Below, in pieces: positions 1 to 64,000 of a DNA stretch of 64,000 bases. The DNA is from Candidatus Latescibacterota bacterium. GTDB lineage: Bacteria; Latescibacterota; UBA2968; UBA8231. The DNA is taken from contig OZ244561.1 in NCBI GenBank assembly GCA_965217585.1, forward strand, positions 3,680,001 through 3,744,000. The letters are read 5' to 3'. Every line of letters starts with the position of its first letter. Position 1 is the stretch's first letter. Under the pieces are notes generated by a model. It worked only from the letters and a program-made list of their open reading frames with translations. It ran no database searches and was not told the DNA's origin. The translations under genes and the position numbers were made by a program.

Positions 1-3000
1 CCTCGTCTGTGTCTCGATTGCGGTTGCGGTCTCGGTCGTCGCGCCGCTGCGCCTTGCGGCTTTGTCCCGGGGACTTGCCCAAGTTCTTGAGCAGGGTCGG
101 AATTTTGAGATTGAGGCGTGCGGAGAGGTCGTTCTGGTTGTCGATGTCGAGGGTATTGAACGGCAAGCCGCTGATCGAATCGATCGGGGCCACCCCGCGC
201 CGCTGCGCTGGGTCGTTCTGCTCCCTGTAATTGGCCTTGAAGGTGTAGTTTTGGTCCAGCCACGAGATCAGGCGCAGCGAAAAGCCGAGGTCGGCCGTTT
301 GTCTGCGTCCGACCTCGCGCCCAAAGCTCCGCTTGTCGAGGGTGAATTTTTTTCGCAAGTCTCGGTCGATCTTGAGGTTGTAGTTGGCCGATAGACCGGA
401 GAGCGGATTGAGCTTAGAGGCATAGGTTTCGACGAGCGTAAAGTCCTCCTGCTCGGTCGGCTCGTCGTCGCCGCGACGCAGCAGCCGCGAAGTGCGCCGG
501 CTGCCGTTGACCGCGTAGGTCAGGCTCGAAGGCAGCGGGCGGAACTGCATCTGTGCCCAGCCTTTGGGCATGAACGCCGGCAGCCAACCCATGATCCGCA
601 GCGCCGGTTTGGGCAGGGGCATGCTGTAGTTGAAGCTCATCGTCTGTGCCTCGCGCTCGTTGATCGGGCGCACCGGGTCCGAGCTGTGTTCGCGCGAATG
701 CGAGAGCCTGAGGTTCATCTGGTCGAGGGTCCAGCGCAAGATGAAGTTTTTGCCCTGCCGCCGGCTGATGGATACGTCGTAGAATTCCTTGGAGCGGATG
801 GCCTGTTGCTCTCTCTTTTCTTCGGCGGTCAGCTCCACGTCCGATCCAGGACCGAAGCGCGGCAAGCTGGTCGTGCGGCTGAGGTTCACCTTGAGCGGAA
901 TCAAAAATCCCCAGCTACTCGGCAAGATCTTTTGCGCGTTGGTGGAGACCGATAGCGCGGCTTCGCGGTCCGTGCTGTTGCCTCCTTGGCCGGTAAAGCT
1001 GCGGAAATTTTCCTGCCGCCAAAGCACGTTGCCGCCGAGGTTGGCAAAGTCGGCTAGCTTGGTGTTGAGATGGGCGTACGCGGCCAGCCCGGGGTCGTTG
1101 CGCGCCTCGTCGAGGCGGAGTTCGTCGAGCAAAACCCGGCCGCTGTACGCGCGGTTTGCGGCCCGGTTGCGCAGGCCCATGCTCAGTTGTTTGATCGACT
1201 GCATCGACGGGTTGCCGCGCACCCGGTAAATGGTTTCCTCGCCGCTGCGCAGGCCCGACCGCGCAAAGACTTGGTCTAGGGAAAAGCGCTCGACTTGGGG
1301 GTCGTAGCCGGCCATGTGGAGCGCTTCCAGCTCGCGTTGGGCGATCTCGGTCTGGCCGTCTAGCGGTGCCCCGCGCGGGTCGATTACCCGGTAGGTGTAG
1401 TAGAACTCGCCCGTGGTGGTATCGGCCCGCCCGGATTGCAGCAGGGCCTTGAGCTGGGAGATGGCCGGCAGATCTACATCTACTTGATTGCCCTTCCAGC
1501 CCTTACGCCCGCCTTCCCAACCCGGGAAGATGGGGCTGATGGCCTCGTAGTAGTTGGTCGAATCCACGCCAAAGCGCACGAAGAGCACCAAGTCGCTCGA
1601 ATCGCCGTGTGCGTATTCAATGGTCCCACTCGAGTCGCCATAGACGTACATGCGCAGCCGCTCGTAGCTGGTGTAATTGGCAGGTCGGGTCAGGATTCTA
1701 GTTGCCGACATCTGGTGCCCAGGCTCTAGGTTGTCGTAGGCCAGCACGAGCGACTGCTCGCGTTCGCGGGTGCGCGACTGCACGTTGCGGCGGATCTTCA
1801 CGCCAGGTGGCGGCCGGTAGCTTTGGCTTTTGTCGGTGCCGATGACCGTGACGTCGAGGGCCTCGCGGTCGCCGATCGGAAAGCGCTCGTCGAGCCGTAC
1901 CACGTCGTCTTCCTGCCACTTGTTACCCACGATCTCCACGAGCGCGATCTCGGCCCGCACGGGGTCCTCTACGCCCGGTCGCGGTCCGCTCGAAAGCATC
2001 AGGCGCGCGTATTCGATGCGGGTGGAGTCGGGTAAGCCCACGCGCCCGACGTGGGGACCGAATAGGGGCACCCGGAGCTGACGCCAGCCCTCGTTTTGGG
2101 TACCGGCGACTTCGTAGTGGATCGAGGACAGGTCGATCTCGTAGTGGTAGTAATTGTTGCGCCGGTCGAGCACGCCGTTGTTGTTGAGGTCTTCCGTATC
2201 CGGGCGGTCGCCGCTTTCGACGTCTTTTTTATTGTTCTCGGTTCCGTTGATGTGGCTGTAATCGTTCTTGTTGCGCTGGCCGTCGTATTTCCAGTTGTCT
2301 CCTTCGGGATCGTCGGCCGAGCGGTTGGGACGCAGGGGGTCGGGGTCCGGGTAGAGCGCGGCGAATGCCTGCTTCCGCTCGGCTAGGGAGCGGGTAGTGT
2401 CGAACGCGGCGTCTTGCAGGCGCAAGTAGAAGTTCAACTCGGCCTCGTCGTCGCGACCGTCGATGCCCAAGTCCTCCTCCCGAGACACCAACCCGTCGCC
2501 CGCAGCTTGCCCGGGGAACGGCTCGTCTTCGGTGTCGAGGCGGCCGTTGGCGATGTAGTCCTCGTTGATTTGGTCGCCCAAGTTTAGGTGCAAGGTGCCC
2601 TCCCGGCCGCGGACCCAGATTTCTATGAACTTGGATTCAGAGAAGTCGTTGACGGTCGAGAAAGCGAGGGAGATCCCCCCCCAGGACTCGGTGGTTTCGA
2701 GGCGCGGCGTCAGCTCTAGCGACAGGATGTCGGTGCGTCGATTTTGGGCTTCGATTTGCTCTTCTTGGTTGGGCCAAACTTCGGTTCGCAGCACCCCGTT
2801 GTAGGGATTGTACCAGGTGAAGCGTGCGCGGTTTTCCGCGCCGAAGCGCGCGCTGGGCGGTGCGCTGGCCGGTGCCCAGCGCGGGCGGTTGACGATCAGT
2901 GAGGTGGGCTGCTCGCTGGCTTCAAAGTCGTCGATGTAGCCGCGTCCCTTGGTGTTGAGATTGGGGCGGCTTTGCGCGATTTCGGCGTCTAAGGTCACTT

Positions 3001-5326
3001 CGGAGGGAACCGCCGTCTTGACCAGCGGCAGCATATCGACGATGCGGGTGAGGACTGGCACTTCGCGCCGGGCGCGCAAGTCGAAATTCCATATCACTGT
3101 GCGCTTCGGTTCATTGCCCACCCGCACCCGCCGGTCACTCGAACGCTCGTTGTTGTAGATCATGGTGCTGCCCACCCGCCCGTCGCCTCCCCAGAACTCG
3201 TACTCGGTGCGCAGGCCCAACAGGGTCTTCTGCTGGCTGCCGATGTTGAAGACGTCCTCGGACTCAAAGGAGATTTCCAAGTCGGCACCGGGGTCGGCCA
3301 CTTCCTGAGCGACGGCACCGACAAACGTCACGCTGCCCGTGAAATCGACTCGGTATTCAGTATCCCGTGTCAGTGGGCGGCCGTTTAGCTGGACCTCCAC
3401 GGTCTCAGGCCGGACATTGCCGAAGATCCCGCCCAGCCGAATGCGCTGCTCCGAGGAGGCGGCGCGGACGAGGATTTTGTAGCGGCTAGCCTCGATCTGG
3501 GCGCGCTGCTGCTGCTCGTCGTAGATGGCGGGGACGGGTTCATCGAGTTCGCCGCGATATTTGTTGGAGCGCGGATCAAAGGGCCGCTGGTCGGGGAAAA
3601 TCAAGTGCCCGCGGATGTCGTCTAGCCCTATGTAGTCGGCGTCGACGACGCGGTCGGGTGCGCTGCCGGGGTCTTTGCCGCGCTCGTCCAAGCCCAAAAT
3701 CTGCAAGTAGGATTGGCCCTTTTGCGAAAGTTGGTCCTCTTGGCCGGGCACTTCCTTGGCGATATCGACCTGCAAAGTCTTGGGATCGAAGCGGCGGCCG
3801 GTGGAATACCCGGAGGCAATGCGGTAGACGTTTTTCCACTCTAGGTTCCAAGTGGGAAAACCCGGGCGGGCGTTGCGGGCCTTGATCAGCTTTAGGTGCA
3901 AGGAGTCGGATGCTGCGCTGGCGTTGAGCCGAGCCGTCTCGTGTTGGAGGGTGCCGTCGAAGTCCGGCGCGCGAGTTTTGAAATGCACGGCCATGGCATA
4001 CGGGTCGGATACGGGTCTGTTGAGCACGATATAACCCGCCTCGGCCAGGACCGCATAGTCGTCGTCCGGGTCGAGCCGATGCCAGGTCCCCTCCTCAAAG
4101 CAGCCGCTGTTGCGCAGGCGATTGCCCGCCGCGTCAAAGCACTCGATGGTGGCGAGGGAGTCGGACGGATCGACCCAAGCCGTGCCGGGCTTGGCGAATA
4201 GCTCGGCGTCATTCCTCGTATTGAAGTCGTTGATATAGACTTCGAGGCGGCTGATATCGACGAAGTTTTCCGAGCCAAACTGCGCTCCGTCCAACAGCCG
4301 GCGGAAGTCGAGGAGGTGGGTGCGGTAGAATTCGTGCAAGAAGAAGTACGTATTGCGGATGTATTGGTAGTCTTTGAGCTGGAGCGTGTCGATGGCCGCT
4401 CCGCCCTTGAAGGTCTGGCGGTTGGACTTGCTCTTTTCGTGGCTGGCCACGGTCGTAAAGGCCAGCGGACCGATATGCCCCTTAGCGCGGATGCCGAAGA
4501 GGCCCTTGTTCTTCTGCCGAAAGCCGACGAAGCGAGTATTGGGCAGTTCTAGGGTGGTATTGCCGGCCTGTATCTCTTGGAATATGGAGTCTTCTTCGCC
4601 ATCGTAGTCGAGCTTGATCTGGTTGGATAGCTGATCGCCCAAATTGGAGCTAAGAGCCGAGCCGAGGTTTTGGGTGTCTTGGTCGATGCGCACGCTGATC
4701 AGCTCGCCGACTTTGCCTTCCACCGTGAAATCGGACTCCTGTTCGATGCCCAGCGCGGGGAACTTTGAGCTCCGTCCAAACGAGGTCTGTACCTCGCCGT
4801 CGGTCCACTCGCTCTTGCCAGAAATGATGATGGTGCGCGAGCCATTGAGCACGAGGCTGGGGCCTTCGTCGCCGATAAAGCGCCGCAGGGGCTTGGGGGC
4901 GGCAAAGGGCACAGTCCACTCGAAGCGGCTGCCCTTGCGTCGGCGCTGCTCAGAGGCTGTGCTGCGAAAGTCGCGGCGGATCTGCTGGTGCCAAAGCTGC
5001 CGGTGCTCGGCTTGGTATTCCATGTGGAGATAATCGTCTATAGCCACGGCGACCGTCAGTCCCTCGGCGAACCCGCTGACGCGGCGGCCGTAGTGGGCCA
5101 TTCCCACGGAGTCCACTGCGGCTTGATACGAGATCGGCGCGCGGCTAGGGGCGGGCAAGAGCGGCTGAGCGACCCCAAAGGCGGCTTGGCGAGGGGCCGC
5201 AAAGCGCTGGGAAAGCGGGCCGTACAGTGGATCGAAATGCAGGCCAGGCTCGGCGTGCGCCACTGCCGCGAGCAAGCAAACACACAGCCACAAGGGAAAC
5301 GCTTGGACGGAAAAGCGGAGAAACAC
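1..5326 (-). CDS. sprA: SprA/Sov-like cell-surface protein (T9SS translocon homologue), 3' end runs off the window
   Basis: Hand-translated frame is consistent at positions 1, ~3388 and 5326. GTG start, signal peptide MFLRFSVQAFPLWLCVCLLAAVAHA. SprA-type motifs IFQEIQAGNTTLELPNTRFVG...GLFGIRAKG and PDTEDLNNNGVLD. No stop in the window, so absent from the ORF track. Confidence 0.85.
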   Translation of the reverse strand, partial: MFLRFSVQAFPLWLCVCLLAAVAHAEPGLHFDPLYGPLSQRFAAPRQAAFGVAQPLLPAPSRAPISYQAAVDSVGMAHYGRRVSGFAEGLTVAVAIDDYLHMEYQAEHRQLWHQQIRRDFRSTASEQRRRKGSRFEWTVPFAAPKPLRRFIGDEGPSLVLNGSRTIIISGKSEWTDGEVQTSFGRSSKFPALGIEQESDFTVEGKVGELISVRIDQDTQNLGSALSSNLGDQLSNQIKLDYDGEEDSIFQEIQAGNTTLELPNTRFVGFRQKNKGLFGIRAKGHIGPLAFTTVASHEKSKSNRQTFKGGAAIDTLQLKDYQYIRNTYFFLHEFYRTHLLDFRRLLDGAQFGSENFVDISRLEVYINDFNTRNDAELFAKPGTAWVDPSDSLATIECFDAAGNRLRNSGCFEEGTWHRLDPDDDYAVLAEAGYIVLNRPVSDPYAMAVHFKTRAPDFDGTLQHETARLNASAASDSLHLKLIKARNARPGFPTWNLEWKNVYRIASGYSTGRRFDPKTLQVDIAKEVPGQEDQLSQKGQSYLQILGLDERGKDPGSAPDRVVDADYIGLDDIRGHLIFPDQRPFDPRSNKYRGELDEPVPAIYDEQQQRAQIEASRYKILVRAASSEQRIRLGGIFGNVRPETVEVQLNGRPLTRDTEYRVDFTGSVTFVGAVAQEVADPGADLEISFESEDVFNIGSQQKTLLGLRTEYEFWGGDGRVGSTMIYNNERSSDRRVRVGNEPKRTVIWNFDLRARREVPVLTRIVDMLPLVKTAVPSEVTLDAEIAQSRPNLNTKGRGYIDDFEASEQPTSLIVNRPRWAPASAPPSARFGAENRARFTWYNPYNGVLRTEVWPNQEEQIEAQNRRTDILSLELTPRLETTESWGGISLAFSTVNDFSESKFIEIWVRGREGTLHLNLGDQINEDYIANGRLDTEDEPFPGQAAGDGLVSREEDLGIDGRDDEAELNFYLRLQDAAFDTTRSLAERKQAFAALYPDPDPLRPNRSADDPEGDNWKYDGQRNKNDYSHINGTENNKKDVESGDRPDTEDLNNNGVLDRRNNYYHYEIDLSSIHYEVAGTQNEGWRQLRVPLFGPHVGRVGLPDSTRIEYARLMLSSGPRPGVEDPVRAEIALVEIVGNKWQEDDVVRLDERFPIGDREALDVTVIGTDKSQSYRPPPGVKIRRNVQSRTREREQSLVLAYDNLEPGHQMSATRILTRPANYTSYERLRMYVYGDSSGTIEYAHGDSSDLVLFVRFGVDSTNYYEAISPIFPGWEGGRKGWKGNQVDVDLPAISQLKALLQSGRADTTTGEFYYTYRVIDPRGAPLDGQTEIAQRELEALHMAGYDPQVERFSLDQVFARSGLRSGEETIYRVRGNPSMQSIKQLSMGLRNRAANRAYSGRVLLDELRLDEARNDPGLAAYAHLNTKLADFANLGGNVLWRQENFRSFTGQGGNSTDREAALSVSTNAQKILPSSWGFLIPLKVNLSRTTSLPRFGPGSDVELTAEEKREQQAIRSKEFYDVSISRRQGKNFILRWTLDQMNLRLSHSREHSSDPVRPINEREAQTMSFNYSMPLPKPALRIMGWLPAFMPKGWAQMQFRPLPSSLTYAVNGSRRTSRLLRRGDDEPTEQEDFTLVETYASKLNPLSGLSANYNLKIDRDLRKKFTLDKRSFGREVGRRQTADLGFSLRLISWLDQNYTFKANYREQNDPAQRRGVAPIDSISGLPFNTLDIDNQNDLSARLNLKIPTLLKNLGKSPGQSRKAQRRDDRDRNRNRDTDE

Positions 5327-5830
5327 TTCTAAATTTGCACCTATCGACGTTTATCGTTTGACATGCTCCCAAGCCCCAAGGGGCGGAAGTTATAGGGCGT
5401 CAAACATCGAGCCATCGCCGAATGCGCTCGGCGTGCTGCTCGGCAGTCTCAATTAAGAGAGCGGTCTTTCCATATGAGGTTTAGCGGAAACGACTCAGAA
5501 GCCTTCACTGGTGGTTCGGCCATGGCAAAAGCAATGCGCCGAGCGGCTTCTGTATTAACTAAACGCGATAGGCGGTCTCCAAACCTAGGAACAGGAGGAC
5601 GCTGCCCAGACGAGACGGGCAACACCTGAAAACATAGCATGTGGCTGTGATTATTTCAAGGAAGCCCTTGCAAAAACCATTCCCGTTGCACGGCGCGGGG
5701 AGTACTTTTTTGGACGGCGGTCTAAGTCGTTATATTTGAGGGAACTAGGCCCGTGGCCATCCGGGTACTCGCCGCTTGCGCCGAGCACCTCTGAGTGCCG
5801 CGCGCCACAGCCCCGTATCCCTTTCGACCC

Positions 5831-7129
5831 ATGACGACCCTGTCCCGCTACGTGCTCAAAGAGCACGCCTGGCCCTTTGCCCTCGGCTTTGCGCTGATTC
5901 TCTTCATCCTGCTGATCGACGTCGTATTGCAGACGATGGACCAAGTGCTGAGCAAGGGACTGACCCTGCTAGCCGCCCTCCAGCTTTTGCTCTTCAACTT
6001 GGCTTGGATCGTAGCGCTGGCCGTGCCCATGGCCGTGCTCATCGCCGTGCTCATGGCCTTTGCCCGCCTCGCCGCCGACGGGGAAATCATCGCGGCTAAA
6101 GCCTGCGGGGTGAGCTTTTGGCTACTCCTGCGGCCGGTGCTTGTATTCGCTTTGCTGCTCACTTTGCTGATGGTCCTTTTTAACGACCAGATCCTCCCGG
6201 ACTGGAACCACCAAGCCCGCGTCCTATCGTCGAGCTTGCAAAGGACCAAGGCCGCCTTGGTGCTGCGGGAAAAGGAAGGGGTCTTCATACCCAACTTGGG
6301 CGATTATCACCTGCTCATCCGTCAGATTGACCCGGCGACTAACGAACTGGCCGGCATTGCGCTCTACGACGCCTCGCGTCCCGGGCCGCCGGTGATTTTA
6401 CACGCCCCTAGGGGCCGCATTGCGCTGTTGGGAGATGGGGCTTACATCCGCTTAGAACTGGAGGAAGGCCATGTCCAGCGCGTCGAAGCCGGCCAAGAAG
6501 AGCGCTTTTTCTACGGCACCTTTGCCCGCCAAGTGCTGCACATCAAGGACGAGCGCCGCCGCTACGAACACCGCCCCTCGTCCTACCGTAGCGACCGCGA
6601 GCTAAACATCGCGGCCATGCGCCGCTTGGTGCTAGAGCGCCGCCGCGAGCAGGAGCGCGCCTACGGTCGCCTCGATTCGATTGCCGCGCGCTACCTCGCA
6701 CTGCACCAAGAGCAGCTCGCCGACTCTACGGCCGGCGCACTAGAGCGAGAAGGACAGCAGGCGGCCGAGGCCCTACGCCGACAGTGGCAGCACATAGACC
6801 GCCGCGAGGGGCGGATCAACGAATACTTGGTCGAAATTCACAAGAAGCTATCCATCCCGGCCGCCTGCTTGGTCTTCGCGTTGGTGGGCGCTCCATTGGG
6901 CGCGCTGATTCGCCGGCGCGGCGCAGCCGTCTCCGTCGGCATCAGTCTGTTCTTCTTTTGGATCTACTGGATGTTCCTCATCGGCGGCGAAGAGCTGGCC
7001 GACCGCGGCTATATCCCACCGCCTTTGGCGATGTGGGCACCCAATTTGGTCTTCGCCCTCGTCGGATGGGGGCTGTTGCGGGTGGTCGCGTATGACCGCG
7101 CCGGACGCCGAGGGACGAAAAATACCTGA
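5831..7129 (+). CDS. lptF: LPS export permease LptF
   Basis: LSRYVLKE N-terminus, RLAADGEIIAAKACGVS, HKKLSIP, LAMWAPN; paired with lptG. ATG at 5831 chosen as start. Confidence 0.88.
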   Translation: MTTLSRYVLKEHAWPFALGFALILFILLIDVVLQTMDQVLSKGLTLLAALQLLLFNLAWIVALAVPMAVLIAVLMAFARLAADGEIIAAKACGVSFWLLLRPVLVFALLLTLLMVLFNDQILPDWNHQARVLSSSLQRTKAALVLREKEGVFIPNLGDYHLLIRQIDPATNELAGIALYDASRPGPPVILHAPRGRIALLGDGAYIRLELEEGHVQRVEAGQEERFFYGTFARQVLHIKDERRRYEHRPSSYRSDRELNIAAMRRLVLERRREQERAYGRLDSIAARYLALHQEQLADSTAGALEREGQQAAEALRRQWQHIDRREGRINEYLVEIHKKLSIPAACLVFALVGAPLGALIRRRGAAVSVGISLFFFWIYWMFLIGGEELADRGYIPPPLAMWAPNLVFALVGWGLLRVVAYDRAGRRGTKNT

Positions 7130-7130
7130 G

Positions 7131-8204
7131 ATGCGCACCCTTGATCTCTATCTGACGCGCCGCTTTCTGTTGTGTTTGGGGATTGCCGTGGTCAGCCTGT
7201 TACTCATTGCGGTGATCATTGACCTCACCGAAAACATCGACACCTTTATCGACTTTGAGGCTCGCCCCAAGCAGATCTTGCTCTACTATGTCTATCGGGT
7301 GCCGTACTGGCTCATCCTGACCCTGCCCATCGCCGCGCTGCTCGGCGCGCTTTTTGCCCTGACCAGCTTAGCGCGCCAAAACGAAATCACCGCCATGAAG
7401 GCCACCGGCATTGGCCTGTATCGCCTGCTGGCCCCGGTCTTGGCGTGTGCCCTCGCCGTTGCGGTCGCGGCTTTTTTCTTTACTGACTGGGTGGTCCCGG
7501 CCGCCACCTATCAGTACAACCAAATCAGCGACGAGATTAAGTCCTATCACCGCAGCGATGGCTCCCGCCGCCAAGTCCTGCTGCAAGACGCGGACAACCA
7601 GTTCGTGTACGCCCGCAGCTACGACGCGGGGCGGCAACGAGCCGACGAAGTGTCTTGGGAGCGGCTACACGGCTACGTCCCGCTGGAGCGCGCAGTGGCC
7701 CGGCGCATGGAATGGCGGGAAGGCACTTGGGTACTCCTCGAAGGCCGCCGCTTTCGCTTTGCCGCGGGCGAAGCCGTAGCGACTTCTTCCTTCGATACCC
7801 TATCCCTGCCGAGCTTGTCGTTGCTACCCAGCGACTTTGCCCGCCAGCAGAAGGAGCCCGAGGAAATGAACTATGCCGAGCTGGCCGACTACATCGCCCG
7901 CGCCACGCTCAACGGAGAGGATGCCACGCGTCAGCGAGTCGATTTGCACCTGAAAATATCCTTTCCCCTGACCAGCTTCATCATCATCGCCCTAGGCGCG
8001 ACCCTCGGTGCCAATGCCCGCCGCGCTGGCTTGGCCAATAGGTTCGGCTTGGGGGTACTGATTTGCTTTGCTTATTACAGTTGCGTCAAGGCCGGTCAAG
8101 CCCTCGGTTGGAATCAGGTGCTCGCGCCTTGGTTGGGCGCGTGGATAGCCAACCTGCTGTTTGCCGCCTTGGCCTTAGTGCTACTGTGGCGTGCGCACAA
8201 ATAA
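7131..8204 (+). CDS. lptG: LPS export permease LptG
   Basis: LDLYLTRRFL, LARQNEITAMKATGIG, HLKISFP, GAWIAN; ATG directly after the lptF stop. Confidence 0.88.
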   Translation: MRTLDLYLTRRFLLCLGIAVVSLLLIAVIIDLTENIDTFIDFEARPKQILLYYVYRVPYWLILTLPIAALLGALFALTSLARQNEITAMKATGIGLYRLLAPVLACALAVAVAAFFFTDWVVPAATYQYNQISDEIKSYHRSDGSRRQVLLQDADNQFVYARSYDAGRQRADEVSWERLHGYVPLERAVARRMEWREGTWVLLEGRRFRFAAGEAVATSSFDTLSLPSLSLLPSDFARQQKEPEEMNYAELADYIARATLNGEDATRQRVDLHLKISFPLTSFIIIALGATLGANARRAGLANRFGLGVLICFAYYSCVKAGQALGWNQVLAPWLGAWIANLLFAALALVLLWRAHK

Positions 8205-8233
8205 AAAGGCCGTTCGCCCGTCGACGAACGGCC
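8203..8233 (-). terminator. Intrinsic terminator between converging genes
   Basis: Hairpin GGCCGTTCG/CGAACGGCC with an A-run on the left, i.e. a U-tract on the minus strand. Confidence 0.6.
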
Positions 8234-8262
8234 CTTGGGGAGACTCGGATTGAAACAAATGC

Positions 8263-9264
8263 TCAGCGGATGCCTTGTTCTAGGTGGTAGATCTTGAGTT
8301 TGAGCGAGGCCGAGCGGGATTTCCAATTTTCTAGGAGAGCTGCCGCCTGTTGCCCTGCTTGGCCGTCGAGCCGTCCACTCAACCCGACTAATAGCTGGGC
8401 TAGACGGGCGACCTTGTCCTCGGAGGCACCGGAAGTGAGCCGCTCGAAGTGACCGATTAAATCGGCGTCCAGCGACAAGTCGGCGTGCTGGGTGATTCCG
8501 TGTAGGAAGCGGGCATGGCTGCGAGCAAAGGCGGCATCTTCGCTGCTCTTGCTGAGTAGGTGGCGCAGCAGCTTGGCCGATGGGGCCTCTTGGAGGACCT
8601 CGGTGGCCATCCGCGCCGCCTGCTGCCAGATGCGGGCTTGTGCAGCCGAAGTCATGGTTTGTGGCAGCCCGGCCTCGACGAAGAGCGCGAAGAGCGGTAC
8701 CTGCGGCAAGTGTGCCAAGAACGCGCGCAAGAGGCTCTCGTTGGGGTCGCACTTGAGGAGGCAATCGACCGCATAGGGCACCATAGAGGGATGGGTACGG
8801 CGAATTTTGTCGAGGAGTATGGCTGCGATGTCGGCTGGGGGACCCGCGGCTAGCGCTGTGGTGATCGGCGCGAGGGTCTGGCGGCTGATCGGCACGCCCT
8901 GTGCAGCCTCGCGGGCGACCGCACGCTCTTTGCTCGTTAGGAATTGGGCGACCTCGTCGCACTGGCGCAATGCTTGCACCAAGGCCGCGGCTGGGCGGGG
9001 GTTGTGCTCCTTGCGCGCTAACCGCACGATCTGGTGCAGCATGCGGAGCGAAGCCAGCCAAGAGCGGTGATGGCTCAAGATATCGATGGCCGCTAGCCGT
9101 CGGCTGTCGGCCGAGTCCTCGGCAATGGCCAAAAGCTGCTCCAAATCGTCCGTGCTGAGCACCAACCGATGTAGTTGGGCCTGTTCGCCTTTAAGCAATT
9201 GGTCTAGCGATGTTTCGGCGACCGGCGCAGCTTCTTGGCGCAAGTCGCGGATGTCCAACACCAT
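8263..9264 (-). CDS. Hypothetical all-helical (HEAT-like) protein
   Basis: 333-aa ATG ORF, Leu/Ala-rich amphipathic pattern, no catalytic motif recognised. Confidence 0.65.
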   Translation of the reverse strand: MVLDIRDLRQEAAPVAETSLDQLLKGEQAQLHRLVLSTDDLEQLLAIAEDSADSRRLAAIDILSHHRSWLASLRMLHQIVRLARKEHNPRPAAALVQALRQCDEVAQFLTSKERAVAREAAQGVPISRQTLAPITTALAAGPPADIAAILLDKIRRTHPSMVPYAVDCLLKCDPNESLLRAFLAHLPQVPLFALFVEAGLPQTMTSAAQARIWQQAARMATEVLQEAPSAKLLRHLLSKSSEDAAFARSHARFLHGITQHADLSLDADLIGHFERLTSGASEDKVARLAQLLVGLSGRLDGQAGQQAAALLENWKSRSASLKLKIYHLEQGIR

Positions 9265-9384
9265 AGGTTTTTGATCCCCTAGCTATGCCAAAGCGAGCGG
9301 CTGGCACAGCTAGCTAATATTAGCAGAAATGGAAACTGTTCTGCTCTATACGAGCGACAAAAAAGTAAGGGGAAGGTGCTGAAA

Positions 9385-9427
9385 TTTATCGCGGGGTTCT
9401 CAAACGTAAAACCCGCCCCGCGATAAA
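9385..9427. repeat. Intergenic palindrome (REP-like or terminator)
   Basis: TTTATCGCGGGG (9385-9396) and CCCCGCGATAAA (9416-9427) form a perfect 12-bp inverted repeat. Confidence 0.6.
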
Positions 9428-9457
9428 GCAAGCGAAAATATTGCCCTCTCTTTAAGC

Positions 9458-9907
9458 CTATTGGGACGCGCTGGCGATCTCTAGGCTGAAGGGGTCGGAT
9501 TCGTCCGCCAAGCGCACACTCAAGACCTGATCGCCGTCAATCGCGACCCGGATATTGCGCCGTACCCGAATCCCGTCTGCCGTGCGCGGCACGAGTACCA
9601 AGTCGAATTCCACTTCTAGACCGGCTGGCAGCACCCCGCCCGAAACCTCCATGCGCTGGCCGGCCGGCACGTGCGTGCGCACAATCCGCGGCGCGTCCGC
9701 ATCGGTCTCGTTGAGGTACGCCACTTCGAGATCGTAAGCTGTGTGGTTGGCGACTGAAACGGTCCCGGCCCGGCCGGCGGGTTCGGGGGGGGCCGGCGCA
9801 GGCGGTGCGGTGGGTGATTGGCCGTCGCAGCCGCTGAGCAGCCAAGCGGCTAGCAACAGCGCAACTCTTATTGTGCCGCGACGTGGGCTAATGCTCGGGC
9901 GATCCAC
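9458..9907 (-). CDS. Hypothetical lipoprotein
   Basis: Signal peptide with lipobox LLSGC, Pro-rich linker, small beta-rich domain; start overlaps the selA end. Confidence 0.7.
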   Translation of the reverse strand: MDRPSISPRRGTIRVALLLAAWLLSGCDGQSPTAPPAPAPPEPAGRAGTVSVANHTAYDLEVAYLNETDADAPRIVRTHVPAGQRMEVSGGVLPAGLEVEFDLVLVPRTADGIRVRRNIRVAIDGDQVLSVRLADESDPFSLEIASASQ

Positions 9908-11250
9908 TCTACCTCGTCGTCGCGCACGGTGCGCATGTCGAGCAGGAGCCGCTCGCGGGCAATGCGACCGACTATGCCCTGCTGCCTGAGCTGGTGCCCT
10001 AGCTGCTCGACCCGGAGTGCGCTTGGCTGGAGGGCCACGGCCCGGCTGGGGATCTCGGCCAGGGGCAGGGATCCGCTGCCGGCTTGGGCCAGCGATTCGA
10101 CCACTTCGAGGCAGAGGGCGCGGCAGACCGCCTCGGGCAAAAGGGACAACAGTCTCTGAGCACGCTCCTCTAGCGTCTCAACCTTCTCCCGCAGCATCGC
10201 CAGTGCCGGCAGGGCCTGCGTTAGCTTGTCCGGCGGCAGGCGATAGAGCGACAACACTGCTTCGAGCGCAGCGTAGATCAGCTTGTCGCAGCGCAGGGCG
10301 CGCATCAGCGGATTTTGGCGCACTTGCTCCACATAGAGCCGTTGGCCGGCGATGATGCCGGCTTGCGGCCCGCCTAGCACCTTGTCGCCACTGAAGCTGA
10401 CCACGGTCGCCCCGGCCTTGAGGCTAGCGGCGACTACCGGCTCGGGCGGCAGCCCCCACTGCTCCAGATCAACTAAGGCTCCGCTCCCCAAGTCGTGGAC
10501 CAGCGGCACTCCTGCGCGCTGGCTCAGGGCGGCCAAATCCTTTAGGCCCACCTCGGCGGTAAAACCCTGTACCCTGTAATTGCTCGGATGCACCACTAAA
10601 ATGGCACCGGTTTCCGGGCCGATGGCGCGCTTGTAGTCGTGCAAGTGCGTGCGGTTGGTCGTGCCCACCTCGCGCAGCTTGGCCCCACTGGCCGCGATGA
10701 TGTCGGGCAGGCGGAATGAGCCGCCGATTTCGACCTGTTGTCCCCGCGAGACCACCACTTCCCGCCCCCGCGCCAAGGTGTCGAGCAGTAGGAGCACGGC
10801 GGCGGCGTTGTTGTTGACCACGGCGGCAGCTTCCGCGGTGGTCGCCGAGCATATAAGAGCCTCGACGTGAGCGCTGCGCTCGCCGCGTTTGCCCGACTCC
10901 AGGTCGAATTCGAGGTTGCAATAGCCGGTGGCTACCCGCGCGACAGCCTCTTGGGCCGCTCGGGGCAGCGGCGCACGGCCCAATCCGGTGTGCAGCACCA
11001 CACCGGTGGCATTGACGACGCGCCGCAGCCGGGGCGCGGACTCCCGTTCGATGCAGCGGCGCACGGCCCGCTCGATCCGCGCGTCCAGGGCCTCCCGTTC
11101 CTCGTCCACAGTGCCTGACCGCACTTGGCGACGCACGTCCGCAATGCAGCGGCGCACCTGCTCGACGACATAGGCGCGGTCGTATTCTTGCAAGAGATCG
11201 GCGACTTGCTTGAGCATCTGATCTACTGAGGGCAGCCTAGATTCACTCAT
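9868..11250 (-). CDS. selA: L-seryl-tRNA(Sec) selenium transferase
   Basis: RLPSVD, NATGVVLHTGLGRAPL, VNNNAAA, EIGGSFR, EVGTTNRT, PLP-lysine motif FSGDKVLGGPQAG. Confidence 0.96.
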   Translation of the reverse strand: MSESRLPSVDQMLKQVADLLQEYDRAYVVEQVRRCIADVRRQVRSGTVDEEREALDARIERAVRRCIERESAPRLRRVVNATGVVLHTGLGRAPLPRAAQEAVARVATGYCNLEFDLESGKRGERSAHVEALICSATTAEAAAVVNNNAAAVLLLLDTLARGREVVVSRGQQVEIGGSFRLPDIIAASGAKLREVGTTNRTHLHDYKRAIGPETGAILVVHPSNYRVQGFTAEVGLKDLAALSQRAGVPLVHDLGSGALVDLEQWGLPPEPVVAASLKAGATVVSFSGDKVLGGPQAGIIAGQRLYVEQVRQNPLMRALRCDKLIYAALEAVLSLYRLPPDKLTQALPALAMLREKVETLEERAQRLLSLLPEAVCRALCLEVVESLAQAGSGSLPLAEIPSRAVALQPSALRVEQLGHQLRQQGIVGRIARERLLLDMRTVRDDEVEWIARALAHVAAQ

Positions 11251-11365
11251 GGGGCGAAGTATAGGTTTCCCCCCTGTCGCCAGCAAGTAGCCTTTGCGCT
11301 ATAGCCTTAATAACCTTATACTTGCAAACCCCCTTCCCCTGTTGTCCAATTCCAATATTTAGTCT

Positions 11366-13372
11366 ATGTCGCGCCCGGTCTATATCCTGGTGGCGCTGCT
11401 CTTGTGTGCTTTTGCAATTGACGCCGCCGAGCGCAGGAGTCCCATCGTCCATGTGGTCAAACGAGGGGATACTCTGTCTGAGATTGCCGCGCACTACCGA
11501 GTCTCGCAGAAGCAAATCAAGCGCTGGAACAAGCTCCGCAGCAGTAGGATACATGTTGGCCAGAGCCTCAAAGTGGGGTCTCCAGTAAAAAGCGGCGATT
11601 GGTATCGCGTCCGGCGCGGCGACACGCTCTCGAAGATCGCTCGGCAGTTCGCCGTCCCGGTTTATAAGCTCAAGGCGATCAATCATCTCGATCGAGACGT
11701 CATCCACGTCGGACAAAAGCTCCACTTGCAATCGGCCGCGCCCACTCGGAGCGCCTCGGCCGATGACCACGACGAAGAGCCGCGCGAATACACGGTTCGG
11801 CGCGGCGACACGCTCTCGAAAATCGCCCTGCGATTTGACGTGGGCCTGAGTTTTCTACGCCAACTCAACAAGCTCAAAAGCGACCTCATTCGGCCTGGGC
11901 AAAAGCTCCGCCTGCGCGCTTCGCGGTTAGAGGAAGCCGTTCACGTGGTGCAAGAGGGTGAAACCCTGACCGAGATTGCCCGGCGCTACCGAGTCTCGGT
12001 CAGCCAGTTGCAGCGCCTCAACGCCCTGGTCGGCGACCGGATTCTCATCGGGCAAAAGCTCCGTCTCAAAGACGCGGAGAGCACGGTACACATCGTGGAG
12101 CGCGGAGACGCGCTGTGGGAAATTGCCCGCGCGTACGGAGTCAGCCTCTATCGCCTCAAGAAGCTCAACGGCCTCCGGTCAAACCGCATCTACCCAGGCC
12201 AAGAACTCAAGCTCTACCGAGACCGGAAGTCCGAACCGAGTGCCGCGCCCACGGCTGGCCCACGGCTGGCCACGTACGTAGTGCGGTCGGGCGATTACCT
12301 CGCGCAGATTGCCCGACTGCACCAGATGAGCGTGGCTGAAATCACCCGCATCAACAAATTAAAGAGAAACGCCATCATCCACCCGGGCGATCGGCTCAAG
12401 GTGCGCCCGATGCGCTGGGTGGAATTATCTGAGATTGATTGGGACGACCTACAGATCCACCGCGCTGACACGCCCAAAATCGCATCCGACAACGGCCCGT
12501 ACTACTTTTCCCGACCTCGCAATACGCGCCAGCCGAGCAAGACCTATTACGAGCCTCATCCAAGCTCGCCGCGCCAGACGTATCGCCAAGCAATGCGCCT
12601 GTGGCGGGAATTCGAGAGCAAGGTCGGGCGCATGGGACGCTTGAGCTCCCGGTTGGAAGGCTGGCACATCGTCCTCGACCCGGGGCACGGCGGGCTGGAC
12701 CCGGGCGCAGTGGTTCTCACCCGCGACGGCAACGGCAAAAGGCTCTATGTCGTCGAAGACGAGTACGTCTTCGACATCGCGCTACGAGTCTATGTTTTGG
12801 TGCGCTTGCACGGGGGCCATGCCACCATGACCCTACTCAGCCCCAACCACCTAATCCGCCAAAACGAGCCGGCGACCCAGACTTTTGTCAACGAAAAAAA
12901 CGAAGTGTACAACTTGGCCGCTTACAACCAGACCAACAAGCTCAGCGCTTGGCCGCGCAGCAGCAATCTTGCGACTCGCGTGCAGATTGCCCGTCAGACC
13001 TTTGCCAAAGCGCCTCGGGGCCGGCGCATCTTTCTCTCCTTCCACGCCGATATTGCCCCCAAGGCCCCAGAAGCACCGCTGGTTCTATACTACAAAAGCA
13101 GCAGGAGTGGGCGCGTAGATCGCGTCTCGCGCCAATTCGCCCGCTCCTTGCTTCCGGCGTTAGGGGCTGGTGCTCGCGTCCGCGGGCAGGGACTAGGGGT
13201 CTTGCGTAATAACCCCGCTGACGTCAAGGTCCTCATCGAACTGCGCAACATGGCGTACCGGGACCACGTCTGGGCCTTGCGCTTTGAGGACCTGCGCCAC
13301 CGCGATGCCGAAAAAGTGGTACACGGCCTCCTCGACCACGCCGCGCGCGCCTCACTCCGCGCTAGCCACTAA
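11366..13372 (+). CDS. Secreted 6xLysM + N-acetylmuramoyl-L-alanine amidase (Amidase_3)
   Basis: Signal peptide; six V-x-x-G-[DE]-x-L-x-x-I-A LysM repeats; IVLDPGHGG, SFHAD and VLIEL amidase motifs. Confidence 0.88.
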   Translation: MSRPVYILVALLLCAFAIDAAERRSPIVHVVKRGDTLSEIAAHYRVSQKQIKRWNKLRSSRIHVGQSLKVGSPVKSGDWYRVRRGDTLSKIARQFAVPVYKLKAINHLDRDVIHVGQKLHLQSAAPTRSASADDHDEEPREYTVRRGDTLSKIALRFDVGLSFLRQLNKLKSDLIRPGQKLRLRASRLEEAVHVVQEGETLTEIARRYRVSVSQLQRLNALVGDRILIGQKLRLKDAESTVHIVERGDALWEIARAYGVSLYRLKKLNGLRSNRIYPGQELKLYRDRKSEPSAAPTAGPRLATYVVRSGDYLAQIARLHQMSVAEITRINKLKRNAIIHPGDRLKVRPMRWVELSEIDWDDLQIHRADTPKIASDNGPYYFSRPRNTRQPSKTYYEPHPSSPRQTYRQAMRLWREFESKVGRMGRLSSRLEGWHIVLDPGHGGLDPGAVVLTRDGNGKRLYVVEDEYVFDIALRVYVLVRLHGGHATMTLLSPNHLIRQNEPATQTFVNEKNEVYNLAAYNQTNKLSAWPRSSNLATRVQIARQTFAKAPRGRRIFLSFHADIAPKAPEAPLVLYYKSSRSGRVDRVSRQFARSLLPALGAGARVRGQGLGVLRNNPADVKVLIELRNMAYRDHVWALRFEDLRHRDAEKVVHGLLDHAARASLRASH

Positions 13373-13376
13373 ACGC

Positions 13377-13413
13377 AAAAAAGCTCCGGAAGGAACACTT
13401 CCGGAGCTTTTTT
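13377..13413. terminator. Bidirectional intrinsic terminator
   Basis: AAAAAAGCTCCGGAAG-loop-CTTCCGGAGCTTTTTT between convergent genes. Confidence 0.88.
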
Positions 13414-13434
13414 GTTGTGTTGTGCTGTGTTGTA

Positions 13435-13686
13435 CTAAAAAGGTCGTTCCGCAATCAGCCGTTTAGCAGCCTTGCGCACGACTTCGGGTTCGAGGCCGGC
13501 CAACTCGCACCAAGGGTCGATCCTAGAGCTTTCGACAAAGGCCATCTCCGGGGTGCCATCGGGCGTTTCCACGACCTCATCCATCTTGGATATTTCGCGT
13601 AAAGTACTGAGAATCATAGCGTTAGCAAGGCGTCGATAAGCCATCGCAATGCGTTCCACTTGGGCGATATCCTGATCTGTTCTCAT
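13435..13686 (-). CDS. Small hypothetical protein (83 aa)
   Basis: ATG ORF ending just before the terminator, with an AT-rich upstream region. Confidence 0.65.
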   Translation of the reverse strand: MRTDQDIAQVERIAMAYRRLANAMILSTLREISKMDEVVETPDGTPEMAFVESSRIDPWCELAGLEPEVVRKAAKRLIAERPF

Positions 13687-13927
13687 AGCACTTCCTGCGG
13701 GGTTAAAGGGTATCTGAGATGCGGTAAATAATGGGTTTAGGGTGCTTCACTTCGTCTAAAGGGTTCCCGTCCTTTCTATACGTAACAAAAAAGTAGTGTT
13801 TGCCGTCTAGCTATCTATATGGTAAGAAATTTTCGCGCAAAATTTTCAAAAAAATAACGTGCGCGAAAAAAAAGTAACCGCCGCACTTAGTAGCGCGGCG
13901 GCTATACTCCCTGTAACTCTTTTTTTT

Positions 13928-14947
13928 CTATATGGTTAGAAATTCTTCCCGCCGCACGACGCGCCCCTCAGCCGCAGCCCGGTAGAGTCGGTAAATCCAC
14001 TCGATAGTCCCCAAAGCCTCCCGCCCGAGCGAATGAGGAATGCCCGTGCTGGCTATGCCGCGCAAAAAATCGGCCCACTCCAGCTCCCACGAGCGATCCT
14101 CCTCTGGGTAGTCAAAGTGCTCGCTGTCTGGCGCTCCGCCTTGGGGATTGCGCCGCCCCACGACGGCGCGTTCCGGTCCGTAGGCCCCTCCCAAGCCCTC
14201 GGCGCAAGCATAGCCGTCGCGCCCGAAAACCTCGAAGCTGAAGAGGTTTTTCCATTGCGTCCAACTCGCGTGCAGCGAGGCGATCTGCCCGGTGGCTGTG
14301 CGAAAGAGTCCAAAGGCGTTGTCCTCCACGGGCGAGTCCCAGAAGTGGGTCTCGGCATAGCCTGTGACTTCGGCAAAGTCCCCTAAGAGCCACTTGGCCA
14401 AGTCGATTAGATGCGCCCCTTGGTCCAAAAGCTCACCGCCGCCCGCCTTCTCGGGGCTTGTCCTCCACTCGCGGTCGTAGCCGGGCCGCCCACCGTGGCC
14501 ATAGCGCGCCCGGATGCTCAGCAGCGGGCCGATCTCGCCCGCCGTGCAAACCTCGTGCAGCTTTTGGATGGCGGGGTGGTAGCGGTGGTTGTAGCCGACC
14601 TTGAGCAAGCGCCCGCTCCGCTCGGCTGCTGCGACGGCCTGTCGGGATTCCTGAGGGTTGCGCCCCAGCGGCTTTTCGCACAAGACGTGCTTGCCGGCCA
14701 AGAGGGCGGCGGTGCTGATGGGGGCCAATGCGTCGTGCGTCGTCGCGACCACCGCGATATCGAGATCGGCCGCGACTAGCTCCTCCCGCGAAGCCGCCAC
14801 CGCGGCCCCGCATTCGGCGGCCAGTTCGGCTGCGGCGGGCGCGTGCTCGTCGTAGATCAGGGCCACCGCGGACGCGGGATGGGCATGGGCCGTGGCCGCC
14901 CGCCGCCGCCCCATGCGACCCGCTCCGATGATTCCCACCTTGTACAC
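13928..14947 (-). CDS. Gfo/Idh/MocA family oxidoreductase
   Basis: GIIGAGRMG, HVLCEKPLG, GGGELLDQGAH. Confidence 0.92.
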   Translation of the reverse strand: MYKVGIIGAGRMGRRRAATAHAHPASAVALIYDEHAPAAAELAAECGAAVAASREELVAADLDIAVVATTHDALAPISTAALLAGKHVLCEKPLGRNPQESRQAVAAAERSGRLLKVGYNHRYHPAIQKLHEVCTAGEIGPLLSIRARYGHGGRPGYDREWRTSPEKAGGGELLDQGAHLIDLAKWLLGDFAEVTGYAETHFWDSPVEDNAFGLFRTATGQIASLHASWTQWKNLFSFEVFGRDGYACAEGLGGAYGPERAVVGRRNPQGGAPDSEHFDYPEEDRSWELEWADFLRGIASTGIPHSLGREALGTIEWIYRLYRAAAEGRVVRREEFLTI

Positions 14948-15778
14948 TTAGTCCTCCTGTTGTGGTACGCGCCGCACCGCAAAAGTCTCCGTGGCCCTAA
15001 TCGCCTCTACATCGAGGGTTTCCCACGGATCCCAAACCGCTGACAGCAACCGTCCCGTCAGCCCGTCTGAGCGCGCCGAGGCCAGATAGACTGCCAGTGC
15101 GGCCGCTCGCTCGCCCGTAGCGTCGCCCTCGCGCAGCAGGAGCTGATTCTGCTCCCGTTCCTCTGCGCTCACGGCCGCGCCGGCCGCTAGCCGTTCGTCG
15201 AGCATCCGCGTGTTGACCGCTCCGGGGGCAATGGCGTTGACGTCAATGCTGTGCTCAGCCACTTCTCCGGCCAAGTTTTCGCTAAAGCGCACGACTCCGG
15301 CCTTGGAGGCGCTATACGCGCTAAAGAAGGGCCGCGGTCCCACCGCGCCGCCGCCTGAGAGGTTGATAATCTTGCCGTAGTGCTGGGCGATCATGGCCGG
15401 CAAGACCTTGCGGGTGCAGTAGAAACAGCCGCCGAGATTGACCTGCACCACCTGCATCCAAGCCTCTGGATTGACCTCTTCCACCCGCCCGATAGGCCCC
15501 TGGATTCCCGCGTTGTTGACCAGCACATCGACCCCACCCCAAGCTGCAAGCACGCACTCAATGGCCGCATCTACTTCCTCGCGTCGCCCCACATCCGCCC
15601 GCAATTTCAACGCTGTTTGGCCTTGGTCTGCCAAAAGTGCGGCTGTCTCATCTAGCTCTGATCCGGTGCGGGCCAAAATCGCCACGTGCGCCCCTTCCCG
15701 CGCCAAGGCCAAGGCAATAGCCCGGCCAATGCCTCGTCCCCCGCCGGTCACTAGGCAACGCCTGCCTATCAGCTCCAT
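14948..15778 (-). CDS. SDR family oxidoreductase
   Basis: TGGGRGIG, NNAG, YSASK; start taken at ATG MELIGRR. Confidence 0.92.
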   Translation of the reverse strand: MELIGRRCLVTGGGRGIGRAIALALAREGAHVAILARTGSELDETAALLADQGQTALKLRADVGRREEVDAAIECVLAAWGGVDVLVNNAGIQGPIGRVEEVNPEAWMQVVQVNLGGCFYCTRKVLPAMIAQHYGKIINLSGGGAVGPRPFFSAYSASKAGVVRFSENLAGEVAEHSIDVNAIAPGAVNTRMLDERLAAGAAVSAEEREQNQLLLREGDATGERAAALAVYLASARSDGLTGRLLSAVWDPWETLDVEAIRATETFAVRRVPQQED

Positions 15779-15909
15779 ATCGCGCTCCTTCGTCGCCCGA
15801 GCAAATATGCGGTGTGGGATCGATCTTGCCAAAGGCCAACAGGCCCGTCGTTGACCTAGCGTACCATTTATCCTAAATTGGTGTGCATACATCTTAGAGA
15901 GCCTATTCG

Positions 15910-17358
15910 ATGTCCCTGCCCAGCACTGCATCCGATCTCAAAGCGCTCTGCCTCCACATCAACGCCCATTGTCCTGCCGGTGGCCTTTTTGAAGGCGACC
16001 GCACTCATCTACACCCGGACAGTAATCTGCCTTGGCGCATTGCCCCAGAGCCGTTCTGGCTCTCGCCGGCACAACACCGCTACCTAGACCAGCTCGGCGG
16101 CGTCCTACATCAGTTTTACAAGGCCTGCAACCAGCTCTATCACCAGAGCGTCAAGGGCGTTGAGCCGTCTTGGATTCACGAGTACTTGGACTTGGGCAAA
16201 CCCAGTGCCGTGCGCGAAATGGGCCTGTGGAATCGCATCAAGTCCCAGTTGCCCTTGGTCATCCGCCCGGACCTCCTGCTCACCGAGGACGGCTTCAAGC
16301 TAGTCGAGCTAGACGCTATCCCCGGCGGCATGGGCTTCACCGCCCAAGTCTCGGAGGTCTATGCTGACCTAGGCTACGACATCATCGGCGGTGCCCGCGG
16401 TCTGATTGACCCATTCTACGAAGCCATTGCCGCTGCCGCCAAGGTAGCCGAACCGCATTTCGCCCTCTTCGTCTCAGACGAGTCCGAGGCCTATCGCCGA
16501 GAAATGGAATGGCTGGTCGAGCGCTTGCAGGCGGCCGGTAAACCGGCCCGCAGTGCCCACCCGCGCGAGGCCCGCTTTGACGAAAATGGCCTCTTCCTCC
16601 AAGGTGCTGACGAGCAGACTCCTTGGCGCATCGACGCGGCCTATCGCTTCTTTGAACTGTTCGACCTCAAAAACATCCCCAAGACCGAGCTTTTTGCCTA
16701 TTTCACCAAGAAAAACGCCTTGTGTTTGACCCCGCCGCCGAAGGCATATCTCGAAGAAAAGCTCTGGCTGGCATTCTACCACCACCCCGCGCTCAAATCC
16801 TATTGGCGTCGCACCTTGGGCAAGGAGCCGTTTGCCGCCTTGGGCAGCCTGATCCCGCGCTCGTGGATTGTCGATGCGCGGCCGTTGCCGCCCCACGCCA
16901 TCATTCCCGGCCTCGACATTGGCGGACAACCCGTCGGCGACTGGCAGCAGTTGAAGCAGCTAACCAAAAAGCAGCGCGAGCTCGTGCTCAAGCCCTCGGG
17001 TTTTTCCAACCTAGCGTATGAGAGCAAGGGCGTGTCCATCGGCCACGACCTGTCCGAAGCCGAGTGGGCCGAGCGCGTGCAAGAGGCCCTCGACCGCTTT
17101 ACACACCAGCCCTATATCTTGCAGGAGTTTCACAAGGCCGCCCGCCGCACCGTGCGCTACTACGACTTTTACCGCGACGAGGTCGTGCCCATGCGGGGCC
17201 GGGTGATGCTGCGTCCTTATTACTACGTCATCGGCGATGTGCCGCGCCTGTGCGGTATCCAAGCCCTAGTTTTCCCGGCCGACAAGAAGATCTTGCACGG
17301 CATGGTTGACGCTGCGATCATGCCCTGCGCCGCGTCCGCGGAAAAATCCTCCTTCTGA
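15910..17358 (+). CDS. ATP-grasp-like protein (glutathionylspermidine synthase-like / circularly permuted)
   Basis: IRPDLLL...VELDAIPGG, LVLKPSG, ILQEF motifs typical of ATP-grasp ligases. Confidence 0.6.
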   Translation: MSLPSTASDLKALCLHINAHCPAGGLFEGDRTHLHPDSNLPWRIAPEPFWLSPAQHRYLDQLGGVLHQFYKACNQLYHQSVKGVEPSWIHEYLDLGKPSAVREMGLWNRIKSQLPLVIRPDLLLTEDGFKLVELDAIPGGMGFTAQVSEVYADLGYDIIGGARGLIDPFYEAIAAAAKVAEPHFALFVSDESEAYRREMEWLVERLQAAGKPARSAHPREARFDENGLFLQGADEQTPWRIDAAYRFFELFDLKNIPKTELFAYFTKKNALCLTPPPKAYLEEKLWLAFYHHPALKSYWRRTLGKEPFAALGSLIPRSWIVDARPLPPHAIIPGLDIGGQPVGDWQQLKQLTKKQRELVLKPSGFSNLAYESKGVSIGHDLSEAEWAERVQEALDRFTHQPYILQEFHKAARRTVRYYDFYRDEVVPMRGRVMLRPYYYVIGDVPRLCGIQALVFPADKKILHGMVDAAIMPCAASAEKSSF

Positions 17359-17363
17359 CCGCC

Positions 17364-18413
17364 ATGCTTTCCCTAGACGAAAAACTAGCTCACCTCGAAG
17401 AAATTCTACGCCCCATGGGACAGGTGCTGGTTGGCTATTCGGGAGGGGTCGATAGCGCCACGCTGGCGGTGGCCGCCCAGCGGGTCTTGGGCGAGGGGGC
17501 CATCTGCGTCACTGCGGACTCTGAAAGCTACGCCACCGGCGAGCTGGAGAAGGCCACCGAGATCACCCGCGAGCTTGGCATTCGCCACGAGGTGGTCAAG
17601 ACCCGCGAGCTGGACAACCCCGACTACGCCAAAAACGCGCCCAACCGCTGCTACTACTGCAAGCAGGAGCTCTTCGTCCACATGGAGCAGCTAGCGCGGA
17701 CCCTCAATGTCGATTACATCCTCTACGGCCAAAACGCCGACGACATCGGCGATTTCCGCCCTGGGGCTTCGGCTGCCCGCGAGCACGGCGTACACGCGCC
17801 CTTAGCCGAAGCGGGCCTGACCAAGGACGACGTGCGCGCTCTAGCGAAGCGTTGGGGGCTGGCGGTGTGGGACCGCCCGGCCATGGCCTGCCTCTCGTCG
17901 CGCTTCCCCTACGGCACGCCAGTCACCGCCGAGGGTCTGCGCCAAATCGACCGCGCCGAGCGCTATCTACACGAGGTCTGCGGCTTTGCCCAGGTCCGCG
18001 CCCGCCACCACGAGACGCTGTCGCGCATCGAGTTGCCCGCTGAGGACTTGGCGCACCTGCTGGGCGACCCGGATACGCGTCGGTCTTTGGTGGAGCACTT
18101 TCGGGAAATTGGCTATTTGCAAACTACCGCCGACCTGTGCGGCTTCCGCTCCGGCAGTATGAACGAGGCTCTGCTCACCATCGCCGATTCGGGTGCCGAC
18201 GAGCCGCTTTTTGCGCGAGTCAATCCGCTGCTCGCAGCGCATTCGCTCCTGCCGGCCGCGTACGAGCAGCGCGACCAGATGCTCGTTTTGCGCCTGCCTG
18301 CAGCAGCCATCGCCCGCCTCGCTACGGTCCCGCTGCGCTCGGCCCTCGCGGCCGCGCTCGCAGACTTGGGCCTGCGCTATATTGCCCTCGAATTAGACCC
18401 CTTGGACACATGA
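17364..18413 (+). CDS. larE: LarE family ATP-dependent sulfur transferase with C-terminal extension
   Basis: PP-loop SGGVDS, RCYYCK, DFRPG, ACLSSRFPYG, GFRSGSMN. Confidence 0.9.
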   Translation: MLSLDEKLAHLEEILRPMGQVLVGYSGGVDSATLAVAAQRVLGEGAICVTADSESYATGELEKATEITRELGIRHEVVKTRELDNPDYAKNAPNRCYYCKQELFVHMEQLARTLNVDYILYGQNADDIGDFRPGASAAREHGVHAPLAEAGLTKDDVRALAKRWGLAVWDRPAMACLSSRFPYGTPVTAEGLRQIDRAERYLHEVCGFAQVRARHHETLSRIELPAEDLAHLLGDPDTRRSLVEHFREIGYLQTTADLCGFRSGSMNEALLTIADSGADEPLFARVNPLLAAHSLLPAAYEQRDQMLVLRLPAAAIARLATVPLRSALAAALADLGLRYIALELDPLDT

Positions 18414-18949
18414 AACGCGAAATTGCGCTGTTCGGGGCGCAGTGCCTCCGCCAGCCGTGTGCTCCGGTCGCAGCGGTGGATGACGCCGTCCGCGCACTCG
18501 TCGCCGACCTCTTCGACTCCATGCACGCCGCGTCCGGGGTAGGGCTTGCCGCCCCGCAGGTCGGCGTCCTCAAGCGGGTCTGCGTCGTCGATGTTACCGC
18601 CCATCAGTCCAACTTCCAACCCGTGGCCTTAATCAACCCCAAGATCACGGGCCACGAGGGCGAGCAAATCGGCGAGGAGGGTTGTCTGAGCTTTCCCGAC
18701 CTGTACGGCGATGTCAAGCGCTACGCTTGGGTCGAAGTCGAGGCCACCGGCCTCGATGGCCAGCCCTTCAAAACCGCGGGCGAGGGCTTTTACGCCCGCG
18801 CCCTCCAGCACGAAATCGACCACCTTGACGGCACGCTCTTCATCGACCACCTAAGCCCTCTCAAACGCCAGCTCATGCGCGGCGCGCTCAGGCGGTTAAA
18901 AAAAGAGGGTGCCGCGCATGCCAACGCCGCGGCCATTGACATTACTTAG
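18410..18949 (+). CDS. def: Peptide deformylase
   Basis: GVGLAAPQ, EGCLS, QHEIDHLDG; ATG at 18410 overlaps the larE stop. Confidence 0.95.
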   Translation: MKREIALFGAQCLRQPCAPVAAVDDAVRALVADLFDSMHAASGVGLAAPQVGVLKRVCVVDVTAHQSNFQPVALINPKITGHEGEQIGEEGCLSFPDLYGDVKRYAWVEVEATGLDGQPFKTAGEGFYARALQHEIDHLDGTLFIDHLSPLKRQLMRGALRRLKKEGAAHANAAAIDIT

Positions 18950-18978
18950 TCTGGCTCTTACCTTTCACTTCAAGCAAT

Positions 18979-19055
18979 GGGGGCGTAGTTCAGTTGGTTA
19001 GAACGTCGGCCTGTCACGCCGAAGGTCGCGAGTTCGAGTCTCGTCGTCCCCGCCA
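18979..19055 (+). tRNA. tRNA-Asp (GTC)
   Basis: Acceptor stem GGGGGCG/CGTCCCC, anticodon arm TCGGC-CTGTCAC-GCCGA, T-arm with GTTCGAG, encoded CCA; 77 nt. Confidence 0.96.
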
Positions 19056-19062
19056 TTTTGCC

Positions 19063-19105
19063 AGCTCCTTGAGCGCGCTTTGCGCGGTTGAGGAGCTTTT
19101 CTTTT
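19063..19105 (+). terminator. Terminator after tRNA-Asp
   Basis: AGCTCCT...AGGAGCT followed by TTTCTTTT. Confidence 0.55.
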
Positions 19106-19142
19106 GTCAATTCCTACTCCTCACATGCGAGAAAGGTATAAA

Positions 19143-20057
19143 ATGCAAGAGCGCATCCGCGAAATTCTAAGCTGGTATGGCAGCGACAACCCCGGTACCT
19201 TGACCAACTTGGCACGCCTGCTCAACCACGGCGCGCTCGGCGGCACGGGCAAGCTAGTCATCCTGCCCGTAGATCAGGGCGTCGAGCACGGCCCCGGGCG
19301 CAGCTTCGCCCCCAACCCCCCTGCGTACGATCCGCGCTATCACTTTGAGCTGGCCATCGCCGCTGGCCTCAGTGCATACGCCGCTCCGCTCGGGTTCCTC
19401 GAAGCGGGCGCGCGTGACTACGCGGGCGATCTGCCGCTGATCCTCAAGCTCAACAACCGCGAAAACCTCCACTCCGACGCAGACCCCACCCAGTCGCTCA
19501 CCGGCTCGATCGCTGCCGCTCTACGCTTAGGTTGTGTTGGCATCGGCTACACGGTTTATCCGGGTTCGGCCCTGCGGCAGGAGATGTACGAAAAGCTGCA
19601 AGCCTTGGCCGAAGAGGCCAAGCGATATGGTTTGGTCGTGGTGGTCTGGTCCTATCCGCGCGGCACGGACTTGAGCAAGGACGGGGAGACCGCCCTCGAC
19701 GTCACCGCGTATGCCGCCCAAATCGCCGCCCAGCTAGGGGCCCATATCATCAAAGTCAAACCGCCTACGGCTCACATTGAGCAGGACGAAGCCCGCAAGG
19801 CGTATGCGGATGTGCCGGCCAGCACCTTGGCCGAGTGCGTGAGCCACGTGGTGCAATCGGCGTTCAACGGGCGGCGCGTGGTGATCTTCTCTGGCGGCCC
19901 GGCCAAGGGCGAAGAGGAAATCATCGAGGAGATCACCGGTATCCGCGATGGTGGCGGCTTTGGCTCCATCATCGGCCGCAACGCCTTCCAACGAGAGCGC
20001 GAAGGAGCACTAGCCTTGCTCAGAAGCGCCATCGAGATCTACGCCAACAAGCAATAG
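19143..20057 (+). CDS. fbaB: Class I (DhnA-type) fructose-bisphosphate aldolase
   Basis: LVILPVDQGVEHGP, WSYPRG, LGAHIIKVK, GSIIGRNAFQ. Confidence 0.92.
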   Translation: MQERIREILSWYGSDNPGTLTNLARLLNHGALGGTGKLVILPVDQGVEHGPGRSFAPNPPAYDPRYHFELAIAAGLSAYAAPLGFLEAGARDYAGDLPLILKLNNRENLHSDADPTQSLTGSIAAALRLGCVGIGYTVYPGSALRQEMYEKLQALAEEAKRYGLVVVVWSYPRGTDLSKDGETALDVTAYAAQIAAQLGAHIIKVKPPTAHIEQDEARKAYADVPASTLAECVSHVVQSAFNGRRVVIFSGGPAKGEEEIIEEITGIRDGGGFGSIIGRNAFQREREGALALLRSAIEIYANKQ

Positions 20058-20084
20058 CGGCTTCTTAAATACGCAGAAATTCTC

Positions 20085-20897
20085 ATGCACATCACCGACG
20101 CCCAACTCGCTACGTACAAAGAACAGGGCTTCCTGATCGTCGAGAACTTCCTCACCAAAGACGAGCAGCGAGCCGCGCTCGACGGCTTCTTTACCCATTT
20201 CGCCCCGTCCTACGACCAATACCTAGCCAACGACCGCCGCAACGACACCCCCCGGCAAGTGCTCTTCCCTTGGGACCACTCCGGCCTTAATCACGTCACC
20301 GTCCATCCCGAACTGATTGACGCCGCCGAGCGCGTTTTAGGCACTCGCGAGATTCGCCTCTGCGAGGGCCACCTAGGAATGAAATACGCCAGCGAGCAAT
20401 ACGGGACCAATTTCCACATCGACTACGGCAACAACACACTGGGGCCGATCATCGAGCCAGACGACTTTATGAACTTGGTCTGTTTCTACTGCTTCGACGA
20501 CGTCGAGGAAGGCATGGCCCCGATCCGCATGGTGCCCAATGGCCGCCCCGACGCGGAAGCCGTGCCAATGATCGTCCCCGGCGGCTCAGTGTGCCTCTAC
20601 AGCGTCTTCACCCGCCACGCCGCCTCCGATTTTACCGCGCCAGCGGGGCACCGACCGGTTATGTGGGTGGGCTTCACCCGCAAGGATCGCCCCTGGGACG
20701 GCGGTCGCACTTTCACGTACAAAAGCGGTGCCCAAGGCGCAGCTATGCATCGCTTCATGGCGGAAGCCACTCCGCGCCAGCGCGAACTGCTGGGCTTCCC
20801 GCCGCCGGGCGACTCGCTGTGGACGGAAGAATTTATCGCGGGGATGGCGACGCGGTATCCGGGATTTGACGCGGAACCCTACTACGCGGCGAAATAA
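20085..20897 (+). CDS. Phytanoyl-CoA dioxygenase (PhyH) family 2OG-Fe(II) enzyme
   Basis: YKEQGFLIVENFL N-terminus, HxD (FHID) and distal His (TRHAAS). Confidence 0.82.
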   Translation: MHITDAQLATYKEQGFLIVENFLTKDEQRAALDGFFTHFAPSYDQYLANDRRNDTPRQVLFPWDHSGLNHVTVHPELIDAAERVLGTREIRLCEGHLGMKYASEQYGTNFHIDYGNNTLGPIIEPDDFMNLVCFYCFDDVEEGMAPIRMVPNGRPDAEAVPMIVPGGSVCLYSVFTRHAASDFTAPAGHRPVMWVGFTRKDRPWDGGRTFTYKSGAQGAAMHRFMAEATPRQRELLGFPPPGDSLWTEEFIAGMATRYPGFDAEPYYAAK

Positions 20898-20910
20898 ATA
20901 GCCCCCAATA

Positions 20911-21924
20911 CTACACGCCTTGCAGTTCCATCTCGTCTTTGTGGTGGCAGGCGACCAGATGCGACTCGCCCTCCAACGCGGGCATCTGCTGGCTGCACAA
21001 GTCGCTTCGGTAGCGGCAGCGCGGCGCGAAAGCACATCCTTGATCGCTGGCCGGCGTCGGCTCGCCCGCCTCGCTAACGTCTTCGTCGGCCCCCATCCAC
21101 GAGGCGTGGGGGTCGGGCTCGGGCGCGGCCTCTAGCAACATGGCCGTATAGGGGTGCTGCGGTTGGATAAAGAGGGCTTCGGTTGCGGCCTGTTCCACGA
21201 TCCGGCCTTGGTACATGACCGCCACTTCGTCGCAGAGATAGCGCACCACGCTCAGGTCGTGGGCGATAAAGAGCAAGGTGAGGTCGAGGTCGGCCTGCAA
21301 TTGGCGGAGCAAGTTGAGAATTTGCGCTTGCACGCTGACATCGAGCGCGGAAACCGGCTCGTCGGCGACGATGAGCGACGGGCTCAAAGCCAAGGCGCGG
21401 GCAATGCCGATGCGCTGCCGCTGGCCGCCCGAGAAGGCGTGTGGATAGCGGCGCGCATATCTGGGGTCTAGCCCCACCCGCTCCATTAGCTCGCCCACGC
21501 GCTCGTGGCTGTCGCGCGCCGACCAGCCATAAGCCCGGAGCGGCTCGGCGATGAGGTCGCGCACCGGCATCCGCGGATTTAGGGACGAGTACGGGTCTTG
21601 GAAAATCATCTGCATCTGCCGGCGGGCTTGGACGACTTGGCGGCGGCCGAGCTGGGCCATATCTACGACCTGTCCGCTCTGCTGCCGAAAGAGGACCTCC
21701 CCGGCGGTCGGGTCTAGGGCGCGGAGAATCATCCGCCCGGTGGTGGTCTTGCCGCAACCACTCTCGCCAACCAGCCCCAAAATTTTGCCTTGGGCGAGCG
21801 CGAAGCTGACGCCATCCACGGCCTTTATCCAACCCGTCTGTCGTTGTAAAAGTCCCCGGTGCACGGGAAAGTACTTTTTTAACCCCCGCACTTGCAGGAG
21901 AGCATCTTCGGCCCCGTTGGTCAT
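20911..21924 (-). CDS. Oligopeptide ABC transporter ATP-binding subunit (OppF-like)
   Basis: [30 protein letters not shown]-terminal Cys motif. Confidence 0.92.
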
Positions 21925-21928
21925 TGGG

Positions 21929-22933
21929 CTAGTCCCCTTCTTGGGTGTGAATGAAACAACGGACGCGGTGATGCGGCCCCACTTCCGCTGACGCGGGCAT
22001 TTGCTGCTCGCAGATGGGGCCGACCTTTTGCGCGCAGCGGGTGTGGAAGGGGCACCCCTTGGGCAGAGCGTACGCGCTGGGGACGCTGCCCTCAATCGGC
22101 TCGATATGCCGGCGTTTGCCCGTCAGGCTGGGAATGGATTGCAACAGGGCTGCCGTATAAGGGTGTGCCGGGCGGTCGAAAATTGCGGCTACCGGTCCCT
22201 CTTCGACGATCCGCCCCATGTACATTACATAGACGTATTCGACTGTGTGCGCGATCACGCCCAGGTCGTGGGTAATCAGCATGAGCGCCAGCCCTAGCTC
22301 ACGCTGGAGTCGCTGGATCAGCTTGAGCACCCGCGCTTGCACGGTCACGTCGAGCGCTGTGGTCGGCTCGTCGGCGATCAAGAGCCGCGGATTGCTCGCC
22401 AGCGCCATGGCAATCATCGCCCGCTGGCGCATGCCGCCCGAAAGCTGGAAGGGATAGTCGGCGGCGCGGTCCTGCGGATCGGAGATGCCGACTAAGTGCA
22501 ACAGTTCCGCGACCCGTTGCCGCGTTGCTTCTGAGGATAGCGAGTCGTGGAGTTGGATCATCTCGGCGATTTGGTTGCCAATGGTGTGCACCGGCGAGAA
22601 CGCGGTCATTGGCTCTTGGAAGATCATGGAAATGTCGCCGCCCCTGATCTGGTGCATTTCGTCGCTGTGCGCGTCGAGTGCGGCGAGGTCGATCTCGCGC
22701 TCGTCCAGCTTGCGGCGGTAGCGGATGTGGCCGCTGGTAATCTCGGCTGCTGGCGGCAAAATCTGCAGCAGAGCGTTGGAGGTCATGGTCTTGCCGCAAC
22801 CACTTTCGCCGACGATGCCCACGGCTTGGCCGGTGTTGATGCGGAAGCTGACGCCGTTGAGTGGCCGCACCACGCCCTCGTCGCGAGTGATGCGCACGCT
22901 TAGGTTGTGGACGTCGAGTAGGGGAGGGGTCAT
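21929..22933 (-). CDS. Oligopeptide ABC transporter ATP-binding subunit (OppD-like)
   Basis: [32 protein letters not shown]. Confidence 0.92.
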
Positions 22934-23246
22934 AACTTAGGCTCGCCTGTGGACAATTGTCTTGGCACTGTAGTGCCTATCTATAGTGGTGTTCGACGAA
23001 GTTCTTGAGGTCATACAACCAGCTTCAGAGATTGCCCATACTTCTCTTCCAATTGGCCCGTAAGTGCATCGCAATAGGGCTTGTGAATCTCAATGCCGAT
23101 GACGCGGCGGCCTTTGTCCAGCGCAGCAAACGCCGTTGTGCCCGAACCGACAAACGGGTCTAGTACTACGTCTCCCGCATCCGTGAAAAGGTCTATGAAC
23201 CACTCGGGCAACCAGTAGGGAAACGCAGCACTGTGTTGCCGATTGC

Positions 23247-24491
23247 CTGATTCCCTGACACTTTTGAAAAAAGGGCTGCTGCCCATAGATTACGGCCCTC
23301 TTTTAACCGACCCCGATCAAAGGAGTGCCTTATGAGCAGCAGCGAACAGGTATATACTCGATTGATGACCACCTTGCAAGCGATAGTGCCGGTATCGAAT
23401 CGAAAACAGTTGGCTAACTGGGCTTGGATCGCGGTGGCTATGTTCCAAGCTAAGTCGATTGCCTTGAGCCAGATCGCTGTTTTTCTGCCGGGCTCGGCCA
23501 AAGCCGAGTCGCGGGTGATGCGGTTGCGCCGTTGGCTGTCGAATCGGCAGTGTTCGGTGTGGGCACTGTATCGCCCGCTGCTTATGCATGTGTTGGCTCC
23601 GTTTAAGAACCGAGCGGTTGATGTGATCTTGGATGGGACGTTGGTGTTCGGCAATCGCATGCAGATTTTTCGCCTGTCGTTGGTACATAAGAATCGAGCC
23701 ATTCCTCTGGTATGGAAGGTCATCCCCGGTAAAGGCAACACGCGCGTGTCGCAACTAGAAGGGATGGTGACCCAAGCCGCTGAAGTGCTTGACGGGTTGG
23801 TTGCGTCGGTGACCTTGCTGGCCGATCGGGGCTTCCGCGATCATCAGTGGGCGGCGTTATGTGTGCAACTCAACTGGCATTACGTCCTTCGCCTACCGGC
23901 CAACACGTGGGTCAACAGGCCCGATGGGACCGCCGGGCGCATCGATCAGTTGGCTATACCCAAAGGCCAGCGCCGCTTTTATCCACAGATTACACTCACG
24001 AAAGAGGCCACGCTGACCTGTTCGCTATCGGTGGGCTGGACCCAACCGACGACCAAGCAACCCGCCGAGTGGATCGCCGTCATCTCCGATCAACCCGCCG
24101 GCCCCGCCCGCCGGCGTGCCTATAGCAAGCGGATGCACATTGAGCAGAGTTTCAAAGAAGATAAATCCGGCGGCTTCGATCTGGATCATACCCGCTTGCT
24201 CAATCCCCAACGCCTTGAACGCCTGCTGCTGGCGGTGGCGTTGGCCACCTTATGGGCGCACGAGATAGGCGAATAGGTCCTCCGGGGAGGCCCCGCCCGC
24301 CGACAGACTATCGATGCGGGCACCCGGCGCGAACTGAGTGTGTTTCAATTGGGCCTCCGATGGCTCAAACGGTGTATCGCCCTCCAACTCCAGCGCTTGC
24401 CAGCGTTCAAAGGACGGTTGGCACCCACGGGAATAAAAACTGTTGTTAAAAATAAGACGACCAGCAGAAAGTAAAAGTGTCAGGGAATCAG
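23247..24491 (+). mobile_element. IS4-family insertion sequence, 1245 bp
   Basis: Perfect 19-bp TIRs CTGATTCCCTGACACTTTT (23247-23265 and 24473-24491); 9-bp TSD GCCGATTGC (23238-23246 and 24492-24500). Confidence 0.95.
23332..24474 (+). pseudogene. IS4-family DDE transposase with internal TAG at 24274-24276
   Basis: ILDGT, LADRGF, YSKRMHIEQSFK (YREK-like). The frame continues past TAG (VLRGG...RELSVFQLGLRWL) to a TAA overlapping the right TIR. Confidence 0.85.
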
Positions 24492-25126
24492 GCCGATTGC
24501 TACATTCGGTGGCGCGGTGGAGCACGTTATGGGGATACACCTTATCGCGATCTAACCAATTCGCAACCTTTTTGCCGAAGCCGCTGCCTACCTTGGACTC
24601 GTCGCGGGCGCGGTCCGTCTCGCTCAGGGTGCGCATGCGGCTTTCGTACCAATCGCCGACGGGAACCATCACCGCATCTTGGTTCATTTTGAACTTGCGC
24701 TGTAGGTTGAATTGCAAAAGCCGCTCCCATGCATCGCGGAATCGGTTGGGCCATTTCCCCGGATAACAGTTTTTCTTGTGCCAGATAAACTCTTCCGTCC
24801 ACAGCCAGCCCCGCTGGCGCATGGCCAAGATGAGTTCTAGCACATAGGTATGCCGCTCACCCTTCACGACCCGTTCTTTGATGTTTAAGACAAACGTGCC
24901 CGTCGGCTTCAAGACCCGCTGCAACTCATCGGCGATGGGCAGAAACCACTCCACATAGCCGTCCGGCGTTACCCCTCCATACGTGTCAGACCGTTGATTG
25001 GTGTAAGGAGGTGAAGTAACGACCAAGTCCACCGAGTCCGATGCAATATGCTGGAGCTGTTCTGCGCAGTCGCTAAGGTACAACGTCCAATTTTGCATAG
25101 CCGTTTCTACCCCTTTTTAAGAGCAA

Positions 25127-26233
25127 CTACCGGCTAGCATACGGATCGGCCGCGTCGCGCATTCCATCGCCCACCAAGTTGAAGGCCAAGACCGCGATGA
25201 CCACGAAAAGTCCAGGCAGCAAAAGCCACGGCGCCATGGCTACGGCCTGAAAGTTCTGCGCCTTTTGCAGCAGCACCCCCCAGCTAACCACGGGTGCCCG
25301 CAGCCCAATCCCCAAAAAACTCAGCGCGGTCTCGCCGAGAATCATGCCCGGCACCGCTAGGGTAGCCGACGTGATCACGTGGCTGAGAAACGACGGCAGC
25401 AGGTGTTTGAAGATGATCTTCAACTCGTTGGTGCCCGACAGGCGGGCGGCGACCACGAAATCCTCTTCGCGCAGCGACAGAAAGCGGCCGCGCACCACCC
25501 GCGCCAACCCGGTCCAGCCCATCAGCGAGAGGATGATGGTGACGCCGAAGTAAATCCGCAGCGGTGCCCAGTGCGCCGGCAGCGCCGCACTCAACGCCAT
25601 CCACAGCGGTAGCTGCGGCACGGCCATCAGAACCTCGATCATTCGCTGCACCACCACATCGACCCAGCCGCTGTAATAACCCGCCACGCCCCCCAGCAGG
25701 ATGCCGATGAGGAAGGTCAGGGCCACGCCGATCAGCCCAATGGTGAGCGAAATGCGCGCTCCGTGTATAATTCGGCTGAACAGATCGCGGCCCAAGTCGT
25801 CGGTGCCAAAGAGGAACAACGGCCCGCTGCCCGCGCTGAACAAGTGCCAGTCTGCGTTGAAAAGCCCCCAAAACTCGTAGGTCGGACCGCGCACGAACAA
25901 GCGGATCGGATACACGGCCTTGGTATCGACGAGATATTCGCGCTGCCACGGGCCGGCGGCCGTGTCTTGCCGCACGCCGTGGACAAAGGGCCGCCAGTGA
26001 AAGCGCCCCTCGCCGTCGAACAAGCGGATCGACTGCGGCGGGCAGAGGACGTATTGCGCGTGGCGCTGGTCGGGCCGGTAAGGCGAGACAAATTCGCACA
26101 GGGCTGCGAGGCCGTAGAGCGCAATCAGGACCGCACTGCCGGCTAGGGCCAGCCGATGGCGGCGAAAGCGCATCCACATCAGCCGCCATTGCGAGGCGTC
26201 GGCTAGTTGGGTTGTGGGGCGGGCTTCACTCAT
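25127..26233 (-). CDS. Oligopeptide ABC permease (OppC-like)
   Basis: FGTDDLGRDLFSR, EDFVVAARLSG, ETALSFLGIG, GDGMRDAADP. Confidence 0.92.
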   Translation of the reverse strand: MSEARPTTQLADASQWRLMWMRFRRHRLALAGSAVLIALYGLAALCEFVSPYRPDQRHAQYVLCPPQSIRLFDGEGRFHWRPFVHGVRQDTAAGPWQREYLVDTKAVYPIRLFVRGPTYEFWGLFNADWHLFSAGSGPLFLFGTDDLGRDLFSRIIHGARISLTIGLIGVALTFLIGILLGGVAGYYSGWVDVVVQRMIEVLMAVPQLPLWMALSAALPAHWAPLRIYFGVTIILSLMGWTGLARVVRGRFLSLREEDFVVAARLSGTNELKIIFKHLLPSFLSHVITSATLAVPGMILGETALSFLGIGLRAPVVSWGVLLQKAQNFQAVAMAPWLLLPGLFVVIAVLAFNLVGDGMRDAADPYASR

Positions 26234-27209
26234 AGCGGATGCGCGGGTCGGCAATGGCCAAGAGAATGTCCGACAGCAGGGTGCCGATCACCGTTAGGAC
26301 GCTGAGTACGAGGAGGAAACTGCCCGCCAAATACATGTCTTGGTTGCGGAGGGATTCGAGCAGCAAGGGGCCGGTCGTCGGCAGGCTCAACACCACGCTG
26401 GTGATGGCCGAGCCGGAGATCAGGTGCGGCAGCATCCAGCCGACCGTGCTGATAAAGGGATTGATGGCAATGCGCAACGGGTACTTAATGACCAAGCGGA
26501 CCGGGCCAAGACCCTTGGCCAGCGCCGTCGTTACGTAGGGCTTGCCCAGCTCGTCGAGGAGATTGGCCCGCATGATCCGCATCAGCCCGGCCATGCCAGC
26601 CGTGCCGATGACCACAGCCGGGATCCACAGATGCCCGAGCAGGTCGGCGAATTTGGCCAAGCTCCACGGCGCACTGGCGTATTCGGGAGAAAATAACCCG
26701 CCCACGGCGATCCCAAACCACTCGTATCCCAAGTACATCAAAACCAGTGCGAGCAGGAAGTTGGGCGTCGCTAGGCCGATGAAGGCCGCCAGGGTCGCCG
26801 CATAGTCGAGCGCTGAGTACTGGCGCAGAGCCGAATAGACGCCCACCGGGAAGGCGACCAGCCAAGTCAACAAGGTCGCGGTCGAGGTGATCAGCAAGGT
26901 GTAGCCGAGCCGTTCCCAGATCAGGTTGTTGACCGATTGGCCGTACATCACCGAATAGCCCATATCGCCTTGAAGGAAGCCGCCTATCCACTTGCAGTAT
27001 TGGATAAACATTGGGTCGTCGAGGTGGTAGCGGGCGCGCAGGGCGGCAATCTGTTCCTCGGATATGTCTTGGCCCTCGGCCTGTAGCTCTTGCAGGCGCG
27101 ACGTGATGATGTCCCCGGGCGGCAACTGGATGACGACGAAGACCAGCACCGAGACGGCTAGTAGCGTGGGAATCATAATCAGGACGCGGCGGATAATGTA
27201 GTTGATCAT
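26226..27209 (-). CDS. Oligopeptide ABC permease (OppB-like)
   Basis: YIIRR, YVTTALAKGL, ADPRIR. Confidence 0.92.
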   Translation of the reverse strand: MINYIIRRVLIMIPTLLAVSVLVFVVIQLPPGDIITSRLQELQAEGQDISEEQIAALRARYHLDDPMFIQYCKWIGGFLQGDMGYSVMYGQSVNNLIWERLGYTLLITSTATLLTWLVAFPVGVYSALRQYSALDYAATLAAFIGLATPNFLLALVLMYLGYEWFGIAVGGLFSPEYASAPWSLAKFADLLGHLWIPAVVIGTAGMAGLMRIMRANLLDELGKPYVTTALAKGLGPVRLVIKYPLRIAINPFISTVGWMLPHLISGSAITSVVLSLPTTGPLLLESLRNQDMYLAGSFLLVLSVLTVIGTLLSDILLAIADPRIRYE

Positions 27210-27212
27210 GGC

Positions 27213-29174
27213 TCAGTCTTGTTGCAGATACCAAGTCTCTGGATAGTAGGGCCAAGACCAGCGCGAATCCCACCCCCAATAGCCCTGGCGCGGGACATTG
27301 CGCAGCCGGTTGCTAACGATGACGGGGTGTGGCCCTAGGCCGATAACGCCGAGCGCCCACAGGTTTTCGGCTTGGCTCTGGAGAATTTTCTTGCCCATGG
27401 CGATGCGCTCTTGGAGGTCTGATGTGCGGCGGAGCACCTCCCACCAGGCGATTAGATCCCGGACCTTGTCGGGCGGCATCCAGCCGCGCGCTCCGTCCGA
27501 CCGGTACCACCGCGACCACTCCGGCCACTGGGTTACCTCCTGCCCCACGTGCATGGGCACGTACCAAAAAGGCTCGATGGGAAAGAGGATGTCGGCGTTG
27601 CGATCGGCGTGCCAGATGCTCATGTCCATAACCCCGCCTCGGGTGCGGATACCTTGCAGTGCACCGCTTATTTGCTTGCGGTTGATGTGCAGCCCCACTT
27701 CGCGCCAGTGGGCGGTCACTAAGTCCACCGTGACTTGCTTAGGTGTCTCCCCGATTGTGTACTCCAGCGTGATTTCGAGCGGGCGGCCATCGGGGTGGTC
27801 GCGCCGGCCGTCGCCGTTGCGGTCTATCAGCCCCATCTCGTCGAGCAGGGCGCGGGCGCGTTGCGGATCGTGCTCGGCCCAAGCTGTGGCAAAGGCCGGC
27901 TCAAAGTAGCGGCTCGAAGATACGACCGTCAACTGGCGCGGGACCCCTTGTCCGTAATAGGCGATGTCGTTGATCTCCGCGCGGTTGATGGCTAGCGAAA
28001 GGGCGCGGCGAAAGCGCACGTCCTGAAAAATCCGCCTGAGCCGCTCGTCGGGGTGGGTCATATTGACCATGAAGGCCACATCCGAACCGTAGGGACGGGG
28101 CCAGAGGTACGTTGCATAGCCGTTGTCCTGCTCGAAGCGCTTAAAAAGCGGGATGTCGGCGGTCTTAAACTGCCGCCCGGCAAAATCGACCTGCCCGGTA
28201 GCGGCCTTGGCCGCCATGATTTCGGGGCTGTCAACCCGCTGGACTTCGAGGTAGTCTATATAGGGCAACTGATTGCCGGCTGGATCTACTTTGGGGTAAT
28301 AGGGGTTGCGGCGGTAGCGGACGCGCGTCGACGTCTTGCTGACTACTACATAAGCGGTCTGCACCGGTTTGTGGAAGACCATTAGGTCGCGCGTGTTGAC
28401 GACGGCTTGGAAGTAGGTGCGCCAGTCTTGCAGGCCGAGTTCTGCTGCTTCGCCCTCTAGCTGATCCGCGTCGGTAAAGTCGGGATGATAGCGGCGCATA
28501 AAGTGCGCTGGTGCCGACAGGTGCGAGCTGTTGTGGGCGAGATGCTTGACAAAAAGCGGCATCGGCTGGGGAAAGTGATAGCTAAAAAGGTGGGGGCCGT
28601 GCTTTTCGATGCGGGCCCCCTTAAAGCGGGGCGACACCACGGGCGTGAGGCTTTTGTTCATGTGGACGCGATCGAACCAAAAGACAAAGTCGTCGGCCGT
28701 CACCGGGTGGCCGTCGGACCACTTGTGACCGGGCCGGAGGGCGACCGTCAGGGTCTGCGCGTCGTTGTGGTACTCGACTCGCGCGGCAAAGTTGGGCAGG
28801 GTTAGCTGGAGTTGCGGACCCGGGCGCAGGGTTCCTTCGGGTACGTTGAGGAGCTGTTCGCCGGCGAAGAAGAGCCGAGCGGTTCCCCCATAGGTGCCGA
28901 TCCCGTCGATGGGTTCGACGACAATCGGATCGTCGGGGAGCCGCTCCGCCACCGGCGGCAACTCACCGGCGGCCACGAGTTCGTCGAGCATGGGCGACTG
29001 GCGGAAGGTCGTCAAGCCGACTTCCGCGGCGGTGCGCGGCGGTTGGAACCAGCTTTCGGGCCACGCTGTGCGAGGTATGTCGCCCCCGGCCGCTGGGTGC
29101 GCCGCTTGACTTTCCCGGCCGCATCCTGCTAGGGCCACGAGCACTAGCAGGAACCCGGCTTGCACTACATTCAT
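27213..29174 (-). CDS. ABC solute-binding lipoprotein, family 5
   Basis: Lipobox LAGC, GELPPVAERLP, KWSDGHPVTADD, FRRALSLAINR. Confidence 0.9.
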   Translation of the reverse strand: MNVVQAGFLLVLVALAGCGRESQAAHPAAGGDIPRTAWPESWFQPPRTAAEVGLTTFRQSPMLDELVAAGELPPVAERLPDDPIVVEPIDGIGTYGGTARLFFAGEQLLNVPEGTLRPGPQLQLTLPNFAARVEYHNDAQTLTVALRPGHKWSDGHPVTADDFVFWFDRVHMNKSLTPVVSPRFKGARIEKHGPHLFSYHFPQPMPLFVKHLAHNSSHLSAPAHFMRRYHPDFTDADQLEGEAAELGLQDWRTYFQAVVNTRDLMVFHKPVQTAYVVVSKTSTRVRYRRNPYYPKVDPAGNQLPYIDYLEVQRVDSPEIMAAKAATGQVDFAGRQFKTADIPLFKRFEQDNGYATYLWPRPYGSDVAFMVNMTHPDERLRRIFQDVRFRRALSLAINRAEINDIAYYGQGVPRQLTVVSSSRYFEPAFATAWAEHDPQRARALLDEMGLIDRNGDGRRDHPDGRPLEITLEYTIGETPKQVTVDLVTAHWREVGLHINRKQISGALQGIRTRGGVMDMSIWHADRNADILFPIEPFWYVPMHVGQEVTQWPEWSRWYRSDGARGWMPPDKVRDLIAWWEVLRRTSDLQERIAMGKKILQSQAENLWALGVIGLGPHPVIVSNRLRNVPRQGYWGWDSRWSWPYYPETWYLQQD

Positions 29175-29316
29175 CAAAAATACACCACACAAAAGAGGCG
29201 CGCCGCCTGAGGGCGGCTAATAATTGAGGCCAGAAGTCTAAAGCTATCGCGCCCATTGCGCCAGAGGGCGCGGCGGCCTACTTTTTTTAGGCATCAACAC
29301 GAGAGGAGGAGGCGAT

Positions 29317-29655
29317 ATGAAACTGCTAATGTGCGTAGTGCGGCCCAATGCACTAGACGCGATCAAAGAGGCGTTGAGCGGGTTGGGCGTCCAAGGCATA
29401 ACGGTCAGCGAAGTCAAAGGTTTTGGCCGCCAGAAGGGCCATAAGGAGATATATCGCGGTGCCGAGTATGTCGTCGATTTTACTCCCAAGATCAAGGTCG
29501 AGGTGGTGGTGAGGGAGGACCTCGCCGAGCAGTGCTTGGGCGCTGTGCGCGAGGCCGCGCAGACCGGCCACATTGGCGATGGCAAAATTTTCGTGCTGTC
29601 GGTGGATGAGGTAGTGCGGATCCGCACTGGGGAGACCGGCGACGCGGCTGTTTAG
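29317..29655 (+). CDS. glnB: P-II nitrogen regulatory protein (GlnB/GlnK)
   Basis: 112 aa; GFGRQKG, YRGAEY, GDGKIFV, RIRTGE; GGAGG RBS. glnB versus glnK cannot be resolved. Confidence 0.93.
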   Translation: MKLLMCVVRPNALDAIKEALSGLGVQGITVSEVKGFGRQKGHKEIYRGAEYVVDFTPKIKVEVVVREDLAEQCLGAVREAAQTGHIGDGKIFVLSVDEVVRIRTGETGDAAV

Positions 29656-29714
29656 CCCCCTGCGACGCTGATTTATATCGCGGGCGGTAACTAGAAAACA
29701 ACGATTAACCCGAT

Positions 29715-29753
29715 GCGGGCGAGGGACATGGTTCCCTCGCCCGCTTTTTTTTT
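29715..29753 (+). terminator. Intrinsic terminator
   Basis: GCGGGCGAGGGA/TCCCTCGCCCGC stem followed by a 9-T tract. Confidence 0.9.
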
Positions 29754-29762
29754 AACAAGTGC

Positions 29763-29804
29763 TTGACAAGACTCTTTTTGTGCTGTATTAATGAATTAAC
29801 ACAG
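29763..29804 (+). promoter_or_regulatory. Sigma70-type promoter overlapped by a probable YtrA/GntR operator
   Basis: TTGACA at 29763 with an AT-rich -10 region about 17 bp downstream; near-perfect palindrome CTGTATTAAT-GA-ATTAACACAG (29783-29804) upstream of the GntR gene. Confidence 0.7.
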
Positions 29805-29829
29805 TAAATCACTATACGGAAAGACGCTC

Positions 29830-30249
29830 ATGGCTAAACGCGAGATCGCACGTGGAGGAGACGCGCTGCATCTGCGCCTCGATACCGCCGGAGGGGTGCC
29901 GATCTACCTGCAACTGATCGAGCAGATCAAGTATCACATCGCCACCGGCATCCTCAAAGCCGACGACGAGCTGCCCTCAGTGCGGACCCTGGCCAGCGCC
30001 CATTTGATCAACCCGAACACCGTCGCCCGCGCCTATCTCGAATTGGAGCGCGAGGGCGTCATCTACAAAAGGCGCGGCATGGGAACTTACGTCGCCGAAA
30101 AGGGGGTCTCTATGAGTACCGAAGAGCGGCTGAATATAGTTCGCAAGCTAATGGAAAAAGCACTGGTGGAAGGGACGCAGCTCGGGCTGGACGCGGCGAG
30201 TCTGCGCCGAGTGTTTGAGGAAACCTTAGAAAAATTCAGCAGCCAATAG
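29830..30249 (+). CDS. GntR family regulator, YtrA subfamily
   Basis: PIYLQL, LPSVRTLA, INPNTVARAY, RGMGTYV; short C-terminus; heads an ABC operon. Confidence 0.92.
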   Translation: MAKREIARGGDALHLRLDTAGGVPIYLQLIEQIKYHIATGILKADDELPSVRTLASAHLINPNTVARAYLELEREGVIYKRRGMGTYVAEKGVSMSTEERLNIVRKLMEKALVEGTQLGLDAASLRRVFEETLEKFSSQ

Positions 30250-30260
30250 GAGAAGCGACT

Positions 30261-31157
30261 ATGGCAGCAGCGGCGATTCGCATCGCAGGCTTGGTTAAAA
30301 CCTTTGGCAACCACCAAGCGGTAGATGGGCTGGACTTGGAAGTGCCCCAGGGCAGCATCTTCGGCTTTTTAGGGCGCAACGGAGCCGGCAAGACCACGAC
30401 CATCAAAGTACTGATGAATATGCTCAAACCCACAGCCGGCACGGTGGAGGTGCTGGGCCAGGACCCGCACGTCCACGAAAAGGAACTCAAGGAGCGGGTA
30501 GGCTATATCTCGGACAATCCGGTGCTCTACGACTGGATGAAGGTCGAGGAGGTGGCGTGGTTTGCCGGGCAGTTGTATCCGCGCTGGGATCAGCAGAAGG
30601 TCGCCGCGTTGATTGAGCACTTCGGGCTGGACCCCAAGCAGAAGGTCAAGCACCTGTCGCGGGGCATGAATGCCCAACTCAATCTGGCTTTGGTGCTGGG
30701 CCATGACCCGGAGTTGTTGATCCTCGACGAGCCGGCTTCGGGGCTGGACGTGATTGTGCGCCGCGACGTGCTCGAAAGCATCATCCAAGTCATCAGCGCG
30801 GAAGGCCGGACGGTGTTTTTCTCGTCGCATTTAGTGCACGAAGTCGAACGGGTGGCCGACCAAGTCGCCATTATCGAACAGGGCAAGTTGCTGGTCTGCG
30901 GTGAGCTAGACGCGGTGCGGCAGCAGGTTAAGCGGGTGCTGGTGCGGACTGAGGGCACGGTGGATTTTGCCGGGGTGCCGGGGCTGCGCGGTGTGCAGGG
31001 CGAGGCCCGCCAGCGGCTCTTGACCATTTTCGACTACGGAGACGAGGCCAAAGCGCAGATCGAAGCGGCGGGCGGACAAGTTGTCGAGGTGATCGACTTG
31101 AGCTTAGAGGAGAGTTTCGTCGAACACGTGACGCCACAAGGGGAGCTTCCATCGTGA
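30261..31157 (+). CDS. ABC-2 type ATP-binding protein
   Basis: GRNGAGKTT, LSRGM, LILDEP, SSH. Confidence 0.92.
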   Translation: MAAAAIRIAGLVKTFGNHQAVDGLDLEVPQGSIFGFLGRNGAGKTTTIKVLMNMLKPTAGTVEVLGQDPHVHEKELKERVGYISDNPVLYDWMKVEEVAWFAGQLYPRWDQQKVAALIEHFGLDPKQKVKHLSRGMNAQLNLALVLGHDPELLILDEPASGLDVIVRRDVLESIIQVISAEGRTVFFSSHLVHEVERVADQVAIIEQGKLLVCGELDAVRQQVKRVLVRTEGTVDFAGVPGLRGVQGEARQRLLTIFDYGDEAKAQIEAAGGQVVEVIDLSLEESFVEHVTPQGELPS

Positions 31158-33034
31158 GGGCTTGGCGCGCATTGCTGTGGAAGGAAAGCCGCGAGGAGCT
31201 GCCAAAGGTGCTGGTGGGGTTGGGGCTATGCGCGATGGTGGTGGCGCTGCGGCAGAACGCGGAATTCAACGAGGAATTTGCCCGAGACTTCGGGATGTGG
31301 ATTACGATCTCTATCTTGGTCTGCGGCGGCGCGCTGGGCATGGGCTTGGTCGCCAAGGAAAGCAGCAAGGGCACCTTGTCGTTTTTGCTGGGCAAGCCCC
31401 TGTCGGCAGCGGAAGTGTTGCTGCCCAAGTACGTCGTCGGCGCGGTGGCCCTGTTGGTGCTGGTTGCCGGGGCTTGGGCGACGGTGTATCTGGACTTGGA
31501 GGGGCTGGCGTCTAAGGGCTACAGCGTCTATAGCGGTGGTGGCGCTTGGTACCCCTCTGTAAAGCGGCTCGCCGAGGAGGTAGGCTATGTCAACATGTTG
31601 TTGGTCTCCCTTACGCCGGGGTTGATTGCCTACAGCGTGATATTCGCCAGCTCGACGGTGGCCGACCACCCGCTCAAGGGGGCGGCTGTGGGAACTTTGC
31701 TGCTGATCGTCTTGGTTCTAGCGACCGACAATGTGCTCCGGTATTTCCCTGCACTCAAGCCATTTTTCTCCATCAATCCAGGAATCAGCTTCCGGGGTAC
31801 GGTAGTCCGCATAGTGGGCGACCCGTGGGGCCTTTTGGTGCGGTTAGGTGCGACAGCGGCAGTGATGTCAGCGGGTGTGGCGGTTTCCATAGCGCTTTTT
31901 CGCCGCTTTCGAGGGGTCAGCATCGGCTGGAAGTCCACTATCATTGGCTGGCTGGCCCTGATCTCTTTCATAGCTGTGATGGATCTAACCTCTGAGCCTC
32001 GGCCGCCGAGACCAGGCCCGCTGAGCGTACTGACGCCCGAAGAGGGGGCCTATATCGATTTGGCGGTCGTCGGAGATCGGGGGTATGTGGCGACTGAAGG
32101 GGGCTTGGCGGTCGTGGATTTGCGCGATCCTACCAAGCCTGAGCTACTAGCCACCGTGGAGGCACCGCTGTGGTCAATGCGCCGGGTCGCGGTCGTGGAT
32201 TCGCTGGCCTATCTCCTCGGCCAGCGCAAGGGCTTGCCCGCCGACAGCCTCGGCATCGCCGTCTTCAGCGTCGGCAACCCGGGCCACCCGGTCTTCAAAG
32301 GGTACCGGATAATCGGCGACGGTATAGGGGGATTGTGGGACTGGGATCGGTGCGGTGCGGGGCTGATCCTCAGCGGGCGTTGGGGCGACAAGTTGGGATT
32401 AGTGTCGTTTGCGCTAGATGCGGAAGGGCTGCCAGCACGGGCTGATGAACTGGTCGTCGAAGAGCTACCAGAAGACTATAAGAATGACTTCAGAGGCTGG
32501 TGGAATCGCAAACTGTCCATGCACATACGCAACGAGCGGATATGGGTAGGATACAGGGACGGTTTCCTCGCGGTGGATGCCCGGAATCTAAGGGCGCTGC
32601 AAGAGACTGTGCGAGTGGAGATGGGCGACTACAATAGTGAGTACGACTCGCACAAGAGCCGTACGCTAACCCGCGAGGGCAACACGCTCTACGTCCAACG
32701 GTACTGGCCCGGAAACTTGGTAGCCTTCGACATCACCGATCCGAATAGGCCACGTGAGATCGGGTACTGGTTTTTTGATGCTAAGAATACGATAAAAATA
32801 ATCGACGACTGGGTGTACAGCACGGCAGGGAATGGGTTATTTGTCGATCGGTTGACCGATTATCACGCCTACGAGGACATGGGCTATTGGCAAGTGCCCG
32901 ACGAACTACAGTCTTTCTCTTCTTTCGCTTATGGGTGGAGACGGCTCCATTTCGTCCGCGGCCATTTCTACACCCTGATCGGGCGTTCGCTCATGGTGTT
33001 CCCGCTGGAGCAGGCCAAAGGAGGCCGGCTATGA
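31154..33034 (+). CDS. ABC-2 permease fused to an LVIVD-repeat domain
   Basis: LLWKESRE, ESSKGTLSFLLGKP and several TM segments, then GLAVVDLRDPTKP and LVAFDITDPNRP repeats. Confidence 0.75.
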   Translation: MRAWRALLWKESREELPKVLVGLGLCAMVVALRQNAEFNEEFARDFGMWITISILVCGGALGMGLVAKESSKGTLSFLLGKPLSAAEVLLPKYVVGAVALLVLVAGAWATVYLDLEGLASKGYSVYSGGGAWYPSVKRLAEEVGYVNMLLVSLTPGLIAYSVIFASSTVADHPLKGAAVGTLLLIVLVLATDNVLRYFPALKPFFSINPGISFRGTVVRIVGDPWGLLVRLGATAAVMSAGVAVSIALFRRFRGVSIGWKSTIIGWLALISFIAVMDLTSEPRPPRPGPLSVLTPEEGAYIDLAVVGDRGYVATEGGLAVVDLRDPTKPELLATVEAPLWSMRRVAVVDSLAYLLGQRKGLPADSLGIAVFSVGNPGHPVFKGYRIIGDGIGGLWDWDRCGAGLILSGRWGDKLGLVSFALDAEGLPARADELVVEELPEDYKNDFRGWWNRKLSMHIRNERIWVGYRDGFLAVDARNLRALQETVRVEMGDYNSEYDSHKSRTLTREGNTLYVQRYWPGNLVAFDITDPNRPREIGYWFFDAKNTIKIIDDWVYSTAGNGLFVDRLTDYHAYEDMGYWQVPDELQSFSSFAYGWRRLHFVRGHFYTLIGRSLMVFPLEQAKGGRL

Positions 33035-34902
33035 GAGTCTTATACGCGCTGTTGTGGAAAGAGGGTCGCGAAATCCTGCCCAAGGTGCTAGTAATCGTCG
33101 CGCTCGCCGCGCTGGTCTATCTGATGCGGCACAATGCCGATTTCAACCGCATCTATGCAGAAGGATTCGAAATTCTGATTATGGGTGGCCTAGTGATGAT
33201 GGCGATGGGGGCTGTGGACGCCGTCGCTCGCGAGCGCAGCACTGGCACCCTATCCTTCCTCCTAGACAAGCCGGTGGCGGGCGCGACGGTGCTGGCCGTC
33301 AAGTTTTTGGTGGGACTTGGCGGGCTGCTGTTGGTTGCGCTAGCGGCTTGGGCGACGATATATCTGGATCTGGCCGATCTCGAAGTGGGTAGCGAGTGGC
33401 GGGCATCTCAACTGGTCACCGTGCAGAGTATCGACTATGCCTCAATGGTCGCTCTGTCGTTTACTCAATTCTCGCTGCTCTACGCCTTGATTTTTATCGG
33501 CTCGGTGGTGGCGGATCATCCCTTCAAGGGAGCCGCCGTGGGTATTGCGTTGGCTGTAGTGTTGGGGGGGTTCCTCACAGGCCCGGCGACAGCTCTTTTC
33601 CCGCTTCTCAATCGCTACCCACTCGTCGCAATCGACTTGGATAATCAAGGGCATTTGGTGCGCTTGGCGACGGACGCGGCTCGGTTTTGGGTGAAGGTCT
33701 TGGCTAGCCTAGGCTTAACAGCGGCGGCCTTGGTAGTGGCAGCGGTGCTTTTGCGCCGCTATCGCGAGGCAATTCTCTCGTGGCGCACAGTGGCGATAGG
33801 GTGGGGTGTGGCCCTTGCCGCCATCTTTGCCGTCGCCTATGTCGAGCTCCCTTGGGACAACCAGCGAATGCCTACTGGGATATTAGAGCGCCCCGCTGAT
33901 GGGGCCTATATGGATCTCGCCATCCATGGGGAGTTCGCCTATATGACCACTGGAGAAAGCAGTATCGCCATCGCCGACCTGAGCGATCCACAGCAAATGC
34001 GCCTGCTCGGCAGCACTGCATCCAAGGACTATGTATTGAGCAGTCACGGGCTACCATCGAGCGAAATATGCGTAATCGATTCGCTGGCCTACATCGTCGG
34101 ATGGCGCAAAGGGCTGCCCAGCGACAGCCTCATGGTGACGGTCTTCGACGTCAGCGATCCGACCGCGCCTACGCTCAAGGGCCACCTCATGTTCGCCGCC
34201 GTCAAAAAGGCGAAGAGGCACTACCAGTACTGGGGGGCCACGGACGGCGGATTGCTCTTGGTCTGTGAGCGGGGCGACGTCGTGATCGCCGAGGCTTTTG
34301 CCCTCGACGCCGAGGGAATGCCGGTGGTGGGCGATGAACAGGAGCTCATGCCCATGCCCATTTTCGACTCCGTATGGGAGCGCCGGTGCCACGTACGGGT
34401 GCGCGGAAGTCGTGCCTACATTGGAACTGAGCGTGAATTGGTGGTCCTCGATGTGGCCGACGCACACGCGTTGCGCGAGATCGGGCGGCATACGCTAGAG
34501 TCCTTTCGGCCTTGGTCTTACTACGATTCTAGGCTGGTAGCTATCGATGGCGACAGGCTTTATGTCGAGCGCTTTTGGCCGCACGAGTTAGTCGAGTTCG
34601 ATATCACCGATCCCGACTCATTGCGCGAAGTAGGATACCTGCCGTTGTCTCGGAACGATAGGCTGGAACTTGGGCAGTTGCTGATTGCCAATGGAGTAGC
34701 CTACGGCCTAGTAGGCCATTCAGACGTCAAGATGAGAGCGTGGACTATAGCTGGATACGGGGCACTGATCGAGGGAGATCCCTTGATTGTACCCGAAGAA
34801 CCCGATAGGGATCACTATTGGGGTTTCAACGCCATATACGTAGCCAATGGGTATCTTTACGCGACGAGGCGCGGTGCGCTGCTGGCGTACCGTTTGGACT
34901 AG
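33031..34902 (+). CDS. Paralogous ABC-2 permease + LVIVD-repeat protein
   Basis: LLWKEGRE, ERSTGTLSFLLDKP, IAIADLSDP, VFDVSDPTAP, EFDITDP; ATG overlaps the upstream stop. Confidence 0.75.
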   Translation: MRVLYALLWKEGREILPKVLVIVALAALVYLMRHNADFNRIYAEGFEILIMGGLVMMAMGAVDAVARERSTGTLSFLLDKPVAGATVLAVKFLVGLGGLLLVALAAWATIYLDLADLEVGSEWRASQLVTVQSIDYASMVALSFTQFSLLYALIFIGSVVADHPFKGAAVGIALAVVLGGFLTGPATALFPLLNRYPLVAIDLDNQGHLVRLATDAARFWVKVLASLGLTAAALVVAAVLLRRYREAILSWRTVAIGWGVALAAIFAVAYVELPWDNQRMPTGILERPADGAYMDLAIHGEFAYMTTGESSIAIADLSDPQQMRLLGSTASKDYVLSSHGLPSSEICVIDSLAYIVGWRKGLPSDSLMVTVFDVSDPTAPTLKGHLMFAAVKKAKRHYQYWGATDGGLLLVCERGDVVIAEAFALDAEGMPVVGDEQELMPMPIFDSVWERRCHVRVRGSRAYIGTERELVVLDVADAHALREIGRHTLESFRPWSYYDSRLVAIDGDRLYVERFWPHELVEFDITDPDSLREVGYLPLSRNDRLELGQLLIANGVAYGLVGHSDVKMRAWTIAGYGALIEGDPLIVPEEPDRDHYWGFNAIYVANGYLYATRRGALLAYRLD

Positions 34903-34975
34903 GGGCAAGACTAAGGGAGGCCGTGGGACGATGGAGTTCCTATTTCAAGAAGGTTTTCAACCAAGGAGAAGTCTG

Positions 34976-37021
34976 ATGATCTCATACCGTGTCATCCTCG
35001 TCGCCCTGCTCAGCACAGCGAGCGTGGGGCTGGCCCAAGCACCACGCGCCGCGACCATCACGGGGAAGATACACAATCCCCCAGCGCGGGAAATTGAGTT
35101 TGGCTACCAGTCTTCACTGTCGCCAACAAGGTCTGAACGCCTCGTCGTGCTGGACAGCGAAAACCGCTTCGCCCTCACCTTTCCGGTTCCCCGAGGAACG
35201 CTCGTCATCGGACGCTACAAAGACCCACAACCCCCCAAGTGGAAATGGCTGGAGGGGCTGCGATCTTTCGTCTTTGGGCCGCGCGCTCAGTTGATCCTTT
35301 TTGTCGAACCTGGGGACAGTCTGCACATCGAGATGAATGAAGGCCATTTCTCCTCCTCCCTAGAGTTCAGCGGCCAAGGCGCGGACAACAACCGCTTCAT
35401 AGCCGAGATTTTGCCCGACTACTTCGCCTTTCGCCTCGACTACGAAGGGCTGGCGTTGGAAGATTTCATTCGCCAAATGGAGCAGCGGCGGCAGGATGAG
35501 TTTGAGTGGCTCGCCAAGGGGCGTGAGAAGTACGCGCTTTCTGCGGGGTTTATCGATTATGCGACAGCTCGCTTCAACTACGAGTGGGCCAATGGGATGA
35601 TTTCCTACCCGACGGAGTACAGATTTGCCAACGGACGCGACAACAGAGACATCACCCCGGAGTACTACGACTTTCTACAAGACATTCCCTTGGTCGATGA
35701 AAAGGCCATTGGCACGGGCGAATATAGCACATTTCTGGAGCGCACCTTGGACCGGGAGTCAGGCAAGGAGAAACCTAAACCCCTCACGCTATCCGATATG
35801 TACGATTTTTCGGGTTTGGAATTGTCGGACGCCGCACAGACCCAGCTCGACTCTCTATACGAAAAGGATGGCCGAAAACCCAGCCTGTCGAAAATGGTTG
35901 ATTTGTCGGCGTTGGGTTTGTCCGATTCGGAGCAGACCCAGCTCGACTCCCTGTACGCAAGTCGCCGATCACTCAAGCTGTCCGAAATATTCGATTTGTC
36001 GAAATTCGAGCTATCGGACGTCGCTCAAGCCCAGATCGACGCCTTCTACCAGCGATCGGATCAATCCTTTGGCATTACCCGTTCAAGCAAGTACGACTCG
36101 CCTAGCATTGATACGCTGGGCACGAGAGTGGTGTTTCACCTGCCAATGGAAGAAGAGCTTGAGGGTGTGGGCAGACCACCTAAGCTATCTGAGCTATTCG
36201 AGTGGTCGGAGTTGAGTCTATCGGCCGCTGCCGTGGCTCAGCTCGACTCCCTGTACGAACATCGCCGCTCGCTCAAGCTATCCGAGAAACTCGACCTAGC
36301 GGAATTAGGTCTGTCGGAAGCGGCGCAAGCCTAGCTCGACTCCATCTATGCCGCGCCTTGGATGAGGAGGATTAGTTTTGGTGGGAAACGATACGATCTA
36401 GCTAAGCAAAAACTGGCCGGGAGAGTGCTCTATTGGTTTCTGGCCGGCGAGCTAATTAATGGGTTTGAGCGCGGCCACACAGACTTTGCATTAGTCAATG
36501 AAAGGTGGGAGAAATTCAAAGAAACCAATCCCTACCCAGAGTACAACGAGGCCATCGAGGCGGCGTTGGCCAAGTCGCTGGTTCTACAACCGGGGCAACC
36601 CGCGCCCGACTTCACCCTCGACGACCTCGACGATCAGCCGGTATCGCTGAACCAATTCAAAGGGAAAGCGGTGTTTATTGATTTCTGGGCGAGTTGGTGC
36701 GGGCCGTGCATCGGTGATCTGCCCTATATACAGAAAATCAAGGAAGAGATGGCCGAGCAGCCGGTCGTCTTCCTCAACATCTCGTTGGACGACGATGAGG
36801 AAGCCTGGAGAGAGGCGGTTGCCAAACACGAGATCAAAGGCGTTCATCTGCGGGCGGCTGGATGGGGAGCGGAAGTAGCAAAAGCCTATAGCATCCGCAG
36901 TTTGCCTTCGTATTATGTGGTGGATGCACAGGGACGGATCGCAGAACGGCTGCGCGTATTAGACGATACCCAAAAGATCGTCGCCAAAATCGCGGAGAGC
37001 ACCAAAGCAGCGGGCGGCTAA
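34976..37021 (+). pseudogene. Secreted TlpA-like thiol-disulfide oxidoreductase with internal repeats, split by an in-frame TAG (36332-36334)
   Basis: AAGGAG RBS and signal peptide; ORFs 34847-36334 and 36362-37021 share one frame; C-terminal APDFTL...DFWASWCGPC. Confidence 0.82.
35789..36349 (+). repeat. Five ~31-aa coding repeats (LS..D...L.LS..AQ.QLDSLY)
   Basis: Seen in translation; the DNA core AGCTCGACTC recurs. Confidence 0.85.
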
Positions 37022-37042
37022 TCGCCAGACTAGCCGAAGTTC

Positions 37043-37078
37043 AAGAAGAGGGGTCGGGATTGCTCCCGGCCTCTTTTT
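37043..37078 (+). terminator. Intrinsic terminator
   Basis: GGGTCGGGA-TTGC-TCCCGGCCT stem followed by a T-run. Confidence 0.7.
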
Positions 37079-37122
37079 GCGCTATCATCAAAATCTCTCC
37101 CCAACAACGAAAGCCAACGCAC

Positions 37123-37872
37123 ATGACCGCAGCGATATTTGCCGGGCGCACTGCCTTAGTAACGGGCGGCAGTCGCGGCATCGGCCGCGCCATCGTCCGG
37201 ATGCTGGCCGAGCACGGGGCCAGAGTCGCCATCAACTACCAACACAACGCCGAGGCCGCGCAGGAGATCTTGGCGCAGGTCGAGTCATGCGGCACCGAGG
37301 GCATGGCCGTCCAAGCCGACGTGTCACAGCAGGCAGAAGTCGAGCAGATGGTCGCCCAAGTGCGCGCGGCATTCGGACCGGTCGAACTGCTGGTCAACAA
37401 CGCCGGGATCGCCTATACCCAAGAGCACGGCGAGTTCGGCTTTGCCGAGTGGGAAAGGATGTTCGCGGTCAATGTCCACGGGCCGTTTTTGACCACCTGG
37501 GCCGTCAAGGACGAGATGATCGCGCGGCGCTTTGGGCGGATCGTCAATATCTCCTCGCTGGCCGCTTGGCTCCTCAAGCCGAACATGATCCACTACGCCA
37601 CGACGAAGGCGGCCGTCATCGCCTTCACCCGGCAGTGCGCCCAGGCGCTTGCCGAGCACAACGTGCGGATCAACTGCCTAGCGCCGGGGCTGACGGATAC
37701 CGATCTGGCGCGCTCGGCCAACCCCGGACAAGTCGCCGAGCTAATCGCTAGCACTCCGATGGGACGGATGGCCGATCCAGCCGAGATGGCGTCGGTGGTC
37801 CGCTTTTTATTGTCCGAAGAGTCCAGTTTTATCACCGGACAGACGATTACCGCCTGCGGCGGACGGTCGTAG
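37123..37872 (+). CDS. SDR family oxidoreductase (FabG-like)
   Basis: TGGSRGIG, NNAG, YATTK, FITGQ. Confidence 0.92.
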   Translation: MTAAIFAGRTALVTGGSRGIGRAIVRMLAEHGARVAINYQHNAEAAQEILAQVESCGTEGMAVQADVSQQAEVEQMVAQVRAAFGPVELLVNNAGIAYTQEHGEFGFAEWERMFAVNVHGPFLTTWAVKDEMIARRFGRIVNISSLAAWLLKPNMIHYATTKAAVIAFTRQCAQALAEHNVRINCLAPGLTDTDLARSANPGQVAELIASTPMGRMADPAEMASVVRFLLSEESSFITGQTITACGGRS

Positions 37873-37883
37873 GGAGGAAGGCT

Positions 37884-39254
37884 ATGGCGATGCACGACGA
37901 AATATACGCGGCCTACGGGGCGGTGCGCCCCCGGTCACAGGAGTATTTTGCCCGCGCCTGCAAGGCGCTCGGCGGCAAGGCTGGACACGACTTGCGCTAC
38001 TCGACGCCGATGCCGCTCTATATCGAGCGGGGAGCCGGCGGCCGCAAGTGGGATGTCGATGGCAACGAGTATATCGACTTCCTGCTCGGCAACGGGGCCC
38101 TGCTTTTGGGGCACGCGCCCGCCGAAGTTGTAGCGGCCATCGCCGAGGCGGTGGGGCGCGGGACGCACTTTGGCAATGACCATCCACTGCACATCGAGTG
38201 GGCCGAGCGGATACAGGCGCTGGTCCCCTCAGCCGAGCGCGTGCGCTTAGTCAATTCGGGGACGGAGGCGACCCTGCTGGCGCTGCGTTTGGCGCGGGCT
38301 TTTACCGGCCGCCACAGGGTGCTGCGCTTTGCCGGCCACTTCCACGGGTGGCACGACGACGTGATGCGCGGCGTGCAGCCGCCCTTTGACGCGGACGGTT
38401 CGCTGGGTATCCCGCCACAGGTGCGCGAGCACGTGATCTGCGTACCGGCGGGGGATGCAGACCAAGTCGCCGACGTCCTCGACGCAGAGGGCGATATTGC
38501 GGCGGCTATTATCGAGCCGTCGGGGGGATCGTGGGGCCGAGTGCCCTTGGCAGCGGAGTTTTTGCGCGACCTGCAAACAATAACCAGAGCGCGCGGAGTG
38601 GTGCTGATTTTCGACGAAGTGGTCACTGGCTTTCGCTTCAGCCCAGGCGGTGCGCAAGTGCTCTACGGGCTGCGGCCGGACCTGTCTTGTTTTGCCAAGG
38701 TGGTCGCCGGCGGCATGCCCGGTGGGGCCGTGGTGGGGCGAGCGGACATTATGGCCCTTTTCGATGTGACGGACGATGCCCGTCAGCGAGTGACGCACCA
38801 AGGGACTTTTAATGGAGCACCGCTTTCGGCCGCGGCTGGGATCGCCGTGCTCAAGCGCGTGGCCACGGGCGAGCCGATCGACCAAGCCAACGCCCGCGCC
38901 GCCGAGCTGCGCACCGCCTGGGACGAAGTACTGGAGCGCCGAGGTGTCGCTGGGTATGTGTACGGGGTGTGTTCGACCTTCCACGTCTATTTTGAAACCG
39001 ATCGCCAGCGCGTGCAAAAGGCCCACAGCCGAGCGGATTTACACACGACCGAGGCCGAGCGGCTCAAGGGGATGCCGGGGAAGCTAGTCGAAGAGTACCA
39101 GCGCAATCTGCGCTATTATGGGGTCGATAACATGAGCTCTACCGGCGGAGTACTCTCGTCGGCGCACACGGCCCAGGATGTCGAGGAGGCGACCGAGGTG
39201 TTTGCCCGGACGGTTGAGTCGCTCTTGGCACAACGGCTGATTCTGACGTTGTAG
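37884..39254 (+). CDS. Class III aminotransferase (GSA aminomutase-like)
   Basis: WDVDGNEYID, NSGTEA, HFHGWHD, IFDEVVTGFR, FAKVVAGG, GTFNG. Confidence 0.88.
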   Translation: MAMHDEIYAAYGAVRPRSQEYFARACKALGGKAGHDLRYSTPMPLYIERGAGGRKWDVDGNEYIDFLLGNGALLLGHAPAEVVAAIAEAVGRGTHFGNDHPLHIEWAERIQALVPSAERVRLVNSGTEATLLALRLARAFTGRHRVLRFAGHFHGWHDDVMRGVQPPFDADGSLGIPPQVREHVICVPAGDADQVADVLDAEGDIAAAIIEPSGGSWGRVPLAAEFLRDLQTITRARGVVLIFDEVVTGFRFSPGGAQVLYGLRPDLSCFAKVVAGGMPGGAVVGRADIMALFDVTDDARQRVTHQGTFNGAPLSAAAGIAVLKRVATGEPIDQANARAAELRTAWDEVLERRGVAGYVYGVCSTFHVYFETDRQRVQKAHSRADLHTTEAERLKGMPGKLVEEYQRNLRYYGVDNMSSTGGVLSSAHTAQDVEEATEVFARTVESLLAQRLILTL

Positions 39255-39343
39255 CGCCGCGGTCTTGCCGTATGGCGCGGTCGCCTGTAGTTTTTACGTT
39301 ACATTCCCTTCACATTCTCATTATTTTTCAGTGAGGTTCGTCT

Positions 39344-40819
39344 ATGGCCGAAGTCGTTCGCCACAACTGCGGTTTGACCGTAGCCCACTCTCTGCACGAT
39401 GCCTACCGCTTTATCCATTCGCTACAGCATCGAGGCCGCGAGGCGGCCGGCATTGCCGCAGTAGGCGACGGCCGCATCGACGTGATCAAGTGGAAGGGAG
39501 GGGTCTCGCGCTTCGACGTAACCGATCTGCACAAAATTTTCCTCAGCCCCAATTACCACACCTACATGGCCCACGTGCGCTACGCCACTCGCGGCTCGAA
39601 GAACAAAATCCTCGAGGAGGCGCATCCGCACGTCATCGGCGGCACGGTCGAACATCGCGACAACCACATCCTGATCTGGGATTGCGATATGGCGGCCGTC
39701 CACAACGGCCAAATTGACCGGGTCTTCTTCCAGGACACGGCTCCCTTGCGTCTGTATTCGAGCTGCGACACGGAGGCCTTGCTCTACCTCTACCGAGAGC
39801 GCGGGGCGAACAATTTTCTCAAGGAAGTGCCCGGTGCCTACACCTTGGCCATCGCCGACAAGCGCGAGCGCGACGTGATCGCAATACGCGATCGCACCGG
39901 GATCAAACCCGGAGTGCTCGGCTGGAAAGATGGCAAGTACGTGATGGCCTCGGAGGACATCGCCTTCCGCAAAAACGGCGGCGAATACGTCGAGGACTTG
40001 GAGCCGGGAGCGATCTACCGTCTCACGCCCGAAGGGAACTACAGCAAGCAAGGCGTGGTCTCGACCGACCTCGCCTATTGCTTTTTTGAGTGGAACTACA
40101 TCACCGATCTCGACTCGATCATCAACGGCGTCAGCGTGCGCCGCATCCGCGAATCGCTAGGGGAGATACTCAGTGAGGAATTTCTGCCGCCCGACGTCGA
40201 TCTGGTTACGTACCTGCCGCGCTGCCCCGAGGTAGCGGCCCGCGCCTACGCCAAGCAGGCGGAATTGCCCTTTGAACCCGTGTTTTACAAGATGCGCGGC
40301 GAGCGCTCGTTCCAAGGTTCGACCGCTGGCGAGCGCAAGGACTCAATTGACCAGAACCTGCACCTTTTGCCCGGGATGGCGCAAAAGCTCAGGGGCAAGA
40401 CCGTGATCCTGATCGACGACAGCATCATCCGCGGCAACAACTCCAAGCGCGCCTGCGATCTGCTCTACGAGGAGGCTGGCGTCGGGCAGGCTTATTTGGT
40501 GAGTTACACGCCGCCGATTGGCATTATCGGCGACGATGGCGTGCCGAGGGGATGCAACTTTGGGGTAGATATGCCGCCGGACCCGCCGCCGGGCGACGAG
40601 TTTATCGCACGTGGGCGCACGGCCGAGGCCATCGGCGAGGCGATGGGGATGCCAGTGATTTACTTGTCGCAGCAGGGGATGCTAGACGCCTTTGCGCGCG
40701 CCGGGTTGCCCGAGCGCGACTTGTGTACGTACTGCATTGGCGGACGCATGCCTTTTGAAGCGGCTGGATCGCTGATCCAAATTGGCGACAGGCCGCAGCT
40801 CGACTTGTGGCGGGCTTGA
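39344..40819 (+). CDS. purF: Divergent amidophosphoribosyltransferase (PurF-like)
   Basis: Propeptide plus CG, LQHRG, HVRYAT, HNG, PRPP loop ILIDDSIIRG, Cys in CFFE, GCNFG and CTYC. Confidence 0.8.
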   Translation: MAEVVRHNCGLTVAHSLHDAYRFIHSLQHRGREAAGIAAVGDGRIDVIKWKGGVSRFDVTDLHKIFLSPNYHTYMAHVRYATRGSKNKILEEAHPHVIGGTVEHRDNHILIWDCDMAAVHNGQIDRVFFQDTAPLRLYSSCDTEALLYLYRERGANNFLKEVPGAYTLAIADKRERDVIAIRDRTGIKPGVLGWKDGKYVMASEDIAFRKNGGEYVEDLEPGAIYRLTPEGNYSKQGVVSTDLAYCFFEWNYITDLDSIINGVSVRRIRESLGEILSEEFLPPDVDLVTYLPRCPEVAARAYAKQAELPFEPVFYKMRGERSFQGSTAGERKDSIDQNLHLLPGMAQKLRGKTVILIDDSIIRGNNSKRACDLLYEEAGVGQAYLVSYTPPIGIIGDDGVPRGCNFGVDMPPDPPPGDEFIARGRTAEAIGEAMGMPVIYLSQQGMLDAFARAGLPERDLCTYCIGGRMPFEAAGSLIQIGDRPQLDLWRA

Positions 40820-40876
40820 AGGGCTGGTCCTAAAAAACCCAGTATATCCGCTTCATCTTGCTCTAGGCTTGGGCTG

Positions 40877-41791
40877 CTATTCGGCTCTCAGCATTTCGAC
40901 CCAGCTTTCGGGATCGTCAGTCTCAATTCCGGTAAACAACTCCAGCTCTTGCTCCATCCACAAAGTGTCGCCCGGCATCAGTTCGCTCAAAGGGCCGACG
41001 TTTTCGATCTCGCCAAAGCGCGGCTTGCCGTCGAATACTTCAGGCGTGGAGTTGAACATCGTCACCGTGCCGCCGTCTTCGGGGTATTCGGCGTTGGCGA
41101 CATGGGCGACCGTAGATTTGAGCGCATTTCCGTTCCACACAAAGGCGGTCCAACCGGCGTCGCTATTGGTGCCGACCTTGTGCCAGCCGTTTTGCGGCTC
41201 TATCCGATAGTCGAGCGCGAGCGCGCGGGGGCCTAGGTGGATGCCGCTTTCGTTGGGGTCGGTGCTCGGCCAGAACAGCAAGCTGCGGCGGCCCGTGCTG
41301 CGCCAGGGTACGACGCCGACGCCCGCATCGGGGCGGATGACGTTGAGGGCCCAACAGGCGATGCGGCGCTTTGCGGCGCGCATGTTTTTGAAGCCGTGGC
41401 GGATCTGGAGCACGGGCCGCTCGCTGTCGAGCGCGACCTCCATGATGAGTTGTAGGCCCGAGCTGTCGTCCGGGGCGGCGGTGAGGCGCACGGAGCGCGC
41501 GCCGGTCATCTCAGCGGTGGCCGGTTGCAGGGCCGGTAGCCCGGATGCGGGAATCTGCGTCGGCTCGAAGAACCACGAGCGCACGCCGATGTATTCGTAT
41601 TCGCGGGAGACGTGGAGGGGGGTTTCACCGCCTTTGAGGCGGAAGGCGAGGACCCGCGGATAGGGCGCGGCGATGGCAAAAGCCTCGGCGCGGTCGTTTT
41701 CGAGCCAGAAGCCGGCGAAGCCTTCGTACTGGTCGGTTTGGGCGGCTAGGGGCAGGGCGGCTAAGAGTAAAAAACAGCAAGCGATGCGCAT
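40877..41791 (-). CDS. Secreted hypothetical protein (DUF4380/mutarotase-fold-like)
   Basis: Signal peptide, beta-rich, EIENVGPLSELMPG C-terminal pattern. Confidence 0.6.
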   Translation of the reverse strand: MRIACCFLLLAALPLAAQTDQYEGFAGFWLENDRAEAFAIAAPYPRVLAFRLKGGETPLHVSREYEYIGVRSWFFEPTQIPASGLPALQPATAEMTGARSVRLTAAPDDSSGLQLIMEVALDSERPVLQIRHGFKNMRAAKRRIACWALNVIRPDAGVGVVPWRSTGRRSLLFWPSTDPNESGIHLGPRALALDYRIEPQNGWHKVGTNSDAGWTAFVWNGNALKSTVAHVANAEYPEDGGTVTMFNSTPEVFDGKPRFGEIENVGPLSELMPGDTLWMEQELELFTGIETDDPESWVEMLRAE

Positions 41792-41872
41792 GGGCGTTGT
41801 CTCCGGTCAATTAATTGTGCATGATAGGCCCTGAGAATTGCACTGTCAAACGCCAATCCGAGGAGTAGAACG

Positions 41873-42604
41873 ATGATCGTCGAAGAAGTACGGCTGTGGA
41901 AATTGACCCGCCGCCACGTGCGCGAGCGGCTGGAACAGGGGCTGATCAAGGGGGCGATTCTGCCCACCGGCAGCACGGAACAGCACAACGAGCACTTGGC
42001 GATGGAGCACGATACCGCCAGCGCGGCGCATGTGGCGCACCAAGCGGCCTTGCAGCTCTATCCGCAAGTGGTGGTGGCCACGCCTCTGTCCATAGGCATA
42101 TCCGAGCACTGGATGGAGTTCCCCGGCACCTTGAGCCTGCGGCCAGAGACCTTCTTTACCGTGGCCTACGACGTGTGCGAGTCGCTCAAGCGGCACGGGA
42201 TTGAGCACGTCCTGATATGCAATGGCCACGCCGGCAACGGCCCCTTGGGCGGCCAAGTCGAGGAGTTCAGCAAGCGGCTGGACATGGACGTGCAGTTTTA
42301 TTCGTATTGGACGGCGTATTCGCAGGAGCTGGTCGCCGAAGTGCTGGACTCTGGGGACTGCCCGGCGCACGCAGCCGAGTTTGAGACCTCGTTTGCCATG
42401 GCGGCGTTTCCCGAGAACGTACAGTGGAAGGGGGTCGATTACGAGGGGGCCAATCTCCAGATACAGAGCGAGAGATACGCCCCGCGCGACCCGATCTACT
42501 TCAAGGCGGGCCGCGACTTGGCCACGCCCAAAAAAGGCCGGGTGATGGCCGATGTGGCCATTGACTGGGTCGCCGCTAAGATGCAGGAGATGATCGGCGA
42601 GTGA
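41873..42604 (+). CDS. Creatininase family amidohydrolase
   Basis: LPTGSTEQHNEHL, PGTLSL, NGHAGN, HAAEFETS. Confidence 0.92.
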   Translation: MIVEEVRLWKLTRRHVRERLEQGLIKGAILPTGSTEQHNEHLAMEHDTASAAHVAHQAALQLYPQVVVATPLSIGISEHWMEFPGTLSLRPETFFTVAYDVCESLKRHGIEHVLICNGHAGNGPLGGQVEEFSKRLDMDVQFYSYWTAYSQELVAEVLDSGDCPAHAAEFETSFAMAAFPENVQWKGVDYEGANLQIQSERYAPRDPIYFKAGRDLATPKKGRVMADVAIDWVAAKMQEMIGE

Positions 42605-42626
42605 GCACGTCGCGTGATTTGGACCC

Positions 42627-42662
42627 AAAAAAGTCGGCACCCCGAAGGGTGCCGGCTTTTTT
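42627..42662. terminator. Bidirectional intrinsic terminator
   Basis: AAAAAAGTCGGCACCC-CGAA-GGGTGCCGGCTTTTTT. Confidence 0.88.
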
Positions 42663-42721
42663 ATGCGGTTGTTGAAAGAGGGAGACTAATGAGCGGCCTT
42701 GATGGGTGCTTAGGTCACCGC

Positions 42722-45659
42722 TTACCCATTCAGTATTGTCCCAACGTAACTGTCCTTGTCCTCTTCCTGAAAAAGGATATTACACTTCTGCATCTCGTTC
42801 TTTTCCTTATTCCACTGTCTCCGCATCGTCGCGGATGGAGTGTTCGAGACGATGAAGGACTGCAAGCTCACGTCGGAATCACCTAGGCGTTGTTCGATCT
42901 CCTTGACGGTCTCGTGGAACTGAATCTTGGGATCACTCGGCCCGAGGTTCCGGATTCCCTTGGGATCCACAAAGATGATCCGCTGCTGACCGTCCTCGAT
43001 CAGCCACAAGATGAAGTCGGGGTGGAAGTTGCCGGCTCCTCCTGCGACTTGTCGACTAAGATGCGGTAGCCCTCGTGCGGCGAATCCTTCACACCGAGGA
43101 AGTTTGGGTCGTCGCCGTCTAGGTCGCGGTATTCGAGGTGAGGAAGTTCCCACTCCCGCTTGCGAAAGGTGTAGTAGCGCTCGGTGTATTTCTTGAGCAG
43201 CGCAACGGCGATCTCCTCCCAGAGGCGCACCTTCTCGTAGGAATCCCCGACTAGTTCCTCTGCGGGAATCTGTAAGCGATACCAACTCGGGTCGCCGAGC
43301 AGTGCCTCGACCCCCTGCCGTGTGAGATTCAGGTTGTACCAGCCGCGCTCGGCCTTGAATCGCTCCAAATCGAAGCAAATGCGGTCGAGATCAAGGAAGG
43401 CCACATGGCGAGATGTCAGGTGGGTCTCGTTCGGCGCGGCATCGGCATCGCCGCCAATCAGACCGCCCGACGTCATCGCTTGGATCTTCGGATACCAGTT
43501 GAGCACCACTTGGTTTCTCTGGAGGTACTCGGTACTCGGATCACCAGCGGGGTCCGGCGGCGCGACGGTCGGGACGGGGGCGAGCTTGCGGAACGCGTCG
43601 CCGAACTCGGTGCTGATGCCGTTGATCGTCTTCCTGAGACGTATCGTCTTGAGTTTCTGCGTGCCGAGGTTTTTTATAACCGGCAGTAGGAACTCGATGC
43701 GGTCATCGTTGGTGGGTAGCCCCTCCTCTTCGAGGAAGTCACGGAACTGTGCCATGTAGTCGGCATGAATGCCGAAGATACCGAGCGTCTCGAGGACGCC
43801 GATGTGTTTAGGCCGCTCGACGCCTTCGGGGAGTTGTGTCTTGTCGCTACGTTTGAGACTCAGGTTAAAGCCCTTGAGCCGGACTCCGCGCCCGAAGAGT
43901 TGAATAATCTGCGCGCCTTCCCCCTTGCCCACATTCATCAGGCCCATCGTCGAGACGCGCCAACTGCTCCAGCCCTCGGTGAACTTCTTCGAGCCGATCA
44001 GCAGGTTCACCGTGGAGTGCGGTTGGTTGATCTCGTGGAATAGAGATCCCGAGAATTCCCGCTCACCCGTGGCAAGGCCGTTCTCCTCACACAGTTTCAC
44101 CAGCTTGGTGTCGTCGCCCACGTTGATGACGCCGAAGGCTTCGTTCTCGGCGCCCAGCCGTAGGGCCACTTCGCCGGTCACGCCTTTAAGGTTTTCGACA
44201 TAGAGCTGGCCGCCACCGGGGGCGTTGAAGAGCGCCTCCAGCGTCTTGTCGAAGACCTGCGCCGGCGAGAGTCCGCAGGTGTTGAGATACGGAAAGCGCC
44301 CGGCGAACAGGTTCTTGCCCGTTGCGGTGACAAGGCCCTGGTTGAGAATCTGGTCGATGCGCTGGATGCTGTCGGCGCGATCGGCCACATAGCGGGCCAG
44401 GAACTGCAAGATCTCCACGATGTCCGACGCGTCCTTTTTCGCGAGCGTCGCTGTCACGCTTCCACCGACGAAGACCCACAGAGGATGCTCGATGTTGAAT
44501 GGTCGGAAGGTGCCGCCTTGCTCGCGGTAGAGTCGCTGCTGCTGGAAGAACGAGAGCAGACAGGCCACCAGGTACAGCTCCAGGTGGTTCTGTTGCGTTC
44601 CTCGGTCGAGATTGAGGATCTGGTAGTCCTTGCCGAAGCCGTCCGCGTAGAAATAGCGGTACGAGTAGTCGCACAGCGTGCTCTTGGCGTACAGCTCGGT
44701 GAGCTTGGGGCTGTCCTTGACCGCTTGCCCGAAGGTGGCCGAGTACTCGAAGGAGAATCCCTTTTCGCACAGCGCATTGCGAAAGCGCATCCACGCGCCT
44801 TCTTCTCCTGCACTTGCGCCGCGGTGCCCTTCATCCACGAGCACCAGATTGTTCCCCTCGAAGGCGTCGATGGCGATGGTCTTGTCGCCCATCTCGTCCT
44901 TAAGCTTGTGGATGTCGAGGATTTCTATACTCTGCCCGCTAAACAACCCGCGCCCATCCTTGTTGAAGAGCTCCGCGTCGATGCCCGCCGCCTCAAACTC
45001 GCGCAGATGCTGCTGCGAGAGTCCTTCGTTGGGCGTAAGCAGGAGGATGCGGTTCAACTCGCGCCGCCGGCCGTGTTGGGTCAGAGCGTGCTGGTACTGC
45101 AGAATGTTGGCGTGCATCAGCAGCGTCTTACCGCTGCCGGTGGCCATCCAGAAGGCGAGCTTGTTTAGTTGCGGCCAGGCTTCAGCGGCTTCGTCTAAGG
45201 CGGCGATCTGGTCGGCCTCGGGCTTGTCCGCGTTGTAGGCGGCCACCTGCACGTTTAGATCCACAAGCAGCGCCTTGGGATCGCGGAAGTAGCGGTCTAG
45301 GTAGATTTCGCTGAAGAGCAAGGTCAGATACTGGAAGTACTTCCAGACGATCGGCTCCTCGCCGCGGGTGATCCGCCGTTCGTTCAGCCGTTGCGTGTGC
45401 TTGACGATATTCTGGTCGTACTCCAGCAGCAACTCGGTGGGCAATTGCGTCAGGTCGGAGTGATGCGTCGTGAGCGCGTGGTGGAAGCGGTGGATGTTGT
45501 TCTCGTCCAGCCCTTCCAGCGCCTCATCGTGTAGGTGTTCAGCCAGTTCCTCGAAGCGCTTTACGTTGAAGAGCGACAACAGCCACTGGTTGAGCACCAG
45601 CTTGTAGGCGAAGAGCACCTGCGGCTTTTTGTGGGTCGCTTTGGCCTTCTTCTTCGCCA

Positions 45660-45660
<1 letters not shown>
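42722..45660 (-). pseudogene. res: Type III restriction subunit Res, frameshifted near 43038
   Basis: Start MAKKKAK coupled to the mod stop (TGATG); [23 protein letters not shown]. The nuclease motif HPDFILW...FVDPKG lies in another frame after LVDKSQEE. Confidence 0.85.
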
Positions 45661-48965
<3,305 letters not shown>

Positions 48966-49183
48966 GCGGTTTCTTCTTTATGGATGAAGTTCAATTTACG
49001 GGCGGGCACCAGTTCACATTCGGCGAGACCTGGAACGAACGCTATCCTACGATCCATCGATCCTGGGACCAGTATTAGGACCAGTTGAAAACAGGCAGAA
49101 GAGCGGAGCCTACTCGGGCGGTTCCACAAACAGTATGTTCGCTTCGATACGACTCATGTTGTTCTCTTTGGCTCTGTTATAAT

Positions 49184-49220
49184 AAAAAAAGCCCTACTTC
49201 CCGAAGGAAGCAGGGCTTTT
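49184..49220 (-). terminator. Intrinsic terminator
   Basis: AAAAAAAGCCCTACTTCC-CGAA-GGAAGCAGGGCTTTT downstream of the 49252 gene. Confidence 0.82.
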
Positions 49221-49251
49221 CGCATACCCTGAAAAAGCAGTCGCGGCTTTC

Positions 49252-50160
49252 TTAGTGAGCAGATTTGATCTGGCCCCAGCTCACGTCCTCGACAGCGGTC
49301 TCTTCCATCTCCGCCAGCGAAGGCTCCATCTCGGCCAGCACCACGTCGTTGGTCGCGGTGCAGCAGCTTTCCGGCGACATGGTCCAGAAGCCCTGATAGC
49401 TTTCGCGCACACACTCGGTGCAGGCCTCGTCGAAGTCGCCCACGGTCACGGAAGTGTGAATGATCTCGTTTTCCGCGAGATCGAACACCACGGCTTGCTC
49501 TGGGGTGGCCGACGCGTCATTGGGCAACGCGATGATCGGCGTGATGGCTAGCTCGTAATAATAGGTGCTCTCGCCGAACTGCTCGCCGTCGTAGCTCCAG
49601 CCAAAGTCCACCCAGTCGCTGCCATCTACCAGCCACTCGAGCGCGCTCACCGGGCGGTAGAACTGATAGGCACCTTCGACCGGCGGCACAGCCCACTTGT
49701 AGCTAAAGTTGTTGGCCGGCTCGCCTTCTTGGTTATGGTCCTCGGTCGGCGTGTGGTCCGGGTTGACCTCTACTTCCCAGGCGTCGTCCTGCCAGAAGGC
49801 CGAGGGGTTTTCGCGGTCCAAGTTGTGGACATTGTCGAAGACCTCGGTCATGTAGTAGAGCTTGTTGGCGCTGTCGTTCCAGCCGATGAGGTGGCGGATG
49901 TTAATGTCGCTGACATCGATTTCGCCACGGCCCACGGGCTGGATGTCGGCCACTGGCGAATAGAGGCGGTCGTTGCGGATCGTGTACGGATCGATCGGCA
50001 CGACGTCCCAGTCCGACAGGTCGCCGTCCATGGTGGGGACGAGATTGTCGGGGAACTGCACGGCGAAATAGAGCTCGCCGGGAGGCGCGTGGCCAAAGGA
50101 CGTACCGCACAGGCCCATGACCAAGACTGCCGCTAAGACGAATTTGCTCCGCTCTTTCAT
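49252..50160 (-). CDS. Secreted acidic CBM9/DOMON-like protein with C-terminal TAVEDVSWGQIK tail
   Basis: GGAGG RBS, signal peptide, PTMDGDLSDW, IGWND...YYMTEVFD, DAWEVEV, YYYELAI. Confidence 0.7.
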   Translation of the reverse strand: MKERSKFVLAAVLVMGLCGTSFGHAPPGELYFAVQFPDNLVPTMDGDLSDWDVVPIDPYTIRNDRLYSPVADIQPVGRGEIDVSDINIRHLIGWNDSANKLYYMTEVFDNVHNLDRENPSAFWQDDAWEVEVNPDHTPTEDHNQEGEPANNFSYKWAVPPVEGAYQFYRPVSALEWLVDGSDWVDFGWSYDGEQFGESTYYYELAITPIIALPNDASATPEQAVVFDLAENEIIHTSVTVGDFDEACTECVRESYQGFWTMSPESCCTATNDVVLAEMEPSLAEMEETAVEDVSWGQIKSAH

Positions 50161-50276
50161 AGCGAAAACCCTCCTTAGGAGAAGTGAGAAATGCTGTATA
50201 AAACAATATGTACAAAGATACAGCGCACTCGGCACGCGCTTAGTGCCTCAATGAATAAACAACTCAGCGCCGTTTG

Positions 50277-52397
50277 TCAATAAGCGACCGCGAGGATGCC
50301 GGTGCGTTCTTCTTTCTCTTCTAGTTGCAGCCGCCAGATATAGGTGCCCGGGGGTACGAGCTGCCCAGCGGCGTCGCGGCCGTCCCAGCGATGGGCGAAT
50401 TCGCCGCTGCGAGCAGTGATGGACGGCAACTCGACCACGAGTTGGCCGGCGAGGTTGTAGATCGCCAGTCGCACTGGGCGGCTAGCCGTGACTTCGCGCA
50501 GCTTGTAGGCGATTTCCAAGGTCTCGTTCAGCCCGTCGCCATTCGGCGTGAGCGGGTTGGCAGTCACCGCAATATCGACGAGGAGCCGACCGCCGACGGG
50601 TGTATTGATGGCGAGGGCGTCGCCCGAAAAGCGAAAGGTAGCGTTGCCCGGGCGAATTTGCTGCTTGATCTGGTCGGGGTCGTTGCTGTCGAAGACCCAG
50701 CCTGAAAACTCGGTGCCAAAGCGCAAGACCGGCACGACAAAGCTCACTAGGAGCTGTTTGAAACTGTCGCCTTCGCCTTGCAGGCGGGGGAAGGACACCA
50801 CGAAGCGGTCGGCTTGGATATCTGGGACAAAGTCGTCCAAATCGAGTTCGGTGCCGTCGCGTTTGACCGCAGAGACGGCGCGGACTTGGGCGTGGGTGCG
50901 GATCTCTAGCCGGTCGAATCCAGTGTCATCGGCGCTGAATTCCGGCCGGACAACGTATGTAAATTCCGTGGGCGCGAAGGAATCGACGGCAATGGGCCAC
51001 ACCTCGCCGAGGATTTCGCGGGCGGCCGGTGCATTGCCGAATTGGAGTGTGAATGAGCGGATGCGGGGCGCGGTGGTAAAGGTGGAGAACAGGCGAAAGG
51101 CGAGTTGGATGTAGCGGCTCGGCCCGGGCGACAAAAGCGGCGTGCCGTCGCGCCATGCCTCAGCCGGCGCGTCGCTGTCGCGCAAGCCCGCGGCAAAGTC
51201 GTAGGGCGGCGACCAAAAGCTCCAGTTGTCGGTGTCGTACACGGTGGGCAGGCGGCCGGACGGGTCGAGTTTTCCGTAGGCGGCCAAGGTGATGGGTCGA
51301 ATGTCGCCGTTGATATTTTCGTCGAAGTAGAGACTGGGATCGGGGGTGTTGCCGGTGCGGGTGCGGACCTCGATGCGGGTGCCCTCGGGCACGTCGGCGT
51401 CCCAGCGAATTTTGCCCCAGTTGATCGGCTGGCCAAAATCGAGGATCTGGGTGACAAGGACGGTCTCCTCGACAAAGCCCTCGCCGTACACTTCGAATTC
51501 GGCGACCTCCCAGTCGCGCAAAGGGAAGGCTTGAGCCGTGATCCAGCGAATTGACTCGGTGGGGAAGCTCAGTTCGACTACTGGATCGAGATTTTCGCGA
51601 TTGGATTTGATCACAGTGAGCTGGGGATCTTGGTTGCGCACCCAGTTCAGACCCTTGGTGACGCGGCTGACCTTGTCACAGGGGCTGTTGGCAAAGCGCG
51701 CATTATTGTCGCCGACGCGGATTTCATACCAAGCGAGAAAGTTGCTGGCAAAGCTATCTATGCCAAAGTGTTCCAAGGGGGGACGAGGCTCGGTGAGTTC
51801 GTTGATGAGCAATAGGTCGTCCTCTTGACCGAGGCGGGGAAAGAAGCGGATGCGGTTGACGGGCACGGCCGCACGAAAATCTATGACGACCGCTTGTTTC
51901 CAGCCTTCGCCGGTGACCCCGGCGATGATCGTGCCGCCGCTGAAGATGCCTTGGCCTGGGGTGAAGCGGCGAAAGTGAGCGGTGGTCACATCGCCATCGA
52001 ATTGCTTCTTGACTACGGGAGTATGGTTATCGACGGCACCACAGCCATCGGTGGTCTGGGCCTCGCCGCCGATATAGGGCAGGGGAATCTTGATGGCCGA
52101 GGAATTGGGATCGGTCAGGGTCAGATTGACCGATGGGTCGATGAAACGCGGCTGAATGGCGTCGTCGGCAAAGTCGATGAGGGTGTCGGCAGCCACGCCG
52201 TGGGGCGTGACGCCCACGGGCTCGGTGCTCACGAACTGGCCTTCGGCATCAAAGAGCCAGTACTCGCCGGCCCCTTCTTCAGACAGCAGGTTAGGCCAGG
52301 GATTGCCGTCGTCTCCTCCGACGCGAAATTCCCCACGACTGTGCGCTGGCACAATCGACAGGACGAGCAGGAAACACGAAGCGATGATGCGCTGCAT
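50277..52397 (-). CDS. Secreted protein with discoidin-like/Ig domains and a TPNGDG-FlgD C-terminal domain (paralog 1)
   Basis: Signal peptide; NPLTPNGDGLNE, IYNLAGQLV, WDGRDAAGQLVPPGTY, ends LAVAY. Confidence 0.8.
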   Translation of the reverse strand: MQRIIASCFLLVLSIVPAHSRGEFRVGGDDGNPWPNLLSEEGAGEYWLFDAEGQFVSTEPVGVTPHGVAADTLIDFADDAIQPRFIDPSVNLTLTDPNSSAIKIPLPYIGGEAQTTDGCGAVDNHTPVVKKQFDGDVTTAHFRRFTPGQGIFSGGTIIAGVTGEGWKQAVVIDFRAAVPVNRIRFFPRLGQEDDLLLINELTEPRPPLEHFGIDSFASNFLAWYEIRVGDNNARFANSPCDKVSRVTKGLNWVRNQDPQLTVIKSNRENLDPVVELSFPTESIRWITAQAFPLRDWEVAEFEVYGEGFVEETVLVTQILDFGQPINWGKIRWDADVPEGTRIEVRTRTGNTPDPSLYFDENINGDIRPITLAAYGKLDPSGRLPTVYDTDNWSFWSPPYDFAAGLRDSDAPAEAWRDGTPLLSPGPSRYIQLAFRLFSTFTTAPRIRSFTLQFGNAPAAREILGEVWPIAVDSFAPTEFTYVVRPEFSADDTGFDRLEIRTHAQVRAVSAVKRDGTELDLDDFVPDIQADRFVVSFPRLQGEGDSFKQLLVSFVVPVLRFGTEFSGWVFDSNDPDQIKQQIRPGNATFRFSGDALAINTPVGGRLLVDIAVTANPLTPNGDGLNETLEIAYKLREVTASRPVRLAIYNLAGQLVVELPSITARSGEFAHRWDGRDAAGQLVPPGTYIWRLQLEEKEERTGILAVAY

Positions 52398-52542
52398 GGC
52401 GTCTTTTCCTTGAGATAAAAGTAATATAAAGAAAGAAGAGGGCGGCTTGGCAAGTTTGAATATAGCGCATGGCGAGCGCGCTTAACTTGATTTATGCTCG
52501 CTCTTTGGTTGTTTTATGCAGCAAATCGCACGGAGGATTGCA

Positions 52543-54633
52543 ATGAAAGCGCATTGTGCCGCAGTCGGTCTCGTCTTAGTGCTCTGGCTGCCGAGCGGAA
52601 GTTTGGCTCTCGACGCGGTCTCGATTGGGGAGGGCGGCGACTTGGACTGGCGAGGTGAAGGCGAGGCAATCGTCTCCACCATTGACGCCGAGCACCGCTC
52701 GCCCTTAGACCCCAACAACCTGCTAGTGGGCAACGCGCCCGGCGACTTAGTCGAATTCGCACGCGATGATTTTCCCCACAGCATCCTGCCGCTGCGCATT
52801 GCCGAGGGGGATAACGTGGCCGTCGGCACCATCGAGCGCGGCGGCGACATCGATTCGCCCAATGTCTTCGACTTCAGCGGTACGTTCAAGCCGCTCGACT
52901 TGAAGATGATGTTAAAGGAGTTGCTCTCGGACGACCCGGGCGGCGAGTTGTTGGCCTTTGAGCGCAAGAATCAGAACTCCCTCGGCATCCTAGTCCTGCT
53001 CAATTTAGGGGCGCGCTTCGGGGTGGAGCGGATACGCATCTATCCGCGCAATACGGTCGTATCTTCGCCCTCGACCCCCTTCCAAAACGACTACCTACGC
53101 GCGTATGAGCTGTTTACCAACGACGGCCTAAACCTGACCAGCGAGGACACGCCCATCTGGGATCCGCTGATCGCCGAGACCGACAACCAAGTCGCGGTTA
53201 TCGACGTGCCGCTCGACCCGCCGCGCTACGTCCAGCACCTGCGTTTGCGGGCGACCTCGCCGATAGACTTTGAGATCGACGAGATCGAGATTTTCGGCAA
53301 GGGCTTCCTGTCGCGGGCCCAGTACGTGTCGGACATTTTCGACGCCGGGCAACCAGCCGTGTGGGGCGCGCTGCGCTGGGTGGAAGAGGTGTTGGGCGAT
53401 CCGCGCTTCTCCAGCGCGCAGATCCGCACGCGCACGGGCACGGACACCTCGCCCTTTGTGTACACCCGCCGGTTGCGCGGCAAGCAAGACGCCGATGACA
53501 TCCCTTTTTCGCTGGAAAATCCCGGGGAGGGAATGGGCCTAGCCGAGTACCGGAAATTTCCCCAAAAGGCCGGTCAGACGCCCATTACCGACGCTGCGGG
53601 CCGCGAGTGGATGGCCGGGGCCGTGACTGACGACCTGATCAATTGGAGTCCTTTCAGCACGCCTTATCCGGCGAGCGCAGCTAACGGCCCGGGCCTGCCC
53701 ATTGTCTCGCCCAGTCCGCGCCGCTACATGCAGTTCGAAGTAATTTTTAATAGCAGCGACCTAGAGGCAGCGCGGGTGATCGAGTCGCTGAGCTTCGACT
53801 TGTTGACGCCGCCGTTTGCCGACGCCTTGGTCGGCGAGGTCTTTCCGCGCGAGGTAGAGGTGTCTGAGGAAGTGTCCTTTACCTTTGCCGTGCGCGCCGC
53901 CATGGGCACCGCCGACCTGCGCGGCTTCGACACCATTGAGATTGACACGCCGGCGCGGGTGTCGAGCATCGACGCAGTGCAGATTATTGATGGCGATGGT
54001 GCGGTCGTGGCCGAGCATCAGTTCGCTAGCCTCGACGCGGCTGGCGAGGATTTCGCCATTGCCGAGGTGACCGACGACCACTTTGCCGTGCGCTTCCCCG
54101 TGGTGACCGACGACCAGACGCAGGTGCATGTTCGCTTCCAGACCAACGTGCTGACGTACAGCACCAACTTCACCGCTGCGGCGCGGCTGACGACCGAGCC
54201 GGGTGCCGCCCAGGTCATCGACCCGAGCAATGTGGCCTTTTTGGGCGAAGGGGACGAGGACGCCTTTTCCGGCACCACGGTGCTCAGCCCGTCCGTATTG
54301 GCCGAAGGGCAGCTACTGGGCCAAGTGCAGGCGGCACCCAACCCCTTCACCCCCAATGGCGACGGCATCAACGACGAAGCGGTCATCTACTACAACCTGC
54401 TGGCGCTGAGTACTGCGCGGCCGGTCGAGGTAGCGCTCTACGACTTGAGCGGTCGGCGCGTGCGCGTCCTCTTCGCCGGCGAAGAAGCCAACGGCCGCTA
54501 CACGGACAAAGTGTGGGATGGTCGCGACGACCAAGGCCAAGCCGTTCCCCCGGGCCTGTACGTGGCCCGCGTCTTTGTCGCCGGGGACTCGGGCGACGCC
54601 GAGCAGAGCCGCGTCGTAGCCGTCGTTTACTAA
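52543..54633 (+). CDS. Secreted protein with TPNGDG-FlgD C-terminal domain (paralog 2)
   Basis: GGAGG RBS, signal peptide; NPFTPNGDGIND, LYDLSGRRV, WDGRDDQGQAVPPGLY, ends VAVVY. Confidence 0.8.
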   Translation: MKAHCAAVGLVLVLWLPSGSLALDAVSIGEGGDLDWRGEGEAIVSTIDAEHRSPLDPNNLLVGNAPGDLVEFARDDFPHSILPLRIAEGDNVAVGTIERGGDIDSPNVFDFSGTFKPLDLKMMLKELLSDDPGGELLAFERKNQNSLGILVLLNLGARFGVERIRIYPRNTVVSSPSTPFQNDYLRAYELFTNDGLNLTSEDTPIWDPLIAETDNQVAVIDVPLDPPRYVQHLRLRATSPIDFEIDEIEIFGKGFLSRAQYVSDIFDAGQPAVWGALRWVEEVLGDPRFSSAQIRTRTGTDTSPFVYTRRLRGKQDADDIPFSLENPGEGMGLAEYRKFPQKAGQTPITDAAGREWMAGAVTDDLINWSPFSTPYPASAANGPGLPIVSPSPRRYMQFEVIFNSSDLEAARVIESLSFDLLTPPFADALVGEVFPREVEVSEEVSFTFAVRAAMGTADLRGFDTIEIDTPARVSSIDAVQIIDGDGAVVAEHQFASLDAAGEDFAIAEVTDDHFAVRFPVVTDDQTQVHVRFQTNVLTYSTNFTAAARLTTEPGAAQVIDPSNVAFLGEGDEDAFSGTTVLSPSVLAEGQLLGQVQAAPNPFTPNGDGINDEAVIYYNLLALSTARPVEVALYDLSGRRVRVLFAGEEANGRYTDKVWDGRDDQGQAVPPGLYVARVFVAGDSGDAEQSRVVAVVY

Positions 54634-54752
54634 CGCCCCAGTCTCTCGAACTGCTTTTGCACCCGTGGGTCGTCGGGTAACACGCTGAGCGGTCCATGCC
54701 CGAAAACCGCCCAGCGGCTCGCGTTGTGCATCGAGAAGTCGCTTTCTGCGGA

Positions 54753-56966
54753 TCAACCGCCGAAAATTTGTTCGATCTGGGCTTCCATTTCCCGGCGTGC
54801 TACCCTTTCCATGCGATAGGCGCGCTGACTGAGGCTAAAGGCCGCGAATTGGGCGTCCGCGTCGGCTTGGCGTCCGGTGCGTTGGTAGAGGTGCCCGAGG
54901 AATAGATGGGCTTGGTAGTCGCGCGGAGCGATCTGGAGCAAATGCTCAAACAGGGTCACGGCCTCTGCATAGCGCCCTTGGCGGGCGTAGAGCATCCCCA
55001 AGCTCCAATGGGGATGCGCGGCCTTGGGGTCGAGCGCGATGGCGCGGCGCAAAAGTCTTTCGGCCTCGGCTAACTGGCTCGTTTGCCCGAGGGCCATGCC
55101 CGTCCCTTGTTCGAGTTGGATGAGCAAGTCGGCGAGGCGGGTTGGGTACTCGGGAATGTGCGGTTCGCGCTGCACGAGTTGTTCAAACTCGGCGATGGCC
55201 TCGCGATTTTGCCCTTGCTCGGCGTACAGGCGAGCAAGTTGATAGCGCACGAGCGTCGAGTCCGGGTTCAGTTCGAGCGTACGGCTATAAGCTCGGGCTG
55301 CGCGCTGGGGTTGGTCCGTCATTAGAAGGGCGTAGCCGAGGCCGCCGTGCGCCGCTGCCCAGTTGGGACGCGCCGCTGTGATCTCAGAGTACGAGGCCGC
55401 GGCCTCGTCGTAGCGCCGAGCGAGCAACGCGGTGTGGCCGAGGAGAAAGCGCACGTCCGCGTCGTGGGGCCGCGTTTTAAGATAGCGCCGATAGAGGTCG
55501 ATGGCCTTGCCGTAGCGCTTGGCCTCGCCGTGGAGCGCCGCGAGCGCGAGAAGTGGCTCGGCGAAGTCGGGGTCGCGGGCCATGGCGCGGCGGTAGTGGC
55601 GGGCGGCGTGGGCCGGCATGTCCCGTTCCTCGTAGGCGTAGCCGAGATAGTAGTGCTCGTGGGCATCGCCCTCTAGGTCCATCGCGCCCGTGGCCACATT
55701 GCAAAAGACCAAGAGGGCGGCAAAGGCGGCGAGCGCGGGCCAAGGCCGGTGCCACAGGGCGCGCACCCCACAAGCCGCAAACAGCAACAGCACGGGCACG
55801 GCCGGCAGGCGATAGCGCCCGGTGACGAAAAACAGCACCACGGAAAGCGCGTAGCAAGCCACAAAGAGCGCGAGCAAGCGCCCCTCGGGAGGCTCGGGGG
55901 AGCGCAGAAAGGTAAAAAGCCCCATTAGGGCCAGCGGGGCGACCAAGCCGAAGGGAAACGCCAGCCCCTTTTTCCACAGCAGGATCGACAACAGCGAGGA
56001 GTCGTTGCGGGCAAAGTAGAGGTCGCGGTTGCGCGGGATTTCGTCGCCGCGCAGGAACAGATAGCCCTTGTAGGCCAGCAAGCCCAAGAAATTGAGCGGC
56101 TCGGAGGTTATGTACTGCCAAGATTGGGCAAAGAAATAGCGCGACTTGGCCGAAGGCTGCTCAATGCCGGCGCGGATTTCGGGCATTTCCACCAGCTCGG
56201 CCCAAGCTCGTCCCGGGCGGATGCGGGTCGTTTGCGCGTAGTCGGCGTTGTTGCCGATGTAAAAGTTGATGCCCGCGTTGTGCGAGATGAGCACTAGATC
56301 GTCGCCTACCGCCCAGTTGCGATACGCGACCGGCGCGATGACCAGCGCACAGCCCAAGAGCAGGAGAGCCGGTGGGCGGAATCGCCGCTGCCGCCAGTAG
56401 AAATAGCCCAACAGCACGAGCGCGAAGAGCAGCACATTGGCCACGGCGAGCGCGGACAGGCCCAGCAGCACACCGGCTGCCAGCGCGCGCGCCCAACCGC
56501 CCTCGCCGACTACGAGCAACAGAACGAGCAAGTTGAGGCAACAGGCCAGCAGGGTTGGCAGCAACTCGCCGCCAAAATAGATGAGGGGTCCGTACAACGC
56601 CGCGGCAAAACCCGCGCCTAGCCCGACCCCCGCGCCAAAGACCCGGTACCCCAACAGGCAGATGAGGACGCAGACGAGTGCGCCCATGACGGCTTGGATG
56701 AGTCGCGGCAGGTAGAGGTCGTCCCCAGCGACGGCAAAGAGGACGCCGAGCAGCACTGGGTAGAGCGGCGGTTGCCAGAAGGGCGCGGGCCGACCGGCAA
56801 AGGAGACGTCGCTTAGGTAGCGAGCGTCCTCGGCATAGGTGCGGGCATCGACGACGGGTGCGGTGAAAAGCGGGCTGGCGCGTATTTCGTGGAGGTAATA
56901 CAGGCGCGCTGAGAGGGCGAGCGCGAAGACGGCCACCACCCCCATGAACATCCAGCGTCTAGCCAT
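54753..56966 (-). CDS. GT-C fold (PMT/ArnT-like) membrane glycosyltransferase with C-terminal TPR array
   Basis: First-loop DARTY, FWQPPLYP, many TM segments, GINFYIGNN, RYRLP, then TPR repeats. Confidence 0.78.
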   Translation of the reverse strand: MARRWMFMGVVAVFALALSARLYYLHEIRASPLFTAPVVDARTYAEDARYLSDVSFAGRPAPFWQPPLYPVLLGVLFAVAGDDLYLPRLIQAVMGALVCVLICLLGYRVFGAGVGLGAGFAAALYGPLIYFGGELLPTLLACCLNLLVLLLVVGEGGWARALAAGVLLGLSALAVANVLLFALVLLGYFYWRQRRFRPPALLLLGCALVIAPVAYRNWAVGDDLVLISHNAGINFYIGNNADYAQTTRIRPGRAWAELVEMPEIRAGIEQPSAKSRYFFAQSWQYITSEPLNFLGLLAYKGYLFLRGDEIPRNRDLYFARNDSSLLSILLWKKGLAFPFGLVAPLALMGLFTFLRSPEPPEGRLLALFVACYALSVVLFFVTGRYRLPAVPVLLLFAACGVRALWHRPWPALAAFAALLVFCNVATGAMDLEGDAHEHYYLGYAYEERDMPAHAARHYRRAMARDPDFAEPLLALAALHGEAKRYGKAIDLYRRYLKTRPHDADVRFLLGHTALLARRYDEAAASYSEITAARPNWAAAHGGLGYALLMTDQPQRAARAYSRTLELNPDSTLVRYQLARLYAEQGQNREAIAEFEQLVQREPHIPEYPTRLADLLIQLEQGTGMALGQTSQLAEAERLLRRAIALDPKAAHPHWSLGMLYARQGRYAEAVTLFEHLLQIAPRDYQAHLFLGHLYQRTGRQADADAQFAAFSLSQRAYRMERVARREMEAQIEQIFGG

Positions 56967-56996
56967 ATAGCAATCCTACATCATTCATAAGATGAT

Positions 56997-57024
56997 CCGC
57001 AGATGGACGCAGACAGACGCAGAA
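56997..57024. repeat. Short 10-bp-period tandem repeat (CGCAGA x3)
   Basis: CCGCAGATGG ACGCAGACAG ACGCAGAA in the intergenic gap. Confidence 0.55.
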
Positions 57025-57081
57025 TAGTAGGAACAAGACGATCCACCGCTCGAACCGTTCAAGTCATGCCGGATTGCTATA

Positions 57082-59745
57082 TCATTGCAAGCCCGCGTAG
57101 ATGGAAATAAAGATCTGGTTAATAATCACGGCGTCCTCGCCCCGGGGCTGGCGGCGGTCGATTTTCATCCCCGCATGAGTCGTGACCTTGTAGCCGAGAT
57201 AATCGGAGGTATTGGCTAGCTGCAAGGCCCAGACTAGGCCGTTGAAGTCGTTGGAGTCGCGCTTCATGTCGTTGAGGAAGGTCAGCTCCAGCCCGCTCAG
57301 CAGGGTCGTGTGGCTGAGCAGGGGAAAGCCAAGGACGAAGCCGCCGATCTCGGCCAACTCGGTGCGTGCGTCAGCCGAAATTAGGTCGCGGCTCTGGTGG
57401 CGATACTCGCTTTTCCAGCGCGGCTCCAGCCACAGGTGCCCAAAATCGAAGCGGTAGCTGATTTTGTTGATTAGGCCAAAGAAAAAGTCGCGCTCGCGCA
57501 GGCCCAACAGCGCGCGCTCATTGGCGCTGAGCCGCTGGTGATAGAGGTCGTATTTGAGGTAATTGGCCGTCAGCAGGCCGCGCAGCTTGTAGTCGTGGCC
57601 GATCCACAGGCTGTTGATCCAAGCGTCGCGGGCGATGAGGGGATCCTCGACTTTGGTTGGTTCGCCGGTGCGGATATTGGCGTTGGGCAGCCACTGCAAG
57701 AGGTCGTCGGGAATGTCGTCGGTGGTGGATTTGAGCATCTCAAAGGCGCGGAAGCGACCCCAAGAAGGGTGGTGGTAGTCGAGAGTTAGCAGGGCGTAAT
57801 TGGCGTGGTTTTTCTGGTTGGAAGAAATGAGGCCCTCGCGCAAGACGCCGACCATCAGCCGCACCTCCGGGGTGAAGTGGACGCCGCCGTAGGCGTTGTA
57901 CCCGCGGTGATCCTTATTGTAGGGGTAGTCGGGCAGTTCGTCGTTTTCAAAGCGATCGACCCACAGGTTGTTGTTCAAGTCGATGCCGAAGAGGAATTCG
58001 GGCCGATCGACGTTGTGGCGCAAAAACGGCTCCTCGTAGTCCGGGATGAGGTTACTCAAGAAGCGGTTGTCGTTCTGGTTGAAATCCGAGATGAAGTCGT
58101 TGTTCTCGTCCCAGCCGGGGAAGACGCTCGGATCGCCCACCTGCCAGTCCTTGCGCACTGTGTCGGGAAATTCGTCTTGGTCGTCGTTGTCCTCGACCAG
58201 CTCGACGACGTGGATGCGTTCGTCCTCGTAGTCGATAAAGCCATCGCCTTGGGCGGTGAACGTGCGGGTGGAGTAGCGAGGATCCATGCTGTATGCCTCG
58301 CCGAAGAAGAAGAAGGGAAACGCGACCCGCGAGAGGTTCATCATCCACGCGGCCGCGGCGCGGTCGCCGCGGATGCCCGAGAAGGTGGTGTGGGTTTTGG
58401 CGACTACATTGGGATATTTGGTGTAGCTGTAGCTGAGATCGTACTCGCCGTAGAAGTCGAAGCCGAGGACCTTTTGCAACTCTATGGTTGCTCCCCAGAT
58501 CTGGGTGGAAGTCGGCAGGCCGTAGTCGAAACTGACGATCTGCAAATTGGTGTTGTCTTGGACATTGCCCTCGGCTTGGGCGACGAGCAAGAGCACGGAT
58601 TCGCCGCTGAAGTTGAGCTGGCTGTCGGAGGTGACCCAGACCTGATAGTCGTTGCCCAGCACGAGGCGGAACTCGACCTTTTTGATTTCTTCTTTGGTGC
58701 CCGAGGCGCGGTTGACAAAGGCCGGGCTGTCAAAGTCGTAGCGCAGGCGGATCTCCTCGACGCCATCGGCCGAGAGAAAGCCCTCCCCCACGAGGCCGCC
58801 CTCGACGATCGGCTCAAAGCGAATGGCCTTGCCATTGTCTTGAGTTCCGTCGAGATAGGTGATAATGATGTCCGAACCGGCACTGAAGAAGGCCGCGCCG
58901 CCGACGCCGTCCTCGGGGCTGTCGTCGCGCAAGACGATCTCGATGATCGAGACGGTCTGGTTCTGATCGACTGTAAGCTCACCGGTGAAGGGGTTGCCGG
59001 TAAAGCCGTCGATGAGGGTGTTGGACTGGTGGGCGTTGACCATGGTCAGCCCTATGGTGGCGAAGTCGCCCACCTGCGCGGTGGTGCGGCTGCCGAACAT
59101 AGATGTTTCGTTGGTGACCAAGCTCTCTTGATCGTTGGTTGACGTGCCACCGGGGCGGCTGATACGCGAGTAGATCAGGGTGCCTTGGTATTTGTCGGCC
59201 GCGTAGTCGAATTGAATGCCGTCCCAGCGCGGCTTGGAGAAGGTCATCGGCGTCAGGGTCGAGCGGATCTTGGTGCCGGCCGTCAGGGCGTAGTGGTGCT
59301 GGCCCTTGGAGTCGGCCGAGATGACCAAGCCGCTAAACCACCCCTCGAAATTTCTGGACTTCAGCACAGAAGAGCCAAACTGCCGAGGCTGGGTCTGCGA
59401 GTTGTTGAAAATCAGCCAGCCCCGGGTGATGAGGTTGCCGTAGAGGTCGTAGTAGTAATCGCCCTCGCGGATGGCGCTGACGTAGCGCTGGTAGTGATCG
59501 CGGGCGTAGTTGGAGTATTCCCACTGTCGCCACTGGTATTCGTTAAAAAGCTCCTGTGGCACGTACCACCTGCGCTTGGCCGGGTCGAGGGCGCCGAACA
59601 GGACGCCGGGCCCCTGTGGCTCAAAGGAAACCACCCCGCCCCTTTTGACCGTGCCGGTGCGAGCGCCGTATTCCTGGGCTTCGGCAGCAGCACTGCCGAG
59701 CCACAGGATGGCTATTGCCGTCCAGAATATCCATCTCCGGTTCAT
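57082..59745 (-). CDS. Secreted 887-aa hypothetical protein, probably outer membrane, with Asp/Asn-rich loops
   Basis: AGGAGG RBS, signal peptide MNRRWIFW...AEA; amphipathic beta-strand pattern; EDNDDQDEFPD, WDENNDFISD, DLNNNLWVD. Confidence 0.75.
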   Translation of the reverse strand: MNRRWIFWTAIAILWLGSAAAEAQEYGARTGTVKRGGVVSFEPQGPGVLFGALDPAKRRWYVPQELFNEYQWRQWEYSNYARDHYQRYVSAIREGDYYYDLYGNLITRGWLIFNNSQTQPRQFGSSVLKSRNFEGWFSGLVISADSKGQHHYALTAGTKIRSTLTPMTFSKPRWDGIQFDYAADKYQGTLIYSRISRPGGTSTNDQESLVTNETSMFGSRTTAQVGDFATIGLTMVNAHQSNTLIDGFTGNPFTGELTVDQNQTVSIIEIVLRDDSPEDGVGGAAFFSAGSDIIITYLDGTQDNGKAIRFEPIVEGGLVGEGFLSADGVEEIRLRYDFDSPAFVNRASGTKEEIKKVEFRLVLGNDYQVWVTSDSQLNFSGESVLLLVAQAEGNVQDNTNLQIVSFDYGLPTSTQIWGATIELQKVLGFDFYGEYDLSYSYTKYPNVVAKTHTTFSGIRGDRAAAAWMMNLSRVAFPFFFFGEAYSMDPRYSTRTFTAQGDGFIDYEDERIHVVELVEDNDDQDEFPDTVRKDWQVGDPSVFPGWDENNDFISDFNQNDNRFLSNLIPDYEEPFLRHNVDRPEFLFGIDLNNNLWVDRFENDELPDYPYNKDHRGYNAYGGVHFTPEVRLMVGVLREGLISSNQKNHANYALLTLDYHHPSWGRFRAFEMLKSTTDDIPDDLLQWLPNANIRTGEPTKVEDPLIARDAWINSLWIGHDYKLRGLLTANYLKYDLYHQRLSANERALLGLRERDFFFGLINKISYRFDFGHLWLEPRWKSEYRHQSRDLISADARTELAEIGGFVLGFPLLSHTTLLSGLELTFLNDMKRDSNDFNGLVWALQLANTSDYLGYKVTTHAGMKIDRRQPRGEDAVIINQIFISIYAGLQ

Positions 59746-59800
59746 GCAATCCCTCCTAAGGTGCGTCAATGATAATCGGCCCCGGGCGTTCCAGCAATAA

Positions 59801-62800
59801 CTAGTAGGCCACGGCGATAAGCCGCGCTTGGGTCGTCGGGTGCCCTGCGGCGTCGGCGTCGAGTTGGACTTGGCACAGATACAGCCCGGGCGGTGCTTGG
59901 CGGCCGCGGTCATCGAGGCCGTCCCAACGCACGGTGGTGCGGCCGCTTAGCACCATCTCCTCGCGCTGCCAAATCGGTCGCCCATCGAGCGCGTAAATCC
60001 GCACTTGGAGGCGGCGGCTGGAAGTGAGCTTGAAGATATCCAGCGAGATTTCAGCCGCGTCGTTGATCCCGTCGCCGTTGGGGGTAAAGGGGTTGGGACC
60101 GACTGCGAGGCCATGGAGAAGGCCGCTATCGATGGGGACCTTGATTGCTAGCGTGTTGCTGCCGACACTTTCGTCGGCGTTGCCCGCTTCAACGGCCTGC
60201 CACGCCACTTCGGCGTCGGCGCTCGCTGCATGGCGCACGAACAGGCGCAAGGTCGTACCGTTGAGAAAGACCGGTGCTGAAAGGCGCAGGCGAAAGCGCT
60301 GGCCCGGCCCGGTCACAATGCCGCGATTAGTCGAAGAGAGGCGGTTGTACGCTGCCGAGTCGAGCGAGTCGCCTCGCGCGTCAAAGGGAAACTGGGCCCC
60401 ATCGCCACGCAGAATGCGGAAGTAGCGGACGGGGCCTTGCTCTTCGCTGGGCAGGTCGCCGTAGCTGGTTTGGTCGATCTCGCTGAGCCGGTCGCCATTG
60501 CGGCGGAAATAGCGGATGGCCCCTCGTTCGTCTTTGTCGAGGGTCCCGTACGCCGCGGCCGTAAGCGGCAGGCCGTCTTGGGTCACGGGTACCTCTTCGC
60601 CCTCGAGGGTAATGCGGTTGTACGTGCGGCTGGTCGCGGGCAGGATGTTGAGCGCGTCGTCTAGGCGCACCCAGATCGAGTCGCCGCCATTCGCTATAAG
60701 CGCGACTTGCGTCTGGTCGTCGGCCGAGAGCACGCCGCGCTCGGTCCCAAGGCGAAAGACCTGCTCGTCGTCCGGGCCGCCGATGCCAAACTCCACGAGT
60801 TCGAGGTTTTCCGAGGCCGGCATGGTCAGCAGGATTTCGTTGAAGCCAGAGCTGCGCGAGGCTGAGGGCGACTCGATGAAGTAGGGCTGGGCAAAGACGT
60901 CAAAGGTCTCCCGCTCACCGGAGGTCTCCACCGAGGCCGGCCACAGCTCGGCCGCGATGCGCTCAGCCACGGGATTGAGCAGTTCGACCGCGAGCGAGCG
61001 GATCGAAGCTGCGGCCTCGCGATCGGTGGTAATCATCTCGACTTGGAACTGCAAGAACTTGCGCAGGCCGGGGGAGGTGACGATGTCGCCGGGCTGCTGG
61101 TAGGCGCGGCTCCAAGGGCTCCAGCCGCTGGTGGGCACGAAGGTGGTGTCGGCTGGCCCCTTGAAGCTGCCCAAGAGGTTTTTCCAAGCGTCATAGGTGA
61201 TTTCGTTGCCCGAGCTATCGAAGTAGCGGATGACCTTGCCCAGCAGGTCGCCGGTGCGGGTGCGGATTGCGACGGTCGTGCCCGGGGGCGTTTCGGCTTC
61301 CCAAGTGATGGGCCCGAAGTTGCGCGCCCCAGGTAGCGCAATCAGATCGGAGGTCAGCTCTACTTGCGCGGGGTAGCCAGTGGAAAAAAGCTGGTACTCG
61401 ACGATGGTCGGTCCGGTGTTGTACCCACCTCGGCGGCGCGGGTCTGCCGAGATGATGCTTATTTCGAGGAAGCGGAGCTTGGGACTGGGAGTATAGGTGT
61501 CGATGATGTGCTCAAAGCGGTCGGTGCTGTTGTCCTCGCGGAAGCGGGGGCTGAGGCGCGCCCACTTGATCTTGCCGCGCGTGTCGCGCGAGCCGTCGGA
61601 GCCGCGGATTAAGTAGCCGTCGATAAAAGGCCGGGGCCGGGCCGAGGAAATGCGCATGACGTCGAGCCAAAACGACGCGCCCATGTCGACGGTGAGCACG
61701 CCGCGGTCGATGGTCGGCGACCAAACGAGGTGCAGGAAGCTGGTGCTGAAATCCCCATCAAAAGCCGGCCCTGGTATGAAGCCGTCGCCGGTCAGGTTGA
61801 GTTGACCGCCGCCGGCCACCAACCCGCTGCTGATGTTGTCGCCAAACCCGTACACCTCGATTCCGGCTAGGCGCGGTCGTTCGCGCCGGTAGTAATCCAA
61901 GCGGCCTTGGCGCTGGGGGTCGAGGCTTTCATAGACGGTGCGTTCGACCGGCTCTTCAAAGCCCTGTTCGTCGCGGATGAAATAGACAATTGCGCCGCGC
62001 TCGTCGGCTGGCAGGGCCTGCCATTCATCTTCGCTGGTCGGCTCGCCGCGCTGGCCGCGGGTATCGCTGACCACGATGCGGATGGTCTGCACCAGCCTGC
62101 CCTGCCAGTCGGGGTCGGCTTTGAGCTGTTCGAGACCGATGCGAAAGGTGCGCTGGTCGCGGTTGGGGGCCTTGGTGTTGGCGATTCGTTCAAAGGTGAT
62201 TTTGTCGGCGTTTTCCTGCACCGGCTCTTGGTCGGGCGCGGCGAGGACGCGGAACTGGAAGAAGGGGTCGCCTAGCTCTTCCTCGACGAAGTGGATGACG
62301 AGGGAATCGACCGCCACGACGCGGCCCAAGTCCATTTCGATCCACCAGTCGTCGAGTGGTGCCTGCGGGTCGGGCTCCCAAAAGGTGGTTGGATCGTCGT
62401 CGAGGATGTGGGCGGCCGCGGCCTCATTCGAGCCGACGCGGCTGATACCTGGGCGAAAGAAATAGGAGTAGATGGGGTTGCCCTTGCGGTCGAGGATGAC
62501 CTCGCCTTTCACGTCGCGGGTTTGGGTACTGTCGATGTTGAGGATGGCGTTCTGGTTGCGGCGGCGACGCAGATCCACGATGGGGCGGGTGAAGGTCTCT
62601 AGATCGTCGAGCAAGTTGAAATGCGCGCGGAAAAAGTGCGGCTCGACGGTGCCGTCCGGCGACACCTTCACGGCGTGGATAGGTAGCTGCCAATTGTGCC
62701 AGTGCGCGGCCCTATTGACCACTACGGAGCGGCTGGTGACGCGGTGGCCCTTTTGGGCGTGAGCTGCGACCAGCGGTGCCAAGCAGATGCCTATAAACAC

Positions 62801-62812
62801 TAAGAGTCTCAT
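59801..62812 (-). CDS. Secreted protein with two discoidin-like modules and TPNGDG-FlgD C-terminal domain (paralog 3)
   Basis: AGGAGG RBS, signal peptide; ILDDDPTTFW, WIEMDLG, AFDGDFST, NPFTPNGDGIND, WDGLDDRGRQAPPGLY, ends IAVAY. Confidence 0.8.
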   Translation of the reverse strand: MRLLVFIGICLAPLVAAHAQKGHRVTSRSVVVNRAAHWHNWQLPIHAVKVSPDGTVEPHFFRAHFNLLDDLETFTRPIVDLRRRRNQNAILNIDSTQTRDVKGEVILDRKGNPIYSYFFRPGISRVGSNEAAAAHILDDDPTTFWEPDPQAPLDDWWIEMDLGRVVAVDSLVIHFVEEELGDPFFQFRVLAAPDQEPVQENADKITFERIANTKAPNRDQRTFRIGLEQLKADPDWQGRLVQTIRIVVSDTRGQRGEPTSEDEWQALPADERGAIVYFIRDEQGFEEPVERTVYESLDPQRQGRLDYYRRERPRLAGIEVYGFGDNISSGLVAGGGQLNLTGDGFIPGPAFDGDFSTSFLHLVWSPTIDRGVLTVDMGASFWLDVMRISSARPRPFIDGYLIRGSDGSRDTRGKIKWARLSPRFREDNSTDRFEHIIDTYTPSPKLRFLEISIISADPRRRGGYNTGPTIVEYQLFSTGYPAQVELTSDLIALPGARNFGPITWEAETPPGTTVAIRTRTGDLLGKVIRYFDSSGNEITYDAWKNLLGSFKGPADTTFVPTSGWSPWSRAYQQPGDIVTSPGLRKFLQFQVEMITTDREAAASIRSLAVELLNPVAERIAAELWPASVETSGERETFDVFAQPYFIESPSASRSSGFNEILLTMPASENLELVEFGIGGPDDEQVFRLGTERGVLSADDQTQVALIANGGDSIWVRLDDALNILPATSRTYNRITLEGEEVPVTQDGLPLTAAAYGTLDKDERGAIRYFRRNGDRLSEIDQTSYGDLPSEEQGPVRYFRILRGDGAQFPFDARGDSLDSAAYNRLSSTNRGIVTGPGQRFRLRLSAPVFLNGTTLRLFVRHAASADAEVAWQAVEAGNADESVGSNTLAIKVPIDSGLLHGLAVGPNPFTPNGDGINDAAEISLDIFKLTSSRRLQVRIYALDGRPIWQREEMVLSGRTTVRWDGLDDRGRQAPPGLYLCQVQLDADAAGHPTTQARLIAVAY

Positions 62813-62819
62813 GGTGGCC

Positions 62820-63020
62820 TCCTGAGAATCCGGTAGTGCGCCTCGCGTTGGGCGATGCGGATGCGGCCGGGAAAGGCGCTCATAGTTGAAGCAAATAGGT
62901 CGAGATGCCCGTCGTTGTCAAGATCGAAGAAGAAGCCACATACCCGCCTTCCACCGGGAAAAGGACTCCAGTGCGCTTGGCCACCTCGGCAAAGGTGCCG
63001 TCGCCGAGGTGGCGAAAGAG
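62820..63020 (-). pseudogene. Remnant of an FG-GAP (CRTAC1/ASPIC-UnbV-like) gene
   Basis: Hand translation gives LFRHLGDGTFAEVAKRTGV, then after a frameshift FFFDLDNDGHLDLFAS. Confidence 0.7.
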
Positions 63021-63025
63021 GCAGC

Positions 63026-64000
63026 TTACGGCTCTTGGTCCAGTTCGCCTAGCTTGGCCCGGGCGCGCTGGTGATCCGGGGCGAGGGCGAGCACCTTTTG
63101 CAAGGCTTGCCGCGCTTGCTCCCGCTGTCCTTGCTGCATGAGGATCAGCGCCAACCCGTAGTGCGATTCCGCGTGGTCTGGGTCGAGGGCAATGCTGCGG
63201 GCGAAATGGGTGTGGGCATCGCGGTAGTTTGCTTGGCGGACGTAGGTCAGCCCGAGGACGTAGTGGGCGTCGCGGTGGTCGGGATTGCGGGCGAGGGCTT
63301 GGCGCAGCGCGGTGACGGCCCCGGCAAAGTCGCCGCTTTTGAACCGCGCGCGGCCCAAGCCATAGGCCGCGGCAAAGGAGTCGGGATCGATTGCCAAGGC
63401 GCGGGCAAAGTGCGCGTTGGCTTCTTTGAGTACGCCTTCGTGCAAGTACAGGTCGCCCAGCATGATGTAGGCGTCGCGGTGGTCGGGCTCGCGGGCGAGG
63501 ACTTGCTCCAGCGCGGCGCGGGCGTCGGCAAAGTGCTTTTGCTGTGCGTACACGGTGGCGAGACGCAGGCGAATGTCCACGGAAGTAGAGTCGTTGGCGA
63601 GGGCGCGCTTTAGGGAGTCAATCGCCTTGTCCCACGCGCGTTGGCGGATGTAGATGTTGCCCTGATTGAGATGGCGTTCGGCCGTGCTCAAGCGCTGGAA
63701 GCGGCCCTGCGCGTTGCGGGCGTCGTCGGGGCGGTCGCGCTCGGCGTAGGCTTGGGCCAACAGGTAGTGGGGAGCGGGGTTGTGCGGCTCGGTGGCGGCG
63801 ACGCGCTCGAGCACGGGAATGGCCGCTGCGGGTTCTCCGAGGCGGATGAGCAAGCCGCCCAAGCCGAGACCGCCTTGGACGTGGTCGGGCGCGCGGGCGA
63901 GCAGGTCGGCAAAACCCGTGCGCGCTTGAGATAATTGCTGGTTGCGCACGAGGAGGTCGCTGTGGTAGTAGCGGGCCTCAAGATGGTCGGGCGCGAGTTC
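63026..64000 (-). CDS. TPR repeat protein, 5' end outside the window
   Basis: Frame open to the edge (ELAPDHLEARYY...); repeated AL...PDH..A.Y.LG units. Confidence 0.88.
   Translation of the reverse strand, partial: ELAPDHLEARYYHSDLLVRNQQLSQARTGFADLLARAPDHVQGGLGLGGLLIRLGEPAAAIPVLERVAATEPHNPAPHYLLAQAYAERDRPDDARNAQGRFQRLSTAERHLNQGNIYIRQRAWDKAIDSLKRALANDSTSVDIRLRLATVYAQQKHFADARAALEQVLAREPDHRDAYIMLGDLYLHEGVLKEANAHFARALAIDPDSFAAAYGLGRARFKSGDFAGAVTALRQALARNPDHRDAHYVLGLTYVRQANYRDAHTHFARSIALDPDHAESHYGLALILMQQGQREQARQALQKVLALAPDHQRARAKLGELDQEP

Follow-up and report, generated by a model that had tools for sequence, protein, structure and literature searches.

The last part of the window (the whole stretch of 64,000 nucleotides analysed here) encodes a run of exported and membrane proteins, and the question is whether these form a dedicated locus for the export of surface proteins, as a sequence-only reading had proposed, or part of something larger. 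We found that the stretch is one copy of an envelope cassette repeated many times in the genome, and that it represents a subtype carrying a GT-C glycosyltransferase gene. The proposed dedicated export locus thus gives way to one of 48 cargo-plus-barrel cassettes. Every gene listed in that reading is present where it had been placed, and all cassette products carry a Sec signal or are membrane proteins, close to its view that almost only exported or membrane proteins are encoded. The cassette extends past the window end by ~4.1 kb, with genes for a TPR protein, a SurA-like chaperone and a DUF6785 membrane protein. No published description of the cassette was found in the literature. Contigs from RNA libraries (four runs, two studies) partly cover every gene of the stretch, seven in all, with thin coverage of two, and in two runs (X16 and X17) the GT-C/barrel junction is bridged by one contig; DNA carry-over is possible in both cases, and this coverage is weak support for the cassette.

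Features of the cassette and its context (window positions; rows marked L098 give positions in the extended locus L098)
Feature	Position	Strand	Basis or remark
CBM9-like exported protein, 302 aa from MKERSKF	49252..50160	-	signal peptide; C-terminal tail TAVEDVSWGQIKSAH; longest ORF to 50235
WGxIK tail (TAVE-xx-SWGxIK-x2-3), extreme C-terminus of the CBM9-like protein	49255..49299	-	strict pattern
A-type exported all-beta multidomain protein, 706 aa, CHU_C/FlgD_ig C-terminal domain	50277..52397	-	Pfam, AF2
A-type C-terminal sorting-type domain, residues 613-706, NPLTPNGDG	50280..50561	-	Pfam stretch 613-703
B-type paralog, 705 aa, CHU_C/FlgD_ig tail	52516..54633	+	Pfam
GT-C (PMT_2-like) membrane glycosyltransferase with C-terminal TPR repeats	54753..56966	-	Pfam
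Barrel, 887 aa from MNRRWIFW, predicted outer-membrane, family undescribed	57082..59745	-	AF2; longest ORF to 59913
Barrel acidic Asp/Asn-rich stretch, residues ~517-610, EF-hand-like spacing	57916..58197	-	invariant alignment columns
L-type exported protein, 1003 aa, CHU_C tail, weak discoidin-like stretch; directly upstream of barrel gene	59801..62812	-	Pfam
TPR protein, 482 aa in full, cut by window end	63026..64000	-	Pfam
SprA homologue (T9SS translocon), context only	2..5326	-	SprA_N 83.1 bits; full ORF 2145 aa
TPR gene in full (L098)	26-1474	-	the TPR gene cut by the window end
SurA-like double-parvulin chaperone, Rotamase + Rotamase_2 (L098)	1478-3628	-	operon continuation upstream, beyond window
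DUF6785 (E 1e-122) + DUF6784 polytopic membrane protein (L098)	3136-5088	-

The A-, B- and L-type proteins all end in NP[FL]TPNGDG tails and pass the Pfam CHU_C cut-off of 27 bits (44.9, 28.6 and 29.9 bits, respectively). Two of the three, A-type (32.9 bits) and B-type (32.0 bits), also pass that of FlgD_ig, and the tails miss the cut-off of the NCBIfam type B model (23.5 vs 35 bits). A genome search placed the A-type domain at 3730289-3730561 of this genome (G000). With our own HMM, 259 C-terminal copies of the tail were found genome-wide, and CHU_C matched 149 of the 150 candidates scored, which bears out the earlier view of the TPNGDG tails as a secretion-type domain and makes them a genome-wide tag. 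The AF2 model of the A-type protein, of moderate confidence like that of the barrel, is all-beta (pLDDT 67), and its Foldseek matches are generic strings of beta-sandwich domains and nothing else. All 26 members of the A-type family match CHU_C and FlgD_ig and no other family; none of the 26 matches a lectin family. The discoidin-like scores of the L-type protein are sub-threshold (F5_F8_type_C 24.8 bits, F5_F8_type_C_2 25.7 bits), and its nearest paralog, at 2229971-2233096, is 57% identical. In the closest paralogous cassette (2214628-2233096) all genes share a single strand; the B-type gene described here is on the strand opposite to its counterpart there, and no inverted repeat flanking it was found.

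By its model, the protein of 887 aa forms a large barrel, and its family is new. It has a signal peptide and no match in Pfam, NCBIfam or PDB sequences; as neither Pfam nor NCBIfam gives a Plug or TonB-dependent receptor match, it has no known energy coupling. The AF2 model is a large beta-barrel (pLDDT 75.5, pTM 0.74) for which DSSP gives ~22-26 long strands, so that the protein, earlier taken for a probable outer-membrane protein, is indeed predicted to be an outer-membrane barrel. The best Foldseek match is MtrB (6r2q_B, E 4e-8, TM 0.27/0.34), followed by LptD, SlpA and FimD, and the top VIA Z-scores of 13-14 belong to FhaC, Sam50 and TamA. At 6-9% identity and TM-scores of at most 0.34, the matches of the model reflect generic barrel geometry and no specific structural relative. 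In an alignment of 34 sequences, with identity down to 25%, the columns D519, D521, D522, D524, D546, D550, D554, D589, N591, N593, D597 and E600 are invariant. From this pattern we infer calcium binding by the acidic stretch and its loop topology, the stretch presumably lying in a long external loop; neither it nor the conserved N-terminal 110 residues are confidently folded in the AF2 model.

The genome of 7.3 Mb holds 80 paralogs of the barrel, 24-73% identical, and 48 barrel-plus-binder clusters that span 581 kb (7.9% of the DNA). Gene order is partly shuffled between the copies, with composition retained, and most cassettes encode a SurA-like chaperone and a WGxIK-tailed protein. The double-parvulin chaperone gene, here directly beyond the window end, occurs in 17 of 20 paralogous cassettes, and the best PDB sequence match of its product is SurA (E 5e-12). 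A tail-bearing gene lies within 10 kb of 77 of the 80 barrel genes. Conversely, the genes within 10 kb of a barrel gene include 155 of the 259 tail-bearing genes (random mean 47.4, maximum 64), 40 of 66 WGxIK copies (random mean 11.6, maximum 24), 30 of 38 double-parvulin chaperone paralogs (random mean 6.9, maximum 15) and 35 of 74 DUF6785 paralogs (random mean 13.4, maximum 23). The other 104 tail-bearing proteins are encoded more than 10 kb from every barrel gene, and the barrel is therefore not required for the C-terminal tag as such; the same distance separates 26 of the 66 WGxIK-tailed proteins from every barrel gene.

The gene set also recurs in relatives, the check that had been suggested for it: in a genome from another family of the phylum (G028), all three fetched loci combine a tailed CBM9-like gene, binders and the barrel, and two of them also carry the GT-C/TPR gene. 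Among 121 sampled genomes of the phylum, 72 have the barrel family. Full PorU is found in all barrel-bearing families. Families f2-f4 lack all three of barrel, full PorU and tail tag, and four of five f8 genomes lack both barrel and tag; such counts overstate independence because the families compared are related.

The CBM9-like protein scores below the CBM9_1 cut-off (18.7 vs 23.4 bits), and in its nearest ESM Atlas clusters 13-94% of members carry CBM9_1. Of its 36 genomic paralogs, 32 carry the WGxIK tail. The tail, of the form TAVE-xx-[ST]WG[RQH]IK-x2-3, occurs in 66 C-terminal copies by the strict pattern, and no copy turned up in the controls, which were reversed or shuffled tails and internal windows. 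It is borne by unrelated protein families and is a general tag. The DNA pattern VE-x(2-4)-WGxIK is present in most barrel-bearing families of the phylum sample (it is missing from four barrel-bearing f1 genomes and from families f10 and f14); the 49 barrel-less genomes gave two matches, each containing a TGA stop. By this criterion, the tail is confined to barrel-bearing genomes within the sample.

A T9SS-like route, which had been proposed for the tailed proteins, is backed by SprA, PorU, a PorV-like gene and the CHU_C tails; the missed NCBIfam type B cut-off and the failure to detect GldK/L/M/N and PorP/SprF in the genome, in searches without a positive control, do not support it. The SprA homologue pointed out earlier is present in the window, and it is not a cassette partner by position: 44 kb separate the two, a span that encodes LptFG, SelA, an Opp transporter, a transposase and a restriction-modification pair. 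Full PorU (627.5 bits vs a cut-off of 420) carries a CHU_C/FlgD_ig-type tail like the cassette proteins and adjoins a PorV-like gene (153.8 bits, below the cut-off of 250); three further PorV-like (FadL-type) genes were found. The search for por genes that had been called for thus yielded PorU and a PorV-like gene. The non-detection of GldK/L/M/N also leaves SprA without a known means of being energised.

The GT-C/TPR protein joins a multi-pass N-terminal half to C-terminal TPRs (TPR families reach E 1e-29). Its own PMT_2 score of 23.9-25.2 bits is below the 26.1 cut-off, and four of four cassette relatives pass it with 39-51 bits, so the earlier GT-C/TPR assignment stands. Of the 48 clusters, 11 include this gene. 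DUF6785 paralogs have at least nine hydrophobic segments; they are common in the barrel-less families f2 and f4 and were not found in the barrel-bearing family f10 (0 of 13), and DUF6785 is therefore not an obligate partner of the barrel. GFO_IDH_MocA, MR_MLE, Amidohydro_2, SBP_bac_1 and a TOBE_2-type ABC ATPase recur in the cassette flanks. A scan of 117 ORFs around 20 cassettes gave no match to families of glycoside hydrolases or polysaccharide lyases, of sigma/anti-sigma factors or hybrid sensors, or of synthases, Wzx/Wzy or polymerases.

We tentatively favour, at a little under an even chance, an explanation in which T9SS-exported binders and a dedicated barrel form a unit for surface capture or uptake. 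The SurA-like chaperone would escort the barrel, and perhaps also cargo, across the periplasm, where the GT-C/TPR enzyme may glycosylate one of the beta-sandwich proteins. The A, B and L proteins would pass the outer membrane via SprA, be handled by PorV and PorU, and remain at the surface at or near the barrel of their own cassette; the tails may bind the barrel physically. The WGxIK tail would address the CBM9-like protein to the barrel, the long loops of which would bear a beta-sandwich insert and the invariant, calcium-site-like acidic stretch. The ligand so captured, most likely a glycan, would then enter the periplasm through the barrel and be taken over there by the DUF6785 membrane protein and the sugar-type enzymes encoded next door. 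Uptake is favoured because DUF6785 is enriched near barrels and sugar-type enzyme and ABC genes recur in the flanks. The explanation as a whole draws on the copy number, the linkage of barrel, tail-bearing and chaperone genes, the recurrence in G028, the T9SS parts and the distribution of barrel, PorU and WGxIK tag in the phylum sample. Counting against it are the lack of degradative-enzyme and regulator families among the 117 ORFs, the barrel's missing Plug match, the DUF6785 distribution, the tagged proteins encoded far from barrel genes, the barrel-bearing groups without the WGxIK pattern, the undetected GldK/L/M/N and the moderate confidence of both models. Sugar binding by the L-type and CBM9-like proteins is weakly founded, given their sub-threshold discoidin-like and CBM9_1 scores and the missing lectin matches of the A-type family. 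If the capture reading is true, some fifty diverged copies would give some fifty specificities, and the cassette, a gene set unstudied so far, may represent a novel mode by which cells capture material at their surface.

It is possible, though rather doubtful, that, in line with the sequence-only reading, the cassettes serve display only, the barrel being a functional stand-in for PorP/SprF that anchors tail-bearing proteins after T9SS export and the repertoire of cassettes a set of adhesins, for example for attachment to a host or to particles, with no transport by the barrel. In Bacteroidota, type B cargo binds a PorP/SprF barrel, the gene of which is often adjacent (PMC11205867). The present genome lacks a detected PorP-family match and yet has 259 CHU_C-type tails, nearly every barrel gene has a tail-bearing neighbour, the A-type model is an adhesin-like string of beta-sandwich domains, and the cassettes yielded no degradative enzymes. 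However, a barrel of ~24 strands far exceeds the needs of an anchor, and under display alone the CBM9-like protein, which has the WGxIK tail and no T9SS tail, would be left without a function, as would the DUF6785 and sugar-enzyme genes that are often nearby. It also has to accommodate the 104 tail-bearing proteins without a nearby barrel gene and the three further PorV-like genes, which could act as PorP-like anchors.

An export pore, in which the barrel would work with TPR proteins and a GT-C enzyme to export or assemble a glycoconjugate or protein fibre, the FlgD_ig-like tails serving as structural Ig domains instead of secretion signals, appears improbable. It would liken the cassette to the TPR-plus-barrel exporters PgaA, BcsC and PelB or to a chaperone-usher pore, and it draws on the TPR proteins and GT-C gene around the barrel, on the dedicated periplasmic chaperone and on generic fold matches that include PgaA (Z 13.1), PelBC (Z 12.1), BcsC (Z 11.5) and FimD/PapC. 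These matches, however, are not better than those to unrelated barrels, none of the 117 flanking ORFs matched a synthase, Wzx/Wzy or polymerase family, and few clusters have GT-C; moreover, the tail on PorU itself and the co-occurrence of full PorU with the barrel family fit tails that are T9SS signals. Very improbable, and already weakened, is the notion that the genes form no functional unit and are neighbours merely through repeated duplication of a block of unrelated expanded families. Whole-cassette duplication alone would keep genes together within one genome, and DUF6785 is distributed independently of the barrel. Against this, composition is constant at 25-73% protein identity and in another family of the phylum and survives the partial shuffling of gene order, and the barrel is missing together with full PorU and the tag in f2-f4 and with the tag in four of five f8 genomes.

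Several known systems share features with the cassette. Eukaryotic TMTC enzymes are GT-C glycosyltransferases with TPR domains, and PMT_2-family enzymes of this kind share with the cassette enzyme a multi-pass half followed by TPR repeats; the cassette enzyme differs in its restriction to a minority of clusters and is encoded among beta-sandwich proteins, its possible substrates. LptD-LptE, MtrB-MtrA/C and the FimD usher, barrels with a protein partner, are among the best Foldseek matches and have similar strand numbers, but the likeness is one of geometry and the partner of the cassette barrel is putative. With T9SS type B systems (SprB-SprF of Flavobacterium johnsoniae, PG1035-PorP of Porphyromonas gingivalis) the cassette has in common the ~90-aa CHU_C domain with NPFTPNGDG, cargo genes beside a barrel gene, and SprA, PorU and PorV-like genes in the genome. 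PorP/SprF proteins have ~300 aa, whereas the cassette barrel is far larger and matches no PorP-family or other model; the tails score below the NCBIfam type B cut-off, GldK/L/M/N were not detected in searches lacking a positive control, and the lineage lies outside Bacteroidota, with some fifty cassettes per genome, most of which also encode a chaperone of the SurA type and a protein bearing the tail tag. SusC/SusD utilisomes of Bacteroidota PULs likewise come in diverged cassettes by the dozen in one genome, each combining a large barrel with several surface beta-sandwich binders (display is predicted here), many beside an inner-membrane protein and sugar-type enzymes. In the ORFs scanned, however, the cassettes have no TonB-dependent receptor or Plug, SusD, lipoprotein binders, CAZymes or PUL-type regulators, and their binders have T9SS-type tails instead of lipid anchors. 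The cassette is not a member of the SusCD class and resembles a utilisome in logic only, built from unrelated parts.

Our data demonstrate a conserved, highly amplified gene cassette in Candidatus Latescibacterota, in which cargo bearing the lineage's general type IX secretion system (T9SS)-type C-terminal domain is encoded together with a new barrel family. Every open reading frame (ORF) named in the sequence-only reading is present in the window, and signal-peptide-like N-termini could be read directly from the translations of all soluble cassette products. Past the window end the cassette goes on with the TPR gene, a double-parvulin gene and a DUF6785/DUF6784 gene (the last two at 1478-5088 of the fetched locus L098).

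Cassette genes in the window
Feature	Position	Strand	Basis
302-aa tailed protein	49252-50160	-	ORF, sub-threshold CBM9_1
A-type 706-aa protein	50277-52397	-	ORF, NP[FL]TPNGDG domain
B-type 705-aa protein	52516-54633	+	ORF, NP[FL]TPNGDG domain
GT-C/TPR protein	54753-56966	-	ORF, PMT_2
887-aa barrel protein	57082-59745	-	ORF
L-type 1003-aa protein	59801-62812	-	ORF, NP[FL]TPNGDG domain
TPR protein	63026 to beyond window end	-	ORF

The three large proteins, here called binders, had been read as carrying type B T9SS C-terminal domains. The Pfam part of this claim stands, as the A-, B- and L-type proteins all reach the CHU_C (PF13585) gathering score (44.9, 28.6 and 29.9 bits; cut-off 27) and two of the three also pass the FlgD_ig cut-off. 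The NCBIfam part does not: the type B model TIGR04131 gives the 706-aa protein 23.5 bits against the required 35 and does not match the B-type and L-type proteins, and the type A model TIGR04183 is matched by the 706-aa protein only, at 16.6 bits against 23. The NCBIfam comparison also revealed a likeness of the window domains to the C-terminal domain of PorU itself. CHU_C and FlgD_ig are the sole Pfam matches in all 26 members of the A-type family. The AlphaFold2 model of the A-type protein (26-row alignment; pLDDT 67.3, pTM 0.51) is all-beta and multidomain, and Foldseek matched it to strings of beta-sandwiches (complement C5, ScpA, adhesins, galactose oxidase and PorU) with TM scores of at most 0.19; no enzyme fold was among the matches to this model (pLDDT 67). 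The only lectin-type signal among the binders is a sub-threshold discoidin match in the L-type protein, and a sugar-binding role is therefore a guess rather than a result.

For two further cassette proteins the window copies score under their family thresholds. The 302-aa protein scores 18.7 bits with CBM9 (PF06452), under the gathering score of 23.4; one of four other tailed proteins with a CBM9_1 match passes that score (25.3 bits), and CBM9_1 occurs in 13-94% of the members of the ESM Atlas clusters nearest the 302-aa protein. The N-terminal membrane half of the GT-C/TPR protein reaches 25.2 bits with PMT_2 (PF13231; gathering score 26.1) and all four of its cassette relatives pass the model at 39.1-51.4 bits, so that PMT_2 membership holds for the family and is marginal for the window copy. 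A PDB sequence search with this protein yielded matches confined to the TPR repeats.

The 887-aa protein has no relatives in Pfam, NCBIfam (E up to 0.01) or PDB sequences. Its public homologs number at least 900, all unnamed and devoid of Pfam domains; where an organism is given, it is Candidatus Latescibacteria/Latescibacterota, with Handelsmanbacteria once. A profile search of 1.84 billion representatives retrieved 1207 clusters (50% identity) at E <=0.001, none of them named, 430 of which lie at E <=1e-30. AlphaFold2 (34-row alignment) predicts a large beta-barrel (pLDDT 75.5, pTM 0.74), in which residues 1-110 and an acidic stretch at about 517-610 are modelled without confidence and a beta-rich insert occupies about 245-400. 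The DSSP string alternates short turns with long loops, and both the insert and the acidic stretch fall within long loops, which would be the external ones. In the acidic stretch D519, D521, D522, D524, D546, D550, D554, D589, N591, N593, D597 and E600 show no substitution in the 34-row alignment, whose members differ to as little as 25% identity, and their spacing is EF-hand-like (1-3-5-9-12); the stretch may bind calcium.

Fold searches with the barrel returned generic large barrels only (MtrB at E 4e-8 with TM 0.27/0.34, then LptD, SlpA and FimD), and the top VIA Z-scores, 13-14, are against FhaC, Sam50 and TamA. SusC and siderophore receptors match its fold only weakly and generically (TM <=0.25), and the Plug and TonB-dependent receptor models of Pfam/NCBIfam do not match the protein. 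DUF6029 is the nearest named ESM Atlas cluster (score 0.89), but hmmscan gave no such match. Co-folding barrel residues 24-887 with the last 124 residues of the L-type protein, run without controls, gave ipSAE values of 0.00 and 0.00 and a mark of 0.32, a model result that speaks neither for nor against binding. Antisense to the barrel gene runs a 445-aa open frame (57805-59142, + strand), which most likely reflects the high G+C content rather than a gene.

The host genome, a single 7.32-Mb contig that is 94.6% complete, carries the cassette many times over. BLAST against its ORFs detected 80 barrel-family members: 53 paralogs are 34-73% identical, and a more distant set of 26 comprises 25 at 23-29% and one short fragment. 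The CBM9-like protein has 36 paralogs, and the GT-C/TPR protein roughly 20 of full length. Our own HMM, built from 167 C-terminal domains, found 259 ORFs ending in a CHU_C/FlgD_ig-type domain, in agreement with 260 first-look CHU_C candidates. These genes group into 93 clusters covering 729 kb (10.0% of the genome), 48 of which, covering 581 kb (7.9%), combine a barrel with at least one binder; among these 48, 28 have a BLAST-detectable CBM9-like gene and 11 a GT-C gene. A domain-bearing gene lies within 10 kb of 77 of the 80 barrel genes, and a barrel gene within 10 kb of 155 of the 259 domain-bearing genes (random mean 47.4, maximum 64); the remaining 104, PorU's included, have none at that distance. 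In the nearest paralogous cassette (2214628-2233096) gene content and order are unchanged, with every gene on a single strand; by comparison, the B-type gene (52516-54633, +) is the sole flipped gene of the window cassette. No inverted repeats flank it; only three short imperfect pairs occur elsewhere. Eight kb past the window, three barrel genes of a divergent subfamily, 23-28% identical to the window barrel, stand head to tail and are followed by a TPR protein gene (L098 9202-17726; genome 3752202-3760726), an arrangement also seen in the fetched loci L033 and L037 of distant families.

The second C-terminal signature is the WGxIK tail. The 302-aa protein ends in TAVEDVSWGQIKSAH (tail at 49255-49299), and TAVE-xx-[ST]WG-x-IK is the terminus of 32 of the 36 CBM9-like paralogs. 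Across the 27,651 open frames of at least 100 aa in the genome, the strict pattern occurs 66 times at the C-terminus, compared with zero hits in reversed tails, in five internal-window sets and in five shuffled-tail sets. Twenty tailed proteins from outside the BLAST-defined CBM9-like family break down into two PD40 propellers, one FGE-sulfatase, one Temptin_C protein, one Cache protein, four with weak CBM9_1 matches, ten without a match and one with a sub-cut-off DUF3994 match only. Its presence on such unrelated families of exported proteins identifies the tail as a general C-terminal tag. Of the 66 tailed genes, 40 have a barrel gene within 10 kb, against a random mean of 11.6 and a maximum of 24. 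A tailed ORF is contained in 18 of the 20 cassettes surveyed. A literature search for the tail strings returned only one unrelated densovirus paper.

The range of this tag matches that of the barrel family. When VE-x(2-4)-WGxIK was searched as a DNA pattern in 121 genomes of the phylum, 57 had matches, with zero or one per genome for the backwards control. The single matches in families f2 and f4 each hold a TGA stop, and two f10 genomes contribute three matches that are not in frame. This leaves about 53 of the 72 barrel-bearing genomes with real tails, and none of the 49 barrel-less ones, which include four f8 genomes that possess PorU. Four f1 genomes, f10 and f14 have the barrel without the tail pattern. 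This wider search supersedes a five-genome test with the stricter pattern [ST]WGRIK, which gave 30 matches in the host genome and 0-2 in four barrel-less genomes; four of its matches, in f2 genomes, start with TGG or TGA and not with a Ser/Thr codon.

Pfam analysis of 117 unclassified ORFs around 20 paralogous cassettes identified a 540-690-aa double-parvulin protein in 17 cassettes and a DUF6785/DUF6784 protein in six (one a fragment). The double-parvulin protein beyond the window scores 91.5 bits with Rotamase_2 and 61.1 bits with Rotamase, SurA leads its PDB sequence matches (E 5e-12), and its parvulin domains and exported location fit a SurA-type protein; no match to the SurA N-terminal chaperone domain was seen. 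Of the 38 double-parvulin paralogs in the genome, 30 have a barrel gene at most 10 kb away, compared with a random mean of 6.9 and a maximum of 15. Our data demonstrate that a SurA-like chaperone is dedicated to each cassette. DUF6785/DUF6784 is a frequent neighbour of the cassette and not a core part. Its 74 paralogs in the genome are polytopic membrane proteins with at least nine hydrophobic segments; 35 of their genes have a barrel gene within 10 kb, compared with a random mean of 13.4 and a maximum of 23. An obligate role is ruled out, as the family is abundant in barrel-less sister families (25-56 candidates per genome) and was not found in any of the 13 genomes of the barrel-bearing family f10. 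A PDB sequence search with the DUF6785 protein gave nothing meaningful, and a literature search found no papers naming DUF6785, DUF6784, PF20581 or PF20580.

Of a T9SS, the genome encodes the translocon, the sortase and a shuttle-like component: an SprA_N protein (83 bits), a full PorU (627.5 bits, cut-off 420) and, adjoining PorU, a PorV-like protein that is under its cut-off (153.8 bits against 250; E 1.5e-44), with three weaker PorV-like genes besides. The PorU-PorV gene pair lies at 578110-582436. Searches for the other components, run without a T9SS positive control, gave no matches to the GldL, GldM and GldN models TIGR03513, TIGR03517, TIGR03523 and PF12081 in this 94.6% complete genome, and GldK (TIGR03525) was matched only across its FGE-sulfatase part, at 80.6 bits against 350. 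Of the T9SS parts sought, the genome delivered PorU, PorV-like and SprA proteins but, without that control, neither PorP nor GldK/L/M/N. The SprA homologue reported in the window does contain SprA_N, but 44 kb of unrelated genes separate it from the cassette, of which it is not a member. The passage of one paper on a ten-component model places T9SS in Bacteroidetes only (PMC4793230). According to a passage in a review, type B cargo binds PorP/SprF (PMC11205867). The PorP/SprF family model does not match the 887-aa barrel (Pfam/NCBIfam, E up to 0.01), and TIGR03519 matched nothing in the host genome, nor did it match in any control genome. A literature search found no paper that combines Latescibacteria with 'type IX secretion', and term look-ups in one PAUC34f and one Latescibacteria paper brought up nothing on T9SS or the cassette.

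The barrel family is present in 72 of the 121 genomes: in all 40 of f1 and in most of f5-f7 and f9-f14, compared with 0/29 in f2, 0/2 in f3, 0/13 in f4 and 1/5, weakly, in f8. Barrel genes number from 19 to more than 44 in all 12 genomes of the host's genus, and eight genomes from two sister families have none. Full PorU is above cut-off in 71 of the 121 genomes; f2-f4 instead encode a C25-like protein of about 1900 aa (225-280 bits), to which the PorU model aligns across its N-terminal 740 positions only. SprA_N occurs in 113 of the 121 genomes, f2-f4 among them. Because the families are related, these co-occurrence counts, like those of the tail pattern, overstate independence. Conservation of the neighbourhood, on which the sequence-only reading had staked its proposal, was confirmed in a genome of another family (G028), where all three fetched loci keep the tailed CBM9-like gene, binders and barrel, and two of the three also GT-C/TPR. 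More distant families (G023, G026 and G033) have tandem triplets of the divergent barrel subfamily and fewer binders.

RNA-library contigs from four runs in two studies cover parts of all seven stretch genes at 95-100% likeness, with DNA carry-over possible; cover is thin on the L-type and TPR genes. Contig depth is unable to rank the genes, so gaps and depths over the stretch carry no conclusion. In runs X16 and X17, one contig spans the GT-C/barrel junction with 15 letters replacing the 117-base spacer (56966-57084); these contigs are about 96% alike and therefore come from a related strain.

Other window genes border on the cassette or lie farther off. Directly downstream is a restriction-modification-like pair (43000-48965, - strand), two long ORFs in different frames with ResIII/DEAD helicase and N6_N4 DNA methylase domains; their overlap of about 750 bases could reflect an over-long start call or a frameshift. 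An Opp-type ABC operon (20911-29192) comprises two ATPases, two permeases and an SBP_bac_5 protein. A DDE transposase gene (23332-24276) and a short reading frame for an N6_N4 methylase (24250-25098) break it up. A SelA (selenocysteine synthase) gene lies at 9868-11286 (- strand), and some UGA codons are probably translated as selenocysteine in this organism.

We tentatively favor the reading that the cassette is a capture-and-uptake unit, which we hold to be a real possibility somewhat short of probable. The binders would be exported by SprA, PorV and PorU and then seated at the barrel, to which the tail would dock its bearers; GT-C/TPR might glycosylate a cassette protein, and the assembled unit would capture a ligand and admit it. 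The flanks of the surveyed cassettes recurrently encode GFO_IDH_MocA, Amidohydro_2, MR_MLE, PhyH and SBP_bac_1 proteins and an ABC ATPase, and the 117 flanking ORFs include no glycoside hydrolase, lyase or PUL-type regulator. It is rather unlikely, in our judgement, that the cassette serves display or anchoring only, with the binders held at the surface and nothing admitted.

That the barrel is itself an export pore appears improbable. The notion that these genes form no functional unit at all is hardly credible: the gene set recurs elsewhere in the genome and is kept in another family.

Taken together, the capture-and-uptake reading can be extended to an envelope-spanning machine that arose independently of SusCD and operates on a T9SS without the GldKLMN motor and ring, a composite proposal that is unlikely to hold in every part. 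T9SS-displayed beta-sandwich binders would feed a new, roughly 24-stranded barrel with a SurA-like chaperone of its own in each case, and the WGxIK tail would be a new C-terminal docking tag that addresses periplasmic partner proteins to the barrel. The roughly fifty diverged copies, 8-10% of the genome, would then constitute a substrate-specific repertoire. If so, up to a tenth of the genome is given over, throughout an uncultured phylum, to an unstudied envelope module with a new large outer-membrane barrel family, a cassette-dedicated SurA-like chaperone, a new short C-terminal address tag and T9SS-type cargo in a lineage whose detected secretion components are limited to SprA, PorU and a PorV-like protein. 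The barrel, the tail and the chaperone are concrete proteins for testing. The module would bear on how T9SS works and is energised outside Bacteroidota and on how type B-like cargo stays on the cell surface. Compared with polysaccharide utilization loci (PULs), the window genes and the 117 flanking ORFs include no SusC/SusD pair, CAZymes or dedicated regulator; the cassettes would bear on whether the PUL strategy, with its many specific units for surface capture, has evolved repeatedly.
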